NCBI GenBank assembly: GCA_965203565.1
Contig: OZ241896.1
Location: 876,182-940,181 of the forward strand
From: Vicinamibacterales bacterium
GTDB lineage: Bacteria > Acidobacteriota > Vicinamibacteria > Vicinamibacterales > UBA8438
Length of the DNA: 64,000 nucleotides
Reading direction: 5' to 3'
Part shown: positions 1-64,000 of the stretch, piece by piece
Position numbering within the stretch: position 1 is the first letter of the stretch
Layout of the letters: every line of letters starts with the position of its first letter
Notes under the pieces: generated by a model
What the model saw: only the letters and a program-made list of their open reading frames with translations
Databases searched by the model: none
What the model was told of the DNA's origin: nothing
Position numbers and translations under genes: made by a program

Positions 1-1868
1 CCGTACTGGAACGTCAGCGTCTTCGTCCCGCTCCCGCCCGCGTAGCCCGCCTGCCGCGTCGCGCTCCCGATCGTCAGCGCCAGCCGGGGCGTCCCCGTCA
101 CCGTCACCGGGACCTGGAAGCCCACCTCCACCGCGATCGTCTCCCCCGCTCCATACGTGTCCCCGCTCGCCGGACGGCTCGAAAGCGCCACCGAGGTCAC
201 CGCCGGCGCCGGCGCCGTCGCCCCGTTCACCTTGTGGGCCGCCTGATTCGTCAGGCCTGCGTGCGCCAACGTCACTGAGCCGCTGAAGGCCACTCTGAAG
301 CCGGCGTTGTTGTGGGCCAGCGCGTTCGCCCCGATGCTCAGCCCGTCCGCGTCCACGTCCGCCGCCTGCACCACGTACGCGAACGTCAGCGTCTTCGTCC
401 CGTTCCCGCCCAGAAACGCCGCCTGCCGCGTCGCGTTCCCGATCGTCAACGCCAACGTCGGAGCCCCTCCTGCATCTATGCTGAGGGAAACCGGGGCGAA
501 CCCCACCGCCACCTCGATCCGCTCCCCCGCCCCGTACGTATCCCCGCTCACCGGCCGGCTCGCGAGCGTCAGGGACACCACCCGCGCCTCCGGCGCCTGG
601 TACCCGTTCACCTTGTGCCCCGCCGCATTCGCAATCGCATGCGTCCCCAGCCCCGGGATGGCGCTGATCGTCCCCCCGTTCAACGCCAGCGCGCCCGCCC
701 CGATGCTGATCCCGTTCGTGTCCGCGTCCTCGAACTGCACCACGTAGGCGAACGTCAGGGTCGCCGTCCCGCTCCCGCCCGCGTAATCCGCCTGCCGCGT
801 CGCGGTCCCGATCGTCAACGCCAACTGCGGACTCCCCGTCACCGTCACCGCCGCCGTGAACGTCACCGCCGCGCGGATCGTCTCGCCCCGCTTGTACGTG
901 TCCCGACTCTGCTGAGTGATTGGATGGGGCGCCGGACTGCTGCTGATCGCCACCGCGCTGACCGTCGGGGTCGCCGCGGTTCCGTCCACCTTGTGGCCCG
1001 CTTGGTTCGCCAGGGCGTGCGTACCCAACGCCAGCGCCGCGTTCGTCATCGCGGCGCTCCGGATCGTCCCGCCGTTGAGGGCCAGCGCGCCCGCCCCGAT
1101 CGCGATCCCGTCGCTGTCCGCATCGGCCGCCAGCACCGTGTAGCGGAACGTCAGCGTCCGCGTCCCGCTGCCGCTCGCGTACTCCGCCTGTCCCGTACTG
1201 GTTCCGATGGTCAGCGCGAGCCGCGGCGTCCCCGTCACCGTCACCGGAATCTGGAACCCCACCTGCGCCGAGATCGTCTCTCCCGCCCCGTACGTCATCC
1301 CGCTCGCCGGACTGCTGGCGATCGTCACCGCACCGACCGCCGGGGCCGTCGCGGCGCCGTTCACCTTGTGGCCCGCTTGATTCGCCAGGGCGTGCGTGCC
1401 CAACGCCAGCGTCGCGTCGGTCATCGCAGCGCTTTGGAGGGTTCCGCCGTTGAGGGTCAGCGCGCTCGCCCCGATCGCGATCCCGTCGCTGTCCGCATCG
1501 GTCGCCAGCACCGTGTAGCGGAACGTCAGCGTCCGCGTCCCGCTCCCGCTCGCGTACTCCGCCTGCCCCGTACCGGTTCCGATGGTGAGCGCGAGCTGCG
1601 GCGTCCCCGTCGCCGTCACCGCGATCGTGAACCCCACCTGCACCGAGATCGTCTCTCCCGCCCCGTACGTCATCCCGCTCGCCGGACTGCTGGCGATCGT
1701 CACCGCACTCACCGCCGGCGCGGTCTGCGAGAAGGCGGGCGGGACCTGCAGCAGGACCAGAAAGGCGAGGACTCCGAGGCGCCGGGCGGACGTTACTCCC
1801 CCCCCCCCCCCCCGAAGATTCCGGAGCCGTTCCAGCGGTCTTTGCGGCCCTGTGGAATACGCGCGCAT
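1..1868 (-). CDS. Secreted tandem-repeat surface protein (Ig-like beta-sandwich repeats); N-terminus complete, C-terminal part continues past the left window edge
   Basis: Absent from ORF track (no stop inside window). Hand translation of the minus strand from ATG 1868..1866: MRAYSTGPQRPLERLRNLRGGGGGVTSARRLGVLAFLVLLQVPPAFSQTAPAVSAVTIASSPASGMTYGAGETISVQVGF... It has a signal-peptide-like hydrophobic core. There are five copies of a ~123-132-aa repeat (..GTPxLALTIG....QAxY..GSGTxTLTFxY.V..DAD.DGI.IGA.AL.LNGGT...LGTHALANQAGHKVNG). The DNA marker GAACGTCAG recurs at 9, 381, 750, 1146 and 1521. The frame is still open at base 1 (..GTKTLTFQY). Confidence 0.7.
   Translation of the reverse strand, partial: MRAYSTGPQRPLERLRNLRGGGGGVTSARRLGVLAFLVLLQVPPAFSQTAPAVSAVTIASSPASGMTYGAGETISVQVGFTIAVTATGTPQLALTIGTGTGQAEYASGSGTRTLTFRYTVLATDADSDGIAIGASALTLNGGTLQSAAMTDATLALGTHALANQAGHKVNGAATAPAVGAVTIASSPASGMTYGAGETISAQVGFQIPVTVTGTPRLALTIGTSTGQAEYASGSGTRTLTFRYTVLAADADSDGIAIGAGALALNGGTIRSAAMTNAALALGTHALANQAGHKVDGTAATPTVSAVAISSSPAPHPITQQSRDTYKRGETIRAAVTFTAAVTVTGSPQLALTIGTATRQADYAGGSGTATLTFAYVVQFEDADTNGISIGAGALALNGGTISAIPGLGTHAIANAAGHKVNGYQAPEARVVSLTLASRPVSGDTYGAGERIEVAVGFAPVSLSIDAGGAPTLALTIGNATRQAAFLGGNGTKTLTFAYVVQAADVDADGLSIGANALAHNNAGFRVAFSGSVTLAHAGLTNQAAHKVNGATAPAPAVTSVALSSRPASGDTYGAGETIAVEVGFQVPVTVTGTPRLALTIGSATRQAGYAGGSGTKTLTFQY
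1798..1813. repeat. 16-nt homopolymeric C tract (poly-G on the coding strand) inside the 5' end of CDS 1..1868
   Basis: Counted directly: C at 1798-1813, flanked by T1797 and G1814. On the minus strand it encodes RGGGGG between ATG 1868 and the signal-peptide core. No ATG/GTG/TTG lies in frame between the tract and the hydrophobic core. Confidence 0.95.
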
Positions 1869-1923
1869 GGGATCGGGAATTATAAGCGCCTGCGATGCCA
1901 GGCCGGACCGCTCCCGCACGTAG

Positions 1924-1954
1924 TCATTTCCAATTCAGAAATGAGCCTGAAGGC
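1924..1954 (-). repeat. 33-nt motif, copy L (inverted relative to copies at 5825-5891 and 45143-45176); possible IS terminal inverted repeat
   Basis: The reverse complement reads CCTTCAGGCTCATTTCTGAATTGGAAATGACTA. Compare CCCTTCAGGCTCATCTGTCGTTGGAAACAACCTC (5825) and CCGTTCAGGCTCATTTGTCGTTGGAAGAGACTC (5858). Confidence 0.55.
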
Positions 1955-2542
1955 GGGCGGTGATCCGCGCCTGTCAGGCGACCGAACCGACGGGTCGAAA
2001 AGGGGTTCGGCGCGGGCCGCGCTCCGGACGGCCCGACCAGGCGATTATCGCTCATCGTCGTGTGAGTGAGGTTGCCCCGATTCTGCGAACGGGTTGACGC
2101 TTTCGGGTTCAGCTCATGCCGTGGTTTTCGGTGGGAGCACCTCCATGATGCAAGCGCTGTGGACCTGTGGGAATCTCGCGGCCTCGGCGCCGGCTCGATC
2201 GCCAGCGGTCGCCCGCGAGATTTCCAACGGACTGTGGGCGCCCCGTATCCCCGATCTTCCGGATGCATCCCGCTGCGGACCGGGCGTCCATAGGCCGGGC
2301 AGGTCCACAGCGCCCGGCGGCGATACGGGGCGCGGTGTGCGGCCAGGCGGCCGGCCGGCGGTCGCAACACCCGGTCTGCTGGCCCTGTCAGGCAGCCGGG
2401 TCGAGGGAGCGAAACAGCCGCTCGCGCGCGAGGTTGAGGGCGCGCGCGGCCTCGTTGTCGCTGCGGGCCGTGGCGACAGCGTCGAGTGGGTCGAAGGTGG
2501 TTCCGGGCTTGAGGCAGGCGGCGGCGGCGGGCAGCGACTTGG

Positions 2543-2700
2543 CAGCCCGTGGTGGAATCCCGCGTCGCACCGAGAGCGGCGAGGCGCCCGCCTGACAAGG
2601 CGTGAGGAGGGCGCATATTGGGCATACGCAACCGACGAACAACGCCGTCAGGCGGGATGCATCGCTGCTCGAATGCAGCGGAGACTTTCACCACGGGCTG
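2543..2700 (+). mobile_element. 158-bp MITE, copy a (inserted in the transposase pseudogene C-terminal region)
   Basis: Termini CAGCCCGTGGTGG...CACCACGGGCTG. Flanking 4-nt repeats are TTGG (2539-2542) and TTGA (2701-2704). Removing the element plus one repeat (162 nt) joins ..TPYERL to KSLPAAA.. in frame. Confidence 0.85.
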
Positions 2701-3305
2701 TTGAGCCTCTCGTAGGGGGTCATGACGTCCGCGGGGCGATAGCGCTTGCGGATCCGGCCCTGGGCATCGACCTGTTCGCGGGGGAAGAAGCAGGGGCGGT
2801 GGAAGTTGAGGTAGGGGGAGAGGACCTGCTGGGTGAAGGCGTTGACCTGCTCGGCGTAGCGGCTGGGGATGTGGCCGTGGCCGAGATGCTTCCGGAGCAC
2901 GGAGCCGTTCTTTGCTCTCGACCAGCGCATTGTCGTTGAGGACCGGGAGCAGGCAGGCGGCGTGGATGCGCTCGACCGAGCCGATGCACTGGAACTGCGT
3001 GACTTCGTCCACCAGATTCAGATGGTGGAGGCCCTTGATGCCGTCCAAATCGCCCTGATGGACCGTATCGACCCGGACCCAGCCGGGCCGTCCGAACGGC
3101 TGCGGGCGGCGGCGTTCCCCAATCGCGACCTGCGCCGGGCGGGTCGGCTGAGGGATCGCCCCGCGGCGCCGGGCATAGGTCGTCGAGCGTCGCAGGTTGT
3201 ACAGGTGGCTGATCAACGACAATTATTTTGGCCGGTCGTCGAGTGGAAATGGCCACGTGAAAAGGGACCCCCCAGCTTCCGTCAACCGGTCAATCGATAG
3301 CTCAC

Positions 3306-3464
3306 CAGCCCGTGGTGGAAACCCCGCGTCGCACCGAGAGCGGCGAAGCGCCCGCCTGACAAGGCGTGAGGAGGGCGCATATTGGGCATACGCAACCGAC
3401 GAACAACGCAGTCAGGCGGGATGCATCGCTGCTCGAATGCAGCGGGGTCTTTCACCACGGGCTG
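3306..3464 (+). mobile_element. 159-bp MITE, copy b (nested inside the HNH element)
   Basis: Same termini as copy a. A perfect 4-nt flanking repeat TCAC lies at 3302-3305 and 3465-3468. Confidence 0.85.
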
Positions 3465-3713
3465 TCACACCGCTGCGCACGAGCACGCTGCGGGTGGTGC
3501 GGGCCTTTCACTTTTTTCGCAGAAAGTACTTGACAGGATTTTTGTCGTCCCCTGCCGGATCTTTGGAACAGCCCTCAGCATGCCCCTCCGGCGGCCTCAG
3601 CCGCCTTCTGAGAGCCGTACGCCCACCGGAAGGTCGAAAAGCATTGAACGGACCGGGAACGGCCGCCTGAGAGCCGTACAAGCGGCTGAAAAACAAGGGG
3701 TTATCATAGGCGC

Positions 3714-4946
3714 ATGCCCCTCGAAACCACACCGGTTCCGGCCCCGTTTTCGCCTTCCGTCCGCCCTGTCCTTCCTCCGACGGCGCGCACCGCTTCCATT
3801 CCGGACCAACCCGATGCCGATCTCAACCGGTTGGCCGACCGGATCGCCGAACTCTCCGCCCGCATCCAGGCCGCCACCTATGCTCTGCTCGTCCTCATCC
3901 AGCAGTTCGACGAGCAGGGCGGCTGGCGGCCGGGCGGCTTCTCCTCCTGCGCCCACTGGCTGAGCTGGCGCACCGGCCTCGCCCCCGGCGCCGCCCGTGA
4001 GAAGGTGCGCGTCGCCCACGCCCTGGCCAAGTTGCCGCTCATCGGCGCCGCGATGCTGGCGCACGACGCAGCGGCGGCGCAGGGGGCGGATCATCCGACG
4101 TACGTTCCCGCGGGAATGTCTTCGGTCGTCCGACCCACAGCAGCCGGCCGCGCTACGGCAATCCGCCAGCCGGGAAGCGACGACGCGGCAGGCATCGGCG
4201 ACCCGCAGGGTGCGGCTGGCGACTCGGTTGACTCGGCGCCGACGGACATCGTATCGACCGGAGGAGAGCACGTTCCCGCGGGAACGCGCCGGCCGACGGG
4301 AGGCTCCGACGGGTCACATCCCGACGCCGCTGCTCGCGTCGCGCATGGTCAGGCGGTGCTGGAGGACGCCGGCGGGCTGCGCGTCTCCGCGGAAACGGCG
4401 CGCCGGCTGGCGTGTGACGCCGGGCGGGTCGTCATGACCCACGGCGTGGCCGGGCAGGTGCTGGACGTCGGCCGGAAGACGCGCACGATCCCGCCGGCGC
4501 TCCGCCGTGCGCTCGCCGCGCGGGATCGGCGTTGCCGCTTCCCAGGTTGCACGGCCCGGCGGTGCGATGCGCATCACGTCCGGCACTGGGCGCACGGCGG
4601 CGCGACCCGGCTCGACAACCTGGTGCAGCTCTGCCGGCGGCATCACCGGGCCGTGCATGAAGGCGGATTGCGGGTGATGCTCGACGACGCAGGCGCGGTC
4701 CGCTTCACGCGGGCGGACGGCCGGCCGCTGCCGGAGGTTCCGGAACCACCGCGCTGGACGGGGGCGGCGCTGGCGCCGGTGGACGCGCGGCTGGCGGCGG
4801 CGGGGATCGCGATCGGGCCAGGTGCGGCGATGCCGGCGTGGACCGGGGAGCGGCTGGATCTCGGCTGGGCGATGCGCGTGCTGTGGCGTCCGCGCGCGAG
4901 TCCGGCCGGGGCCGCGTCGGACGGGCCGCCGCCTCCGCCGGCGTGA
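3714..4946 (+). CDS. HNH endonuclease, DUF222/13E12-repeat-like (410 aa; central region low-complexity, possibly degenerate)
   Basis: ORF track 3714..4946. The N-terminus (LADRIAELSARIQAATYALLVLIQQFDEQGGWRPGGFSSCAHWLSWRTGLAPGAAREKVRVAHALAKLP) is typical of DUF222. The C-terminus carries LDVGRKTRTIPPALRRALAARDRRCRFPGCTARRCDAHHVRHWAHGGATRLDNLVQLCRRHHRAVH (HNH). Confidence 0.8.
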   Translation: MPLETTPVPAPFSPSVRPVLPPTARTASIPDQPDADLNRLADRIAELSARIQAATYALLVLIQQFDEQGGWRPGGFSSCAHWLSWRTGLAPGAAREKVRVAHALAKLPLIGAAMLAHDAAAAQGADHPTYVPAGMSSVVRPTAAGRATAIRQPGSDDAAGIGDPQGAAGDSVDSAPTDIVSTGGEHVPAGTRRPTGGSDGSHPDAAARVAHGQAVLEDAGGLRVSAETARRLACDAGRVVMTHGVAGQVLDVGRKTRTIPPALRRALAARDRRCRFPGCTARRCDAHHVRHWAHGGATRLDNLVQLCRRHHRAVHEGGLRVMLDDAGAVRFTRADGRPLPEVPEPPRWTGAALAPVDARLAAAGIAIGPGAAMPAWTGERLDLGWAMRVLWRPRASPAGAASDGPPPPPA

Positions 4947-5658
4947 CGCAGTGGTGGGACCGGCGCTGCTCGTCCGCGCGCGGAGGGACCGACGTTTCCG
5001 CCGCCGCCGCCCGTGCCCCGCGGGCGCGCCCCCGGCCCGCTGCTGCCCCGAACTCGCCGCTGGCCGCCCTCGTGACCCCCGGACGGTGTCCGCGAGCCGA
5101 GCAGCCGATCTCAATCCATGGTGAGCTGAACCGGCCAGAATAATTGTCGCCAAGCGGCCAAAGTAGTTGACGCTGAACAGGTGGCCGTTGGAGATCCGGG
5201 CCAGGCGCTCGAAGCGGCCGTCGCCGAACAGGCGCCAGGCGCGCGCACAAAGGGCGCGCGTGGCCGGGCCGGACAGCGTGCCGTGCAGCGCGTCCGTCTC
5301 GGCCAGCAACCCGATGTCGGCGCGGGTGTAGCGGCGGGCGAACGGCCGGCGCGGAGCGCCGCGCCGGTCGGTGACCGCGCCGGTGGTCCGGTGTTGGCGC
5401 AGCAGGCGGGTGACCTGCGCCCGTGACAGACCGGTCGCCCGGCTCAGAAAGCGGCGCAGCAGGCCCTTGTCGGGCTTCCCGCACAGGGCGTAGTCGAACC
5501 GTTGCACGGTCGTGGCCACCAACGCGCAGGCGTCGGCGCGGCGGTGCGGTTGCAGGGCGATCCCCGCGCTTCCGGCCAGGAACTCCCGAACCTGATCCAG
5601 GGTCTGCAGGCGGTGCGTGTCGAGTCTCACGATCATCCTCCGATGATCCGCGACTCGG

Positions 5659-5816
5659 CAGCCCGTGGTGGAATCCCGCGTCGCACCGAGAGCGGCGAGG
5701 CGCCCGCCTGACAAGGCGTGAGGAGGGCGCATATTGGGCATACGCAACCGACGAACAACGCCGTCAGGCGGGATGCATCGCTGCTCGAATGCAGCGGAGA
5801 CTTTCACCACGGGCTG
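5659..5816 (+). mobile_element. 158-bp MITE, copy c (between the transposase start and the putative IS end)
   Basis: Nearly identical to copy a. A perfect flanking repeat TCGG lies at 5655-5658 and 5817-5820. Confidence 0.85.
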
Positions 5817-5824
5817 TCGGCCCC

Positions 5825-5891
5825 CCCTTCAGGCTCATCTGTCGTTGGAAACAACCTCCCGTTCAGGCTCATTTGTCGTTGGAAGAGACTC
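5825..5891 (+). repeat. Two tandem copies of the 33-nt motif (R1 5825-5857, R2 5858-5891); possible duplicated IS right end
   Basis: Read directly. They are inverted relative to copy L at 1924-1954, and together they bracket the transposase pseudogene. Confidence 0.55.
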
Positions 5892-5895
5892 ACGT

Positions 5896-5924
5896 TTGAC
5901 CAGCCGATGGCCGCCTACTAGAAT
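5896..5924 (+). promoter_or_regulatory. Sigma70-like promoter for gap operon: TTGACC-N17-TAGAAT
   Basis: TTGACC at 5896-5901, a 17-nt spacer, then TAGAAT at 5919-5924. It lies 67 nt upstream of the gap ATG and immediately follows motif copy R2. Confidence 0.55.
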
Positions 5925-5990
5925 GAAGCGTTTGTGCGCGCCGTCCGCGCGCACGCACAGGAGGCGCCACTTTTTCCGGAGGCGGCAGGC

Positions 5991-6989
5991 ATGTCGATCA
6001 GGGTCGGGATCAACGGGTTCGGCCGCATCGGACGCAACGTGCTGCGGGCGGCGCTCGACGACGACGCGCTCGAGTTCGCGGCGGTGAACGACGTCGCCAG
6101 CCCGGAGACGCTCGCCCACCTGCTGAAGTACGACTCGGTGCTCGGCAACCTGCCCGACGACGTCTCGGTGGACGGCGACGCGATCCGGGTCGGCCGGCGC
6201 TCGTTCAAGGTGCTGCGCCAGCGCGACCCGGCCGCCCTGCCGTGGGGCGACCTCGGCGTGGAGGTCGTGGTCGAATCGACGGGACTGTTCACCAGGCGGG
6301 ACGCCGCCGCCGGGCATCTGGCGGCGGGCGCCCGGAAGGTCGTCGTCACCGCGCCGGCGAAAGACCCGGACCTGACCGTGGTGCTCGGCGTCAACGACGA
6401 CGCCTACGACCCCGCGGCGCATCGGATCGTCTCGAACGCGTCGTGCACCACGAACTGTCTCGCCCCGGTCGCCAAGGTGCTGCACGACGCCTTCGGGCTC
6501 CGCCGCGGGTGGATGACGACGGTGCACGCCTACACGAACGACCAGCGGCTGCTCGACCTCCCGCACAGCGATCTGCGGCGCGCGCGCGCCGCCGCCGTGT
6601 CGATGATCCCGACCACCACCGGCGCCGCGGCGGCCGTCGGCGAGGTGCTGCCGGAGCTCAGGGGCAAGCTCGACGGGATCGCGATGCGCGTCCCGACCCC
6701 CAACGTGTCGGTGGTCGACCTCGTCGCCCAGATCGAGCGTCCCGCGGCCGCGGAGGCGGTGAATCAGGCGTTCGCCGCCGCCGAGGCCGGGCGGATGAAG
6801 GGGATCCTCCACCTGTCGCACGACCCGCTGGTCTCCATCGACTTCCGCGGCGACCCCCATTCGTCGATCGTGGACGCCGCGTACACGCGGGTGATGGACG
6901 GCGACTTCGTCAAGGTCCTCTCCTGGTACGACAACGAGTGGGGATACTCGTCCCGGTGCGTCGATCTCGTGAAGATCCTCGGAGCTTGA
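5991..6989 (+). CDS. gap: Glyceraldehyde-3-phosphate dehydrogenase
   Basis: [22 protein letters not shown]..., [12 protein letters not shown] active site, [14 protein letters not shown] lies 9 nt upstream of ATG 5991 (in frame within track ORF 5934..6989). Confidence 0.93.
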
Positions 6990-7000
6990 CGGCCCGTGGC

Positions 7001-8194
7001 GTGTCCAGGCAGTCGATCCGCGATCTCGACCTGACGGGCAAGCGCGTCCTGATCCGCGTCGACTTCAACGTCCCGATCGCGGACGGCAAGGTCGGCGACG
7101 ACACGCGGATGCGATCGGCGCTGCCCACGCTCCGGTACGCGCTCGGCCGCGGCGCGACGCTCGTGCTCGCATCGCACCTCGGCCGTCCGCAGGGACGGCC
7201 GCAGGCCGCTCTCAGTCTGCGGCCGGTGGCGGACCATCTGTCGGCGCTGCTGGACAGGCCGGTCCGCTTCGCCGCCGACTGCGTGGGCGAGCCGGCGCGC
7301 CGCGCCGTCGCCGCGGCCGGGCCGGGCGGCGTGGCGCTGCTGGAGAACCTGCGGTTCCACGCCGAAGAAGAACGGAACGACCCGGCGTTCGCGGCGGCCC
7401 TCGCGGCGCTCGCGGACGTGTACGTGAACGACGCGTTCGGCGCCGCGCACCGCGCCCACGCCTCGACCGCCGGCGTGGTCGCCCACGTCCGGGACGCCGG
7501 GACCGGACTGCTGATGGACGCCGAGCTGGAGCATCTCGGGTCGCTGCTCGCCGATCCCGCCCGGCCGTTCGTCGCGATCCTCGGGGGCGCGAAGGTGTCC
7601 GGGAAGCTCGACGTCATCGAGAACCTGATCGAGCGCGTCGACGCGCTGCTCGTCGGCGGCGCGATGGCGTACACGTTCCTCCGCCGACGCGGCCTGCCGA
7701 CCGGAGGTTCGCTGGTCGAGCCCGAACTGCTCGACGCGACGCGGCGGGTCGAGGAAGGGGCGCAGGCCCGCGGCGTGGATCTGCAACTGCCGTCCGACCA
7801 CGTCGTGGCGGACCGGATCGAGGCCGGCTCGCCTTGCGAGACGCTGGCCGTGACGGACGCCGCGATCGGCGGCCGGGCGGGCGTGGACGTCGGACCGCGC
7901 ACGCGCGCCGACTACGCCGCCGCTGTCGCGCGGGCGCGCACGGTGGTGTGGAACGGTCCGATGGGGGTGTTCGAGATCGATGCGTTCGCGGCGGGGACGA
8001 TGGCCGTCGCGCGCGCGGTCGCCGAAACGCCGGCGCGGACCGTCGTCGGCGGCGGCGACTCGATCGCCGCCGTCGCCAGGGCCGGCGTGCGGGACCGCAT
8101 CACGCACGTGTCGACCGGCGGGGGCGCGGCGCTGGAGCTGCTCGGCGGGCGGACGCTCCCGGGCGTCGCCGCCCTGCCCGCCCGACGTCGCTGA
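7001..8194 (+). CDS. pgk: Phosphoglycerate kinase
   Basis: Tail of track ORF 6242..8194: VSRQSIRDLDLTGKRVLIRVDFNVP...ASHLGRP...LLENLRFH...GGGDS. The start is GTG 7001; an in-frame TTG at 6986 is also possible. Confidence 0.9.
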   Translation: MSRQSIRDLDLTGKRVLIRVDFNVPIADGKVGDDTRMRSALPTLRYALGRGATLVLASHLGRPQGRPQAALSLRPVADHLSALLDRPVRFAADCVGEPARRAVAAAGPGGVALLENLRFHAEEERNDPAFAAALAALADVYVNDAFGAAHRAHASTAGVVAHVRDAGTGLLMDAELEHLGSLLADPARPFVAILGGAKVSGKLDVIENLIERVDALLVGGAMAYTFLRRRGLPTGGSLVEPELLDATRRVEEGAQARGVDLQLPSDHVVADRIEAGSPCETLAVTDAAIGGRAGVDVGPRTRADYAAAVARARTVVWNGPMGVFEIDAFAAGTMAVARAVAETPARTVVGGGDSIAAVARAGVRDRITHVSTGGGAALELLGGRTLPGVAALPARRR

Positions 8195-8218
8195 CGCCGC
8201 CGCGCGGAGGGAAACGGC

Positions 8219-8986
8219 ATGAGGACGCCTTTCGTCGCCGCCAACTGGAAGATGCACAAGACGGTGCGCGAGGCGCTGGTCTGGGCCGAGACGTTCCGCC
8301 GGCGCATCGAAGCCGTGCGCGGCGTGGAGATCGTGGCGGCGCCGCCGTTCACGGCGCTGCACGCGGTGGCGGCGGCGCTCCGGGGCAGCGCAGTCGGCGT
8401 GGCCGGCCAGGACCTGCATACCGAGCCCGAGGGCGCCTTCACCGGCGCAGTGAGCGGCGGCATGCTGAAGGAGGCCGGGGCCGACTACGTGATCGTCGGG
8501 CACTCGGAGCGCCGGCGGCTCTTCGGCGAAACGGATGCGGCCGTCAACGCGAAAGTGCGCGCCGCGATCGGCGCACGGCTCGTCCCGATCCTGTGCGTCG
8601 GGGAAACGCTGGCCGAGCGCGACGCGGGGAGGACGTTCGAGGTGCTGGACCGGCAGATCGGCGCCGGCCTGGCGAACCTGTCCGCGGCGGAGGCCGAAAC
8701 GCTCGTGGTGGCGTACGAGCCGGTCTGGGCGATCGGCTCCGGCCGCAACGCCGCGCCCGGCCAGGCGCAGGCGGCGCACGCGCACGTCCGGCGACGCCTG
8801 GCCGGGACGCTCGGGGAGGCGAGCGCCGCCGCGCGGCGGATCATCTACGGCGGCAGCGTCAAGCCCGCCAACGCCGGAGCGCTCTCGGCGCAAGCGGACG
8901 TGGACGGCGCCCTGGTCGGCGGCGCGGGCCTCGACGCCGGCGGCTTCGCCGAAATCGTGGCGAGCAGCCGCGCCGCAGCGGTATAA
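8219..8986 (+). CDS. tpiA: Triosephosphate isomerase
   Basis: MRTPFVAANWKMHKT..., GHSERR, AYEPVWAIGSG, YGGSV. Confidence 0.93.
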   Translation: MRTPFVAANWKMHKTVREALVWAETFRRRIEAVRGVEIVAAPPFTALHAVAAALRGSAVGVAGQDLHTEPEGAFTGAVSGGMLKEAGADYVIVGHSERRRLFGETDAAVNAKVRAAIGARLVPILCVGETLAERDAGRTFEVLDRQIGAGLANLSAAEAETLVVAYEPVWAIGSGRNAAPGQAQAAHAHVRRRLAGTLGEASAAARRIIYGGSVKPANAGALSAQADVDGALVGGAGLDAGGFAEIVASSRAAAV

Positions 8987-8995
8987 TCGTCAGCC

Positions 8996-9355
8996 ATGTT
9001 GAGCATCGTCCTGTCGGCGCTGTACGTGCTGGCCTGCCTGCTGCTGGTGGTGGTGGTCCTGCTGCAGCAGGGCAAGGGCGGGGACATCGCCGCCGCCTTC
9101 GGCGGCAGCGGCAGCCAGGCGGCGTTCGGAGCCCGCGCCGGCGCGACGGTGCTGACGCGCGCCACCACCGTGCTCGGCGCCGTCTTCATGGTCGGCGCGA
9201 TGGTGCTCGCCATCATGGGCCAGCGCGGTCCGGCGTCGCTCCTCAGCGGCGTCGAGGGGGCCGACCCGCCGGCCGGCGCGGCGGAGACCGCGCCGGCGGA
9301 GACGGCTCCCGCGGACGCGGCGCCGGCCGGGGAACCGTCGGAAGCGCCCCGGTAG
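8996..9355 (+). CDS. secG: Preprotein translocase subunit SecG
   Basis: LLVVVVLLQQGKGGDIAAAFGGSGSQAAFGARAGATVLTRATTVLGAVFM is typical SecG. The gene sits in the conserved tpiA-secG-tRNA-Leu context. Confidence 0.85.
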   Translation: MLSIVLSALYVLACLLLVVVVLLQQGKGGDIAAAFGGSGSQAAFGARAGATVLTRATTVLGAVFMVGAMVLAIMGQRGPASLLSGVEGADPPAGAAETAPAETAPADAAPAGEPSEAPR

Positions 9356-9376
9356 GCGTCGTCCCCCAACCGGCCA

Positions 9377-9463
9377 GCGGAAGTGGCGGAACCGGCAGAC
9401 GCGCCAGCTTGAGGGGCTGGTGGTGGCGACACCGTGGGGGTTCGAATCCCCCCTTCCGCACCA
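9377..9463 (+). tRNA. tRNA-Leu (anticodon GAG), type II with long variable arm, encoded CCA
   Basis: Acceptor stem GCGGAAG/CTTCCGC. Anticodon stem CCAGC/GCTGG with loop TTGAGGG (GAG, G37). Variable arm TGGTGGCGACACCGT. T arm GGGGG-TTCGAAT-CCCCC, then A-CCA. Confidence 0.9.
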
Positions 9464-9498
9464 ATCTCGCCGAGGCGGCTAAACCCATACCCTGACCG

Positions 9499-10194
9499 TC
9501 AGTCTTCTTTCCAGGGGTTGTTCGCGAAGATCGCCAGCTCCGGCCAGAGCGCGCGCGGGGGCATCCGGAGCGCCGCCATGATCGTCTCCGCGACGTCGGC
9601 GGCGTACAGCTTGTTCGGGTTGTTGCGCCCGGTCCGCCCCATCCAGTCGGTCTGCACCTCGGACGGGCAGACGCAGGTGACGTGCACCCCGTGCGGACGC
9701 AGCTCGGCCTGCCAGCACTGGCTCAGGCCGCGCACCGCCCACTTGCTCGCGGCGTAGACCGTGCCCCCCTTCGCCCCCTTCATGCCGGACGTGGACGCGA
9801 CGTTGAAGACGTAGCCGCGCTGCTGCGCCCTGAGCAGCGGCGCGACGCGGTTCGTCAGATCGACGAGACCGAACACGTTGACGTCGAACAGCGCCCGCAT
9901 CCGATCCACGTCGACGCCGCCGACCTCCGCGAGGTAGCCGACGCCGGCGTTGTTGACCAGCACGTCGATGCCGCCCATCCGCTCGACGCACGCCTCGACC
10001 GTGCGCCGGTTGTCGTCGGCGCGCGCCACGTCCGCGCGCAGGCCGTAGGCGCCGGTTTCGGCCGCCGTCTTCGCGATGCGCGCCTCGTCGCGCCCGGTGA
10101 AGACGACGTCATGCCCCTCCCGGCGCGCGAGGGCGACGAGCGCAGCGCCGATCCCCTGGCTGCCGCCGGTGACGAGAAAGCGTTGCCTGTCCAT
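9499..10194 (-). CDS. Short-chain dehydrogenase/reductase (SDR)
   Basis: MDRQRFLVTGGSQGIGAAL (TGxxxGIG), NNAG, YAASKWAV (YxxxK). The ATG at 10194 was chosen inside the longer track ORF 9499..10302. Confidence 0.85.
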   Translation of the reverse strand: MDRQRFLVTGGSQGIGAALVALARREGHDVVFTGRDEARIAKTAAETGAYGLRADVARADDNRRTVEACVERMGGIDVLVNNAGVGYLAEVGGVDVDRMRALFDVNVFGLVDLTNRVAPLLRAQQRGYVFNVASTSGMKGAKGGTVYAASKWAVRGLSQCWQAELRPHGVHVTCVCPSEVQTDWMGRTGRNNPNKLYAADVAETIMAALRMPPRALWPELAIFANNPWKED

Positions 10195-10345
10195 GGTGAT
10201 GGCTCCTCGGGTTGCGCGGCGGACGGCCGGCCGGAGAAAGGCGTCGCCCGCCGCGTCCGGAGCCACAGTATAAAGGTGGAGCCCCCCGCGGGGCTCCACC
10301 ACCGGACTGCTTGGCCCCGGCAGGCCGCTTGACGTTACGATCAGC

Positions 10346-11275
10346 GTGATGTCCTCTTCCCCTGCGGGCCGGACGGCCGTCGATGCCGCTACGCCGCCGG
10401 CCGGACGGCTGCGCGACTACGTCCGGACGCTGCGCCCGCTCCAATGGGTCAAGAACCTCCTCGTGTTCGCGCCTCTCGTGGCGGCCCACGAGACCCGGCC
10501 GGAGATCTACCTGGCCGCGGCCGGCGTCTTCGCGGCCCTGTCGGCTTGCGCGTCCGGCACGTACGTCCTGAACGATCTGGTCGACCTTCCGTACGACCGC
10601 CGGCACGGCGCGAAACGGCGCCGCCCGCTGGCGGCCGGCGCCGTGGATGCCCGGCCGGTGAGCCTCATCGCCGTCGTGCTCGTGGCGGGCAGCCTCGCCG
10701 CGGCCTTCCGGCTGTCCGAGGCGGCGGGACTGTGCGTCCTGCTGTACCTCGCGGCGACCGTCGTCTACTCGCTGGCGCTGAAACGCCGGAGCTTCATCGA
10801 CGTCGTAACGCTCGCCGGCCTCCTCACCATACGCGTGGTCGCCGGCGGCGCGACGGCCTCCATCGCGCTGTCGCCCTGGTTCCTCGGCTTCTGCATGTTC
10901 CTCTTTCTTGCGCTGGCGATCGTCAAGCGGCAGCGCGAGCTGTACGCGATGGTCGAGGCCGGCCGGGACGCGGCGGCCGGGAGGGCCTACTGCAAGGAGG
11001 ATCTGCCCGTGCTGGCGGCGCTCGCCGCAGCCAGCGGGTTCGCCTCGGTGGTGGTGCTCGCCCTCTACATCTCCAGCCCGGCGGTGAACGAGCTCTACGC
11101 CCGGCCGGAGTTCCTCTGGCTGATCTGCCTGCTGCTGATCTATTGGATGGGGCGCCTGATGCTGCTGGCGGGCCGCGGGACGATCGACGACGACCCGGTG
11201 GCGTTCACGGTGCGCGACCGGGCAAGCTGGCTGACGGCCGCCGGAATAGCGGCCGGGTTCACGGCCGCCCTGTGA
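10346..11275 (+). CDS. UbiA-family prenyl-phosphate phosphoribosyltransferase (decaprenyl-phosphate PRPP transferase-like)
   Basis: Polytopic membrane protein with LRPLQWVKNLLVF and the NDLVDLPYDRRH Asp-rich motif. It is followed by DprE1/DprE2-like genes. Confidence 0.75.
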   Translation: MMSSSPAGRTAVDAATPPAGRLRDYVRTLRPLQWVKNLLVFAPLVAAHETRPEIYLAAAGVFAALSACASGTYVLNDLVDLPYDRRHGAKRRRPLAAGAVDARPVSLIAVVLVAGSLAAAFRLSEAAGLCVLLYLAATVVYSLALKRRSFIDVVTLAGLLTIRVVAGGATASIALSPWFLGFCMFLFLALAIVKRQRELYAMVEAGRDAAAGRAYCKEDLPVLAALAAASGFASVVVLALYISSPAVNELYARPEFLWLICLLLIYWMGRLMLLAGRGTIDDDPVAFTVRDRASWLTAAGIAAGFTAAL

Positions 11276-11294
11276 CCGGCGCGGGACCACCGGC

Positions 11295-12626
11295 ATGAAG
11301 CTGTCCGGTTGGGGGCGGTATCCGGTGATCGACTGCCGCACGGCGCGGCTCCGGCGGGGCGAGGACCTGCCCGCCCTGCTCCGGCCCGGCGCGTCGTTGA
11401 TCGCCCGGGGCAACGGGCGCTCCTACGGCGACGCCGCGCTCAACCCGGATCTCACGCTTTCGATGCTGGCCATGGACCGGATGCGGTCGTTCGACCCCGC
11501 CACCGGCCTGCTGACGTGCGAGGCGGGGACGCTGCTGGCCGACGTCCTGGACGTCTTCACGCCGCGGGGCTGGTTCCCGCCGGTCGTGCCGGGCACGAAG
11601 TTCGTCACCGTCGGCGGCATGGCGGCGGCGGACGTGCACGGCAAGAGCCACCACCGGGACGGCTCGTTCGGCGCGCACGTGGAGTCGTTGACCCTGGCGG
11701 CGGCGGACGGCGCGGTGCGGACGTGCAGCCGCGCCGAGAACGCCGACCTGTTCCGCGCCACGGTCGGCGGCATGGGACTGACCGGCGTCATCCTGTCGGC
11801 GAGCTTCCGGCTCCGGCGGGTCGAGAGCGCGTTCGTCATGGCGGAGACCGTGGCGGCGCGCGACCTCGACGAAACGATGGCCGTGTTCGAAGCGTCCCGG
11901 GACTGGCCGTACAGCGTGGCGTGGGTCGACTGTCTGGCGCGCGGCGCGAAGCTCGGCCGGGGGCTGGTGATGCGCGGAAGGTTCATGGCGCGCCGCGACC
12001 TGCCGGCGCAGCTCGCGCGCAATCCCCTGCGCCCTGCGCCGGCGGGCGGACTGACGGCGCCGTTCGACGCGCCGGGCGCGCTGCTCAACCGGGGCTCGGT
12101 CGGCCTGTTCAACGCCCTCTGCTACCGGCGCGGGCGCGCGCGCGGCGGGCCTCGGCCGGTCCACTTCGACCCGTTCTTCTTTCCGCTCGACCGGATCGAC
12201 GCCTGGAACCGCCTCTACGGGCGCAAGGGGTTCGTCCAGTACCAGTGCGTGCTGCCCAAGGACCGGAGCGCGGCCGGCATGGCCACGCTCCTGGAGCGTA
12301 TCGCTTCGACCGGACAGAGTTCGTTCCTCACGACGCTGAAGCTGTTCGGGCCCGAAGGCGACGGGCTGCTGTCGTTCCCGATGGAGGGGTACACGCTGGC
12401 GCTCGACTTTCCGATGCGCCGGGGGACGCTGGCGCTGCTCGAAGCGCTCGACGGCGTCACCCACCGGCACGGCGGACGCGTCTATCTCGCCAAGGACGCC
12501 CGGTGCGCGCCGGAGCGGCTGCGGCGCGGATATCCCCGCTACGACGCCTTCGCCGCCGTGCGCGCGGAAGCGGCCGGCGCTCCTCCCCGATTCGAATCGG
12601 CGCTCTCGCGCAGGTGCCTGATGTGA
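11295..12626 (+). CDS. FAD-binding oxidase, DprE1-like (polyprenyl-phospho-ribose 2'-oxidase-like)
   Basis: MKLSGWGRYP...ARGNGRSYGDAALNPD...VPGTKFVTVGGMAAADVHGKSHH (FAD-binding PCMH type). The stop overlaps the next start (ATGTGA). Confidence 0.75.
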   Translation: MKLSGWGRYPVIDCRTARLRRGEDLPALLRPGASLIARGNGRSYGDAALNPDLTLSMLAMDRMRSFDPATGLLTCEAGTLLADVLDVFTPRGWFPPVVPGTKFVTVGGMAAADVHGKSHHRDGSFGAHVESLTLAAADGAVRTCSRAENADLFRATVGGMGLTGVILSASFRLRRVESAFVMAETVAARDLDETMAVFEASRDWPYSVAWVDCLARGAKLGRGLVMRGRFMARRDLPAQLARNPLRPAPAGGLTAPFDAPGALLNRGSVGLFNALCYRRGRARGGPRPVHFDPFFFPLDRIDAWNRLYGRKGFVQYQCVLPKDRSAAGMATLLERIASTGQSSFLTTLKLFGPEGDGLLSFPMEGYTLALDFPMRRGTLALLEALDGVTHRHGGRVYLAKDARCAPERLRRGYPRYDAFAAVRAEAAGAPPRFESALSRRCLM

Positions 12627-13420
12627 GCGGACGGCGGTCTCCGCCTGGACGAACCGGAAGCGGAGTCAGGAGCGAGCCGGGCGAGCCGGCGGGCGCGGCG
12701 CTCGTGATCGGGGCCACCTCGGACATCGGCCGCGCCGTCGCGCGCAAGCTGGCGGACGGCGGCTGGTCGCTCCAGCTGGCGGGGCGCGACCTGGCGCAGC
12801 TCGACAGAGAGGCGCGGAACCTCCGCGTGCGCACCGGCGCGGACGTCGCCGCCCACCGGTGCGACGTGCTGGAGGCCGGCGGCGGCGCGGCGCTGCTCGA
12901 CGAGCTGGACCCGTTGCCCGACGTCGCCGTCTGCGTCGTCGGTCTGCTCGGCGATCAGGCGGAAAGCCAGCGGGACGCCGCCGCGGCGGAGCGGGTGATG
13001 CGGACCAACTACGTCGGCCCCGCGCTGCTGCTGGGGGCGGTCGCCGACCGGTTCGAGCGGCGCGGGAGCGGCGTCCTGGTCGGCGTCAGCTCGGTGGCGG
13101 GCGAGCGCGGGCGCGCTTCGAATTACGTCTACGGCTCGGCCAAGGCGGGACTGTCGGCGCTGCTCGGCGGGCTGCGCCACCGGCTGGCGGCGTCCGGGGT
13201 CCACGTGGTCACCGTCAAGCCGGGGTTCGTCCGCACGCGCATGACCGACGGGATGGACCTGCCGGCGCGGCTGACCGCGCAGCCGGAGGAGGTCGCCGCC
13301 GCGGTCGTCGCCGCGGTCCGCCGCCGCCGGGACGTGGTGTACGTCCGCCGGATCTGGCGGCCGATCATGTTCGTCCTGCGCGCCGCGCCCGAACGGATCT
13401 TCAAGCGGATGCAGGTGTGA
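12623..13420 (+). CDS. SDR reductase, DprE2-like
   Basis: Tail of track ORF 11309..13420: ALVIGATSDIGRAVA..., SSVAGERGRASNYVYGSAKAGL (YxxxK). GTG 12623 is coupled to the upstream stop; the start is uncertain. Confidence 0.7.
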   Translation: MSGRRSPPGRTGSGVRSEPGEPAGAALVIGATSDIGRAVARKLADGGWSLQLAGRDLAQLDREARNLRVRTGADVAAHRCDVLEAGGGAALLDELDPLPDVAVCVVGLLGDQAESQRDAAAAERVMRTNYVGPALLLGAVADRFERRGSGVLVGVSSVAGERGRASNYVYGSAKAGLSALLGGLRHRLAASGVHVVTVKPGFVRTRMTDGMDLPARLTAQPEEVAAAVVAAVRRRRDVVYVRRIWRPIMFVLRAAPERIFKRMQV

Positions 13421-13457
13421 TCGTCGTCCGGAAGTCGGACGCGCGCGCCGCGCCCCG

Positions 13458-15290
13458 CTACGGCAGGGCGAACGCCAGCACGTGGTTGGTCGAGACGACG
13501 GCGACGTACTGCTTGCCGTTGACCTGGTACGTCAGGGGGCTGGCGCGGATCGGCCGGTTGTGCTCGTACTGGAACAGCGGGTCGCCGGTCCGGGCGTCGT
13601 AGGCGTACAGTGCGCCGAGGTCGGTTCCCTGCCACACCAAGTCGCCGGCGGTCGCCAGGTTGCCGCTGGCGCCGATCGCCGAGGAGGTCGGCGCAACCTG
13701 CTGCCAGACCAGCTCGCCGCTGATCGGCTCGTAGGCGCTGACCGTGAACATCGGGACCATGTCGTCGCGGATCGGGCCTTCCGCTATCACGTCGAAGTGG
13801 CCGTCGCTCTCGCCGGTCACCAGCGTGTCGCCGACCGGGTTGACGGTGAACGCGATGCCGCCGTCCTTCCCGGTCACGTACAGCAGACCGGTGCGCGGGC
13901 TGAACGAGGGCGGCCCCCAGCTTCCGCCGCCGTGCGCCACGATGTAGAACTCCTTCACCGAGTACGGCGTGTAGATCTGCCGCGCGCGCTGCTTCGCCTC
14001 CGGATCGGTCAGGATCGGGTAGGTGGCGCAGAACGGCGTCATCGGGACGCCGCGCGCGTTGTACGGGATCGGCTGCGTCGGCCAGACCTGCTCGCCCGGC
14101 ACGTCGGTGGCGGTCGGCACCGCCGTCTCCACCATCGGGTTGATCGGCTCGCCCGTCTCCCGGTCCCACAGGTACAGCAGACAGTTCTTGCCGGCCGCCG
14201 CCACGCCCTTCACCGTCCGGCCGTCCCGCGTCGCGTCGAACAGCAGCGGCCCGGTCACGTGGTCCCAGTCCCACAGGTCGTGGTGCACCGCCTGGTAGTG
14301 CCAGACGAGCCGGCCGGTCTCCAGGTCCAGCGCGATCGTCGCGTTCGTGAACAAGTTCATCCCCGGCCGCGCCGAGCCGTCGTAGTCGGGCGACGGGTTG
14401 CCGGAGTTGACGTACAGGAGGCCCAGCTCCGGATCGATCGCCGGCGGGGTCCAGATGCCGCCGCCGACCTTCTGCCCGTCGCCCCACGTGTCCCTGGCGA
14501 TCTCCCAGCCGTCGTCGCGCGGTCCCTGCGGCACGGTGTTGAACACCCACCTGATTTGGCCGGTCTCCGCGTCGGCCGCAATCACCAGCCCGCCCGGAAT
14601 GTGGTTCTCCGACAGCGCCACCCCCGCGTACAGCGCGCCGTCGTGATGGACGGGCGGGGTGGTCAGCCGGTAGCCGAGGCCGTAGGCGTTCACGCCCGGC
14701 GGATAGTCGTCCGGATACTTGAACTCCAGCGCCTCGCTGATGATCTCCAGCCGGCCGCCGGTCCCGAACGACTCGACCATCTCGCCGGTCTTTCCGTCCA
14801 CGGCGTACATCGACGCGCCGCCGAAGGCGTACAGCCGCCCGTCGCCGTACGTCGGGCCGCGGCCGCGCGCCTCCAGGTCGTCCGCCAGGCGCGTGGTCCA
14901 GATCGTCTCGCCGGTGGCGGCGTTCACCGCGAACGCGGTCGAGCCGGCGTTGACGTACATCACCCCGTCGACCACCAGCGGCGTCGCCTGCGTGATGGCG
15001 TTGGCGGCGCCCGCCTCGAACGACCACGCCAGCTCGAGCCGGTCGACGTTCGACGCGTCGATCTCGTCGAGGTCGGCGTACCGGCTGCCCCGGACGTCGA
15101 GGTTGTGCAGCGGCCAGTCGTACTGACCGCCCGCCGTGATGCGCGGGAGCGGCGAATGACGGGTGGTCCGTCCCACCTCCTCCTGGGCCGCTGCGCCGTT
15201 CGTCTCCGCCGCGGCGGCGAGAGTCAGGAGCGCCGCCGCGGCCGAAGCCGCCGCGCGTGTCTTCGTCCGGTTGCAGTCGTCTATGCGCAT
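13458..15290 (-). CDS. PQQ-dependent (quinoprotein) dehydrogenase-like beta-propeller, secreted
   Basis: ATG 15290: MRIDDCNRTKTRAAASAAAALLTLAAAAE (signal). It has repeated W-motif propeller blades (..GETIWTT.., ..GRLVWHYQAVHHDLWDWD.., ..GELVWQQ..). Confidence 0.75.
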   Translation of the reverse strand: MRIDDCNRTKTRAAASAAAALLTLAAAAETNGAAAQEEVGRTTRHSPLPRITAGGQYDWPLHNLDVRGSRYADLDEIDASNVDRLELAWSFEAGAANAITQATPLVVDGVMYVNAGSTAFAVNAATGETIWTTRLADDLEARGRGPTYGDGRLYAFGGASMYAVDGKTGEMVESFGTGGRLEIISEALEFKYPDDYPPGVNAYGLGYRLTTPPVHHDGALYAGVALSENHIPGGLVIAADAETGQIRWVFNTVPQGPRDDGWEIARDTWGDGQKVGGGIWTPPAIDPELGLLYVNSGNPSPDYDGSARPGMNLFTNATIALDLETGRLVWHYQAVHHDLWDWDHVTGPLLFDATRDGRTVKGVAAAGKNCLLYLWDRETGEPINPMVETAVPTATDVPGEQVWPTQPIPYNARGVPMTPFCATYPILTDPEAKQRARQIYTPYSVKEFYIVAHGGGSWGPPSFSPRTGLLYVTGKDGGIAFTVNPVGDTLVTGESDGHFDVIAEGPIRDDMVPMFTVSAYEPISGELVWQQVAPTSSAIGASGNLATAGDLVWQGTDLGALYAYDARTGDPLFQYEHNRPIRASPLTYQVNGKQYVAVVSTNHVLAFALP

Positions 15291-15370
15291 GGTCGTCCGT
15301 TCCGTGTCTGTCGGGGCGGCGATTCGATGGTCAGGTCGTCGATGTCGGAAGCTGTCGGCGGCGCAGCAGG

Positions 15371-16507
15371 TCAGAAGAGCAGCAGGAACGAATCGTCGGG
15401 CCGGACGACGGCGGCCGGGGCGCTGCCGCTCGGCACCGTCGCGCCGGCGCCGCGGCGCCGGGTCGGGCGGCCGTCCGCATCGAAGATCCGCCAGTGCAGC
15501 GCGCCGCCGGCGCGCAGGCCGGGGCCGTCGCCCCACGCCAGCAGGACGTCGCCGCGGCGGTTCGCCGCCACCGCCGGATTCTTCCGCCGAAAGCGCGCCT
15601 CCCCTTCCGGCGCGGCCGGATCGTCCAGCCGGTCTGTCGGCGCCACGTACACCTGGCCGTCCGTCTCCCACGCCACCCGCACGGCGTCCGGCCCCCGGCT
15701 CAGCGTGGTGGTGGTCACCGGGCAGGCTCCGATCCGCCAGTCGTGGACCGGCCGGTCGTCGAACGTCCGGCCCCGGTCGCCGGACGTGAGCAGCCGCTGC
15801 CCGCGCCGCACGTTCTCGCCGGCGCTCCGGTACGAGACGTGCACCGCGCCGGCGCCGTCGGCCAGGGCGGCCATGTTGCAGCATCCGCAGGCGCCCTCGC
15901 CGTCCTTGCTGACGCGGCGGGCCGCGCCGAACGTCTCGCCGCCGTCACGCGACGCCGCCGCGTGCACCGCCCGGTGCGCGTCCTCGCGGCCCCCCGCGTG
16001 CCAGAAGACGAAGACGGCGCCGTCCTTGTCCGCGGCGACCGCCGGCGCCGCCTCGAAGCTGCCGTCGTCCTCCGTCCACAACGTCCGCTGCGGCTCGAAC
16101 CCGTCCCCGTCCGGCAGGCTCCGCGCGTAGAAGATACGGGTCGGGTCGGTCTGGAACCAGACGACGTGGAGCCGGCCGTCCCGCCCCTCCGCCACCTGCC
16201 CGCCGTCGATCGGGCCGACCCCGATCGCCGACCGGGGCCGGCTGTTGACCCGGACCGGCGCGGTCCAGTCCGGCGCGTCCGGCTCCCGCTTCACGTACAG
16301 GACGTCGCCGCCGCTCATCACCCCTTCGAAATAGACCACGTGGACGACGCCGGCGGCGTCGACGACGGCGCGCGGCATCCGTCCGCCCTCCGGGATCCGC
16401 ACCACCTCGACCGCCGCGCCGCCCAGCAGGGCGCGGGCCGACCACCCCCCGGCCACCGCCGCGGCGGCGGCGACGCTCAGCCAGGCCGCCGCGCGCTTCA
16501 TCGGCAT
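15371..16507 (-). CDS. Secreted BNR/sialidase-like beta-propeller protein (function unknown)
   Basis: MPMKRAAAWLSVAAAAAVAG signal, with repeated S-x-D-G-G-x-T-F/W-like blades (ASRDGGETF, TSGDRGRTF). Confidence 0.55.
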   Translation of the reverse strand: MPMKRAAAWLSVAAAAAVAGGWSARALLGGAAVEVVRIPEGGRMPRAVVDAAGVVHVVYFEGVMSGGDVLYVKREPDAPDWTAPVRVNSRPRSAIGVGPIDGGQVAEGRDGRLHVVWFQTDPTRIFYARSLPDGDGFEPQRTLWTEDDGSFEAAPAVAADKDGAVFVFWHAGGREDAHRAVHAAASRDGGETFGAARRVSKDGEGACGCCNMAALADGAGAVHVSYRSAGENVRRGQRLLTSGDRGRTFDDRPVHDWRIGACPVTTTTLSRGPDAVRVAWETDGQVYVAPTDRLDDPAAPEGEARFRRKNPAVAANRRGDVLLAWGDGPGLRAGGALHWRIFDADGRPTRRRGAGATVPSGSAPAAVVRPDDSFLLLF

Positions 16508-16559
16508 ACGCTAACGGGATTCGCGCGGCGGCGCAACAGAATCTCTATACTCGCCGGCG

Positions 16560-18056
16560 ATGCCCCGCGAGCCGAGCCTCGGGCAGGCGCTCGTCCCGGT
16601 CGCCCTGCTGATGGGGCTGCTCGCCCTGTCGGTCGGCCTGTTCGGCGACGAGTCGTCCTCCGGCCCGAACCAGATCGCCCTGATCCTGGGCGCGTCCGCC
16701 GCCATGCTGATCGGCCTGCGGAACGGGCATCGGTGGGCCGACCTCGACGCCCGGATCAACCAGGGCGTCGCCGCCGCGATGGGCGCCATCCTGATCCTGC
16801 TGGTCGTCGGGTCGGTGATCGGGACGTGGATCCTCGCCGGCGTCGTGCCGACGATGATCTATTACGGCCTGCAGATTCTCGCGCCGGCCGTCTTCTATCC
16901 GGCGGCCTGCCTCATCTGCGCCGTCGCCGCGCTGGCCACCGGAAGCTCGTGGACGACGGCCGGGACGATCGGGATCGCGCTGATCGGGATCGCCGCGGCG
17001 CAGGATCTGCATCTGGGCCTCGCCGCCGGCGCCATCATCTCGGGCGCGTACTTCGGCGACAAGATGTCGCCGCTGTCGGACACGACGAACCTCGCGCCGG
17101 CCGTCGCCGGCGCCGAGCTGTTCTCCCACATCCGCCACATGGCGTGGACGACGGCGCCGAGCTTCGCCGCGGCGCTCGCGCTGTTCGGTCTCGCCGGCCT
17201 GTTCGCGCCCGCGCCGGCCGACGCCGCCGATCTCGAATCGCTGCTGCGGGCGCTCGACCGGGAGTTCGCGATCGGCCCGCACCTGCTCGTCCCGGTCGCG
17301 ATCGTCCTGATCCTGGTGGCCAGGAAGACGCCGGCGTTCCCGGCGCTGCTCGTCGGCGCGCTGACCGGGGGCGTCTTCGCGGCGGCGTTCCAGCCGGCGG
17401 CGCTGGCGGCATACGTGGACGAGAGCGGGCCGCCGGCGCTCGTCGCCGTCAAGGGAGTGTGGTCGGCCCTCTACCGCGGCTTCGAGCTCGATTCGGGCGA
17501 CGCCGCGCTCGACGAGCTGCTCTCGCGCGGCGGGATGGGCGGCATGCTGCCGACCGTCTGGCTGATCCTGTCGGCGATGATGTTCGGCGCGGTCATGGAG
17601 GCGACCGGCATGCTGCGGGTCTTCGCGGTCCGCATCCTGCGGGCGGTGCGCGGGACCGGCAGCCTGATATCGGCCACCCTGGCCACGTCGGCCGGGATCA
17701 ACGTCATCGCTTCCGACCAGTACATCTCGATCGTCCTGCCGGGACGGATGTTCCGGGACGCCTACGAGCGGCGGCGGCTCGACCCGAAGAACCTGTCGCG
17801 CTCGCTGGAGGACGCGGGCACGCTGACCTCGGTGCTGGTGCCGTGGAACACGTGCGGCGCGTTCATGGCGCAGACGCTGGGGGTCTCGACCCTGACCTAC
17901 GCGCCGTTCGTCTTCTTCAACCTGCTCAACCCGTTCGTGGCGGCGGCGTACGGCTTCGCGAACGTCGCCGTCGCCCGGCTGCCGGCGGCGGGCGAGGTCA
18001 GCGCGCCGCCGGCGGCGCCGCCCCCCAGTTCTGCACGCACTCGGCCAGCGTCGTGA
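16560..18056 (+). CDS. nhaC: Na+/H+ antiporter NhaC family
   Basis: 498-aa polytopic protein with ..GSSWTTAGTIGIALIGIA.., SGAYFGDKMSPLSDTTNLA, and VPWNTCGAFM. Confidence 0.8.
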   Translation: MPREPSLGQALVPVALLMGLLALSVGLFGDESSSGPNQIALILGASAAMLIGLRNGHRWADLDARINQGVAAAMGAILILLVVGSVIGTWILAGVVPTMIYYGLQILAPAVFYPAACLICAVAALATGSSWTTAGTIGIALIGIAAAQDLHLGLAAGAIISGAYFGDKMSPLSDTTNLAPAVAGAELFSHIRHMAWTTAPSFAAALALFGLAGLFAPAPADAADLESLLRALDREFAIGPHLLVPVAIVLILVARKTPAFPALLVGALTGGVFAAAFQPAALAAYVDESGPPALVAVKGVWSALYRGFELDSGDAALDELLSRGGMGGMLPTVWLILSAMMFGAVMEATGMLRVFAVRILRAVRGTGSLISATLATSAGINVIASDQYISIVLPGRMFRDAYERRRLDPKNLSRSLEDAGTLTSVLVPWNTCGAFMAQTLGVSTLTYAPFVFFNLLNPFVAAAYGFANVAVARLPAAGEVSAPPAAPPPSSARTRPAS

Positions 18057-19494
18057 GCCAGTGGCGCACCTGGGTGAAGACGAGGAACTCGTCGTGCGCC
18101 CGGCGCTGGGCGTTGCGGCCCAGCGCGATCCGGCCCGCCATGTCGCCGAGCAGGCCGCCCAGGCGGACGGCGATCTCCTCCGGGTCTTCCGGGTTCTGCA
18201 CGAGCCGCCCGTCGACGCCGTCCCGGATCTGCTGGCGGATGCCGCACGCCCGGCTGCCCAGCACGGCGGTGTGCTTCCACATCGCCTCGGTCACCGTCAG
18301 ACCGAACCCTTCCTGAATCGAGTTCTGGACGACGACGGACGAGCAGCGCTGCAGCGCGTTGACGATCAGCTCGTTGTTCTTGCGGACCGACATCGGCAGC
18401 GACACCACGGCGACGTCGTTCTGCAGCGCGGGGGGGAGCGCCGCGTACGCCGCCGTCAGCTCCTCCAGCACCTCCTGGGCCTCCGGGTCGTCGGCGACGG
18501 CCGCCGGCTCCGGTCCGGCCAGCACCAGCCGGACCATCTCCAGCCGCCGCTGATGCCGGCCGTCGGCGGGCGGCTGCCGGCTGGCGCGCTCCTTGAGCCG
18601 GACGAAGCCGTCGAGGAGCGGCTTGAACCCCTTCAGCCGGTCCCACCGCGATATCTGCGTCACGATCGGACGGAAGAGGAGCCCGACGCCGCCCGCCTCG
18701 TCGGCCGGCACGAACCGGCCGTCCGGCGTGAGCCGCGTCGCGACCTGCTCGTACTGGAGCGGCACCACCGGATGCTGCTCGGCGACCAGCTTCGCGTTGC
18801 AGAGGATGCCGACGAGCCGCGGGACGAGCAGGTCGCGGTTCTTGTGCCCGAGCGGGTCGATGGCGGGCCGGATCAGCCCGGCGCGGCCGGCGAGGAAGGC
18901 CGGGATGTACTCCGGCGCCGTGAACACCGCCCGGTCGTACCGGTCGGCGTACGGCATCAGGAACTTCCACGCCGCCCGCGTCTGCAGCGACGCGCGGTCC
19001 ATGCCGATGTGGCAGCGGAACACCGCGCGCACGTCCAGGTCGCGCCGCAGGATTGCGCCCGAGCCGAGCGGCTGCGGGTCGTGCATCACCAGGAGGTCGC
19101 CCGGGCGGACGCGCGGGCGGAGCGCGTCGGCGTTCTCCCGGCTCACCGCGTCGTACACCGCCCGGTCGTCCCCCGTCAGCTCCGGATTGCCGGCGCCGTG
19201 GATCAGGTTGTGCAGCCGCTTGGTCAGGGTGAAGAACTCCGGCTTGTCGCTGCCGATCACCACCCACTCCACGTTGACGCCGAGATCCCGCAGGATCGTG
19301 ATCATGCGCGGGAGCATCTCCGCCACTCCGCCGCCGCGGGCGGTCGAGTTGACCATCCAGACGGTGCGCCCCTCCAGCCGGGGGACGAGCGTGCGCGCCT
19401 CCGCGCGCAGGGCGCGGACCGGCTCCGACAGGTGCGTCGCCGCCTCGTAGTCGTCCAGGGTGATCGTTTCGTCTACGGCGACCGTTTCGATCAA
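17998..19494 (-). CDS. treT: Trehalose glycosyltransferring synthase-like GT4 glycosyltransferase
   Basis: TTG 19494 with GGAGGAG upstream. Motifs: LDDYEA..., VNSTARGGGVAEML, FFTLTKRLHNLIHG, MHDPQP, FRCHIG, QNSIQEGFGLTVTEAMWK (matches the TreT sequence as I remember it). Confidence 0.75.
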   Translation of the reverse strand: MIETVAVDETITLDDYEAATHLSEPVRALRAEARTLVPRLEGRTVWMVNSTARGGGVAEMLPRMITILRDLGVNVEWVVIGSDKPEFFTLTKRLHNLIHGAGNPELTGDDRAVYDAVSRENADALRPRVRPGDLLVMHDPQPLGSGAILRRDLDVRAVFRCHIGMDRASLQTRAAWKFLMPYADRYDRAVFTAPEYIPAFLAGRAGLIRPAIDPLGHKNRDLLVPRLVGILCNAKLVAEQHPVVPLQYEQVATRLTPDGRFVPADEAGGVGLLFRPIVTQISRWDRLKGFKPLLDGFVRLKERASRQPPADGRHQRRLEMVRLVLAGPEPAAVADDPEAQEVLEELTAAYAALPPALQNDVAVVSLPMSVRKNNELIVNALQRCSSVVVQNSIQEGFGLTVTEAMWKHTAVLGSRACGIRQQIRDGVDGRLVQNPEDPEEIAVRLGGLLGDMAGRIALGRNAQRRAHDEFLVFTQVRHWLTTLAECVQNWGAAPPAAR

Positions 19495-19625
19495 CGTCTC
19501 CTCCGGGCAGCGGGCTTGCGGACGGAATCGGGGCGCAGGACCGGCGGCGCGCCTGCGCGCACGGATCCCGGCGCTCCGGCGGGGCGGGCAGGCATGAGGG
19601 AATGGGAACCCGGGCCGCCGCGGAG

Positions 19626-20411
19626 CTAGCTGACGACCTCCACGAGTTCGATCCGGACGCCTTCCGGACTCACGACGAACGCTATCTTCAGCTCCTGGCC
19701 GACGGCGTTGGTCACTTCCCGCGGCCCGGACGAAAGCTCCACCCCCTTGCCCTGCAGGTCGGCGACGGCGGCGTCGAGGCTGTCGAAGCTCCATCCGAGG
19801 TGGTCGAGCGCCCGGCCCTCGGTCGGCGCGAGCCCGCCTTCGCGCTGCTGGCCCACGAGCAGCCACAGGCCGCCGTAGCGGAGGCCGGTGAGCCGGCCCT
19901 TCATCCTGTCGGGGACGCCGCCGAACAGGTTTTCGTACCAGGTGAGCGTGGCGGCCGGATCTTCCGACCGCAGATGGATGTGGTGGAAGCCGGGCCACTG
20001 ATGATCCTCGACCACCTCGATCTTCGTTCCCCACGGGTCCTCGACGAACGCCAGCTTGAACAGCCCCTCCACTTCGCGGATCTCCTCGAGGACCTTCACC
20101 CCGGCCGCCTTCCAGCCGGCCATCTTCGCCTCGAGGTCGCGGAACGAGAAGCCGATGTGGTCGACGCCGCTCCCGACGCTGCCGCCGGCCGGCTCCCGGT
20201 CGTTGTAGAAGATGATCTGGATGTCGTCGACCTGGCAGGCGCCTTCCCGGCCGTAGTCCAGGCAGTCCATGTGCTCCCTGTACCACTGCGCCGCGGCCGG
20301 CGCGTCCGTGGCGGTCAGGTGCACGTGGTGGTAGTCGGCGGCGCGGGCGGCCCCGGGGAGGCCGGGCAGCGCGGTTGCGAGCAGCGCGAACGGCAATGCC
20401 TTCCGTGTCAT
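19626..20411 (-). CDS. Secreted two-domain VOC (glyoxalase/dioxygenase fold) protein
   Basis: ATG 20411: MTRKALPFALLATALPGLPGAARA signal. Two repeats of the HH(V/I)HL...DH(I/L)G(F/W)SF pattern. Confidence 0.7.
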   Translation of the reverse strand: MTRKALPFALLATALPGLPGAARAADYHHVHLTATDAPAAAQWYREHMDCLDYGREGACQVDDIQIIFYNDREPAGGSVGSGVDHIGFSFRDLEAKMAGWKAAGVKVLEEIREVEGLFKLAFVEDPWGTKIEVVEDHQWPGFHHIHLRSEDPAATLTWYENLFGGVPDRMKGRLTGLRYGGLWLLVGQQREGGLAPTEGRALDHLGWSFDSLDAAVADLQGKGVELSSGPREVTNAVGQELKIAFVVSPEGVRIELVEVVS

Positions 20412-20491
20412 GGCGTTCCTTCCTTCGGGTCGTGGACGTCGTCGTGGCTCATCGAAAACCCCGCGCATTATATCCGCCGCCGGCCGCCCGT

Positions 20492-21319
20492 CTACCCGAA
20501 GGCGATCCACCAGCCGGCGACGCCGACCAGCACGCCCGACAGGCTGTCGACGGCGTAATGGTACCGGCCGATCACCGTCCCGGCGACGATGCACGCGGCG
20601 GCGGCGAGCAGCGCCGCGCCGGCCGGCGGGGAGGCCGAGCAGACCGCCAGCGCCACCGCCGTCGCCGTGGCGGCGTGTCCGCTGGGAACGGTGTTCACCT
20701 GCACGCTCATCCGGCGCAGCACCGCCTCGTTGAGCCGCCGGACGCCCGGATGGGGCGAGCGCAGCGGACGCTGCCCGGCCAGCGCGCGCGGCGGGCGGGT
20801 CTGGAGCCACGGCAGCGCGCCGTAGCAGCCGAACGCCGCGATCAGCGCCGCGGTCCAGAAGTCGTCGGCCCGCGCCCGCCCGCCGAGCGCGAGGAACAGG
20901 CCGAAACCGGCCGGGACGAACGGGTAGGCGAGCAGGTACGCCAGCTCGAAGCCGGACGCGGCGCTCCGCGGCATGCGCGACGCCAGGCGGCCCAGCCGCC
21001 CGCGTCCGAGCAGCCGCGCGTCGACGTCCAGCAGCCATTGCTCGACGCCGCGCATCGGCCCGCGGTAGAACAGGCCGCACAGCCAGTACCCTTGCAGCAG
21101 GTAGGCGGCGGGCAGCCACGCCCGGAGGACGGCCAGGCTGGGCGACGCCCGAAGCTGGGAGAGCATCAGCGGCAGCGCGATGCAGACGGCGCTGACGAGC
21201 AGCGCGCGCCGGCGCGCGCCGGGCGCGAGCGGCCGGACCCGCGACAGGACCAGCAGACAGGCGAAGAAGCCGCAGACGATCCACTCGCTCGTCCGGATCG
21301 TCCGGAGGTCAAGCATCAT
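20492..21319 (-). CDS. PAP2-family membrane phosphatase
   Basis: Polytopic protein with PSGHAATA and GRYHYAVDSLSG (PAP2 motifs C2/C3). Confidence 0.7.
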   Translation of the reverse strand: MMLDLRTIRTSEWIVCGFFACLLVLSRVRPLAPGARRRALLVSAVCIALPLMLSQLRASPSLAVLRAWLPAAYLLQGYWLCGLFYRGPMRGVEQWLLDVDARLLGRGRLGRLASRMPRSAASGFELAYLLAYPFVPAGFGLFLALGGRARADDFWTAALIAAFGCYGALPWLQTRPPRALAGQRPLRSPHPGVRRLNEAVLRRMSVQVNTVPSGHAATATAVALAVCSASPPAGAALLAAAACIVAGTVIGRYHYAVDSLSGVLVGVAGWWIAFG

Positions 21320-21733
21320 CTGAGCAGGCAGGACAGGGCCGCGCCGGCGGCGACGCGCGCGCCGTCGATCCGCCAGGCGACTGCGCTCGTCATTCGGCGG
21401 GCGTGAGCCGACGCAGCAGTTCCGGCTGTTCTCGTTCGAGCCGGGCGCGGTCCATGCGGCGCAGCAACCGTTCCTGCTCCGGATCGCGCGGCCGGCGTCC
21501 AGCCGCGCGGCCGGGCGGCTCGTCGGCCAGGATCGCCGTCCATCGCTCCTGTTTGCGCCGCCGGACCTCCGCCTGAAACTCGTCGTAGTCGATCATCGCC
21601 GGCTCGCCGTCCGCTCGACGTCCCGCAGGGCGGCCGCTTCCTCCGGCGTGTCGCCGGTCCGACCCCGCAGATAGCTCCAGTCTATCCGGTCCGCGTAGAG
21701 GCGCGCGAGCCGCCGGGTGTCACGACGCGGCCG

Positions 21734-23137
21734 TCAGCCGCGGCGGCGTCCGGCCCGCAGCGCGGCGATCCACGGCGGGGTCAGCCACGAGTTGCCCACC
21801 AGCCGCCCCGACAGGATGGCGACCGCGGCGGCGGTGACGCCGACCAGGTCGAGGACGTGGACGCCGATCGTCAGGACGACGCCGACGGTGGTCAGCTCGA
21901 GCAGCGTGGCCCGCGTGATCGGCGGCGTGCGGCGCGCGTGCACCAGCGTTCCCCGTTGCAGCGAGAGGAGCACGGAGAGCGCCGGGAAGACCGACAGGAT
22001 CCGGATCGGCGGCAGCGCGAACTGCGCCAGCGCCGGGGAGAGGCCGGCGACCCCCTCGAGCCAGATCATGCCCAGCCGGGTGAACGCGATGGCCGACAGG
22101 CCGGCCACGGTGCAGGCGGCCAGCCCGGCGGCGAAGTTCCGGATCCGTCCGAACTGCTCGCACCGGTCGCCGATCAGGGCGACGACGACCTCCAGGTACG
22201 ACAGGCCGATCGCCCGGAAGACGAACGTCACGCCGTGGACCACCGGCAGCACCGCCAGCGATTCGAGCGCGCGCCGGCTCTGGCCCATGAAGAAGGTGGT
22301 CAGCGGCGGAATCGCCAGGGCCAGCACCGACGTGAGCGCCAGCGGGACGTAGAAGCGTACGAGGCCGCCGAACCGGAGGGTCGGCTCGTCGAGGCGGTCC
22401 GCGGCGCGCGCCCGGCCGCGAACCTGGCGCACCGCCTGCGCCGACACGATCCGGGTGACCGCGGCCTCCACCACGACGCCGGCCGACAGGGCGGCCGCGC
22501 CGACCGTCGCGCCGTCTGACGGCAGCAGCCGCCAGGCGGCCAGCGCCGTCAGCGACATCGTGGCCAGCCGGACGCCGGTGCAGGCGGCGACGCGCCGCGT
22601 GAGGCCGCTCCGGATCAGCAGCCCCTGGCGGAAGCGGCGGTAGCCGACCGCCGCCGGCCACGGCAGCAGGCAGGCGAGGCCCTGGTGCGCGAGCCGGGCG
22701 ACGTCGTCCGGCAGGGCGAGCAGGCCGCGGAACAGAGGATCGAAGACGGGCGGCGCGAGGACGGCGAGCTGAACGACGGTGAGCGCGGCGCACAGCCGGT
22801 AGCCGAACCGGCGCAGCGCGGCGTACGACTCCCGGTCCTCGACCAGCGCGGTCGAGGCGCTCAGCAGCATGATGACCGGCGCTTCGATGATGACGGCGAC
22901 GGCGAACGCCACGCCGAACGCGGCGAGGTTGACGGTCGGCTCCGGCAGACGCGCGATGACGGCGGCCAGGTACGGCCCCTCGACCGCCATCATGATCCAG
23001 GTCCCCGCCAGCGGGGCCCAGAACGCGAAGATGCGCCGGTACGTCAGCGGCGCGGCGGGCGCGCCTGAAAATCGAGACCGGATCTCAACTTGCTCTTGAC
23101 CGACCGGTACGGTCGGATATACACTGCGTCGGTTCAA
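21734..23137 (-). CDS. MATE/MOP-superfamily-like polytopic transporter
   Basis: About 12 predicted hydrophobic spans (..FAFWAPLAGTWIMMAVEGPYLAAVIARL..). The start is placed at in-frame TTG 23137 because the track start ATG 23275 lies inside a promoter -10 and upstream of an intrinsic terminator. The start is uncertain. Confidence 0.55.
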   Translation of the reverse strand: MNRRSVYPTVPVGQEQVEIRSRFSGAPAAPLTYRRIFAFWAPLAGTWIMMAVEGPYLAAVIARLPEPTVNLAAFGVAFAVAVIIEAPVIMLLSASTALVEDRESYAALRRFGYRLCAALTVVQLAVLAPPVFDPLFRGLLALPDDVARLAHQGLACLLPWPAAVGYRRFRQGLLIRSGLTRRVAACTGVRLATMSLTALAAWRLLPSDGATVGAAALSAGVVVEAAVTRIVSAQAVRQVRGRARAADRLDEPTLRFGGLVRFYVPLALTSVLALAIPPLTTFFMGQSRRALESLAVLPVVHGVTFVFRAIGLSYLEVVVALIGDRCEQFGRIRNFAAGLAACTVAGLSAIAFTRLGMIWLEGVAGLSPALAQFALPPIRILSVFPALSVLLSLQRGTLVHARRTPPITRATLLELTTVGVVLTIGVHVLDLVGVTAAAVAILSGRLVGNSWLTPPWIAALRAGRRRG

Positions 23138-23170
23138 TTGAGATTGGATCTCATTCCGATCTCGTCGTCC

Positions 23171-23209
23171 AAAAAAAGGCCCGCCCGGTGGTGGTTCACC
23201 GGGCGGGCC
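23171..23209 (-). terminator. Intrinsic terminator on minus strand (13-bp GC stem + U7) in the 5' leader of 21734..23137
   Basis: Minus strand reads GGCCCGCCCGGTG-AACCAC-CACCGGGCGGGCC-TTTTTTT (stem 23178-23190/23197-23209, T-run 23171-23177). Confidence 0.65.
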
Positions 23210-23273
23210 GCTGAACGCCCGGCCGCCGGTTCGCACCGGCCGCGCCAAGCGCCCAGACGTGTCGAACGCGTCC

Positions 23274-23302
23274 ATTGTAGGAGCGAGGCGTCAGGCGCGC
23301 AA
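23274..23302 (-). promoter_or_regulatory. Sigma70-like promoter on minus strand: TTGCGC-N17-TACAAT
   Basis: -35 at 23302..23297 and -10 at 23279..23274, with a 17-nt spacer. It lies about 60-95 nt upstream of the terminator. Confidence 0.45.
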
Positions 23303-23329
23303 CACCGGGCGGACTTCCGGAGGGTGGTC

Positions 23330-24688
23330 ATGACAGTGGTGATGCGTTTCCTGACGTGCGCAGTCCTGGCGTCCGTGCTCGCGGGGACCGGGCCGGCCGC
23401 CGCGGCGGCGGCGCCGCAGGGCGGCGGAAGCTCCGGTCCGTCGGAGCCGGCGGCGGCGGAGCCGGAGGGCGGCGCGGCGGAAGCCGCCGGGGAGTCGGCC
23501 GAAGCGGAGCAGCAGGCCGACGTCGAAGAACTCGAGCGCCGGCTCGAGCTGCTGGCCGAAGAGGTCGAGCGGCTGCGGAGCGGCGAGCCGGAGATCGAGC
23601 TGACCGACGACCGGACCCGCGCGCTCGGACTGGCGCCGTCGGCCGCGGCGACGTACCGGCGGGGGGCCGGCGTGTCGATCGCCGGCTACGGCGAGATGCT
23701 GTTCGAGAACTACGCTTCCGACAGGACCTCGCAGTTCGACTACCTGCGGGCGATCCTGTACGCGGGGTACCGGTTCAACGACAAGTTCCTCTTCAACTCC
23801 GAGATCGAGGTCGAGCACGCGAAGGAGATCTTCGTCGAGTTCGCGTACGTCGACTATCTGGCGACCGACAACTTCGGGGTGCGGGCCGGGATGCTGCTGG
23901 TCCCGATGGGGCTGGTCAACGAGTTCCACGAGCCGACCGTCTTCCTCGGCGCCGAGCGTCCGGTGACGGAGCGGAGCATCATCCCGTCGACGTGGCGGGA
24001 GAACGGCGGCGGCGTCTACTACGCGGACGACCGGATCTCGATGCGCGCCTACGTCGTCAACGGGTTCAACGGCCTGGCGTTCTCGTCGAGCGGCGTACGC
24101 GGCGGGCGGCAGAAGGGCGGCAAGGCGAAGTCGACCGACATGGCGATCACGGGCCGGTTCGACTACACGCCGACGCCCGGCGTCTTCTTCGGCGCCAGCT
24201 TCTACACCGGCGGGTCCGGCCAGGGCGAAGTCGTGGTCGACGACGTCGAGTACGGCGTCCGGACCAGCATCTTCGACGTGCACGCCCAGGCGCAGGTGCG
24301 CGGCTTCGATGTCCGCGGCCTGTTCGCGCAGGCGAACCTGGCCGACACCGATCGGCTGAACCAGCTGCTCGGCCTGACCGGGTCGAACGGGGTCGGCGAA
24401 ACGCTGCGGGGCGGCTACGTCCAGATCGGCTACGACCTGCTGTCGCAGGTCCCGGAGGCGGCCGGCGTCGGCCTCACGCCGTACGTCCGCTGGGAGAAGG
24501 TCGACACGCAGGCGGCGGTCGCGGCCGGCTTCACGCGGAGCCCGTCGAAGAACAACACGTACACCACGTTCGGCGTCGAGCTCAAGCCGATACCGGGCAT
24601 CGTCGTCAAGGTCGACCATATGTGGGTCTCCAACGCCGCCGACAGCGGCGTCAACCAGTTCAACGTCAACGTCGGGTACGCCTTCTAG
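23330..24688 (+). CDS. Outer-membrane beta-barrel porin with N-terminal coiled-coil
   Basis: ATG 23330 with GGAGGG upstream. MTVVMRFLTCAVLASVLAGTGPAAA signal, EELERRLELLAEEVERLRSG coiled coil, alternating beta-strand pattern, and a C-terminal ..NVNVGYAF (terminal Phe). Confidence 0.7.
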   Translation: MTVVMRFLTCAVLASVLAGTGPAAAAAAPQGGGSSGPSEPAAAEPEGGAAEAAGESAEAEQQADVEELERRLELLAEEVERLRSGEPEIELTDDRTRALGLAPSAAATYRRGAGVSIAGYGEMLFENYASDRTSQFDYLRAILYAGYRFNDKFLFNSEIEVEHAKEIFVEFAYVDYLATDNFGVRAGMLLVPMGLVNEFHEPTVFLGAERPVTERSIIPSTWRENGGGVYYADDRISMRAYVVNGFNGLAFSSSGVRGGRQKGGKAKSTDMAITGRFDYTPTPGVFFGASFYTGGSGQGEVVVDDVEYGVRTSIFDVHAQAQVRGFDVRGLFAQANLADTDRLNQLLGLTGSNGVGETLRGGYVQIGYDLLSQVPEAAGVGLTPYVRWEKVDTQAAVAAGFTRSPSKNNTYTTFGVELKPIPGIVVKVDHMWVSNAADSGVNQFNVNVGYAF

Positions 24689-24691
24689 TTC

Positions 24692-25267
24692 ATGCAGCAT
24701 CGGCCGGCCGGGGAGCGGGTGGGGCGCGCCGCGGGCGCGGTCGGCGTCTGGCTCGCCCTCGCGTCCGCCGCGGCCGCGGCGCAGTCGGGCCTCGTCACGC
24801 GCGAGGAGGCGCTGGCGGCGATCTTCGCCGGCGCGGAGATCGCCGCGGACCGCGTCTACCTGACGGCGGAGCAGGCCGAACGGGTCGCCGAGCTGTCGCG
24901 CGCCGAGGCGCCGACCCGGATCTACGCCCGCTACGTCGCCAGGCGCGCCGGCGCCGTCGTGGGCCGGGCCTACGTCGATACGCACGTCGTGCGGACCAAG
25001 CGGGAAAGCCTGCTCGTGTCGCTGACGCCGGACGGCCGCGTCCGCCGGATCGACGTGACGGCGTTCCTCGAGCCGCCGGAGTACACCCCGCCCGAACCGT
25101 GGGTCCGCCAGTACGTCGACCGGCCGCTCAGCGACGATCTGGCGGTCCAGCGCGCGATCCGCCCGATCGCCGGCGCGACGCTGACGGGGCATGCGGTCAA
25201 CGCCGCCGTGCGGCGCGTGCTGGCGCTCGACCGCGTGCTCGAAGCGGACCGGAAGGCGGGACGCTGA
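24692..25267 (+). CDS. Exported FMN-binding domain protein (ApbE flavinylation substrate)
   Basis: Signal peptide, plus an FMN_bind-type motif RPIAGATLTGHAV (xGAT[S/T] flavinylation threonine context). Confidence 0.7.
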   Translation: MQHRPAGERVGRAAGAVGVWLALASAAAAAQSGLVTREEALAAIFAGAEIAADRVYLTAEQAERVAELSRAEAPTRIYARYVARRAGAVVGRAYVDTHVVRTKRESLLVSLTPDGRVRRIDVTAFLEPPEYTPPEPWVRQYVDRPLSDDLAVQRAIRPIAGATLTGHAVNAAVRRVLALDRVLEADRKAGR

Positions 25268-25268
25268 G

Positions 25269-26834
25269 ATGGTTTCCTCCGACACGCGCATGCGCGTGAT
25301 GCTGGGCGCGATGGTCTGGTGGGAGCGCTGGGCGTTCAACGCCCTGCACGGCGTGGTCGCCGTGACCGGCGCCGCGTACCTCTACATGAAGCTGGCGCTG
25401 GTCTCCGACGACCCGTTCGCGGTCGTCAACCACCCGTGGCAACCGGCGATGCTCTCGACCCACGTGATCGCGGCCCCTTTCTTCGTCGCCTGCTTCGGCA
25501 TGCTGTTCCGGTCGCACACCCTGCGGAAGCTCCTCTCGCCGAACGCGTCCAACCGCCGGACCGGCTGGACGTCGCTGCTCAGCTTCGCCGCCATGGCGAT
25601 CAGCGGCTACCTCATCCAGATTGCGCCGACCGCCGCGCTGATCGACGCCGCCATCTGGACGCACGTGGCGACCAGCCTGCTGTTCGCAGTCGGGTACGGC
25701 GCCCACCTCGTCGTCGGCTGGCGCATCAGGAGTCCGGAGCCGGCCGCGCCCCGCCGTCCCGCGTCCCGGCCGGCGGCGCCCGCCGCGCTCGGCGCGCTGC
25801 TGGCGCTGGCCGGTCCGGTCACCGGGTCGGCGGACGCGCAGCCGGCCTCTCCGGTCCGCGTCGAGCGCACGGTGCTGCTGATGGGCGCGCCGGCGAGGTT
25901 CGTGACCGAAGCGCCCGATCGCGCCGCGGGTCTGGCGAAGCTGGAGCGGATGGTCCGCGTCGTCGAGGCGACGGAAGCCGATCTCAGCACCTGGCGGGAC
26001 GACAGCGCCCTGAGCCGCCTGAACCGGCGGCCGGTCGGGGCGCCGGCCCCGGCGGCGCCCGCGGTATGCGATCTGCTGGACCGGCTGTCGGCGTGGCATG
26101 ACGCCACCGGCGGAGCGTTCGACCCGGCCGTGGGACGGCTGGTGGACGCCTGGGGGCTTCGGGGACGCGGCCGGCGGCCGGACGCCGCGGCGCTGCGGTC
26201 GGCGGCGGCCGGCGCCGGCTTGCGCCACCTCCGGATCGACCGAAACCCGGGATTCGACCGGGCGCCGTGCGCCGTCACGCGCCGCGCGGCGGTGACGCTT
26301 GACGCCGGCGGATTCGGCAAGGGAGAAGCGCTCGACCGCGTGCGGCGGGCCGAGGCGGATCGTCCGGACGCCTGGCTGATCGACTTCGGCGGGCAGGTGG
26401 CGGTGTCGGGCGCGCCGGCCGGCGGCGGGGTGTGGCCGGTCGCCGTCGCCCATCCCGCGCGGCGCGGCGAGCCGGCGCTGGAGCTGCGGCTGGACGCCGG
26501 ATCGCTCGCCACCAGCGGCGGCTCGGAGCGGGACCTGACCCCGGACGGCGGCCCCCGGATCGGCCACGTCCTCGACCCGCGCACCGGGCGGCCGGTCAGC
26601 CGGGCGGCGTCGGTGACCGTCTGGCGCCGGAGCGCCTTCGAAGCCGACGTGCTCTCGACCGCGCTCTACGTGATGGGGCCGGAACGCGGACTGGCCTGGG
26701 CCCGCGCCCGCGGCGTCGCCGCCTGCTTCCTCATCCCCGACGCCGCGGCGGGCGGCGTCTCGCTGCGCGCGACGCCCGCCTTCGACGCGCGGTTCGCACT
26801 GCTCCGCGGCGCCGAATCCGCGCCCGCGTCCTGA
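25269..26834 (+). CDS. apbE: Fusion: N-terminal 4-TM His-rich membrane domain (DUF4405/cytochrome-b-like) + C-terminal ApbE FAD:protein FMN transferase
   Basis: ATG 25269 lies directly after the upstream stop. The N-terminal TM helices carry conserved His residues (NALHGVV, STHVIAAPFF, WTHVATSLLF, GAHLVVGW). The C-terminal part has ..DPAVGRLVDAWG.., LDAGGFGKGEALD, and SGGSERD (ApbE). Confidence 0.7.
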   Translation: MVSSDTRMRVMLGAMVWWERWAFNALHGVVAVTGAAYLYMKLALVSDDPFAVVNHPWQPAMLSTHVIAAPFFVACFGMLFRSHTLRKLLSPNASNRRTGWTSLLSFAAMAISGYLIQIAPTAALIDAAIWTHVATSLLFAVGYGAHLVVGWRIRSPEPAAPRRPASRPAAPAALGALLALAGPVTGSADAQPASPVRVERTVLLMGAPARFVTEAPDRAAGLAKLERMVRVVEATEADLSTWRDDSALSRLNRRPVGAPAPAAPAVCDLLDRLSAWHDATGGAFDPAVGRLVDAWGLRGRGRRPDAAALRSAAAGAGLRHLRIDRNPGFDRAPCAVTRRAAVTLDAGGFGKGEALDRVRRAEADRPDAWLIDFGGQVAVSGAPAGGGVWPVAVAHPARRGEPALELRLDAGSLATSGGSERDLTPDGGPRIGHVLDPRTGRPVSRAASVTVWRRSAFEADVLSTALYVMGPERGLAWARARGVAACFLIPDAAAGGVSLRATPAFDARFALLRGAESAPAS

Positions 26835-26893
26835 CGCGCGGCGCCGCAACGTGCCCGCCCTGCGACGCAACCCCCGAGTGCGGCGACCGGCCG

Positions 26894-27775
26894 CTACTGC
26901 TCGTTCTTCCGCTCGCCGCCGCGCGGAGTTTCGCCGCGGGCCGCCGCTTGCCGGCCCAGCTCGACGCTGCGCCGAAAGGCGGCCAGCACCGCCTTCGAGA
27001 TGACGGTGCGGAACGCGCCTTTCTCCAGCTGGTACAGCGCGTCGGCGCTCGTCCCGCCCGGCGAGGTCACCCTGTTGCGCATCTCCGCCGGGTGCGCCGT
27101 CGAGCGCTCGGCGAAGCAGGCGGCGCCGCGGATCGTCTGCACCACCAGCTCGCGCGCCTCGGCCCGCGAGAAACCGAGGTGGACGGCCGCGTCGATCAGC
27201 GCCTCCATCAGCAGAAAGACGTAGGCCGGGCCGGTCCCGCTGACGGCGGTCGCCATGTCGAGGAAACGTTCGGCGTCGACGTGCAGCTGGCGTCCGAGCG
27301 CCTCGACGATCGTCCGGGCCTGCTCGCGCTGCGCCGGCGAGACTTCCGGCGTGGCGGTCCACACCGTCATCCCCTCGCCGACCTGCGCCGGCGTGTTCGG
27401 CATCGTCCGCACGATTGCGCGATGCCCGAGCCCGGCCGCAAGCGACTCTATCGCGGCGCCGGCCACGATCGACAGCACCAGCGCGTCCGGCCGGATCCCT
27501 CCGCCGACTTCGGCGAACACCGCCGGCAGCACCTGCGGCTTGACGGCCAGCACCACCACCGCCCCTTCCCGCGCCGCCGCCCGGTTGTCAGAGGTGGTGC
27601 GGATGCGAAACCGGTCCCGCAGCTCCGCCAGCCGTTCCTGATGCCTGTCGCTCGCCGTGATCCGCTCCGGATCGATCCGGCGCCGCGACAGCAGGCCGCC
27701 GATCATCGCTTCGCCCATCGCCCCGGCGCCGATGAACGCGATCCGGACGTCCTCGAGTGCCTGCCTGTCGTTCAC
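26894..27775 (-). CDS. proC: Pyrroline-5-carboxylate reductase
   Basis: IAFIGAGAMGEAMIGGL, VLAVKPQ, RTMPNTPA, SPGGTS. GTG 27775 is preceded by GGAGAGG; the track start 27799 is also possible. Confidence 0.88.
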   Translation of the reverse strand: MNDRQALEDVRIAFIGAGAMGEAMIGGLLSRRRIDPERITASDRHQERLAELRDRFRIRTTSDNRAAAREGAVVVLAVKPQVLPAVFAEVGGGIRPDALVLSIVAGAAIESLAAGLGHRAIVRTMPNTPAQVGEGMTVWTATPEVSPAQREQARTIVEALGRQLHVDAERFLDMATAVSGTGPAYVFLLMEALIDAAVHLGFSRAEARELVVQTIRGAACFAERSTAHPAEMRNRVTSPGGTSADALYQLEKGAFRTVISKAVLAAFRRSVELGRQAAARGETPRGGERKNEQ

Positions 27776-27828
27776 GATCGCCTCTCCGGAGGCCCGCAAC
27801 GCCGTCGGGCCGCGAGTATTCTAGTGCG

Positions 27829-28920
27829 GTGGATCCGCTCGCGCATACGCTGGTGGGCGCCAGCTTGGCCCGGACGCGGCTTGGACGTCGGTCGGCCTGC
27901 GCGACGCCGACGGCGATCCTCGGGGCGAACGCGCCTGACGTCGACGCGGTCACGATGCTGATCGACCGCGATCTGTCGCTCGGCTTCCGGCGCGGATGGA
28001 CGCACGGCGTGCTGGCGGCGGCCGTTCTGCCGCTGCTGCTGGCGGGGCTGGTCTGGGTCGCGGATCGGGTGATCGCCCGGGCGCGGGGACAGCCGCCGCG
28101 CGCCCGGGCCGGCCCGCTGCTCGCCCTGTCGTTCGCCGCGGTGGCGACCCATCCGGCGCTCGACTGGCTCAACACGTACGGCGTCCGCCTGCTGATGCCG
28201 TTCGACGGCCGGTGGTTCTACGGCGACGCCCTGTTCATCATCGACCCGTGGGTCTGGCTGCTGGCCGGGACGGCGGTGGTGGCGGCGCATTCGCGGTCGG
28301 CCGCCAGCGTCTCGGCCTGGATGGTGCTGGGAGCGGTCCTGACCGGTCTCGTCACGGTGGTCGGCGACGCGCAGCTTGCGGCGATACTGGTCTGGCTGGC
28401 CGGCGTCGCGGCGATTGCGGGGGTGGGCGCGCGCGGCGTCGCGTCCCGGTGGAACGGCCGGCTGGCCGCCGTCTGCCTGGCGTGCGCCGCCGCCTACATG
28501 GCGGCGATGGTGGCCGGCTCCCGGATAGCGGAGCGTCAGGTCGCCGGCTGGCTGGCCGCGCGCGACGCCGCGTTCGTCGACGTCATGGCCGGCCCGCTTC
28601 CCGCCCGGCCGCTCGCCCGCGACGTGGTCGTGGCCGACGGCGGCCACTACCATTTCCTCGAGGTCGACTGGCTCCGCGCCGACTCGATACGGGTGAGCGA
28701 CGCCGCGATCGACCGCGGCCCCCGCGGCCCGATCGTCGACGCGGCCCTGGCGCACGCGCCGGGAACCCGGCGCTGGCTGCGCTTCCCGGCGTTCACGGTG
28801 GAGCCGATCGCCGGCGGACACCGCGTCACCATCCGGGACGTCCGCTACTCGCGCCGCCCGGGGGTGGATTTCCCCAACGTCGTCGTCGAGCTCGACCACG
28901 ACCTGCGCCGCATTCCGTAG
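27829..28920 (+). CDS. Membrane-bound metal-dependent hydrolase, YdjM/DUF457-like
   Basis: GTG 27829: VDPLAHTLVGASLA...GWTHGVLAA. It has several TM segments. The family call is tentative. Confidence 0.5.
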   Translation: MDPLAHTLVGASLARTRLGRRSACATPTAILGANAPDVDAVTMLIDRDLSLGFRRGWTHGVLAAAVLPLLLAGLVWVADRVIARARGQPPRARAGPLLALSFAAVATHPALDWLNTYGVRLLMPFDGRWFYGDALFIIDPWVWLLAGTAVVAAHSRSAASVSAWMVLGAVLTGLVTVVGDAQLAAILVWLAGVAAIAGVGARGVASRWNGRLAAVCLACAAAYMAAMVAGSRIAERQVAGWLAARDAAFVDVMAGPLPARPLARDVVVADGGHYHFLEVDWLRADSIRVSDAAIDRGPRGPIVDAALAHAPGTRRWLRFPAFTVEPIAGGHRVTIRDVRYSRRPGVDFPNVVVELDHDLRRIP

Positions 28921-29017
28921 CGCGCCGCGGCGAAGCCCACGCCGAGAGTCCTTGCCGCGGGCCGGCAGGTTTCCGCGTGGGCCGTCGCCGTCCGACTTTG
29001 CCGCCGCCGCCGCCGCG

Positions 29018-29518
29018 TCAGTCGTCGCCGGTCAGCTCCCGCGGCCGCCACAGGCCGACGAGCGCGCCGCGGGTGGACGCGCTCAGCTCGGACCACGCGT
29101 CGATCGGGAGCCGGACCTGCGCCAGCGCGGCGGTCGGCAGGATCTCGGCGGCGCCGGTGAGCCGCGCGACGAGCTCCTCCAGACCGGGGTTGTGCCCGAC
29201 GACGAGCAGCCGCGCAGCCCCGCCGCCGAGACCGCCCGCGACCGCGGCGACCGTCTCCGGCCGGGCCAGGTACAGCCGGCGGTCGAGCCGCACGGCGCCG
29301 CCGTAACCGGAACGGTCCGCCGCCCGGTCGGCCGTGGTCCGCGCCCGGACCGCCGTCGAGCTGACGATCAGGTCGGGCGTCAGGCCGCGCCGGCGCAGGA
29401 GCGTTCCCATCCGGGGCGCGTCGCGCGCGCCGCGCGGGCTCAGCGGCCGGTCGTGGTCGTCCAGGGCGGGCTGCTTCCAGCTCGACTTCGCGTGGCGCAG
29501 AATCAGGAGCGTCTTCAT
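29018..29518 (-). CDS. sixA: Histidine phosphatase (SixA-type)
   Basis: MKTLLILRHAKS...LSPRG...VVGHNPG. Confidence 0.75.
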   Translation of the reverse strand: MKTLLILRHAKSSWKQPALDDHDRPLSPRGARDAPRMGTLLRRRGLTPDLIVSSTAVRARTTADRAADRSGYGGAVRLDRRLYLARPETVAAVAGGLGGGAARLLVVGHNPGLEELVARLTGAAEILPTAALAQVRLPIDAWSELSASTRGALVGLWRPRELTGDD

Positions 29519-29547
29519 GCGCGCCTCACTCGGAATAGAATGAACCC

Positions 29548-29790
29548 GTGCTGCTCGTCCAACTGCTCGACCTGTACTCGCTCGTCGTCCTCGGCGCCGT
29601 CCTGATCTCCTGGTTCCAGCTTCCGCCGTCGAACCCGGTGGCGACGTTCCTGCACACGCTGACCGAGCCGCTGCTCGGGCCGATCCGCCGGCTGCTGCCC
29701 GACCTGGGCGGGCTCGACTTCTCGCCGCTCGTGCTGCTGTTCGGCCTCCGCATGCTGCGCGGCCTGCTGCTCGCGAGCGCCGTCGGCTAG
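29548..29790 (+). CDS. yggT: YggT family membrane protein
   Basis: 80 aa, with ..LISWF...NP...L..LTEPLLGPIRRLLP..GGLDFSPLVLL. Confidence 0.75.
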   Translation: MLLVQLLDLYSLVVLGAVLISWFQLPPSNPVATFLHTLTEPLLGPIRRLLPDLGGLDFSPLVLLFGLRMLRGLLLASAVG

Positions 29791-29820
29791 TCGCGTGAAC
29801 CGCATTATCCTGCGAATGCG

Positions 29821-31866
29821 GTGAAGCCGCCCATGCCGCTCCCCGCGCCGGCCGCGGCGGCGCTGCTCGCCGCGCTGACGGCTCTTCCCCCGAGCGCCTT
29901 CGCCGCCCAGCCGCCTCCGGCCGGACCCGACGCGCCCGGCCGGGCGCGGTCGCTCCGCAACGCCAACTACTCGATCGACGTGCGGCTCGACGCCGGGGAG
30001 CGGCGGCTCGTCGGCCGGGAGGTGCTGACGTGGCGTAACGTCTCGTCCATCGAGACGTCGGAGCTCCGCTTCCATCTCTACTACAACGCCTGGAGGAACA
30101 CGGAATCGACCTGGATGCGGGAGCGCCGGCGCGGGCGCGGCGGCGACCTGCACGAACGCCCCGAGGAAGACTGGGGGTGGATTGACGTCACCGCCCTCCG
30201 CCTGCTCGGCGCCGGCGGCGCCCCGCCGATCGACCTGACTTCCCGCCTGTTCCACGACGCCCCGGACGACGGGAACCCCCACGACGAGACGGTGCTGGTG
30301 GCGCCGCTGCCGCAGCCGGTCGTCCCGGACGAGACCATCCGCGTCGAGATCGAATGGACCTCGCGAATCCCCCGCGCGTTCGCCCGCACCGGCGCAACCG
30401 GCGACTACTTCTTCATCGCGCAGTGGTTCCCGAAGATCGGAGTGCTGGACGACGCCGGGTGGCATTGCCGCCAGTTCCACGCCGCCACCGAGTTCTTCGC
30501 CGACTACGGCGTGTACGACGTGCGGATCACCGTCCCGGCCGGCTGGGTCGTCGGCGCCACGGGGGTGGAGCGCAGCGTGATCGACGACGGCGGCGGCGCC
30601 GCGACGCACCGTTACCGCCAGGCGGACGTCCACGACTTCGCCTGGACCGCCAGCCCCGACTTCCTCGAGCGGCGCGCGCGGTTCGAGCATCCTACGCTGT
30701 CCGACGTGGAGATCCGGCTGCTCCTCCAGCCCGAGCACGCCGGTCAGGCGGACCGCCTTTTCGAAGCGACGCGGCAGGCGCTGCGCCACTTCGGGGAGTG
30801 GTTCGGGGCGTACCCGTACGAGCAGCTCACGGTGGTCGACCCCGCCTGGCGGAGCCGCACCGGCGGGATGGAGTACCCCACGCTGTTCACCTCCGTCACG
30901 CGCTGGCTCGCCCCGGCCGACGTGGCGCTGCCGGAGGACGTCACCGTCCACGAAGCCGGACACCAGCTCTGGTACGGCGTGGTCGGCAGCAACGAGTTCG
31001 AGCACGCCTGGATCGACGAAGGGATCACCACGTTCGCCACGGCGCGCGCCCTCGACGCCTTCTTCACGGAGCACTACCGGTCGACGCGGCTGTTCGGCCG
31101 GTTCGTGCCGTGGGTCTTCCGGGACCTCCCGTGGTCGCGCGCGTTCGACGGGAACCGGATGGCGGGGTACCGCCGCGCCGCGCGGATGGACGCGCCGGCG
31201 CTGCCGACCTGGCGGCAGTGGCCCGGCACGGCCCGGCACATCACGTACGCCAAGACGGCGCTCTGGCTGCACACGCTGGAGCGGCATCTCGGCTGGCCGG
31301 CGCTGCGGCAGGGGCTGGCCGCGTTCCACGACCGCTGGCGGTACGGCCACCCGGCGCCGGACGACCTGTTCCGGAGCATCAGCGACGCGGCCGGACGCGA
31401 CCTCCGCTGGTTCTTCGACCAGGTCCACGGCACGGCCAACGTCTTCGACTACGGCGTGCAGGCGCTGACGAGCCGCCGGGCCGACTCCCGCGGGATGTTC
31501 GACGAGGACGGCGGACGCCTCCGTTTCGCGCAGCGCTCCGGCGGGAGCCGGTACGAGACGACCGTCGTCGTCCGCCGGTACGGCGAGGGGATCTTCCCGG
31601 TGGAGGTGCTGACCGAGTTCGACGACGGCCACGCGGAGCGGCATCGGTGGGACGGCGCAGCCCGGTGGAAGGCGTTCACCTACACCCGCGAGGCCAGGGC
31701 GACGCGCGCGTTCGTCGACCCGGACCGCACCCTGCTGCTCGACGTGAACCGGACGAACAACAGCCGCGCGCTGACGCCGCAGGCGGGACGGGCGGCCGGC
31801 CGGTGGAGCTTGAAGTGGCTGGTCTGGCTGCAGGACCTGCTGCTCACCTACGGGTTCTTCACGTGA
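29821..31866 (+). CDS. Secreted M1-family zinc metallopeptidase
   Basis: Signal peptide, plus HEAGHQLWYGVVGSNEFEHAWIDEG (HExxH-x18-E). Confidence 0.85.
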   Translation: MKPPMPLPAPAAAALLAALTALPPSAFAAQPPPAGPDAPGRARSLRNANYSIDVRLDAGERRLVGREVLTWRNVSSIETSELRFHLYYNAWRNTESTWMRERRRGRGGDLHERPEEDWGWIDVTALRLLGAGGAPPIDLTSRLFHDAPDDGNPHDETVLVAPLPQPVVPDETIRVEIEWTSRIPRAFARTGATGDYFFIAQWFPKIGVLDDAGWHCRQFHAATEFFADYGVYDVRITVPAGWVVGATGVERSVIDDGGGAATHRYRQADVHDFAWTASPDFLERRARFEHPTLSDVEIRLLLQPEHAGQADRLFEATRQALRHFGEWFGAYPYEQLTVVDPAWRSRTGGMEYPTLFTSVTRWLAPADVALPEDVTVHEAGHQLWYGVVGSNEFEHAWIDEGITTFATARALDAFFTEHYRSTRLFGRFVPWVFRDLPWSRAFDGNRMAGYRRAARMDAPALPTWRQWPGTARHITYAKTALWLHTLERHLGWPALRQGLAAFHDRWRYGHPAPDDLFRSISDAAGRDLRWFFDQVHGTANVFDYGVQALTSRRADSRGMFDEDGGRLRFAQRSGGSRYETTVVVRRYGEGIFPVEVLTEFDDGHAERHRWDGAARWKAFTYTREARATRAFVDPDRTLLLDVNRTNNSRALTPQAGRAAGRWSLKWLVWLQDLLLTYGFFT

Positions 31867-32891
31867 CAGCCGCCCTGCTCGACGGATGCCGGCGGGTCGC
31901 CGCCGCCCCGGCCGTCGTGGCCGGCGCCTGGCTGACGACGCTGCTGGCCGCGGCGCCGTTCGCCGCCGCGCTGCACGGCGAGATCGCCGAGCACCTCGGC
32001 GCCAGCGTGGCCGGGGAGCGGATGGCCGCCGGCGTCGACCGGGTCTGGTGGGACGAGTTCGGCGCGGACGCCGGCGGACTCGGGAAGACGTTCACCCCGA
32101 CGGTCATCGGGTTCGCCGCGCCGCTGAGCAACCTGAGCGCCTTCGTCGACGGCGAAGGTCCGCCGCTCGCGCTCGTGACCGCCGTCGTCGGCTACCTCGC
32201 CGTCTGGACCTTCCTCGCCGGCGGGCTGCTCGACCGGCTCGCGCGCGCGCGCCGCGTCGCCGGTCCGGCGTTCTTCGCGGCGTGCGGCGCGCACTTCTTC
32301 CGGTTCTGCCGCCTCGCCGTCTTCGCCGGCCTGATCTACTGGGCGCTGTTCGATCTGCTGCACGACTGGCTGTTCGACGATCTGTACGCCGCCGCGGTCC
32401 GCGACGTCACCGTCGAGCGCACAGGGTTCCTCTGGCGGCTGGGGGCGTACGCCCTGTTCGGCGCCGTCCTGCTCCCCGTCAACCTGGTGTTCGACTACGC
32501 GAGGATACGCACCGTGGTGGAGGACCGCCGCAGCGCGATAGGCGCGCTCCTCGCGGCGTGGCGCTTCGTGCGCCGCCGGCCGGGCGCGACGGCCGGGCTG
32601 TACGGCCTGAACGCGGGGCTGTTCCTGCTCGTCCTGCTCGTCTACGCCGCCGTCGCGCCGAGCGCCGGCGCGCCGACCTGGGCGGCCCTGCTCGCCGGCC
32701 AGGCGTACGTGGCGGCGCGCGCCGGGGCCAAGCTGATCTTCTACGCGTCGCAGACCGCCTACTTCCAGAGCCAGCTCGCCCACGCCGGCTACGTGGCGGC
32801 GCCGCTCCCCGCCCGGCCGGAGTCGCCGGCGGCGGAGGCGATCACCGGGTCGGGGGGTGGAGGGGCTTCGGTCGGGGGCCGTTTCATCTGA
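31863..32891 (+). CDS. Polytopic membrane protein, unknown function
   Basis: GTG 31863 overlaps the peptidase stop (GTGA). This is the tail of track ORF 30354..32891, with several hydrophobic spans. Confidence 0.5.
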   Translation: MTAALLDGCRRVAAAPAVVAGAWLTTLLAAAPFAAALHGEIAEHLGASVAGERMAAGVDRVWWDEFGADAGGLGKTFTPTVIGFAAPLSNLSAFVDGEGPPLALVTAVVGYLAVWTFLAGGLLDRLARARRVAGPAFFAACGAHFFRFCRLAVFAGLIYWALFDLLHDWLFDDLYAAAVRDVTVERTGFLWRLGAYALFGAVLLPVNLVFDYARIRTVVEDRRSAIGALLAAWRFVRRRPGATAGLYGLNAGLFLLVLLVYAAVAPSAGAPTWAALLAGQAYVAARAGAKLIFYASQTAYFQSQLAHAGYVAAPLPARPESPAAEAITGSGGGGASVGGRFI

Positions 32892-32914
32892 GGCGCACAC
32901 CGCTTTCGAAGACG

Positions 32915-33640
32915 TCAACGACCGGACGCGCCATTCGCGACGGCCTCCGAGATGTGAGATCGAAGCCGCGCCTCCATGTTTTCCTTGCCGATCTCCCTCA
33001 TTGAAGCGTCGAAGCGCTCGTCGCCGACCAAAGTGAAAAATCTCGGCCCGAGGCGCCCGGCCGTACTTCGCAAGCCCAACTCCTCGATTCCAGAGGCCAG
33101 GATCGCATTCCTGACGGCCTGAGTGAGCCTGCTGAGAGGTCCGACGTTCTCCGGGGACACCGAGCCGACGAAAACGTAGCGCTTTTCGACCTTCGGACGC
33201 ATGTCGAGCACTTCGTCAACGCAAGCCTTGACGTCGCGCCCCGACCGTCTGCGGAGCTGAACGACCTGTCGAACCTCCTTGCTGCTGAGACCGTCAGCAA
33301 GCACCGCCTCGGCGACGGCGCGTTGATCGCAGGCATCCTCCAGTCTCGCCAGCTCGACGGCCGACGTGAAGCCGACGAAGCTTCTTCCCGAACCCCAATC
33401 GACCCGGCGGCGGATATCATCGGGCAGATCCAGAACGCGCAGAAACCGCCCGATGCACCCGGAGTCAATCTGAACGGCCTTCGCGCACTCCTTCAGCGAA
33501 ATACTTTCCGCGCACGCCTTCCGAAGAAGTGAGCCTACTTCGATCGGTGACAGAGGACGGTTTTTCTTGTGGGTTCCGTAGCCCACGGACATGCGCAGTC
33601 TTCCAAGCTCAAGGGCGCTCAAACCGACTGGCGTTCGCAT
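32915..33640 (-). CDS. ParB-type HTH DNA-binding protein lacking the N-terminal ParB/Srx domain
   Basis: Strong SD (GGGAGGAAG) before ATG 33640. PLSPIEVGSLLRKACAESISLKECAKAVQIDSGCIGRFLRVLDLPDDIRRRV...LSSKEVRQVV aligns by eye with the ParB HTH/LSxRExE segment. No GxxRxxA box lies upstream. Confidence 0.6.
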   Translation of the reverse strand: MRTPVGLSALELGRLRMSVGYGTHKKNRPLSPIEVGSLLRKACAESISLKECAKAVQIDSGCIGRFLRVLDLPDDIRRRVDWGSGRSFVGFTSAVELARLEDACDQRAVAEAVLADGLSSKEVRQVVQLRRRSGRDVKACVDEVLDMRPKVEKRYVFVGSVSPENVGPLSRLTQAVRNAILASGIEELGLRSTAGRLGPRFFTLVGDERFDASMREIGKENMEARLRSHISEAVANGASGR

Positions 33641-33720
33641 CTTCCTCCCTGGCGAACCGCTGGAATGCCGCGCGCGTGTCTTGCGTCACCGGCGCGATGA
33701 TCTGTACCATCTTCACGAAC

Positions 33721-33999
33721 ATGGAGCATGGACGCACCAGCGAACTGTTGCGGCTCACTTTCACGCCGTCGCAATGGGCGGCCATTCAGCGGCAGCTTGA
33801 CGCCGCCCGCTGCAACCGCCATACCGCATGGCTGGCGGACGACATCCAATCCGCGCTGGCGATTGGTCAAGAGTTCCCTCGCCGTTGCTCCGTCGCCGGT
33901 TGCGGCAGCCGGAATCTCATCAAGTTCGCCCGGATGGACGGCGAGAATACAGTCAGGGCGTTTTGCTCCGCATGCGCGCGGGTCGAGTTCGGGCGATAG
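33721..33999 (+). CDS. Small RHH-like + zinc-ribbon protein (hypothetical regulator)
   Basis: MEHGRTSELLRLTFTPSQWAAIQRQLDAA (strand-helix typical of RHH), then CSVAGC...CSAC. No clear SD; the alternative ATG at 33697 is possible. Confidence 0.35.
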   Translation: MEHGRTSELLRLTFTPSQWAAIQRQLDAARCNRHTAWLADDIQSALAIGQEFPRRCSVAGCGSRNLIKFARMDGENTVRAFCSACARVEFGR

Positions 34000-34026
34000 G
34001 TGCAACGACCGCAAGCAGAAACGCCA

Positions 34027-35793
34027 TCAATAGGCCGGGCGCAAGTACCGTTCGCCGCTCCACTCCGGAACCTGCTGGTTCTGTTTCAGACGCATCCGCT
34101 GAACTTGCAGGGCCGAGTAGCAGTTGTCCAGATCAGCCACGGGCTGCACGACGCCCGGCAGGCTCGCCGACGCCTCCAGCGTGAAACGGTCGGCTATCGG
34201 TTGCTGCATGGCGTCCCGGTACGCAGCTTTCCACCAATTCAGAATTCGGTCCTGCGCGAAACGCAGCAACCGATCGGCGGGCAGCCGGTCGCGTTTCTCG
34301 TTTTGATTGACCGCTCGGTGGGCGGGCATCAGGTTCCAGAGATCCCCGCACGGCCAGATCGTCCACGGAAAGCAATGATCGATGTCGAGAGCGCCTTCCG
34401 ACAGCCGCTTGCCGCTCCACACGCAATGGAGAGGGCCTGCAGCGAGCAGACGTTCCGCCTGCGCCCGTGCGATGCTCACGTCGCGCGTCGGCTCCGACCA
34501 GGTCATGGCGGCCGCCATCCGGGCATCGTCTATCGAGCGGCCCTGCCGCTCGCCGTACGATTTCATCAACCGAACCCACTCCGCGATCAATGCGGGTTCT
34601 ATCCAGGCGCTGAAGCGTTGAACAGCCGCCCACAGGCGCTCGGGCACATGCATCGAACCGAAGCTGGCGAGGTATTCCTCGTCCAGTCTGACATGCGCGG
34701 GCCGGCCGGCGGCAGGTCTGTTCGTCGGACCGTGAACGGAGAGGATCGGCCGTGCGCTGTTGGGGTAGGTCATATATCGTGCGGGCATCGTCGCGATGGT
34801 CCGGGATGCGTCCTTGACGGCTTGATGGAGTGCGGCGGCGGCGGTTCCGGAGAACTGCATGCCGACCCGAAGATCGTGGTCTGACGTCGCGTCGAGCTTC
34901 CGGAAGGCGCTCTTGGCGAAGCCCAAGCGGTCGTAGCCGCGGTTGGTCGGGCTCTGAGGCAGGTCCGCACGCAGCAACGGCTTGTAGAGGCGAATCCACG
35001 TCAGGGCGACCAACCCCATCGGTACGGCGATCTGGTCGCCGTCGTCCGCCTGCGAAAGGCCTGCGGCTCCGTCCGCAATGCGGCAGAGCACGCGGAGCAG
35101 CGCCAGCTTGTAAGTGGAGTTCTTGTCGTCGTTGAGCGTGACGTGACGGAGCAGCGGCAACGCCCCGGCGCCGTCGTCCGGCAGACGGACGGCGATCTGC
35201 GTCCAGCGGATCTCGCGCCTGCCCGCCGCGTCGTCGTTCATAGTCTCGCGTTCGATGAACGCTCCGTGGTCCCGGGCGAGCTTCCGGATCTCCTCGGCGG
35301 ACACCGAATGGAATCCGCGTCCTTCTTCGGCCGGACCGCGCTTCAGCGTGACTGCGAGAAGACCGCCCGGCTTGAGGATGGTCATCAGCTTCCGGAACGC
35401 CCTTGCCCGGTCGGTGGGCGCGACATGCATCCAGACTGCGCTGAGCAGGATGACGTCGAAGGAGAGGCCGCTCCGGAACGTGCGTGCGAGAGCGGGCAGC
35501 GAATCGGCGATCCACTGGATCGGACGCTCCGCATGCCGTTCTCGGGCCATTACCAGCATGCGGGACGCCGGTTCGACCGCTACGACTTCGTACCCCCTGT
35601 CCGACAGCCACGCCGCATCGCGGCCGCTGCCGGCGCCTACGTCAAGGATGGCCGCTGGCGCGGACGGCAGAAGGTCGGTCAGCCAGCCGTGCACTCGCTC
35701 GGACGACACTGCTTCGTATCGTTCCGATATCCGACCGGCGTTGGCGTCGTACCAGGATGTCGTCGCGGCCATGCCAGGCTCGTGTGGAGCCAT
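34027..35793 (-). CDS. Fusion protein: class-I SAM methyltransferase + helical/winged-helix-like middle region + C-terminal HNH nuclease
   Basis: Single 588-aa ORF. ILDVGAGSGRDAAWL, ILLSAVWMHV and LKPGGLL indicate an MTase. STYKLALLRVLCRIADG...LYKPLL forms the middle region. LDIDHCFPWTIWPCGDLWNLMPAHRAVNQNEKRD (aa ~468-502, nt ~34280-34430) is the HNH motif. Confidence 0.75.
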   Translation of the reverse strand: MAPHEPGMAATTSWYDANAGRISERYEAVSSERVHGWLTDLLPSAPAAILDVGAGSGRDAAWLSDRGYEVVAVEPASRMLVMARERHAERPIQWIADSLPALARTFRSGLSFDVILLSAVWMHVAPTDRARAFRKLMTILKPGGLLAVTLKRGPAEEGRGFHSVSAEEIRKLARDHGAFIERETMNDDAAGRREIRWTQIAVRLPDDGAGALPLLRHVTLNDDKNSTYKLALLRVLCRIADGAAGLSQADDGDQIAVPMGLVALTWIRLYKPLLRADLPQSPTNRGYDRLGFAKSAFRKLDATSDHDLRVGMQFSGTAAAALHQAVKDASRTIATMPARYMTYPNSARPILSVHGPTNRPAAGRPAHVRLDEEYLASFGSMHVPERLWAAVQRFSAWIEPALIAEWVRLMKSYGERQGRSIDDARMAAAMTWSEPTRDVSIARAQAERLLAAGPLHCVWSGKRLSEGALDIDHCFPWTIWPCGDLWNLMPAHRAVNQNEKRDRLPADRLLRFAQDRILNWWKAAYRDAMQQPIADRFTLEASASLPGVVQPVADLDNCYSALQVQRMRLKQNQQVPEWSGERYLRPAY

Positions 35794-35883
35794 GGCATCG
35801 TAGGTGCTTCCGTCAGCCGCGTCAACAATTGCGGGGATCGGATTTCCACCGAGAGTCGTTCGACGGTCGATGTACCCGTTTGG

Positions 35884-37038
35884 TCATGTGAAAACCGCTT
35901 CCGGTTCGATACCCACCGCGGCCAGCAGGGCGAGTCGGCCGGCCTCGCAGATGCGGTCCTTCCGCCAGATGTCTTCGATCATCTCCATCTCTCCCAGGAG
36001 CAGGAGCGTTTCGCCGATCTGCTCTTCCAGATTCCTCAGCCGGTCGAGGATCTTTTGCCGGACCTCCAGCGTGAACGGACCGAACACCCGCGTTCCGTCG
36101 TCTCGGCGCTTCGCCCTCCCGTCGCGGCGGACGGGGAGGCGGTTGCGGTTGTCCTCGCGCAGCTCCAGCAGCCACTCCCGGAAGTCGGCCAGCGCCTCCA
36201 GCTTGTCTTCGTCCTCGTGGCCGGCGTCGATCAGGCCGCGCATGCTCTTGTCCTTCTGCACGACGGTGCAGGTCCAGCAGCCGAAGCGGGGCGACGTGGT
36301 TCCGCAGGAAGGGGCGTCCTCCTTGCTCAGCACCAGCGGGCATTCGCCGCCGCCGGCGTTGCGGTAGAGCGTCATCAGGTCGCGGTGCGAACCGCCCCAC
36401 GGCGGCCGGCGCTGCATCAGGATCTTCCAGACGTCGTCGTCGCCCAGGTCGGCGAGCGGCGCGAACATGCGGCAGTGCTCTATCGCGTCGTGCGGGTTCA
36501 TCCCGGTCGCGGTGACGCCGCGCCGGTCCATCGCGCGCCCCCGATGTTGCGACTCGCTCCGGCGCGTGCCGATCAGCAGCACGGCGCGGCCGTGGGTCAG
36601 GACCAGCCGTTCGATCAGGCGGTTGGTCGGGAGGATCTTCATCCGGTCGGTGCACCAGCGGAAGTTGCGCGTCGGGGGGATGTACCCCCGGCCGATCACG
36701 TTGACCCAGAACGTCTGGTCGATGCACGGCTCGGTGATCTTCACGGTGACCGGCAGACCGGCGGCGCGGGCGGCGGCGCGGATGACGTCGAGACTCCGCC
36801 GCAGGTGGCCGATGACCAGCGGCGATTCGACCAGGGTGTCGTTGGAGACGACGTAGATCGGCCGGCGGCGCTCGGATCCGGCCGCCGCCGCGGCCTCCCA
36901 GACGAGCTGCAGGAGGAGCGTCGAATCCTTGCCGCCGGAATAGGCGACGATCCAGGGCTCGGCGTCGTCCCGGGTGAACTCGGTCCGGATCGTGTCGCGG
37001 ACCGCGGCCAGGCGTGCCGGCAGATCGCTGATGCTCAT
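35884..37038 (-). CDS. dndC: DndC/SspD-family PP-loop ATP pyrophosphatase (DNA phosphorothioation sulfurtransferase-like)
   Basis: [17 protein letters not shown] (PP-loop), [33 protein letters not shown] cysteine cluster. The start overlaps the dndA stop by 4 nt. Confidence 0.8.
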
Positions 37039-38303
37039 CGGGCGCGCACTCCTCGTTCAGGTTGCGGGGCTCCGGGAACATAGGAAGAGCAAGGCTCGTG
37101 CCACTCCGGAGAAAGTTCGCGCAACTCGGCGACCGCTTCGCGGACCCGGCGCGCGGCGTAATCGATCTCGTCCGCCGTCGTGAACCGGCCGAAGCTGAAC
37201 CGGACCGAGCTGTGGGCCGCGTCGTCGCCGAGACCGAGCGCGCGCAGCACGTGCGACGGTTCGACGCGCGCCGACGTGCAGGCCGATCCGGACGACAGGG
37301 CGACGTCCGGGAGCGCCATCATGAGCGACTCGCTCTCGACGCACGGGAAACGCAGGTTGACGATGCCGGGAACGGATTGCGTGCGGTCGCCGTTCACCGC
37401 GACCTGCGCGACGTCTCGAAGCCGGTCCAGGAAACGCCGCTCCAGGGCGGCGGCGCGCGCCGCCTCGCGGCCGAGCCGTGTGCGGATCAGCCGCGCCGCC
37501 TCGCCCATTCCGACGATCTGATGCGTCGGCAGCGTGCCTGAACGCAGTCCCCGCTCCTGTCCTCCGCCATGGATCTGCGGTTGCAGGTCCGCCTGTCGCC
37601 GCCGGCGGACGTAGAGGGCCCCCACGCCCTTCGGGCCGTACATCTTGTGTCCGCTGAGCGACACGAAGTCGGCGTGCTGGCGCTCCACGTCCAGGGGCAG
37701 GCGGGCGGCGCTCTGCGCGGCGTCGACGTGAAACGGGACGCCGCGGCCGCGCGCCGTCCGGCCGATCGTCTCGACGTCGGTGACGGCGCCGATCTCGTTG
37801 TTGACGTGCATCAGCGACAGCAGGATCGTGTCGTCGCGAAGAGCCGACAGCACCCGATCCGGCGAGATCAGGCCGTCGTTTCCCGGCTCGATGCGGGTGA
37901 TCTCGAAACCGCTGCGTTCAAGGCGCAGGCAGGGGTCGAGGACCGCCTTGTGCTCGATGGCCGAGGTGACGACGTGCGCGCCCCGGCCGGCTTGGGCGGC
38001 GACCCCCTTGATGGCGAGGTTGTTCGACTCGGTGGCGCCCGAGGTCCAGACGATCTCGCGCGGGTCGGCGTTGATCAGCTCCGCCACCTGGACGCGGGCC
38101 TGCTCGACCGCCTCCTCCGCCTCTCGGCCGAAGCTGTGCAGCCGCGACGCGGCGTTGCCGAACGCGCCGTCCGGCCCGAGGTAGCGGGTCATCGCCGCGA
38201 CGACGGCCGGGTCGGCCGGCGTGGTCGCCGCGTAGTCCAGGTAGACCGGCGTCTTCACCGAAAGGGCCTCGCGGCCCGCGGGACGGGCCGATCGGACCGG
38301 CAT
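37035..38303 (-). CDS. dndA: Cysteine desulfurase (IscS/DndA type)
   Basis: [33 protein letters not shown] (PLP Lys), SSGSACTS (active Cys). An alternative start is GTG 38258. Confidence 0.85.
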
Positions 38304-38380
38304 CTTCGCGTAATGATACCCGGAACCGGCCGGGCGCCGGCGTCCCGGTGATACACTGAAATCGTGAAGCGCCTTCGACG

Positions 38381-39703
38381 ATGATCCGGGTTGTCGGCGG
38401 CGGGTTGGCCGGCTGCGAGGCGGCCTGGCGGATCGCCTCGCGCGGGTTGCCGGTCACGCTCCACGAGATGCGGCCGGTGCGGTCGACGCCGGTCCACAAG
38501 ACCGACCGCCTGGCCGAGCTGGTCTGCAGCAACTCGTTCCGCGGCGCGGCGATCGAGAACGCCGTCGGCCTGCTGAAGGAGGAGATGCGCCGGCTCGGCT
38601 CGCTGATCATGCGGGTGGCCGACGCGACGCGCGTGCCCGCGGGCGGAGCGCTGGCGGTCGACCGCGAACGCTTCGCCTGCGGCGTGACCGGCGCCATCGA
38701 GCGGCATCCCCTCGTCCGCGTCGTGCGCGAGGAAGTCCCCCGCATTCCCCCCGCCGAAGGCATCGAGTCGCCGGTCGTCATCGCCACCGGTCCGCTCACG
38801 TCCGAGGCCCTGTCGGCCGAGATCGCCGCGCTGGTCGGCCAGGACCACCTGTACTTCTACGACGCGATCAGCCCGGTGGTGTCGGCCGGGTCGATCGACC
38901 GGTCGAAGGCGTTCCGGGCGTCGCGGTGGGACGAATCGTCGGAAGGGGACTATCTCAACTGTCCGCTCGACCGAAAGGAGTACGAGAGGTTGCACGCCGC
39001 GCTGGCGGCGGCCGAGCTTGCGGAGGTGCGCGACTTCGACCGCGCGCGTTTCTTCGAAGGGTGCCTGCCGGTCGAGGTGATGGCCCGCCGCGGGCCGGAG
39101 ACGCTGCGTTTCGGCCCGATGAAACCGGTCGGGCTGACCGACCCGGCGACCGGCCGCCGCCCGTACGCCGTCGTGCAGTTGCGGCAGGACGACCTGGCGG
39201 CGGACCATTACAGCCTCGTCGGGTTCCAGACGCAGCTCAAGTGGGGCGAACAGCGTCGCGTGCTGCAAATGATCCCGGGTCTCGAACGGGGCGAGTTCGT
39301 GCGGTACGGCATGATTCACCGCAACACCTACGTCAACGCGCCGGCCGTGCTGCTCGACACCTGGCAGACGCGCGTGCGCCCCGATCTGCTGTTCGCGGGC
39401 CAGATGTCCGGCGTGGAGGGATACGTGGAGTCGGCCGCCTCGGGGCTGATGGCCGGCATCAACGCGGCGGCGCTGGCGCAGGGGCTTCCGGCGGCCGCCC
39501 CGCCCCGCACCACGGCGCTGGGCGCGCTGGCGCACTACGTCTCGCATGCCGCTCCGGCCGACTATCAGCCGACGAACATGACGTTCGGCCTGATTCCGCC
39601 GCCGGAGCGTCCGCCGCGCAGCCGCCGCGAGCGCCGGCGGAAGCTGGCCGAACGGGCGCTCTGCGATCTGGCGGGCTGGCGCGCCGCCGCGGCGCACGCG
39701 TGA
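38381..39703 (+). CDS. trmFO: Methylenetetrahydrofolate--tRNA-(uracil-5-)-methyltransferase
   Basis: [19 protein letters not shown]...[12 protein letters not shown]...[18 protein letters not shown]. Confidence 0.88.
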
Positions 39704-40617
39704 TGGAAGAACATCTCCAGTCGTTCCTCGAGTATCTGCGGTACAACCGCAACGCCTCGGCCCACACCGTGGCGGCGTACCGAAGCGACCTCTCGCAACT
39801 GCTGACGTTTCTCGGCGAGCGGGTGCGCCCGCGCCGCGTGCGGCCGGCCGATCTCGACCACCGCAGCATCCGGGCGTTCCTGGGCGAGCTGCACCGGCGC
39901 GGCGACTCGGGAGCCTCCTCCGCCCGGCGGCTGGCCGCCATACGGTCGTTCGGCCGCTATCTGCGCCGGAACGGGCGGATCGATCGGGATCCCGGCGCGA
40001 CGATCGCAGCGCCCCGCGTCCACCGCAGGATGCCCGCCCATCTCGACGTCGTCGAGATGCGGGAGCTGCTCGAATCGCCGGACGACGCGACGCCGCTCGG
40101 CCGGCGCGACCGCGCCATCCTGGAGCTGTTCTACGCGTCGGGCCTGCGCCTGAGCGAGCTCGTCGGCCTGAACCTCGAGGACGTCAACCTGCCGGACCGG
40201 ATGGTTCGCGTCCGCGGCAAGGGCGGCAAGCAGCGCATCCTGCCGTTCAACCGGACCGCGGCCGCCGCCATGCGCCGCTACCTCGAGGACCGGCGGGCGC
40301 TGCGGCCGCCGCCGGGCGCGCGGGCCGCGCGGGCCGTGGACGACGCGCTGTTCCTCAACTACCGCGGCGACCGGCTCTCGGCGCGCAGCGTCGACCGTCT
40401 CGTGCGCCGGTACGTCCTGCGGACGAGCGCGGCGACCGGCGTCAGCCCGCATGCGCTCAGGCATTCGTTCGCCACGCACCTGCTCGAGCGCGGCGCCGAC
40501 CTCCGCGCCATCCAGGAGCTGCTCGGCCACTCGCGGGTCAGTACGACCCAGCGCTACACCCACGTGAACGCCGCGCAACTGACCAAGCTGTACCGAGCGA
40601 CGCACCCGCGCGCGTAG
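39703..40617 (+). CDS. xerC: Tyrosine recombinase XerC/XerD family
   Basis: ATG 39703 overlaps the trmFO stop (TGATG). ..AHTVAAYRSDL.., RDRAILELFYASGLRLSELVGL, HALRHSFATHLL, LGHSRVSTTQRYTH. Confidence 0.85.
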   Translation: MEEHLQSFLEYLRYNRNASAHTVAAYRSDLSQLLTFLGERVRPRRVRPADLDHRSIRAFLGELHRRGDSGASSARRLAAIRSFGRYLRRNGRIDRDPGATIAAPRVHRRMPAHLDVVEMRELLESPDDATPLGRRDRAILELFYASGLRLSELVGLNLEDVNLPDRMVRVRGKGGKQRILPFNRTAAAAMRRYLEDRRALRPPPGARAARAVDDALFLNYRGDRLSARSVDRLVRRYVLRTSAATGVSPHALRHSFATHLLERGADLRAIQELLGHSRVSTTQRYTHVNAAQLTKLYRATHPRA

Positions 40618-40647
40618 CCGGCGGCGGCGAGAGGGGCGGCTGTCAGG

Positions 40648-42627
40648 TCAGCCGTCGTGCTTTCTGACCTGCTGCGCCAGCTCGTCGGCTTCCTGCTGGA
40701 GCGCTTCCCACTGGTTCATCAGGTCGCCGACCTCCCACATGAGGGTCTGGCGCCGGTCGATCCGCGCCTTTGCGCTCGCTTCGTCCCGGTAGAAGGCGGG
40801 GTCCGCCATGTCGGCCTCGAGGTCCCGCACCGACCGCTCGCGCTCGCCGATGCGGCGCTCCAGCTCCGCGACCCGGTCGCGCAGCGTCCGGAGCCGGCGC
40901 TCGAGACGGCGGGCGTCGCTTCGGAGCCGCCGATCCTCCGCACCCGGGCGGCGCTTCGCCGGCGGCGCGGGGCGGGGCGTCCGATCCGCCCGGCGGCGGT
41001 CCCGGGCCGCCGCCGGGCGCGACCGCTGCGCGACGCTCCACCGGAACTCTTCGTACGTCCCCGGGTACAGGACCGCGTCGCCGCCGCCGATCTCCAGCAC
41101 CCTGGTCGCGAGGCGATCGACGAAGTACCGGTCGTGGGAGACGAAAATCAGCGTGCCGCCGTAGTCGGACAGCGCGTCGAGGAGGACGTCGGTCGAGTCG
41201 ATGTCGAGGTGGTTCGTCGGCTCGTCGAGCAGGAGCGTGTTGGAGGGATGCAGCAGCATCCGGGCGACCGCGAGCCGCGTCCGCTCGCCTCCGGACAGCA
41301 CCCCCACCCGCTTGCGCACGTCGTCGCCTTCGAAGAGGAACCCGCCCAGGATGTTCCGGATGGCCGGGACCATCTCTATCGGCGAGTCGGACGCCAGCGT
41401 CTCGTGCACGGTCAGCGCCGGGTTCAGCCGGGCCGCTTCGTCCTGCGCGAAGTACTGCTTGACCACCTGCGGGCCTTCCACGCGCACGCCGCGGTCCGGC
41501 GCCTCCACGCCGCCCAGCAGGCGCATCAGCGTCGACTTGCCCGCGCCGTTCGGGCCCACGAGGGCGATGCGGTCGCCGCGCTCGACGTGCACGTTCACGC
41601 CGTCGAACACGCGCTGCGCGCCGTACGCCTTGCACGCGCCGCGCAGCTCCAGCACCGTCCGGCCGCTTCTGGCGCTCGGCGGGAAGGCGAAGCGGACGCG
41701 CTTCCGTTCGGGCGGCGCCTCGATCGGCGTGATCTTCTCGAGCATCTTCAGCCGGCTCTGGACCTGGGCGGCCTTCGTGGCCTGGTACCGGAAGCGGTCG
41801 ATGAACGTCCGCATGCGCGCGACCTCTTCGTCCTGGCGCTGCTTGCGGGCGCGGAGGCGCGCGAGACGCGCGTCGCGTTCGACCAGGTACGCGCTGTAGC
41901 CGCCCGGATAGGTGGTCAGCGTCCGGAGGTTGATCTCCGCGATCGACGTCACGACGCGGTCGAGGAAGAAACGGTCGTGCGAGACCAGCACGACCGCATG
42001 CGGATAGCCGACGAGGTAGTCCTCCAGCCAGTTGCGGGCTTCCAGATCGAGGTGGTTGGTCGGCTCGTCCATCAGCAGCAGTCCCGGCCTGCGCAGCAGC
42101 AGCTTCGCGAGGGCGATGCGCATCTGCCAGCCGCCGGAGAACTCCTCGGTGAGGCGCGGCAGGTCGGTTTCGGAGAAGCCGAGCCCGCGCAGGACCGCGG
42201 TCACCCGCGCCTCGACGTCCCAGCCGCCCTGATGCTGGAACGCGTCCTGCAACTCGGCGTAACGGGCGAGCATCGATTCGTGCTTCGCGGAATCGGCGTC
42301 GGACTCGCCCATGCGGACCTCGATCTCCTCCATCTCCGCCCGCAGGGCCAGCAGCTCGTGAAAGGCGGCGCACGTTTCTTCGAGCAGCGAGCGGCCGGCA
42401 TGGACGACGCCGTCCTGGGGCAGGTAGCCCACGGTCAGATCGGCCGGCCGCGCCACCGCGCCGGCGTCGGGCTGTTCGCGCCCGGCCATCAGCCGGAGCA
42501 GCGTCGTCTTGCCTGCGCCGTTCGGTCCGCACAGACCGACCCGCTCGCCCGGCCGCACCCGCCAGGTGACGTTTTCGAACAGCACGCGCGCGCCGAAGGC
42601 CTTGTGGATGGACGAGAGCTGCATCAT
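40648..42627 (-). CDS. ABC-F family ATPase (two ABC domains + C-terminal coiled coil)
   Basis: ATG 42627: MMQLSSIHKAFG... Motifs: GPNGAGKTTLL, LSGGWQMR, GPNGAGKSTLM, LSGGERTR. The N-terminal 49 aa of the track ORF are the translated MITE copy d. Confidence 0.88.
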   Translation of the reverse strand: MMQLSSIHKAFGARVLFENVTWRVRPGERVGLCGPNGAGKTTLLRLMAGREQPDAGAVARPADLTVGYLPQDGVVHAGRSLLEETCAAFHELLALRAEMEEIEVRMGESDADSAKHESMLARYAELQDAFQHQGGWDVEARVTAVLRGLGFSETDLPRLTEEFSGGWQMRIALAKLLLRRPGLLLMDEPTNHLDLEARNWLEDYLVGYPHAVVLVSHDRFFLDRVVTSIAEINLRTLTTYPGGYSAYLVERDARLARLRARKQRQDEEVARMRTFIDRFRYQATKAAQVQSRLKMLEKITPIEAPPERKRVRFAFPPSARSGRTVLELRGACKAYGAQRVFDGVNVHVERGDRIALVGPNGAGKSTLMRLLGGVEAPDRGVRVEGPQVVKQYFAQDEAARLNPALTVHETLASDSPIEMVPAIRNILGGFLFEGDDVRKRVGVLSGGERTRLAVARMLLHPSNTLLLDEPTNHLDIDSTDVLLDALSDYGGTLIFVSHDRYFVDRLATRVLEIGGGDAVLYPGTYEEFRWSVAQRSRPAAARDRRRADRTPRPAPPAKRRPGAEDRRLRSDARRLERRLRTLRDRVAELERRIGERERSVRDLEADMADPAFYRDEASAKARIDRRQTLMWEVGDLMNQWEALQQEADELAQQVRKHDG

Positions 42628-42675
42628 CGCGGCGGCGGCCGGACGCCGGTGATTCTGACACGCGGCGCGGCTCGA

Positions 42676-42833
42676 CAGCCCGTGGCGGAGGTCCCCGCTG
42701 CATTCGAGCGGCGATGCATCCCGCCTGACTGCGTTGTTCGTCGGTTGCGTATGCCCAATATGCGCCCTCCTCACGCCTTGTCAGCCGGGCGCCTCACCGC
42801 TCTCGGCGCGACGCGGGACTCCACCACGGGCTG
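42676..42833 (-). mobile_element. 158-bp MITE, copy d (reverse orientation), 49 nt upstream of the ABC-F start
   Basis: The reverse complement aligns over its full length with copies a-c and e. The flanks are TCGA (42672-42675) and TCCGA (42834-42838). Confidence 0.8.
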
Positions 42834-42915
42834 TCCGAGAGCGGGACCGGCAGACTTCCGCCGCCCTTCGTTCGTCATAAGCTATGACAGCCTCGCCGCC
42901 CCGGCGCAGGAGCCG

Positions 42916-43539
42916 ATGCACAAGACCGACGAGGAGCTGGTCCGGATAGCCTCGCGCGGCGACACCGACGCGTTCAACGAGCTGGTGGCGCGGTGGGAGC
43001 GCCCGATCTACGCGCTCGCCTGCCGCACGCTGGGACGGGACGAGGACGCCCGCGACGTCTGTCAGGAAGCGTTCCTGCGCGCGTTTCGCGGCCTCAAGCG
43101 GTTCAAGGGCGAGGCGAAGTTCTCGTCCTGGCTGTACCGGATCGCTCTCAACCTCTGTCACGACTGGCTCCGGCGCCACCGGCGCGTCGGGTTCGTCCAG
43201 CCGCCGGAGGACGGCGATCCGGGCGGCCGCGCCGCGGTGGATCCGATCAACGAAACCGCCGAGGACGTGATCGTCCGCCGCGATCTGAGCCGGGCGGTCG
43301 CGAAGGGGATGGCGATGCTGCCGCCCGAACAGCGGACGGCCATCGTGCTCAAGGAGTATCACGGCTTCACGTTCCGGGAAATCGCCGAACTCGAAGCGTG
43401 CCCGCTCAGCACGGTCAAGACCCGGTTGTACCAGGGACTGAGCGTACTGCGGAAGCACCTCGAGCGGGAAGGGGTGCGGGCGCCGCTGGCGGCCCGTTCA
43501 AGGTATTCTTCGTATCCGCGGCTGGCGCGGGAGTCCTGA
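42916..43539 (+). CDS. ECF (group IV) sigma-70 factor
   Basis: AGGAG before ATG 42916. DAFNELVARWERPIY..., FSSWLYRIALNLCHDWLRR (region 2), YHGFTFREIAELEACPLSTVKTRLYQG (region 4). Confidence 0.88.
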   Translation: MHKTDEELVRIASRGDTDAFNELVARWERPIYALACRTLGRDEDARDVCQEAFLRAFRGLKRFKGEAKFSSWLYRIALNLCHDWLRRHRRVGFVQPPEDGDPGGRAAVDPINETAEDVIVRRDLSRAVAKGMAMLPPEQRTAIVLKEYHGFTFREIAELEACPLSTVKTRLYQGLSVLRKHLEREGVRAPLAARSRYSSYPRLARES

Positions 43540-44330
43540 TGGAGAACGCACCTCGCTGCACCGCCCGGGACCACGGGGCGCTCGTCGCGTACCTCTACGA
43601 CGAGTGCGATCCGGTCGAGCGGGCGCAGGTGGAGGCCCACCTGGCGGTCTGCGTCCGGTGCGCCGACGAAGCGGCGGCGTTTCGATCGGTGCGCGGCGCC
43701 CTGGGCGCCTGGGAGTCGCCGCAGCCGGCGCTCGGCTTCAGGGTGGTGTCCGACCGGGACCGCACCGCCGCGTCGTGGCGGAGGCTCGCGCCGCGTCCCG
43801 GATGGGGTCTGGCGGCGGCCGCCGGGATGGTGCTGGCGGCCGGGGTCCTGCTTGGCGGCGTCGAGGTGCGGTACGGTGACGACGTCTTCGTGTTCCGCGC
43901 CGGACTGGTGGACTACGTACGCTCGCTGGCGGCGCCGTCCGCGCCGGCGCCGCCCGGCGCCGGGGATCGCACCGCGGCGGCGTCCGCCGGGCCGGCCGCC
44001 GCCGAGCGGCCGTGGCGCGCCGATCTGGCGGCGCTCGGGAACCAGTTGCGCCGCGAGCTGGCGCCGGCCGCGGGCGGGCCCGGGCGCGCGTCGCCCCTGG
44101 CGCTCGGGCCGGAGACGAGGCTCGCCGGAGACCGCGACGCGCTTCTGCGGCAGGTTCGCGGCCTGATCGCGCAGAGCGAGCGCCGGCAGCAGCAGGAGCG
44201 GGCGCTGTGGCTCACGGAGTTCGCCCAGGAGCTCGACGTGCAGCGCAGCGCCGACCAGCAGCGGTTGCAGCAGGAGCTCGGAGCGCTCGACGGGGTCGCC
44301 GACTACCTCGTGCGGGTCTCGCAGCCGTAA
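43539..44330 (+). CDS. Anti-sigma factor, zf-HC2 type, single TM
   Basis: The start overlaps the sigma stop (TGATG). HLAVCVRCADE (Hx3Cx2C), with TM segment WGLAAAAGMVLAAGVLLGGV. Confidence 0.8.
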   Translation: MENAPRCTARDHGALVAYLYDECDPVERAQVEAHLAVCVRCADEAAAFRSVRGALGAWESPQPALGFRVVSDRDRTAASWRRLAPRPGWGLAAAAGMVLAAGVLLGGVEVRYGDDVFVFRAGLVDYVRSLAAPSAPAPPGAGDRTAAASAGPAAAERPWRADLAALGNQLRRELAPAAGGPGRASPLALGPETRLAGDRDALLRQVRGLIAQSERRQQQERALWLTEFAQELDVQRSADQQRLQQELGALDGVADYLVRVSQP

Positions 44331-44337
44331 TTGATAG

Positions 44338-45129
44338 ATGGACGCCGCCGGCCGCAACGTTCGCCCGTTCCTGGCCGCCGCGCTGCTGCTGGCGCATTCC
44401 GCCCAGGCGCAGCCGTCCGGCCGGGGGCCGGACGCAGCCGTGGGCGGGGTCGTCGAGCAGCAGGTGCTCCTCGTCGAGCAGGCGCTCGAGCAGGCGGTGA
44501 GCCGCGGCGTGACCGCCGTGGAGCAGCGGTTCCCGTCCGTGCCGCCCGGACTGCTCTTCTTCGCCGGGTCGATCCGGGCCCGCGGGTTCGTCCTGGACGA
44601 TTACGGCCTGTTCTTCGACGTCGAGCATCCGGTGGTGCGGCGGAGCATCGTGTGGTCCATGCGCGTCCTCGACCGGCTCGACGCCGACCGGGCGCATGCG
44701 CTGGCGGGCGTTCGGCGCCGGATGCTCGCGCGGCCGGACGTCCCCGGCCGGGCGGTCCGGCGCGCCGCGGAGCAGCGGGCCCGGATGGCCTCGGCCGACC
44801 CGGTCCCGGCCGCTTCCGCCGACCGGCCGGCGATCCCGCCGGGCGGCGCGCCGCCGGTTCCCCAGGCTGCGGATCCGGAAGCGCTCTACCGCGCTGCGCT
44901 CGCGAACGCCCTGACGGACGCGCTGATCCGATACGGCGGATCGATGCAGGCGGGGGCGCTCGGCGGCGTCGAATGGGTGACGGTCGCCGCGCGGGACGGC
45001 CGCGGCCTCGGCGTGCGTCCGGGCGACCGGCGCACGTTGCAGATCCGGGTCCGGGGCGACGACCTCACCGCCCTCCGCGGCGGCCGCATCTCCCCGGAAG
45101 AGGCGCAGGCCCGCATCGAGACCCGATGA
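44338..45129 (+). CDS. Secreted hypothetical protein, third gene of ECF operon
   Basis: MDAAGRNVRPFLAAALLLAHSAQAQ signal. No recognisable domain. Confidence 0.5.
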   Translation: MDAAGRNVRPFLAAALLLAHSAQAQPSGRGPDAAVGGVVEQQVLLVEQALEQAVSRGVTAVEQRFPSVPPGLLFFAGSIRARGFVLDDYGLFFDVEHPVVRRSIVWSMRVLDRLDADRAHALAGVRRRMLARPDVPGRAVRRAAEQRARMASADPVPAASADRPAIPPGGAPPVPQAADPEALYRAALANALTDALIRYGGSMQAGALGGVEWVTVAARDGRGLGVRPGDRRTLQIRVRGDDLTALRGGRISPEEAQARIETR

Positions 45130-45142
45130 TCCGCGACACGGT

Positions 45143-45176
45143 CCCGTTCAGGCTCATCTGCCGTTGGAAGAGACTC
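45143..45176 (+). repeat. Solo copy (S) of the 33-nt motif
   Basis: CCCGTTCAGGCTCATCTGCCGTTGGAAGAGACTC is nearly identical to R2 (5858-5891). It is followed by TTGACG (45183-45188)-N18-TATCGT. Confidence 0.6.
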
Positions 45177-45223
45177 TATTCGTTGACGGGACGCACAGGC
45201 TTCGGCTATCGTACCGGAACGGG

Positions 45224-45529
45224 ATGGCGGCAGGAGATTTCGTTCACGCCGCGGCGGGCCGGAGCCGTTCCGGCTGGCGCGTATCGATAGCCGCCCTGGC
45301 GATCGCGCTGATCGGCGCTGCGTCCACAGCGGCCGGCTGGCACGAGGAGCACGCCGGCGCGCAGGACTGCGCCGCCTGCCATTTCGGATGTCAGCCTGCC
45401 GCTGACCTCGCAGGTTCCATCTCGGTCGGCCCGGTCTCGCGTCCGGCGGCGTTTGCGCCGGAGCTCCGCGCCGGCTGGAGCGCGCCCGGCCGTTTCTCTC
45501 GCCTTCCCGCCCGCGCCCCGCCCGTCTGA
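45224..45529 (+). CDS. Small membrane-anchored protein with a CxxCH motif (hypothetical)
   Basis: MAAGDFVHAAAGRSRSGWRVSIAALAIALIGAASTAAGWHEEHAGAQDCAACHFG... This is the in-frame part of track ORF 45164..45529. Confidence 0.3.
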   Translation: MAAGDFVHAAAGRSRSGWRVSIAALAIALIGAASTAAGWHEEHAGAQDCAACHFGCQPAADLAGSISVGPVSRPAAFAPELRAGWSAPGRFSRLPARAPPV

Positions 45530-45810
45530 TTCCCGTCACGTTGTCTCCGTCGGTCGTGCAGCGACAGCCAGTGTGCATGGGGCGCGTCCGCGCGCAGGCG
45601 CCGCGAACGGCGTCGCCGGGCGGCGTCAGCCCTTTTTGGCGACGCGGATCGCCTGCTCGTCGCCGCTCGACCTTGGTCGAATGCATTGCAAGGTTGCACA
45701 AGGCGCTGTGCGCCTCCTCCGCCGCGCTCCGGTCCCTTCGGGTGACTCGTCGCTCGCGCCGCTGCGGGGCGGCTCCGTCCGGCCAGCTGCACGCTGTGAA
45801 GTTCCCTTCA

Positions 45811-45967
45811 CAGCCCGTGGTGGAACCCCGCGTCGCGCCGAGAGCGGTGAGGCGCCCGGCTGACAAGGCGTGAGGAGGGCGCATATTGGGCATACGCAAC
45901 CGACGAACAACGCCGTCAGGCGGGATGCATCGCCGCTCGAATGCAGCGGGGCTTTCACCACGGGCTG
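45811..45967 (+). mobile_element. 157-bp MITE, copy e, ~100 nt upstream of the giant gene start
   Basis: A perfect flanking repeat TTCA lies at 45807-45810 and 45968-45971. Confidence 0.85.
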
Positions 45968-45994
45968 TTCAGCCCCATGCTGACCCCGGTCCAG

Positions 45995-46011
45995 CCCCCC
46001 CCCCCCCCCCC
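45995..46011. repeat. 17-nt homopolymeric C tract, 34-55 nt upstream of the giant CDS start
   Basis: Counted directly. An in-frame TGA at 46018-46020 shows the tract is outside the giant CDS. Confidence 0.95.
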
Positions 46012-46065
46012 GGACGCTGACGCCTCGCCGCCGACCGCCGCCCCGTGCCGTCGCCTCTTCAGCCC

Positions 46066-49000
46066 GTGAGACCGCTTCGCGCCGCAAGATTCGTCGTCGG
46101 GCTGCTGACCGCCGCCGTCTCGTGGACGTTCGCCGTCGACGCCGCCGCGCAGGACGGGGCGCCGACCCTCTCCATCGATTCGCCGCGCGTCGCCGAGGGC
46201 CACAGCGGCTCCACCTCCCTGACCTTCACGGTGACGCTCGCTCCGGCGAGCCACAAGACGGTCACGGCGCCCTACGCGGACTCCCGGACCGGCACCGCCA
46301 CGGCCGGCGCCGACTACAACGCGCTCGCTCCGGGAACCCTGACCTTCACCGCGGGGGAAACGAGCAAGACCATCACCGTGTCCGTGATCGGCGATACGGC
46401 GGCCGAGTCGGACGAAACCGTGGTGGTGGCGCTGGGCAAGGCCGACGGCGCCGCGGTCGGAACCGCGGCCGGAACCGGGACGATCGCCGACGACGACACG
46501 GCTCCGGCGCTCTCCATCGATTCGCCGCGCGTCAACGAAGGCGACGAGGGCGCGGTGAACCTCACCTTCACGGTGACGCTCGCCCCGACGAGCACGAAGG
46601 AGGTGACCGTCGGATACGCCGAGGGCGCCGGCGGCACCGCCACGGCCGGCGCCGACTACAACGCGCTCGCCCCGGGAACCCTGACCTTCGCCGCGGGGGA
46701 CGCCAGGAAGACGGTCACCGTCTCGGTGATTCCGGACACGAAGGCCGAACCGAACGAAACCGTGGTGGTGACGCTGTCGAAGCCGGAGAACGCGACCATC
46801 GCCCGCGCGACCGGAACCGGGACGATCACCGACGACGACGCAGCCCGCCCGTCGCTCTCGATCGCGGGAGCGACGGTCACGGAAGGAACCGGGGGTTCGA
46901 CGGATCTGACCTTCACCGTGACGCTGAGCGCGGCCAGTGCGGCCGGGGTCACCGTGGACTACGCCACCGGGACCGGCGGTACGGCGGTCTCCGGAACGGA
47001 CTACACGGCCGTTTCCGGGACGCTGACCTTCACCGCGAACGACACCACCGAAACCCTTTCCGTCCCGGTCACGACCGACGCGACGGACGAAAACGACGAA
47101 ACGGTGACGGTAATCCTGTCGAACCCGGTGAACGCGACGATCTCCACCGCCTCCGGCGTCGGGACCATCACGGACGACGACGCCCCTCCGACGGTGTCCA
47201 TCGCCTCGGCGCGCGCGGCCGAGGGAGACAGCGGCTCGAACGACCTGGAGTTCACCGTGTCGCTCGGCGCCGTGAGCGGCCGCGAGATCACCGTGGACTA
47301 CGCCACCGGGACCGGCGGCACGGCGGTCTCCGGAACGGACTACACGGCCGTTTCCGGGACGCTGACCTTCGCCGCGGGCGTGACGAATCGAACGGTCACG
47401 GTCGCCACCATCGGCGACACCACCGACGAACCGAACGAAACGGTCGTCGTGGCGCTCCGCAACGCGGTGAACGCCTCGCTCGGCGCCGCCACCGCCACCG
47501 GAACGATCACCGACGACGACGACCCGCCCACGGTGACGCTCTCGCTGTCGTCGGGCTCGATCTCGGAGGCCTCCGGCACGACGGCGGTCTCGGCGACGCT
47601 GAGCCACGCATCGAGCGCAGCGACGACGATCGCCATCCCCGCCCGGTCGCTGGCCTGGACGGTTCCCGCGGATGCGTCCATCACCATCCCCGCGGGCGCG
47701 ACCGCGAACAGCGCGGACACGGTGACCCTCACCGCCATAGACAACACCTCCGACGAGCCGGACCGGAGGTACACGGTCACCGGTTCGGCGAGCAACGCGA
47801 TAGGCGCGGGCGCGGTGACCGGCGCCGCCCTCACCATCACCGACGACGACCCGAGCCCCGGCGGCCAGTGCGCGTCGGAGGGGGTCGACCTGCAGTTCGC
47901 GGTGTCTCCGGGGACGATCGCCGAAAACGGCGGGACCGCCACCGTAACGGTGAAGGCGCTCGCCCCCGACCTCGCCGTCGTCCAGGTGCTGTTCGGCTTC
48001 TCCGGAGCGACGCAAGGTACGCATTTCACGGTGACCGGGAGCGGGACCGCCCAGTCCGGCGTCGGCTGGCTGCTGGGCGTCCCGGGGGGCGCCGCGAGAA
48101 CCACCTCGACCTTCACGGTCACGGCGCAGGACAACAGCGATTTCGAGACCCGCACGCTGCGGATGGACATCGCTGTCCTGAACGTCGCCGGCTGTTCCTT
48201 CCCGTCGCAGGAAGTCGTCATCCGGGACGACGACGCCGCGCTGGTGACCTCCGCCGTCAGCGGCCAGGCGACGGAGGCGGGCGGCGCCGCCACCTTCACC
48301 GTGCGGCTGGCGAGCCGTCCCACGGCGAGCGTGTCGGTGGCGCTGTCGAGCGCCGACTCCGGCGAAGGGACCGTCAGCCCGACGAACCTCACCTTCACGC
48401 GCACGAACTGGAACTCACCGCAGACGGTCACGGTGACCGGAGTGGACGACGACTTCCACGACGGCGATCGGAGGTACGCCGTGCGCCTCGGCCGGCCCGC
48501 GACCACCGATGCCGGATACGGCCGGCTCGGCCCGCGGGAAGTGTCCGTCAGCACGACCGACGACGAGTCGCCGCCGCGGGTGACCCTGTCGGTGTCCCCG
48601 AGTTCCGTTTCGGAGAACGGCGGAACGGCGCGGGTCTCGGCGACCCTCGGCGTGGCCTCGGAGGCCGCGACCACGATCACGATCTCCCCGGTGTCCGGCG
48701 CCTACACCGTCGGAAGCGACGCGACGATCACCATACCCGCCGGCGCCACCGCGAACGCCGCCGACACGGTGACGGTGACCGCGGTGGACAACGGCGCGGA
48801 CGAGGTGGACCGGACGCCGATAGTGACCGGGACCGCCTCCAACCCGCTCGGCGTCGGCGCGGTCACCGGCGCCGTCCTCACGCTGACCGACGACGACGGA
48901 GCGCCGACGGTGATTCTGTCCGTCTCGCCGGCGCGCATCTCCGAAGCCGGGGGGACGGCGACGATCCGGGCGGCGCTGTCGAGCGCCTTTTCCTCGGACA

Positions 49001-52000
49001 TCGAAGTGTCCGTCTCCGGACTTCTCGGTGTCTACCGGGTCCCCGACACAGCGATCGTCATCCGGGCCGGTTCGACGACCAGCGAGAACACGTTGACCCT
49101 CACCGCGGCGAACAACCCGACCGACGCCCCCGACCGCGCGCTCGTGATTTCCGGGCGCGCCCGTTACACCACCGACTCCGGCGCCGCGGCGACGGCGGCC
49201 GTGCGCCCGGCGTCGCTGACCATCGTGGACGACGATCTGCCTTCGGGCTCTTCCCCGATCTTCATCAATGCCCGCGGGCAGAGGACCAGCGAGAGCAGCG
49301 CCGGGACCGGAACGACCTTCGCCATCGGGTTCCACGTCATCCTCTCCCACCCCGCCCGCAGCGAGGGCGTCACCGTGGACTACGCGGTGACTTCCGGCAC
49401 CGCGACCGCAGGCCAGGACTACCGCGCGGGACGCGACTTCGCGAACGTCCTGCGCGGCGGCGGCACGGTCCTGGGCGGCACGCTGACCTTCGCCGCCGGC
49501 GAGCAGCGGAAGTGGATCTACCTGGAGGGGCTGAAGGACGGAGTGACCGAACCGGTCGAGACGGTGGTCGTGGGGCTCAGTAACGCGACGAACGCGACGA
49601 TCGGACAGGCGACGATCCGCTCGACGATTTCGGACGGCGCGCTGCCGCCGTACCTGACGATCTCTCCGGTGCATCAGTACACCGGCGAAGGCGGCGTCAT
49701 GCGGTTCTCGGTGACGATGGATTCGCTGGCTTCCGGGACGGTCACCGTGGACTACGCCGACGCCGGCACGGGCACGGCGACATCCGGATCGGACTACACG
49801 GCGGTGACCTCCGGGACCCTGACGATGGGCAGTCTGGTCGAGTACATCCAGGTGCAGACGCTGAACGACACGGTGGACGAAGAGAACCACGAGACGTTCG
49901 TCCTGCGGTTGAGCAACGCGACGAACGCCACCTTCACCGACAACGCCGCCACGACGACCGGAACCGGCATCATCGTGGACGACGACGCCCCGCCGACCGT
50001 CTCCATCGACTCGCCCACCGTCGCCGAAGGCGACAGCGGACGCCGGAACCTCGACTTCACGGTGACCCTGGGGTCGGCCAGCGGGCGCACGGTCGAGGCC
50101 ACATACCGGGACGTCGCCGGGACCGCGGACACCCGCGACTATGTGGAAGTTCGCGGAACCCTGACCTTCGCGCCGGGGGAAACGAGCAAGACGGTGTCCG
50201 TCCCCGTGAAGGGAGACACGACGGACGAAGAAGACGAGACCCTGGACCTGCTTCTGACCAGCAACCACCTCACGCTCACCGCGTCGTCGCGGCGCGCGAC
50301 GGGAACGATCACGGACGACGACGACGAACCGCAACTGGGCATCTCCGCCGGGAGCGTCACCGAAGGGGACGACGGCTCGACGACGCTGACCTTCACCGTG
50401 AGCCTGAGCGCGGCGAGCGGGAAGTCGGTCACCGTGGAGTACGAGGACGCGGGCACGGGAACGGCGGCTTCCGGCGCGGACTATACCGCGCTCCCGGCGG
50501 GAACGCTCACTTTCGCCGCCGGCGAAACGAGCAAGACCGTGACGGTTTCCGTTACCGGAGACGAGACCGACGAACCGAACGAGACCGTCGTCCTCGAACT
50601 CAGCGATCCCGTGAACGCGACGATCTCGACGGCGTCCGCCTCCGGCACGATCACCGATGACGACGATGCCGCGACGGTGACGCTTTCGCTCTCCCCGGAT
50701 TCCCTCGCGGAAGGCGGCCGGGACGAGGTGAGCACGGTTACGGCGACGCTGGACCGCGCGACCGGCCGGGAGACGGTGGTCACGGTGTCCGCGGCGGCGG
50801 GGACGAACGCCGCCGCTTCCGACTTCCGGCTGAGTTCGAACACCGAACTCCGGATCGCCGCCGGCGCGACCTCGAGCACCGGCACGGTGACCATCACCGC
50901 GGTGGACAACGCCGCCGATCAACCGACGAGGAGCGTCACCGTGTCCGGTTCGGCGGCGAGCGACCTCGAAATCCGGGATCCGTCCGCGGTGACGCTGACG
51001 ATCACCGACGACGACCCGGCGCCGACGGCGGCGATCGACTCGCCGAGCGTCACCGAGGGCGACGACGGCGACACGGCGCTGCTGGGGTTCACCGTGAGTC
51101 TCAGCGCGGCGAGCGGCAAGACCGTCGAAGTCGCCTACGGCGAAGACGCCACCGAGAGCACGGCCGAATCAGGGACGGACTACACGGCCGTGGGGAGCGG
51201 CAAGGTCACCTTCACCCCCGGGGAGACCAAGAAGACGATAGCGGTATCGGTTACCGGAGACGAGCTGGACGAAGACGACGAGACCGTTTCGATCAAGTTG
51301 ACGAGCGCGAAGGAGGCGACGATCAACACCTCCGGCGACTCCGGCACGGGCACGATCACCGACGACGACGACGAGCCGTCACTCTCGATCTCCTCCCCGA
51401 GCGTGAGCGAAGGCGACAGCGGCGCCACCGACCTGGCCTTCACCGTGACCCTGGACGCGGCCAGCGGGCGGCGGATCACCGTCGCCTACGCGGACGCCGG
51501 GACGGGATCGGCCCGGAGCGGAACGGACTACGCCGCGATCAGCGGCGGCGCCCTGACCTTCGCGGCCGGCGAAACGAGCAAGACGGTGACGGTGTCGGTG
51601 CGGGGGGACACGGCCGACGAGCCGAACGAGACGGTGGTGGTGGCCCTGAGCAGCCCCACGAACGCGACGGTGTCGGCCACGGCGGGCCGCGGCACAGGGA
51701 CGATCACCGACGACGACGACGCGCCGACGGTGACGCTGGCGCTGTCCCGGACATCGATAGCGGAGAGCGGGGCGACCAACTCGGCGACGGTGACCGCGAG
51801 CCTGGACCGGGCGTCGTCCGAGGACACGACGGTGACGGTGTCGGCGGCGGCGGGGGCGGCCACGGCGGCGACGGACTTCACGCTGAGCGCCAGCCCGACG
51901 CTGACCATCGCGGCCGGCAGCACGAGCAGCAGCGGGACGGTCACGGTGACCGCGGTGGACAACACGCGGGACGAGGCGGACAAGAGCGTGACCGTGTCCG

Positions 52001-55000
52001 GTTCGGCGACCAACAGCCAGGGGATCACGCAGCCTTCGGCGGTGACGCTGGCGATCACCGACGACGACGATGCGCCGACGCTGTCGATCGACGCGCCGAG
52101 CGTGGCGGAGGGAAACAGCGGCTCGGCGGACCTGACGTTCACGGTGAGTCTGGACGCGGCCAGCGGGAAGGAGATCACCGTCGCGTACGCGGAGGGTACG
52201 GGCGGCACGGCGACGTCGGGCGCCGACTACACGGCGCCGAGCGGCGGGACGCTGACGTTCGCGGCGGGAGAGACGAGCAAGACGGTGACGGTCTCGGTGC
52301 GGGGGGACACGACCGACGAGCCGAACGAGACGGTGGTGGTGGCCCTGAGCAGCCCGACCAACGCAACCGTGTCGGCCACGGCGGGCAGCGGCGCCGGGAC
52401 GATCACGGACGACGACGATGCGCCGACGGTGACCCTGGTGCTGTCGCGGAGTTCGATAGCGGAGAGCGGGGCGGCCAACTCGACGACGGTGACCGCGAGC
52501 CTGGACCACCCTTCGTCGTCGGCGACGACCATCACGGTGGCGGCGGCGGCGGGAGCGGCCACGGCGGCGACGGACTTCGCGCTGAGCAGCAACACGACGC
52601 TGACGATCGCGGCCGGCGGCACGACCAGCAGCGGGACGGTGACGGTCACCGCGGGGGACAACACGCGGGACGACCCGGACAAGAGCGTGACGGTGTCGGG
52701 TACGGCGACCAACGCGCAGGGGATCACGCAGCCGGCGGCGGTGACGCTGACGATCACCGACGACGACGACGCGCCGACGGTGACCCTGGCGCTGTCGCGG
52801 AGTTCGATAGCGGAGAGCGGCGCGACCAACGCGGCGACGGTGACCGCGAGTCTGGACCGGGCGTCAAGTCAGCAGACGACGGTGACGGTTTCCGCGGCGC
52901 CGGGCGCGAACGCGGCGAACGGCGACTTCAGCCTGAGCGCCAGCCCGACGCTCACCATCGCGGCGGGGGCGACGAGCAGCAGCGGGACGGTGACGGTCAC
53001 GGCGGTGGACAACACGCGGGACCAGGTCGACAAGAGCGTGACGGTGTCGGGTTCGGCGGCGAACTCGCAGGGAATCACGCAGCCGTCGTCGGTGACGCTG
53101 ACGATCACCGACGACGACGGGGCGCCGACGCTGTCGATCGACGCGCCGAGCGTGACGGAGGGCGACAGCGGCTCGGCGAACCTGACGTTCACGGTGAGTC
53201 TGCGTCCGGCCAGCGGCCGGCAGGTGACGGTGAACTACGCGGAGGGAACGGGCGGCACGGCGACGTCGGGTACGGACTACACGGCGCTGAGCGGCGGGAT
53301 GCTGACGTTCGCGGCGGGGGAGACGAGCAAGACGGTGACGGTGCAGGTGCGGGGGGACACGACCGACGAGCCGAACGAGACGGTGGTGGTGGCCCTGAGT
53401 GGGGCAACGAATGCGACGGTGTCGGCCACGGCAGGCCGCGGCACAGGGACGATCACCGACGACGACGACGCGCCGAAGGTGACCCTGGCGCTGTCGCGGA
53501 CCTCGATCGCGGAGAGCGGCGCGACCAACGCGGCGACCGTGACCGCGAGCCTGGATCGGGCATCGTCCGCATCGACGACGGTGACGGTTTCGGCGGCGCC
53601 GGGGGCGGCCACGGCGGCGGGAGACTTCAGCCTGAGCAGCAACACGACGCTGACGATCGCGGCGGGCAGCACGAGCAGCAGCGGAACGGTGACGGTGACG
53701 GCGGTGGACAACACGCGGGACCAGGTCAACAAGAGCGTGACGGTGTCGGGTTCGGCGGCGAACTCGCAGGGAATCACGCAGCCGTCGTCGGTGACGCTGA
53801 CGATCACCGACGACGACGGGGCGCCGACGCTGTCGATCGACGCGCCGAGCGTGACGGAGGGCGACAGCGGTTCGGCGAACCTGACGTTCACGGTGAGTCT
53901 GAGTCCGGCCAGCGGCCGGCAGGTGACGGTGAACTACGCGGAGGGAACGGGCGGCACGGCGACGGCGGGAACGGACTACACGGCGCTGAGCGGCGGGATG
54001 CTGACGTTCGCGGCGGGGGAGACGAGCAAGACGGTGACGGTGCAGGTGCGGGGGGACACGACCGACGAGCCGAACGAGACGGTGGTGGTGGCCCTGAGCA
54101 GCCCGACCAACGCGACGGTGTCGAGCACCGCCGGCACGGGGACGGGGACGATCACCGACGACGACGACGCGCCGACGGTGACCCTGGCGCTGTCGCGGAC
54201 CTCGATCGCGGAGAGCGGCGCGACCAACGCGGCGACCGTGACCGCGAGCCTGGATCGGGCATCGTCCGCATCGACGACGGTGACGGTTTCGGCGGCGCCG
54301 GGGGCGGCCACGGCGGCGGGAGACTTCAGCCTGAGCAGCAACACGACGCTGACGATCGCGGCTGGCGCAACGAGCAGCACGGGGTCGGTGTCGGTGACGG
54401 CGGTGGACAACACGCAGGACGCGGCGAACAAGAGCGTAACCGTGTCCGGTTCGGCGACCAACTCGCAGGGAATCACGCAGCCGGCGGCGGTGACGCTGAC
54501 GATCACCGACGACGACGGGGCGCCGACGCTGTCGATCGACGCGCCGAGCGTGACGGAAGGCGACAGCGGCTCGGCGAACCTGACGTTCACGGTGAGTCTG
54601 AGTCCGGCCAGCGGCCGGCAGGTGACGGTGAACTACGCGGAGGGAACGGGCGGCACGGCGACGTCGGGTACGGACTACACGGCGCTGAGTGGCGGGATGC
54701 TGACGTTCGCGGCGGGGGACACGAGCAAGACGGTCACGGTCTCGGTGCGGGGGGACACGACCGACGAGCCGAACGAGACGGTGGTGGTGGCCCTGAGCAG
54801 CCCGACCAACGCGACGGTGTCGGCCACGGCAGGCCGCGGCACGGGGACGATCAACGACGACGACGCGACGCCGAAGGTGACGCTGGCGCTGTCGCGGACT
54901 TCGATCACCGAGAGCGGCGCGACCAACGCGGCGACGGTGACTGCGAGTCTGGATCGGGCATCGTCCGCATCGACGACGGTGACGGTTTCGGCGGCGGCCG

Positions 55001-58000
55001 GTGCGAACGCGGCGGCCGGGGACTTCCGGTTGAGCAGCAATGCGACGCTCACCATTGCAGCCGGGAGCACGAGCAGCAGCGGGACGGTCACGGTCACCGC
55101 GGTGGACAACTCCACCGACGAGGCGGACAAGAGCGTGACGGTGTCGGGTTCGGCGACCAACTCGCAGGGAATCACGCAGCCGGCGGCGGTGACGCTGACG
55201 ATCACCGACGACGACGATGCGCCCACGCTGTCGATCGACGCGCCGAGCGTGACGGAGGGCGACAGCGGCTCGGCGAACCTGACGTTCACGGTGAGTCTGA
55301 GTCCGGCCAGCGGCCGGCAGGTGACGGTGAACTACGCGGAGGGAACGGGCGGCACGGCGACGTCGGGTACGGACTACACGGCGCTGAGCGGCGGGATGCT
55401 GACGTTCGCGGCGGGGGACACGAGCAAGACGGTGACGGTGCAGGTGCGTGGGGACACGACCGACGAGCCGCACCAGACGGTGGTGGTGCAGTTGAGCGGG
55501 CCGACGAACGCGAGCCTTGCGACGGCTTCCGGAACGGGAACGATCCGGGACGACGACGCCTTGCCGTCGCTGTCGGTCAGTTCACCGAGCGTGACGGAGG
55601 GGGACAGCGGAACGAAGAACCTGACGTTCACGGTGACGTTGAGCGCGGCGAGCGAGAAGCGTGTCCGTACGGTGTTCGCGCTGACGGGGGGCACGGCGAC
55701 GCTGGGCACGGACTACACGACGACGCTGGGGAGGAACCCGCCCCGGTCGTCGCTGGTGTTCTCGGCGGGTCAGACGAGCCGGTCGGTGTCGGTGACGGTG
55801 CGGGGGGACACGACGGACGAGCCGGACGAGACGGTGGTGGCGCGGCTGTCCGGTGCGCAGAACGCGGTGATCGGGACGGGAACGGGGACAGGGACGATCA
55901 CGAACGACGATGCGGCGCCGACGGTGACGGCGAATGCGGGATCGGACCAGACGGTGGACGAGGGCGACTCGGTGAGCCTGTCGGGAAGCGGTTCGGGTCC
56001 TGCCGGCGAGGCGCTGAGCTACGCGTGGCGTCAGACGGGGGGCAGTCCGAGCGTGACGCTGACGGGTTCGGCGACGGCGACGCCGAGCTTCACGGCGCCG
56101 AACCTGACGTCGAACGCGACGTTGACGTTCACGCTGACAGTGACGGCGGGCGGTTCGAGCGCGACGGACGCGGTGGCCATCACGGTCCGGGCGGACAACG
56201 ACGGTCCGACGGCGAACGCGGGACAGGACCAGACGGTGGACGCGGGGGACACGGTGAACCTGTCGGGGAGCGGCTCGGACCCTGAGAACGAGGCGCTGAG
56301 CTATTCGTGGAGTCAGACGGGGGGCAGCCCGAACGTGAGTCTGACGGGGTCGGCGACGGCGACGCCGAGCTTCACGGCGCCGTCGGGTCTGACGTCGGAC
56401 GCGGTTCTGACGTTCACGCTGACGGTGACGGCGGGGGGCGCGAGCGCGACGGACACGGTGGCGATCACGGTCGAGGCGCCGGCCGCATTGCCGACGTTGT
56501 CGATCGATTCGCCGAGTGTGAACGAGGGGGACAGCGGCTCGGCGAACCTGACGTTCACGGTGACGTTGAGCGCGGCGAGCGCCAGCCAGGTGACGGTGGC
56601 GTATGCGGATGCGGGGACGGGGACGGCGACGTCGGGCACGGACTACACGGCGCTGCCTTCGGGGACGTTGACGTTCTCGGCGGGGGATACGAGCAAGACG
56701 ATCACGGTGTCGGTGACGGGGGACACGACGTACGAGTCCAACGAGACGGTGGTGGTGCAGTTGAGCAGTCCGACGAACGCGACGGTGTCGTCGTCTGCGG
56801 GGAGCGGGACGGGGACGATCCGGGACGACGAGCGGCCGATGCTGTCGGTGAATTCGCCGAGCGTGACGGAGGGGGACAGCGGCTCGACGAACCTGACGTT
56901 CACGGTGAGCCTGAACCCGGCGAGCGGGCGGAACGTTGCGGTGGTGTTCGGGATCACGGGGGGCACGGCGACGTCGGGTACGGACTACACGACGTCGCTG
57001 CAGAACAACCGGTTGCGTCTGCGCTTCCGGCCGGGGGAGACGAGCAAGTCGGTGTCGGTGTCGGTGCGTGGGGACACGCTCGACGAGCCGGACGAGACGG
57101 TGGTGGCGCAGTTGAGCGGGGTCTCCCTTGGCGCGGAGATCGGGACGGGAACCGGGACCGGGACGATCACGGACGACGACGACGCGCCGCCGGTGTCGAT
57201 CGGCTCGGCCAGCGTGACGGAGGGGAACAGCGGCTCGACGGATCTGACGTTCACGGTGAGTCTGGACGCGGCGAGCGGCAAGCAGGTGACGGTGAACTAC
57301 GCGGACGCGGGTACGGGGACGGCGACGTCGGGCGCGGACTACGCGGCGCTGAGTGCGGGTCGGTTGACGTTCGCGGCGGGGGAGACGAGCAAGTCGGTGT
57401 CGGTGTCGGTGCGTGGGGACACGACGGACGAGCCGGACGAGACGGTGGTGGTGCAGTTGAGCGGGGCGACGAACGCGGCGGTGTCGTCGTCTGCGGGGAG
57501 CGGGACGGGGACGATCACGGACGACGACGCGGCGCCGTTTCTGCGGACCGGCCCGGCGCGCGTGGCGGAGGGGGACAGCGGTCCGGCCTCGCTGACCTTC
57601 ACGTTGACGCTGGTGTCGGCGAGCGGGAAGTCGGTGTCGGTGGCGTATGCGGACGCGGGGACGGGGACGGCGACGAGCGGTACGGACTACGCGGCGCTGA
57701 GTGCGGGGACGTTGACGTTTGCGGCGGGTGAGACGAGCAAGACGCTCACGGTGTCGGTGACGGGGGACACGGCGACCGAGCCGAACGAGACGGTGGTGGT
57801 GTCGCTGAGCAGTCTGACGAACGCGAGGTTCCTGACGTCGAGCATGGCCAGGCTGACGGGGACGATCACGAACGACGACAGCTTCCCGACGGCGAATGCG
57901 GGACCGGACCAGACGGTGGACGAGGGCGACACGGTGAGCCTGTCGGGGAGCGGTTCGGACGCTGACGGCTCCCCGCTGAGCTATGCGTGGAGCCAGACGG

Positions 58001-61000
58001 GGGGCAGTCCGAGCGTGACGTTGACGGGTTCGACGACGGCGACGCCGAGCTTCACGGCTCCGAACCTGACGTCGGACGCGACGCTGACGTTCACGCTGAC
58101 GGTGACGGCGGACTTCGAAGGCGCGGCGGACGCGGTGGAGATCACGATCCGGGCGGACAACGACGGTCCGACGGCGAACGCGGGACCGGACCAGACGGTG
58201 GACGAGGGGGACACGGTGAACCTGTCGGGGACCGGCTCGGACCCCGAAGGCGATCCGGTGAGCTACTCGTGGAGCCAGACGGGGGGCAGTCCGAACGTGA
58301 CGTTGACGGGTTCGACGACGGCGACGCCGAGCTTCACGGCGCCGTCGGGTCTGACGTCGGACGCGGTTCTGACGTTCACGCTGACGGTGACGGCGGGGGG
58401 CGCGAGCGCGACGGACACGGTGGCGGTCACGGTCCAGGCGCCGACGCCGGCCGCATTGCCGTCGCTGTCGATCGATTCGCCGAGCGTGACGGAGGGGGAC
58501 AGCGGGACGGCGTCTCTGACGTTCACGGTGACGTTGAGCGCGGCGAGCGGCAGTGCGGTGACGGTGGGGTATGCGGACGCGGGTACGGGGACGGCGACGT
58601 CGGGCACGGACTACACGGCGCTGCCTTCGGGGACGTTGACGTTTGCGGCGGGCGAGACGAGCAAGACGGTGACGGTGCTGGTGCGTGGGGACACGACGGA
58701 CGAGGCGCACCAGACGGTGGTGGTGCAGTTGAGCGGGGCGACGAACGCGAGCATTTCGACGGCGTCCGGGACGGGGACGATCCGGGACGACGACGCCTTG
58801 CCGTCGCTGTCGGTGAACTCTCCGAGCGTGACGGAGGGGGACAGCGGAACGAAGAACCTGACGTTCACGGTGACGTTGAGCGCGGCGAGCGAGAAGCGTG
58901 TCCGTACGGTGTTCGCGCTGACGGGGGGCACGGCGACGCTGGGGACGGACTACACGACGACGCTGCTGAGGAACCGGTCGTCGCTGGTGTTCTCGGCGGG
59001 GGATACGAGCAAGTCGGTGTCGGTGTCGGTGCGTGGGGACACGACGGACGAGCCGGACGAGACGGTGGTGGCGCGATTGAGCGGCCCGCAGAACGCGGTG
59101 GTCGGGACGGGAACGGGGACGGGAACGATCACGGACGACGACGACGCGCCGACGGTGTCGATCGGTTCGGCGAGCGCGACGGAGGGGAACAGCGGGACGA
59201 CGGATCTGACGTTCACGGTGAGCCTGTCTGCGGCGAGCGGGAAGTCGGTGTCGGTGGCGTATGCGGATGCGGGGACGGGGACGGCGACGAGCGGTGCGGA
59301 CTACACGGCGCTGAGCGCGGGTCGGGTGACGTTCTCGGCGGGGGATACGAGCAAGGCGGTGACGGTGTCGGTGCGGGGAGACACGACGGACGAGCCGAAC
59401 GAGACGGTGGTGGTCACCCTGAGCAGCCCGACGAACACGAGCATCTCGACGGCGTCCGGGACGGGGACGATCACGGACGACGACGCGGCTCCGACGGTGA
59501 CGCTGGCGCTGTCGCGGAGTGCGATAGCGGAGAGCGGGACGACGAACTCGACGGCGGTGACGGCCCGCTTGAACCATGCGTCGAGCGCGGCGACGACGGT
59601 GACGGTGTCGGCGGCTGCGAGCACGAACGCGGTGAGCGGGGACTTCTCGCTGAGCAGCAACCGCACGCTGACGATAGCGGCGGGTTCGACGAGCAGCACG
59701 GGCGTGGTGACGGTGACGGCGGTGGACAACACGCAGGTTGCGGCGAACAAGAGCGTGACGGTGTCGGGTTCGGCGACGAACAGCCAGGGGATTGTGCAGC
59801 CGTCGTCGGTGACGCTGACGATCACGGAAGACGAACTGACGGTGAACGCGGGACAGGACCAGACGGTGACGGAGGGCGCCGGGGTGAGCCTGTCGGGGAG
59901 CGGTTCGGACCCTGAGAACCGTCCGTTGAGCTACTCGTGGAGCCAGACGGGGGGCAGTCCGAGCGTGACGCTGACGGGTTCGACGACGGCGACGCCGAGC
60001 TTCACGGCGCCGAACCTGACGTCGGACGCGACGCTGACGTTCACGCTGACGGTGACGGCGGGGGGCGCGAGCGGCACGGACACGGTGGCGGTCACGGTCC
60101 AGGCGGACAACGACGATCCGACGGCGAACGCGGGACAGGACCAGACGGTGACCGAGGGGGACACGGTGAACCTGTCGGGGAGCGGTTCGGATCCCGAGGG
60201 CGAGACGCTGAGCTACTCGTGGAGCCAGACGGGGGGCAGCCCGAACGTGACGTTGACGGGTTCGACGACGGCGACGCCGAGCTTCACGGCTCCGGAACTG
60301 AAGGCGAACGCGGTTCTGACGTTCACGCTGACGGTGACGGCGGGGGGCGCCAGCGCGACGGACTCGGTGGCGGTCACGGTCCAGGCGGACGACGACGGCC
60401 TGACGGTGGACGCGGGAGCGGACCAGACGGTGGACGCGGGGGACACGGTGAACCTGTCGGGGAGCGGCTCGGACCCCGAGGGCGATCCGGTGAGCTACTC
60501 GTGGAGCCAGACGGGGGGCAGCCCGAACGTGACGTTGACGGGTTCGACGACGGCGACGCCGAGCTTCACGGCGCCGAGCGTGACGGCGGACGCGACGCTG
60601 ACGTTCCGGCTGCTGGTCCGGGCGGGCAGCGACAGCGCGGCGGACACGGTCGACGTCACCGTCCGGGCGGCGGCATTGCCGACGCTGTCGATCGATTCCC
60701 CGAGCGTGAACGAGGGGGACAGCGGCTCGGCGAACCTGACGTTCACGGTGACGTTGAGCGCGGCGAGCGCCAGCCAGGTGACGGTGGCGTATGCGGACGC
60801 GGGGACGGGAACGGCGACGAGCGGGACGGACTACACGGCGCTGCCTTCGGGGACGTTGACGTTCTCGGCGGGGGATACGAGCAAGACGATCACGGTGTCG
60901 GTGACGGGGGACACGACGTACGAGTCCAACGAGACGGTGGTGGTGCAGTTGAGCAGTCCGACGAACGCGACGGTGTCGTCGTCTGCGGGGAGCGGGACGG

Positions 61001-64000
61001 GGACGATCCGGGACGACGAGCGGCCGATGCTGTCGGTGAATTCTCCGAGCGTGACGGAGGGAGACAGCGGCTCGACGAACCTGACGTTCACGGTGAGCCT
61101 GAACCCGGCGAGCGGGCGGAACGTTGCGGTGGTGTTCGGGATCACGGGGGGGACGGCGACGTCGGGCACGGACTACACGACGTCGCTGCAGAACAACCGG
61201 TTGCGTCTGCGCTTCCGGCCGGGGGAGACGAGCAAGTCGGTGTCGGTGTCGGTGCGGGGGGACACGCTCGACGAGCCGGACGAGACGGTGGTGGCGCAGT
61301 TGAGCGGGGTTTCCCTTGGCGCGGAGATCGGGACGGGAACCGGGACGGGGACGATCACGGACGACGACGACGCGCCGACGGTGTCTATCGGTTCGGCCAG
61401 CGTGACGGAGGGGAACAGCGGCTCGACGGATCTGACGTTCACGGTGAGCCTGGACGCGGCGAGCGGCAAGCAGGTGACGGTGAACTACGCGGACGCGGCG
61501 AGCGGCACGGCGACGAGCGGTGTGGACTATACGGCGCTGAGTGCGGGTCGGTTGACGTTCGCGGCGGGGGAGACGAGCAAGTCGGTGTCGGTGTCGGTGC
61601 GTGGGGACACGACGGACGAGCCGGACGAGACGGTGGTGGTGCAGTTGAGCGGGGCGACGAACGCGGCGGTGTCGTCGTCTGCGGGGCGCGGGACGGGGAC
61701 GATCACGGACGACGACGCGGCGCCGTTTCTGCGGACCGGCCCGGCGCGCGTGGCGGAGGGGGACGGCGGCTCGGCCTCGCTGACCTTCACGTTGACGCTG
61801 GTGTCGGCGAGCGGGAAGTCGGTGTCGGTGGCGTATGCGGACGCGGGGACGGGGACGGCGACGAGCGGTACGGACTACGCGGCGCTGAGTGCGGGGACGT
61901 TGACGTTTGCGGCGGGTGAGACGAGCAAGACGCTCACGGTGTCGGTGACGGGGGACACGGCGACCGAGCCGAACGAGACGGTGGTGGTGTCGCTGAGCAG
62001 TCTGACGAACGCGAGGTTCCTGACGGCGAGCATGGCGAGCGTGACGGGGACGATCACGAACGACGACAGCTTCCCGACGGCGAATGCGGGACCGGACCAG
62101 ACGGTGGACGAGGGCGACACGGTGAACCTGTCGGGGAGCGGTTCGGACGCTGACGGCTCCCCGCTGAGCTATGCGTGGAGCCAGACGGGGGGCAGTCCGA
62201 GCGTGACGCTGACGGGTTCGACGACGGCGACGCCGAGCTTCACGGCTCCGAACCTGACGTCGGACGCGACGCTGACGTTCACGCTGACGGTGACGGCGGA
62301 CTTCGAAGGCACGGCGGACGCGGTGGAGATCACGATCCGGGCGGACAACGACGGTCCGACGGCGAATGCGGGAGTGGACCAGACGGTGGACGAGGGGGAC
62401 ACGGTGAACCTGTCGGGGAGCGGTTCGGACCCCGAGAACGAGGCGCTGAGCTACTCGTGGAGCCAGACGGGGGGCAGTCCGAACGTGAGTCTGACGGGGT
62501 CGGCGACGGCGACGCCGAGCTTCACGGCGCCGTCGGGTCTGACGTCGGACGTGACGTTGACGTTCACGCTGACGGTGACGGCGGGCGGGGCGAGCGCAAC
62601 GGACACGGTGGACGTCACGGTCGAGGCGGCGGTTTTGCCGACGCTGTCGGTCGATTCTCCGAGCGTGACGGAGGGGGACAGCGGCTCGACGAACCTGACG
62701 TTCACGGTGAGTCTGAGCCCGGCGAGCACGCGGCAAGTCAACGTGGTGTTCGGGATCACGGGGGGTACGGCGACGGCGGGTACGGACTACACGACGTCGC
62801 TGCAGAACAACCGGTTGCGGCTGCGCTTCCGGCCGGGGGAAACGCGCAAGACGGTGTCGGTGTCGGTGCGGGGGGACACGCTCGACGAGCCGGACGAGAC
62901 GGTGGTGGCGCGGTTGAGCGGGGTTTCCTTTGACGCGCAGATCGGGACGGGCGCCGGGACGGGGACGATCACGGACGACGACGACGCGCCGACGGTGTCG
63001 ATCGGTTCGGCCAGCGTGACGGAGGGGAACAGCGGCTCGACGGATCTGACGTTCACGGTGAGCCTGTCTGCGGCGAGCGGCAAGCAGGTGACGGTGAACT
63101 ACGCGGACGCGGGGACGGGGACGGCGACGAGCGGTGTGGACTACGCGGCGCTGAGTGCGGGGCGGTTGACGTTCGCGGCGGGGGAGACGAGCAAGTCGGT
63201 GACGGTGTCGGTGCGTGGGGACACGCTCGACGAGCCGGACGAGACGGTGGTGGTGCAGTTGAGCGGGGCGACGAACGCGGCGGTGTCGTCGTCTGCGGGG
63301 AGCGGGACGGGGACGATCACGGACGACGACGCGGCGCCGCTGCTGCGGACCGGCCCGGCGAGCGTGACGGAGGGGGACAGCGGCCCGGCCTCGCTGACCT
63401 TCACGTTGACGCTGCTGGCGGCGAGCGGCAAGCCGGTGACGGTGGCGTATGCGGATGCGGGCACGGGGACGGCGACGAGCGGCACGGACTACACGGCGCT
63501 GAGTGCGGGGACGTTGACGTTCGCGGCGGGGGAGACGAGCAAGACGCTCACGGTGTCGGTGACGGGGGACACGGAGGCCGAGACGAACGAGACGGTGGTG
63601 GTGTCGCTGAGCAGTCTGACGAACGCGAGGTTCCTGACGGCGAGCATGGCCAGGCTGACGGGGACGATCACGGACGACGACAGCTTCCCGACGGCGAATG
63701 CGGGAGCGGACCAGACGGTGGACGAGGGGGACACGGTGAACCTGTCGGGGAGCGGTTCGGACCCTGACGGCGATCCGGTGAGCTATGCGTGGAGCCAGTC
63801 GGGCGGCAGCCCGGCGGTGACTTTGACGGGGGCGACGACGGCGACGCCGAGCTTCACGGCGCCGAACCTGACGTCGGACGCGGTTCTGACGTTCACGCTG
63901 ACGGTGACGGCGAACTTCGAAGGCGCGACGGACACGGTGGACGTCACCGTCCGGGCGGACAACGACGGCCCGACGGCGAACGCGGGACAGGACCAGACGG
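46066..64000 (+). CDS. Giant secreted Calx-beta / PKD-like multi-repeat protein (>5,978 aa, 3' end beyond window)
   Basis: Absent from ORF track (no stop in window). GTG 46066 (alternative GTG 46045): MRPLRAARFVVGLLTAAVSWTFAVDAAAQDGAPTLSIDSPRVAEGHSGSTSLTFTVTLAPASHKTVTAPYADSRTGTATAGADYNALAPGTLTFTAGETSKTITVSVIGDTAAESDETVVVAL..GTIADDD (canonical Calx-beta). I hand-checked frame 1 as open at 47521-48240 and 49141-49740, and it is still in frame at 63961 (NDGPTANAGQDQT). There are roughly fifty ~95-120-aa beta-sandwich modules. Confidence 0.85.
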   Translation, partial: MRPLRAARFVVGLLTAAVSWTFAVDAAAQDGAPTLSIDSPRVAEGHSGSTSLTFTVTLAPASHKTVTAPYADSRTGTATAGADYNALAPGTLTFTAGETSKTITVSVIGDTAAESDETVVVALGKADGAAVGTAAGTGTIADDDTAPALSIDSPRVNEGDEGAVNLTFTVTLAPTSTKEVTVGYAEGAGGTATAGADYNALAPGTLTFAAGDARKTVTVSVIPDTKAEPNETVVVTLSKPENATIARATGTGTITDDDAARPSLSIAGATVTEGTGGSTDLTFTVTLSAASAAGVTVDYATGTGGTAVSGTDYTAVSGTLTFTANDTTETLSVPVTTDATDENDETVTVILSNPVNATISTASGVGTITDDDAPPTVSIASARAAEGDSGSNDLEFTVSLGAVSGREITVDYATGTGGTAVSGTDYTAVSGTLTFAAGVTNRTVTVATIGDTTDEPNETVVVALRNAVNASLGAATATGTITDDDDPPTVTLSLSSGSISEASGTTAVSATLSHASSAATTIAIPARSLAWTVPADASITIPAGATANSADTVTLTAIDNTSDEPDRRYTVTGSASNAIGAGAVTGAALTITDDDPSPGGQCASEGVDLQFAVSPGTIAENGGTATVTVKALAPDLAVVQVLFGFSGATQGTHFTVTGSGTAQSGVGWLLGVPGGAARTTSTFTVTAQDNSDFETRTLRMDIAVLNVAGCSFPSQEVVIRDDDAALVTSAVSGQATEAGGAATFTVRLASRPTASVSVALSSADSGEGTVSPTNLTFTRTNWNSPQTVTVTGVDDDFHDGDRRYAVRLGRPATTDAGYGRLGPREVSVSTTDDESPPRVTLSVSPSSVSENGGTARVSATLGVASEAATTITISPVSGAYTVGSDATITIPAGATANAADTVTVTAVDNGADEVDRTPIVTGTASNPLGVGAVTGAVLTLTDDDGAPTVILSVSPARISEAGGTATIRAALSSAFSSDIEVSVSGLLGVYRVPDTAIVIRAGSTTSENTLTLTAANNPTDAPDRALVISGRARYTTDSGAAATAAVRPASLTIVDDDLPSGSSPIFINARGQRTSESSAGTGTTFAIGFHVILSHPARSEGVTVDYAVTSGTATAGQDYRAGRDFANVLRGGGTVLGGTLTFAAGEQRKWIYLEGLKDGVTEPVETVVVGLSNATNATIGQATIRSTISDGALPPYLTISPVHQYTGEGGVMRFSVTMDSLASGTVTVDYADAGTGTATSGSDYTAVTSGTLTMGSLVEYIQVQTLNDTVDEENHETFVLRLSNATNATFTDNAATTTGTGIIVDDDAPPTVSIDSPTVAEGDSGRRNLDFTVTLGSASGRTVEATYRDVAGTADTRDYVEVRGTLTFAPGETSKTVSVPVKGDTTDEEDETLDLLLTSNHLTLTASSRRATGTITDDDDEPQLGISAGSVTEGDDGSTTLTFTVSLSAASGKSVTVEYEDAGTGTAASGADYTALPAGTLTFAAGETSKTVTVSVTGDETDEPNETVVLELSDPVNATISTASASGTITDDDDAATVTLSLSPDSLAEGGRDEVSTVTATLDRATGRETVVTVSAAAGTNAAASDFRLSSNTELRIAAGATSSTGTVTITAVDNAADQPTRSVTVSGSAASDLEIRDPSAVTLTITDDDPAPTAAIDSPSVTEGDDGDTALLGFTVSLSAASGKTVEVAYGEDATESTAESGTDYTAVGSGKVTFTPGETKKTIAVSVTGDELDEDDETVSIKLTSAKEATINTSGDSGTGTITDDDDEPSLSISSPSVSEGDSGATDLAFTVTLDAASGRRITVAYADAGTGSARSGTDYAAISGGALTFAAGETSKTVTVSVRGDTADEPNETVVVALSSPTNATVSATAGRGTGTITDDDDAPTVTLALSRTSIAESGATNSATVTASLDRASSEDTTVTVSAAAGAATAATDFTLSASPTLTIAAGSTSSSGTVTVTAVDNTRDEADKSVTVSGSATNSQGITQPSAVTLAITDDDDAPTLSIDAPSVAEGNSGSADLTFTVSLDAASGKEITVAYAEGTGGTATSGADYTAPSGGTLTFAAGETSKTVTVSVRGDTTDEPNETVVVALSSPTNATVSATAGSGAGTITDDDDAPTVTLVLSRSSIAESGAANSTTVTASLDHPSSSATTITVAAAAGAATAATDFALSSNTTLTIAAGGTTSSGTVTVTAGDNTRDDPDKSVTVSGTATNAQGITQPAAVTLTITDDDDAPTVTLALSRSSIAESGATNAATVTASLDRASSQQTTVTVSAAPGANAANGDFSLSASPTLTIAAGATSSSGTVTVTAVDNTRDQVDKSVTVSGSAANSQGITQPSSVTLTITDDDGAPTLSIDAPSVTEGDSGSANLTFTVSLRPASGRQVTVNYAEGTGGTATSGTDYTALSGGMLTFAAGETSKTVTVQVRGDTTDEPNETVVVALSGATNATVSATAGRGTGTITDDDDAPKVTLALSRTSIAESGATNAATVTASLDRASSASTTVTVSAAPGAATAAGDFSLSSNTTLTIAAGSTSSSGTVTVTAVDNTRDQVNKSVTVSGSAANSQGITQPSSVTLTITDDDGAPTLSIDAPSVTEGDSGSANLTFTVSLSPASGRQVTVNYAEGTGGTATAGTDYTALSGGMLTFAAGETSKTVTVQVRGDTTDEPNETVVVALSSPTNATVSSTAGTGTGTITDDDDAPTVTLALSRTSIAESGATNAATVTASLDRASSASTTVTVSAAPGAATAAGDFSLSSNTTLTIAAGATSSTGSVSVTAVDNTQDAANKSVTVSGSATNSQGITQPAAVTLTITDDDGAPTLSIDAPSVTEGDSGSANLTFTVSLSPASGRQVTVNYAEGTGGTATSGTDYTALSGGMLTFAAGDTSKTVTVSVRGDTTDEPNETVVVALSSPTNATVSATAGRGTGTINDDDATPKVTLALSRTSITESGATNAATVTASLDRASSASTTVTVSAAAGANAAAGDFRLSSNATLTIAAGSTSSSGTVTVTAVDNSTDEADKSVTVSGSATNSQGITQPAAVTLTITDDDDAPTLSIDAPSVTEGDSGSANLTFTVSLSPASGRQVTVNYAEGTGGTATSGTDYTALSGGMLTFAAGDTSKTVTVQVRGDTTDEPHQTVVVQLSGPTNASLATASGTGTIRDDDALPSLSVSSPSVTEGDSGTKNLTFTVTLSAASEKRVRTVFALTGGTATLGTDYTTTLGRNPPRSSLVFSAGQTSRSVSVTVRGDTTDEPDETVVARLSGAQNAVIGTGTGTGTITNDDAAPTVTANAGSDQTVDEGDSVSLSGSGSGPAGEALSYAWRQTGGSPSVTLTGSATATPSFTAPNLTSNATLTFTLTVTAGGSSATDAVAITVRADNDGPTANAGQDQTVDAGDTVNLSGSGSDPENEALSYSWSQTGGSPNVSLTGSATATPSFTAPSGLTSDAVLTFTLTVTAGGASATDTVAITVEAPAALPTLSIDSPSVNEGDSGSANLTFTVTLSAASASQVTVAYADAGTGTATSGTDYTALPSGTLTFSAGDTSKTITVSVTGDTTYESNETVVVQLSSPTNATVSSSAGSGTGTIRDDERPMLSVNSPSVTEGDSGSTNLTFTVSLNPASGRNVAVVFGITGGTATSGTDYTTSLQNNRLRLRFRPGETSKSVSVSVRGDTLDEPDETVVAQLSGVSLGAEIGTGTGTGTITDDDDAPPVSIGSASVTEGNSGSTDLTFTVSLDAASGKQVTVNYADAGTGTATSGADYAALSAGRLTFAAGETSKSVSVSVRGDTTDEPDETVVVQLSGATNAAVSSSAGSGTGTITDDDAAPFLRTGPARVAEGDSGPASLTFTLTLVSASGKSVSVAYADAGTGTATSGTDYAALSAGTLTFAAGETSKTLTVSVTGDTATEPNETVVVSLSSLTNARFLTSSMARLTGTITNDDSFPTANAGPDQTVDEGDTVSLSGSGSDADGSPLSYAWSQTGGSPSVTLTGSTTATPSFTAPNLTSDATLTFTLTVTADFEGAADAVEITIRADNDGPTANAGPDQTVDEGDTVNLSGTGSDPEGDPVSYSWSQTGGSPNVTLTGSTTATPSFTAPSGLTSDAVLTFTLTVTAGGASATDTVAVTVQAPTPAALPSLSIDSPSVTEGDSGTASLTFTVTLSAASGSAVTVGYADAGTGTATSGTDYTALPSGTLTFAAGETSKTVTVLVRGDTTDEAHQTVVVQLSGATNASISTASGTGTIRDDDALPSLSVNSPSVTEGDSGTKNLTFTVTLSAASEKRVRTVFALTGGTATLGTDYTTTLLRNRSSLVFSAGDTSKSVSVSVRGDTTDEPDETVVARLSGPQNAVVGTGTGTGTITDDDDAPTVSIGSASATEGNSGTTDLTFTVSLSAASGKSVSVAYADAGTGTATSGADYTALSAGRVTFSAGDTSKAVTVSVRGDTTDEPNETVVVTLSSPTNTSISTASGTGTITDDDAAPTVTLALSRSAIAESGTTNSTAVTARLNHASSAATTVTVSAAASTNAVSGDFSLSSNRTLTIAAGSTSSTGVVTVTAVDNTQVAANKSVTVSGSATNSQGIVQPSSVTLTITEDELTVNAGQDQTVTEGAGVSLSGSGSDPENRPLSYSWSQTGGSPSVTLTGSTTATPSFTAPNLTSDATLTFTLTVTAGGASGTDTVAVTVQADNDDPTANAGQDQTVTEGDTVNLSGSGSDPEGETLSYSWSQTGGSPNVTLTGSTTATPSFTAPELKANAVLTFTLTVTAGGASATDSVAVTVQADDDGLTVDAGADQTVDAGDTVNLSGSGSDPEGDPVSYSWSQTGGSPNVTLTGSTTATPSFTAPSVTADATLTFRLLVRAGSDSAADTVDVTVRAAALPTLSIDSPSVNEGDSGSANLTFTVTLSAASASQVTVAYADAGTGTATSGTDYTALPSGTLTFSAGDTSKTITVSVTGDTTYESNETVVVQLSSPTNATVSSSAGSGTGTIRDDERPMLSVNSPSVTEGDSGSTNLTFTVSLNPASGRNVAVVFGITGGTATSGTDYTTSLQNNRLRLRFRPGETSKSVSVSVRGDTLDEPDETVVAQLSGVSLGAEIGTGTGTGTITDDDDAPTVSIGSASVTEGNSGSTDLTFTVSLDAASGKQVTVNYADAASGTATSGVDYTALSAGRLTFAAGETSKSVSVSVRGDTTDEPDETVVVQLSGATNAAVSSSAGRGTGTITDDDAAPFLRTGPARVAEGDGGSASLTFTLTLVSASGKSVSVAYADAGTGTATSGTDYAALSAGTLTFAAGETSKTLTVSVTGDTATEPNETVVVSLSSLTNARFLTASMASVTGTITNDDSFPTANAGPDQTVDEGDTVNLSGSGSDADGSPLSYAWSQTGGSPSVTLTGSTTATPSFTAPNLTSDATLTFTLTVTADFEGTADAVEITIRADNDGPTANAGVDQTVDEGDTVNLSGSGSDPENEALSYSWSQTGGSPNVSLTGSATATPSFTAPSGLTSDVTLTFTLTVTAGGASATDTVDVTVEAAVLPTLSVDSPSVTEGDSGSTNLTFTVSLSPASTRQVNVVFGITGGTATAGTDYTTSLQNNRLRLRFRPGETRKTVSVSVRGDTLDEPDETVVARLSGVSFDAQIGTGAGTGTITDDDDAPTVSIGSASVTEGNSGSTDLTFTVSLSAASGKQVTVNYADAGTGTATSGVDYAALSAGRLTFAAGETSKSVTVSVRGDTLDEPDETVVVQLSGATNAAVSSSAGSGTGTITDDDAAPLLRTGPASVTEGDSGPASLTFTLTLLAASGKPVTVAYADAGTGTATSGTDYTALSAGTLTFAAGETSKTLTVSVTGDTEAETNETVVVSLSSLTNARFLTASMARLTGTITDDDSFPTANAGADQTVDEGDTVNLSGSGSDPDGDPVSYAWSQSGGSPAVTLTGATTATPSFTAPNLTSDAVLTFTLTVTANFEGATDTVDVTVRADNDGPTANAGQDQT
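53131..55560 (+). repeat. Intragenic tandem array, 699-bp (233-aa) unit = Calx-beta + non-canonical B module; about 3.5 near-identical copies
   Basis: CTGTCGATCGACGCGCCGAGCGTG recurs at 53131, 53830, 54529 and 55228 (exactly 699 nt apart). More diverged A/B pairs extend back to ~50.3 kb (e.g. 52081). Confidence 0.85.
55918..56478 (+). other. PKD/REJ-like Ig-fold module pair inside giant CDS
   Basis: ..PTVTANAGSDQTVDEGDSVSLSGSGSGPAGEALSYAWRQTGGSPSVTLTGSATATPSFTAPNLTSNATLTFTLTVTAGGSSATDAVAITV.. occurs twice. Confidence 0.65.
56480..58260 (+). repeat. Intragenic ~1.8-kb segment (4 Calx-beta + 1 PKD-like) duplicated 4,188 nt downstream
   Basis: Antisense track ORFs 56985..57281, 57339..57602, 57687..57932 and 57981..58214 reappear at +4188 with 0-3 aa differences. 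Confidence 0.8.
57883..58450 (+). other. PKD/REJ-like module pair inside giant CDS
   Basis: Same motif (FPTANAGPDQTVDEGDTVSLSGSGSDADGSPLSYAWSQTGGSP...). Confidence 0.65.
59836..60668 (+). other. PKD/REJ-like module triplet inside giant CDS
   Basis: Three consecutive copies of the A(N/D)AGxDQTVxxGxxVxLSGSGSDPExxxLSYSWSQTGGSP motif. Confidence 0.65.
60668..62448 (+). repeat. Second copy of the ~1.8-kb intragenic segment
   Basis: See 56480-58260. A third, more diverged partial copy starts about 1,614 nt further on (61173 vs 62787). Confidence 0.8.
62071..62630 (+). other. PKD/REJ-like module pair inside giant CDS
   Basis: Same motif; part of the +4188 duplicate. Confidence 0.65.
63685..64000 (+). 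other. PKD/REJ-like modules inside giant CDS, continuing past the window end
   Basis: FPTANAGADQTVDEGDTVNLSGSGSDPDGDPVSYAWSQSGGSPAVTLTG...; a second module starts at ~63964. Confidence 0.6.

Follow-up and report, generated by a model that had tools for sequence, protein, structure and literature searches.

Among the pathogens from which contingency-locus phase variation of surface structures is known, Bordetella carries poly-C tracts in its fim promoters, in a phase-variable surface gene, and Neisseria pilC has a poly-G tract in its signal-peptide region. The passengers of classical autotransporters are typically beta-helices, a trait that does not strictly define the class. In CBD1, a Calx-beta domain of the Na+/Ca2+ exchanger NCX1, bound Ca2+ rigidifies the interdomain linker, and the apo-domain loses structure (PMC3386913). 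Calx-beta 'eukaryote-like proteins' (ELPs) are enriched in sponge symbionts (PMC9531527, PMC11706023), and the sponge aggregation factors are Calx-beta proteins as well (PMC5400394, PMC11670116).

Here we analyse a 64,000-nucleotide stretch of DNA from a Vicinamibacterales bacterium (the window), at the right end of which lies a giant gene for a Calx-beta repeat protein. The best functional reading of its product, as suggested by the sequence, is a cell-surface adhesin or fibre, and we lean, with modest confidence, towards a Sec-exported, barrel-anchored, Ca2+-stiffened rod adhesin of about 8,000 aa with poly-C-switched expression.

The giant reading frame and its modules

Frame 1 of the window is free of stops from 46021 to 63999, the nearest upstream in-frame stop being the TGA at 46018, and from the GTG at 46066 to the window end it comprises 5,978 codons (17.9 kb) with zero stops. 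The G+C content of the three codon positions is 0.58, 0.61 and 0.92, the pattern of real coding sequence in a 72% G+C genome. The gene is missing from the ORF track because that track excludes ORFs extending past the end of the source. In the same-species assembly L082, 99.4% identical to the window over the first 4 kb of the gene, the copy is called as 8,040 aa (the length of the gene call, not sequence), so that about 2,060 residues of the protein would lie beyond the window. The gene is laid out as follows.

46066..64000, + strand: giant ORF of 5,978 codons, open at the window end (frame scan, GC3, strain synteny)
46066..46152, + strand: Sec-type signal peptide, residues 1-29, VRPLRAARFVVGLLTAAVSWTFAVDAAAQ (read from sequence)
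46159..47523, + strand: four canonical Calx-beta modules, residues 32-486 (Pfam, HMM)
47524..47853, + strand: short divergent Calx-like module (B'), residues 487-596 (HMM, profile alignment)
47854..48237, + strand: module 6, a divergent beta-sandwich-like unit (HMM)
48238..48570, + strand: module 7, the earlier 'cadherin-like' unit, NWNSPQTVTVTGVDDD (Pfam, profile alignment)
48571..49239, + strand: two more B' modules, residues 836-1058 (HMM)
49270..50667, + strand: four canonical Calx-beta modules, the first with a 13-residue insertion (HMM, Pfam)
50668..55914, + strand: fifteen modules arranged as B A A B A B B A B A B A B A A (HMM)
55918..63999, + strand: cassettes, each with 3-4 Calx-beta modules and then 2-3 K319L-like PKD modules (Pfam, HMM)

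It is scarcely credible that this frame is an assembly artefact of collapsed or expanded repeats, or a decaying pseudogene that is never expressed. The gene is highly repetitive, but its longest exact repeat is only 254 bp, and its repeats have diverged at the DNA level, with 78-93% identity between the large copies and, in 150-nt windows, an identity of 0.89-1.00 for the closest pair of cassettes. Frameshifts do occur in the related low-coverage long-read contigs L001 and L125, and the leader of the window allele contains a MITE-like insertion; against this stand the length of the stop-free frame, its GC3, and two independent assemblies that are colinear with the window, namely L082, with its intact product call, and L001 (92.8% identity over 6.6 kb). 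Thus neither repeat divergence nor these two assemblies give any sign of an artefact. By exact-protein look-ups, the same species is found in many samples.

Self-derived HMMs tile the visible protein with 54 modules, of which 30 are canonical Calx-beta (A), 11 are divergent units (B), 2 are odd, and the remainder are 10 complete K319L-like PKD units (P) and one truncated where the window stops. Taken alone, a canonical module reaches 53 bits on the Calx-beta family PF03160, and a single PKD module 71.9 bits on PF22352 (cut-off 27 for each), whereas B units and module 7, taken singly, stay below the PF03160 cut-off. The PKD units also match Big_9. In the initial annotation the frame had been described as open from GTG 46066 to the window end, beginning with a Sec-type signal and encoding about fifty beta-sandwich modules, with Calx/PKD cassettes from 55.9 kb. 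All of this is borne out by the module count, in which Calx-beta dominates, and by a Pfam scan of the hand-translated frame, in which Calx-beta occupies 31 stretches (591.5 and 589.1 bits in total) and PKD 10 (554.6 bits); the first PKD unit begins at residue 3285 (nt 55,918), and residues 1-29 have, by reading, the basic, hydrophobic and AxA-like layout expected of a Sec signal. The regular cassette order (AA-PP, AAAA-PP, AAAB-PPP, AAAA-PP, AAA-P(P...)) had also been taken for an unusual syntax. This interpretation does not hold: part of the region 50668..55914 is a tandem A-B di-module with a period of 699 nt and about 92% identity, DNA self-comparison reveals 3.6-kb cassette copies within the gene, and recent duplications, both tandem and segmental, have left the pattern.

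The protein is very acidic, with a net charge of about -441 over the 5,978 visible residues, and among these are only 2 Cys (C602 and C710), both within module 6, which itself scores 24 bits on BACON, under the cut-off. The scarcity of cysteine and the strong negative charge fit unfolded export followed by folding in Ca2+-rich surroundings.

Calcium-ligand positions and the divergent units

The profile of the canonical modules matches NCX1 CBD1/CBD2 at E 2e-21, and the Ca2+-ligand positions of CBD1, as listed in PMC3386913, are extensively conserved. D421, D447 and E451 are kept in 30/30 canonical modules, E385 and E454 in 28/30, and D498-500 in 27-29/30; the position of D446 is occupied by Gly. 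The B units likewise keep acidic residues at positions matching CBD1 ligands.

These B units had been set apart as non-canonical, and although their presence is confirmed, their status as a separate kind is not. Aligned to the canonical units with hhalign, they give a probability of 97.6% (E 4.7e-12). Since neither the B profile nor that of the C-terminal barrel described below has a significant sequence match in the PDB, fold comparison was used for both. The AlphaFold model of a B unit (pLDDT 89.7) is a beta-sandwich of the seven-strand type seen in CBD1; its top Foldseek matches are 3gin and 2dpk (both NCX1 CBD1), CBD1 of CALX and the Calx-beta domain of integrin beta4 (E about 1e-5, TM 0.62-0.69). 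By profile and by predicted fold, the B units are divergent Calx-beta domains, not a separate kind or fold.

A similar revision applies to module 7, which had been described as a cadherin-like unit at 48.24-48.57 kb. No cadherin family is found among the Pfam matches of the unit at 48,238-48,570; its best match is to Calx-beta, at 23.8 bits just under the cut-off, and the repeat class to which it belongs, which recurs dozens of times in other giant proteins, aligns by profile to the canonical units with 84% probability (E 7e-6). In fact, the sole cadherin-type match in the whole protein (Cadherin_4, 18.2 bits, cut-off 25.1) falls on a PKD region. Module 7 is, as judged from these alignments, a member of a third, divergent Calx-beta-like class.

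Export, anchoring and alternative readings

The signal-peptide region (residues 2-60) is 64-68% identical to the N-termini of the related proteins L004-L007 and L009 and 56% identical to that of L008, and L023 matches residues 8-59 at 64%. All six signal-peptide-sharing relatives that are complete at the 3' end (L004-L009) have one homologous C-terminal domain of ~400 aa, which also terminates L012-L014 and closes in W, F or another residue. On Pfam Autotransporter (PF03797, cut-off 26) this domain scores 34.6 bits in L013 and 42.4 bits in L014, while the Vicinamibacterales barrels singly stay below that threshold. The AlphaFold model of the relative P0262 comprises a helix (residues 172-204), a stretch of low confidence (222-283) and a barrel (300-666), and superposes best on the autotransporter beta-domains of BrkA (TM 0.62), EspP (0.61), Hbp and NalP. 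In P0274/L125, the N-terminal module order is the same as in the window protein, and L125 carries the barrel at 341 bits past an assembly frameshift, ending ...STMRW*. With the barrel HMM, the domain is found at the extreme C-terminus of 51/266 relatives. A protein search with the barrel profile returned 14 matches; the two that were compared at the DNA level (L092 and L093) have no sequence in common with the window, which is compatible with an origin inside or outside the window species. A metagenome scan with the barrel alignment A4 returned 29 loci, none from the window species and 18 from MKWU01, an Aplysina aerophoba sponge metagenome. An exact 40-mer taken at the end of the window matched nothing in genome_contigs or metagenome_contigs. 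Because the 3' end of the gene lies outside the window, a barrel in its own product is an extrapolation from the relatives, albeit a likely one. We know of no tested precedent for the export of about 7,500 beta-sandwich residues via such a barrel.

In the favoured reading, the N-terminal signal peptide would pass the chain through Sec, and a barrel of ~400 aa of autotransporter type, situated behind a long helix as in the P0262 model, would insert into the outer membrane and both export and anchor the chain. Once outside, each Calx-beta module would bind Ca2+ at the tip beside the linker to the next module, using the same acidic positions as CBD1 of the Na+/Ca2+ exchanger, and Ca2+ would fold and stiffen the chain of at least 54 modules into a rod of a few hundred nm. 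Binding surfaces may, speculatively, be provided by the PKD units and the odd modules, and slippage in the poly-C tract of the leader probably switches expression.

Two other modes of export and attachment may be weighed against this reading. The best-studied giant Ca2+-dependent repeat adhesins are of the RTX/Bap type and use type 1 secretion (LapA, MpIBP, SiiE, BapP), and BapP of Pseudoalteromonas tunicata combines Calx-beta with BIg_9 repeats, requires Ca2+ and adjoins type 1 genes (PMC12153261), a resemblance extended by the Big_9 matches of the PKD units in the window. A protein of this type would have its secretion signal and RTX repeats in the C-terminal 2,000 residues past the window, and the rod would be held by its N-terminus; that terminus, however, bears a clear Sec-type signal in place of a retention module. 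The RTX motif GGxGxD is absent from the visible 5,978 aa, where Pfam gives no HemolysinCabind match either, and no type 1 secretion genes (ABC, MFP, TolC-type) are found within 16 kb upstream, the neighbouring ABC protein having two ATPase domains, ABC_tran_Xtn and ABC_tran_CTD and no listed transporter-type domain. As all complete relatives with the same signal peptide end in the barrel, without RTX repeats, type 1 export of the window protein is quite improbable.

It is possible, though rather unlikely, that the product is instead a secreted or otherwise anchored protein (PEP-CTERM/exosortase, type 9, or free) of a biofilm or host-facing matrix. Calx-beta giants do vary at their C-terminal ends: the L010 tail resembles, by eye, a type 9 secretion sorting domain, the source names among the matches include MYXO-CTERM and gliding-motility C-terminal domains, and the C-terminus of L018 has neither the barrel nor an L010-like tail. 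The 215/266 relatives in which no barrel is found point the same way, but many of these are fragments from contig ends, and the nearest relatives, whether by signal peptide, by cassette identity (64-67%) or by module order, all carry the barrel.

The poly-C leader, the protein family and known systems

The favoured reading of a barrel-anchored rod includes a switch in the leader, and the features upstream of the giant gene are as follows.

45995..46011, + strand: homopolymeric tract of 17 C (C17), ending 55 nt before the start codon (sequence)
45977..46069, + strand: upstream ORF MLTPVQPPPPPPDADASPPTAAPCRRLFSP, reading through the C tract (sequence, leader conservation)
45811..45967, no strand assigned: MITE-like insertion of 157 bp (terminal repeats, strain comparison)
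42908..44335 (approximate, by synteny), + strand: ECF sigma factor (207 aa) and zf-HC2 anti-sigma factor
3..1868, - strand: second gene for a repeat-rich secreted protein, truncated by the left window end

Only two homopolymer runs of at least 9 nt occur in the 64-kb window, both at the 5' ends of repeat-protein genes: the C17 tract and a G16 tract (1798-1813) inside the 5' coding region of the second gene, between its ATG and the signal-peptide core. In two other same-species assemblies (L082 and L079) the C tract measures C15, within flanks that are 98-99% identical; these lengths are read from assemblies, in which homopolymer length errors are possible, and the assembly L123 stops within the tract. 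Comparable tracts lie in front of most related genes, some relatives carrying G in place of C. The ATG of the upstream ORF is part of a leader motif that is conserved among three Vicinamibacterales species, and the TGA stop of this ORF overlaps the GTG start of the giant gene (GTGA). Of 11 loci, 3 have the upstream ORF fused to the main frame and 4 have it overlapping the start, while in the other 4 it stops short of the start; this distribution is what chance would give, so that the idea of coupling is neither supported nor refuted. The poly-C tract with its upstream ORF is a new element of the locus, and the C17/C15 difference within a conserved upstream ORF, together with the similar tracts before relatives, suggests phase variation as judged from sequence. 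The tract was also considered as a ribosome-stalling proline run, which is rated less likely because some relatives have G tracts. Rfam gave no match on the leader (45,100-46,200).

The MITE-like insertion, with 12-bp terminal inverted repeats (CAGCCCGTGGTG / CACCACGGGCTG) and a flanking TTCA duplication, interrupts the conserved leader motif; L124 has the insertion, and L082 and L079 lack it. The ECF sigma/anti-sigma pair just upstream of the giant gene is syntenic only within the window species, and since neither the pair nor two small upstream proteins are conserved next to relatives, these genes are not counted as members of a system.

Giant Calx-beta proteins are a common kind, and the window protein is a large but ordinary predicted adhesin among them. 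One search returned 19,652 representative proteins at E<=1e-30, the best 150 of which are nearly all 2,000-7,700 aa long; a first protein search gave no match above 2,293 aa and no exact copy, and its index appears to lack giant products. The best relatives come from MAGs of clades that we take to be typical of sponge microbiomes, the link to sponges running via relatives and domain surveys, not via the window's own sample. Recent horizontal transfer was considered for the similarity across phyla; as the G+C content of the gene agrees with that of its flanks, in L004-L008 as well as in the window, this similarity is not due to recent import.

A broader and decidedly tentative proposal is that the window gene is one of a family of giant 'beta-sandwich autotransporters' dependent on Sec and on a barrel, shared by unrelated phyla that live side by side, probably in sponges, and switched by slippage of poly-C or poly-G via the upstream ORF. 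It is doubtful, but conceivable, that the passenger throughout, in Acidobacteriota, Gammaproteobacteria and others, consists of Calx-beta and PKD modules in a chain folded by Ca2+. Unlikely as we consider it, tract length might then set whether the upstream ORF ends upstream, overlaps the start or fuses with the main frame, and, in an equally uncertain step, an overlap as GTGA, ATGA or CTGA would allow translational coupling. By itself the window protein changes little, being one more giant repeat adhesin with predicted Ca2+ binding. Were the family reading true, thousands of beta-sandwich residues passing through an autotransporter-type barrel would stretch the accepted picture of type V secretion, with its beta-helix passengers of modest size, and would suggest Ca2+-driven folding as a pulling force. 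Since sponge aggregation factors are Calx-beta proteins, such rods could engage or imitate the host adhesion system. Moreover, genes of this kind carry 5' homopolymer tracts in several phyla of bacteria that are uncultured and probably host-associated; if the tracts switch genes, contingency-locus phase variation would also operate in environmental symbionts.

Compared with NCX1, CALX and integrin beta4, the window modules belong to the same family by Pfam, by profile and by predicted fold, and they have acidic ligand positions in common with NCX1 CBD1, including the DDD at the C-terminal tip of the domain, a site that in NCX1 makes the following interdomain linker stiffer. However, NCX1 and CALX have one or two such domains, cytoplasmic and regulatory, in a eukaryotic membrane protein, whereas about 43 copies form a bacterial chain in the window protein, predicted to be extracellular, in which the canonical modules replace D446 by Gly. 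With type Va autotransporters (BrkA, EspP, Hbp, NalP), the relatives of the window gene have in common an N-terminal Sec signal, a C-terminal beta-barrel, preceded by a long helix in the P0262 model, and a terminal aromatic residue, in addition to above-threshold PF03797 matches and the best structural superposition; the passengers of type Va are beta-helical, whereas that of the window is a beta-sandwich chain 5-8 times longer than usual, and the barrel region spans about 370 residues in the relatives against 250-280 in solved autotransporters.

BapP and the RTX/Bap giants LapA, MpIBP and SiiE resemble the window protein in their tandem Calx-beta and BIg_9/PKD-like beta-sandwich repeats, in predicted linker Ca2+ sites and in the role of a rod-like extender, and BapP also in a predicted Sec signal (PMC12153261). 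In BapP, a far smaller protein encoded next to type 1 genes, an N-terminal beta-propeller of 226 aa is combined with 12 beta-sandwich repeats (PMC12153261); the window protein has no propeller, RTX motif (in 5,978 aa) or upstream type 1 genes, and its relatives, unlike BapP, end in an outer-membrane barrel.

A long 5' homopolymer is a feature common to the surface genes Bordetella fim and Neisseria pilC and to the predicted adhesin gene of the window, where tract length may differ between strains (C17 versus C15 in the assemblies); in the second gene of the window, the tract falls within the 5' part of the coding sequence. In contrast to the pathogen genes, the tract of the window lies in a short upstream ORF, not in a mapped promoter, and this and the related tracts belong to uncultured environmental bacteria. 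The Calx-beta ELPs of sponge symbionts (PMC9531527, PMC11706023) belong to the same Pfam family as the window protein, and the surveys describing them count domains, without gene architecture, anchor or regulation; in line with these ELPs, barrel-bearing relatives of the window protein are numerous in the Aplysina aerophoba sponge metagenome.

Reading frame and module architecture

Frame 1 stays open from 46021 up to the final base of the window, and the GTG codon at 46066 (+ strand) begins 5,978 codons without a single stop, in agreement with the giant open frame proposed in the initial annotation; the gene is missing from the ORF list because that list skips ORFs running off the source. Its G+C content by codon position (0.58/0.61/0.92, in window DNA of 72% G+C) is the signature of a true coding sequence. 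As had also been proposed, residues 1-29 (VRPLRAARFVVGLLTAAVSWTFAVDAAAQ) are, as judged from sequence, laid out like a Sec signal peptide. The protein is composed largely of Thr (18%), Ala (13%), Ser (13%), Gly (10%) and Asp (8%), has a net charge of ca. -441 and contains only two cysteines, both in the same module. Between 52,000 and 64,000, the gene displays a strong positive GC skew (+0.15 to +0.23), together with AT skew, which probably stems from its bias in codons and amino acids (Thr, Gly, Asp, Ser) and not from replication.

Pfam annotation places Calx-beta in 31 stretches of the protein and the K319L-like PKD family in 10, and HMMs built from the protein's own units resolve 54 modules that tile it, where about fifty had been estimated; the coordinates and consensus strings of the initial annotation were accurate.

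Order of modules in the giant protein (A, canonical Calx-beta module; B and B', divergent units; P, K319L-like PKD unit)
Modules 1-4: four A
Next: one short B' unit, then module 6, then module 7
After module 7: two B' units, then four A modules
Then: fifteen modules, A and B mixed
From residue 3285 (nt 55,918): cassettes AA-PP, AAAA-PP, AAAB-PPP, AAAA-PP and AAA-P, the following P being cut at the window end

The B units had been set apart as non-canonical, which holds in so far as they fall singly below the Pfam Calx-beta threshold (their similarity to the LapA domain is weak), but they are not a separate fold: the B-unit profile can be aligned over its full length to that of the canonical modules (hhalign 97.6%, E 4.7e-12), and an AlphaFold model of a B unit is a beta-sandwich (pLDDT 89.7) whose best PDB matches are NCX1 CBD1, CALX CBD1 and the integrin beta4 Calx-beta domain. 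Module 7, previously described as cadherin-like, obtains 23.8 bits against Calx-beta and no score against the cadherin families. Repeats of this type fill other giant proteins (the relative P0275 is matched in 59 stretches), and ten of them, once aligned, match the canonical profile (84%, E 7e-6), with Calx-beta hit by six of the ten and cadherin by none. Since both the B units and module 7 resemble Calx-beta, the family in its broad sense accounts for ca. 43 of the 54 modules. Module 6 scores 24 bits against BACON, under the cut-off.

The regular cassette 'grammar' noted earlier is present, its origin being duplication: an A-B di-module with a period of 699 nt repeats at ca. 92% identity, and copies of whole cassettes, 1.4-3.6 kb long, share 79-93% identity, the closest pair reaching 0.89-1.00 in 150-nt windows. 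The longest exact repeat in the gene is only 254 bp, and assembly collapse is therefore unlikely. Internal stops or assembly artefacts would have spoken against the gene; the frame contains no internal stops, and independent assemblies agree with the window, namely L082 (ENA ERZ25068358, a 1.15-Mb contig of the same species), which is 99.2-99.5% identical across the region and in which the gene's copy is called as 8,040 aa, and the relative L001 (88% protein identity), which is colinear over 6.6 kb.

The canonical-module profile matches NCX1 CBD1/CBD2 with E 2e-21. The Ca2+ ligands of CBD1 are E385, D421, D446, D447, I449, E451, D498, D499 and D500, and with Ca2+ bound there the connection to the following domain becomes stiffer, the structure being lost in apo-CBD1 (Giladi et al., PMC3386913). 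In the same study E454 appears only as the mutated E454K, which occupies the place of the Ca1 ion (PMC3386913).

CBD1 ligand positions in the 30 canonical modules (E385 and D498-500 placed by motif match, CLENCG versus TEGDSG and TIFDDD versus TITDDD; the HMMER alignment of the canonical profile to CBD1 spans profile positions 33-96 only)
E385: kept in 28/30
D421: kept in 30/30
D446: Gly instead
D447: kept in 30/30
E451: kept in 30/30
E454: kept in 28/30
D498-500: kept in 27-29/30

In line with the E454K mutant, we take E454 to be a Ca1 ligand of CBD1. The B units also carry acidic residues at equivalent CBD1 positions. From the sequence, we infer that the chain of the giant protein would fold and stiffen in a Ca2+-dependent manner.

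The homopolymer leader

Features 5' of the giant gene
45811-45967, no strand assigned: MITE-like insertion of 157 bp, resembling a short transposon of the non-autonomous type; terminal inverted repeats of 12 bp, TTCA duplicated
45977-46069, + strand: upstream ORF with the conserved leader motif, containing the homopolymer tract

A C17 run at 45,995-46,011 lies 55 nt 5' of the start codon; apart from this run and C16 at 1,798, the 64-kb window has no homopolymer of 9 or longer. Within the species the tract varies, being C15 in L082 and L079 versus C17 in the window, and a third contig ends inside the run. C or G tracts of 12-33 nt are found upstream of the gene in the relatives' contigs L003-L009, L001, L023, L026, L047 and L125, and tracts precede related genes in several phyla. 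In the 1.88 Mb of DNA examined, 13 of the 22 runs of at least 11 are no more than 400 nt away from the 5' boundary of a long open frame, as compared with a chance expectation of ca. 12%, and several of the remaining runs fail only by the filters used.

Three Vicinamibacterales species conserve the motif AGTTYCCTYCAGYCCCATGCYGA with the tract behind it, and the ATG of the motif opens a short ORF in which the tract is read as prolines. With C17, the TGA of this ORF overlaps the GTG start of the giant gene (likewise in L005, as ATGA); with C15, the ORF ends 48 nt 5' of the start; and in L006, L008 and L023 it is fused with the main frame. These three states are about equally frequent, which would fit a switching locus without proving it, and the leader is probably a site of phase variation. 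The MITE-like element splits the conserved leader motif in the window allele; it is absent from L082 and L079 and present in L124, which comes from another sample and has the same allele. In the Pseudomonadales relative L043, a G15 run (9782-9796) lies inside a Calx-like module and the assembly frame changes across it, reflecting a switch within the gene or else a sequencing error in the homopolymer.

Neighbouring loci, abundance and habitat

A further repeat-rich gene lies at the other end of the window.

3-1868, - strand: second repeat-rich secreted protein gene, running off the left end of the window

Its ca. 115-aa units (TIASSPASGMTYGAGETI...LALGTHALANQAGHKVNG) recur N-terminally in P0276 and P0277, two giants that bear the barrel. 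In the 5' coding region of the gene, a G16 run at 1798-1813 separates the ATG from the core of the signal peptide, which is the classic layout of frameshift phase variation. A lower-G+C island (0.65-0.68; ca. 32,880-38,310), flanked by a 342-aa gene and TrmFO, codes for a ParB-HTH protein, an HNH-domain methyltransferase, a PAPS-reductase-like protein and a cysteine desulfurase; in other strains of the species the site holds GmrSD, an SNF2 helicase and ParB_N, or DndB and DUF4007, or nothing, and it appears to be a hotspot of Dnd-like defence systems. A sequence of ca. 170 bp, possibly a small dispersed repeat element, recurs at ca. 93% identity at 2543-2707, 5654-5822 and ca. 42,660-42,830, where L082:14280-14450 gave secondary BLAST matches. 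Just 5' of the giant gene, 45224-45529 encodes a predicted 101-aa membrane protein with a CAACH (CxxCH haem-binding-like) motif, syntenic within this species only. The ARAGORN call of a tRNA-like gene with an undetermined two-base anticodon (cc) at 11987-12084, in or beside an FAD-binding protein ORF, is probably spurious.

When the first 1,200 residues were searched exhaustively, 79,139 representative proteins matched at E<=1e-3, and 19,652 did so at E<=1e-30, the best 150 matches being nearly all 2,000-7,700 aa; giant Calx-beta proteins are abundant, and the present gene belongs to a very common kind. The window is chromosomal, containing GAPDH, triose-phosphate isomerase, tRNAs and TrmFO. 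The best named relatives of its GAPDH are Acidobacteria MAGs (82-83% identity), and the best relatives of the cassette are Vicinamibacterales MAGs (64-67%). Many metagenome samples contain an identical GAPDH as well as near-identical contigs. MAGs with cassette relatives belong to Vicinamibacterales, Azotimanducaceae (Gammaproteobacteria), Latescibacterota, Arenicellales, Dehalococcoidia and Nitrospirales, clades probably typical of sponge microbiomes. Among the metagenome loci with a C-terminal barrel, 18/29 come from MKWU01 (Aplysina aerophoba sponge metagenome), and enrichment of Calx-beta among sponge symbionts has already been published (PMC9531527, PMC11706023). The relatives, the MKWU01 loci and the published enrichment together make a sponge origin of the window plausible.

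The proposed C-terminal anchor

The C-terminus of the giant protein lies beyond the window, and its putative anchor is judged from relatives. Nine relatives complete at the 3' end (L004-L009, L012-L014) finish in one homologous domain of ca. 400 aa, which exceeds the Pfam Autotransporter threshold in L013 and L014, and six (L004-L009) have the giant protein's signal peptide in common (56-68% identity over residues 2-60). Searched for with an HMM built from it, the domain occupies the extreme C-terminal end of 51 of 266 relatives, mostly closing in W or F. In an AlphaFold model of the relative P0262, a long helix is followed by a barrel, on which, among solved structures, autotransporter beta-domains (BrkA, EspP, Hbp and NalP) superpose best, the match to TonB-dependent receptors being loose. 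The N-terminal module order of P0274 is that of the giant protein, including modules 6 and 7 and the insertion-bearing module, and on its contig (L125) the barrel is found in another frame past an assembly frameshift (341 bits, ending STMRW*). On single Vicinamibacterales chromosomes, Calx/PKD barrel proteins are present as several paralogues (L004 and L006 on OZ241843.1; L005 and L017 on OZ241898.1); L004 and L006 have identical C-terminal barrels and differ in their poly-C tracts (C21 versus C23).

Secretion by a type 1 route is counted against by the N-terminal Sec signal, by the lack of any RTX motif in the 5,978 visible residues and by the lack of secretion genes upstream of the gene. Judged from its relatives, the giant protein would be barrel-anchored with a likelihood of a little over one half, and the broader reading, that of a predicted Ca2+-stiffened surface adhesin, is held to be much more probable.

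The feature initially annotated is real and was largely well described, and its added interest resides in a probable autotransporter-type anchor on a beta-sandwich passenger and in the homopolymer leader. Calx-beta and autotransporter were not found treated together, in the sense of a barrel-exported passenger, in the open literature searched. The nearest tested analogue of the giant protein is BapP (PMC12153261).
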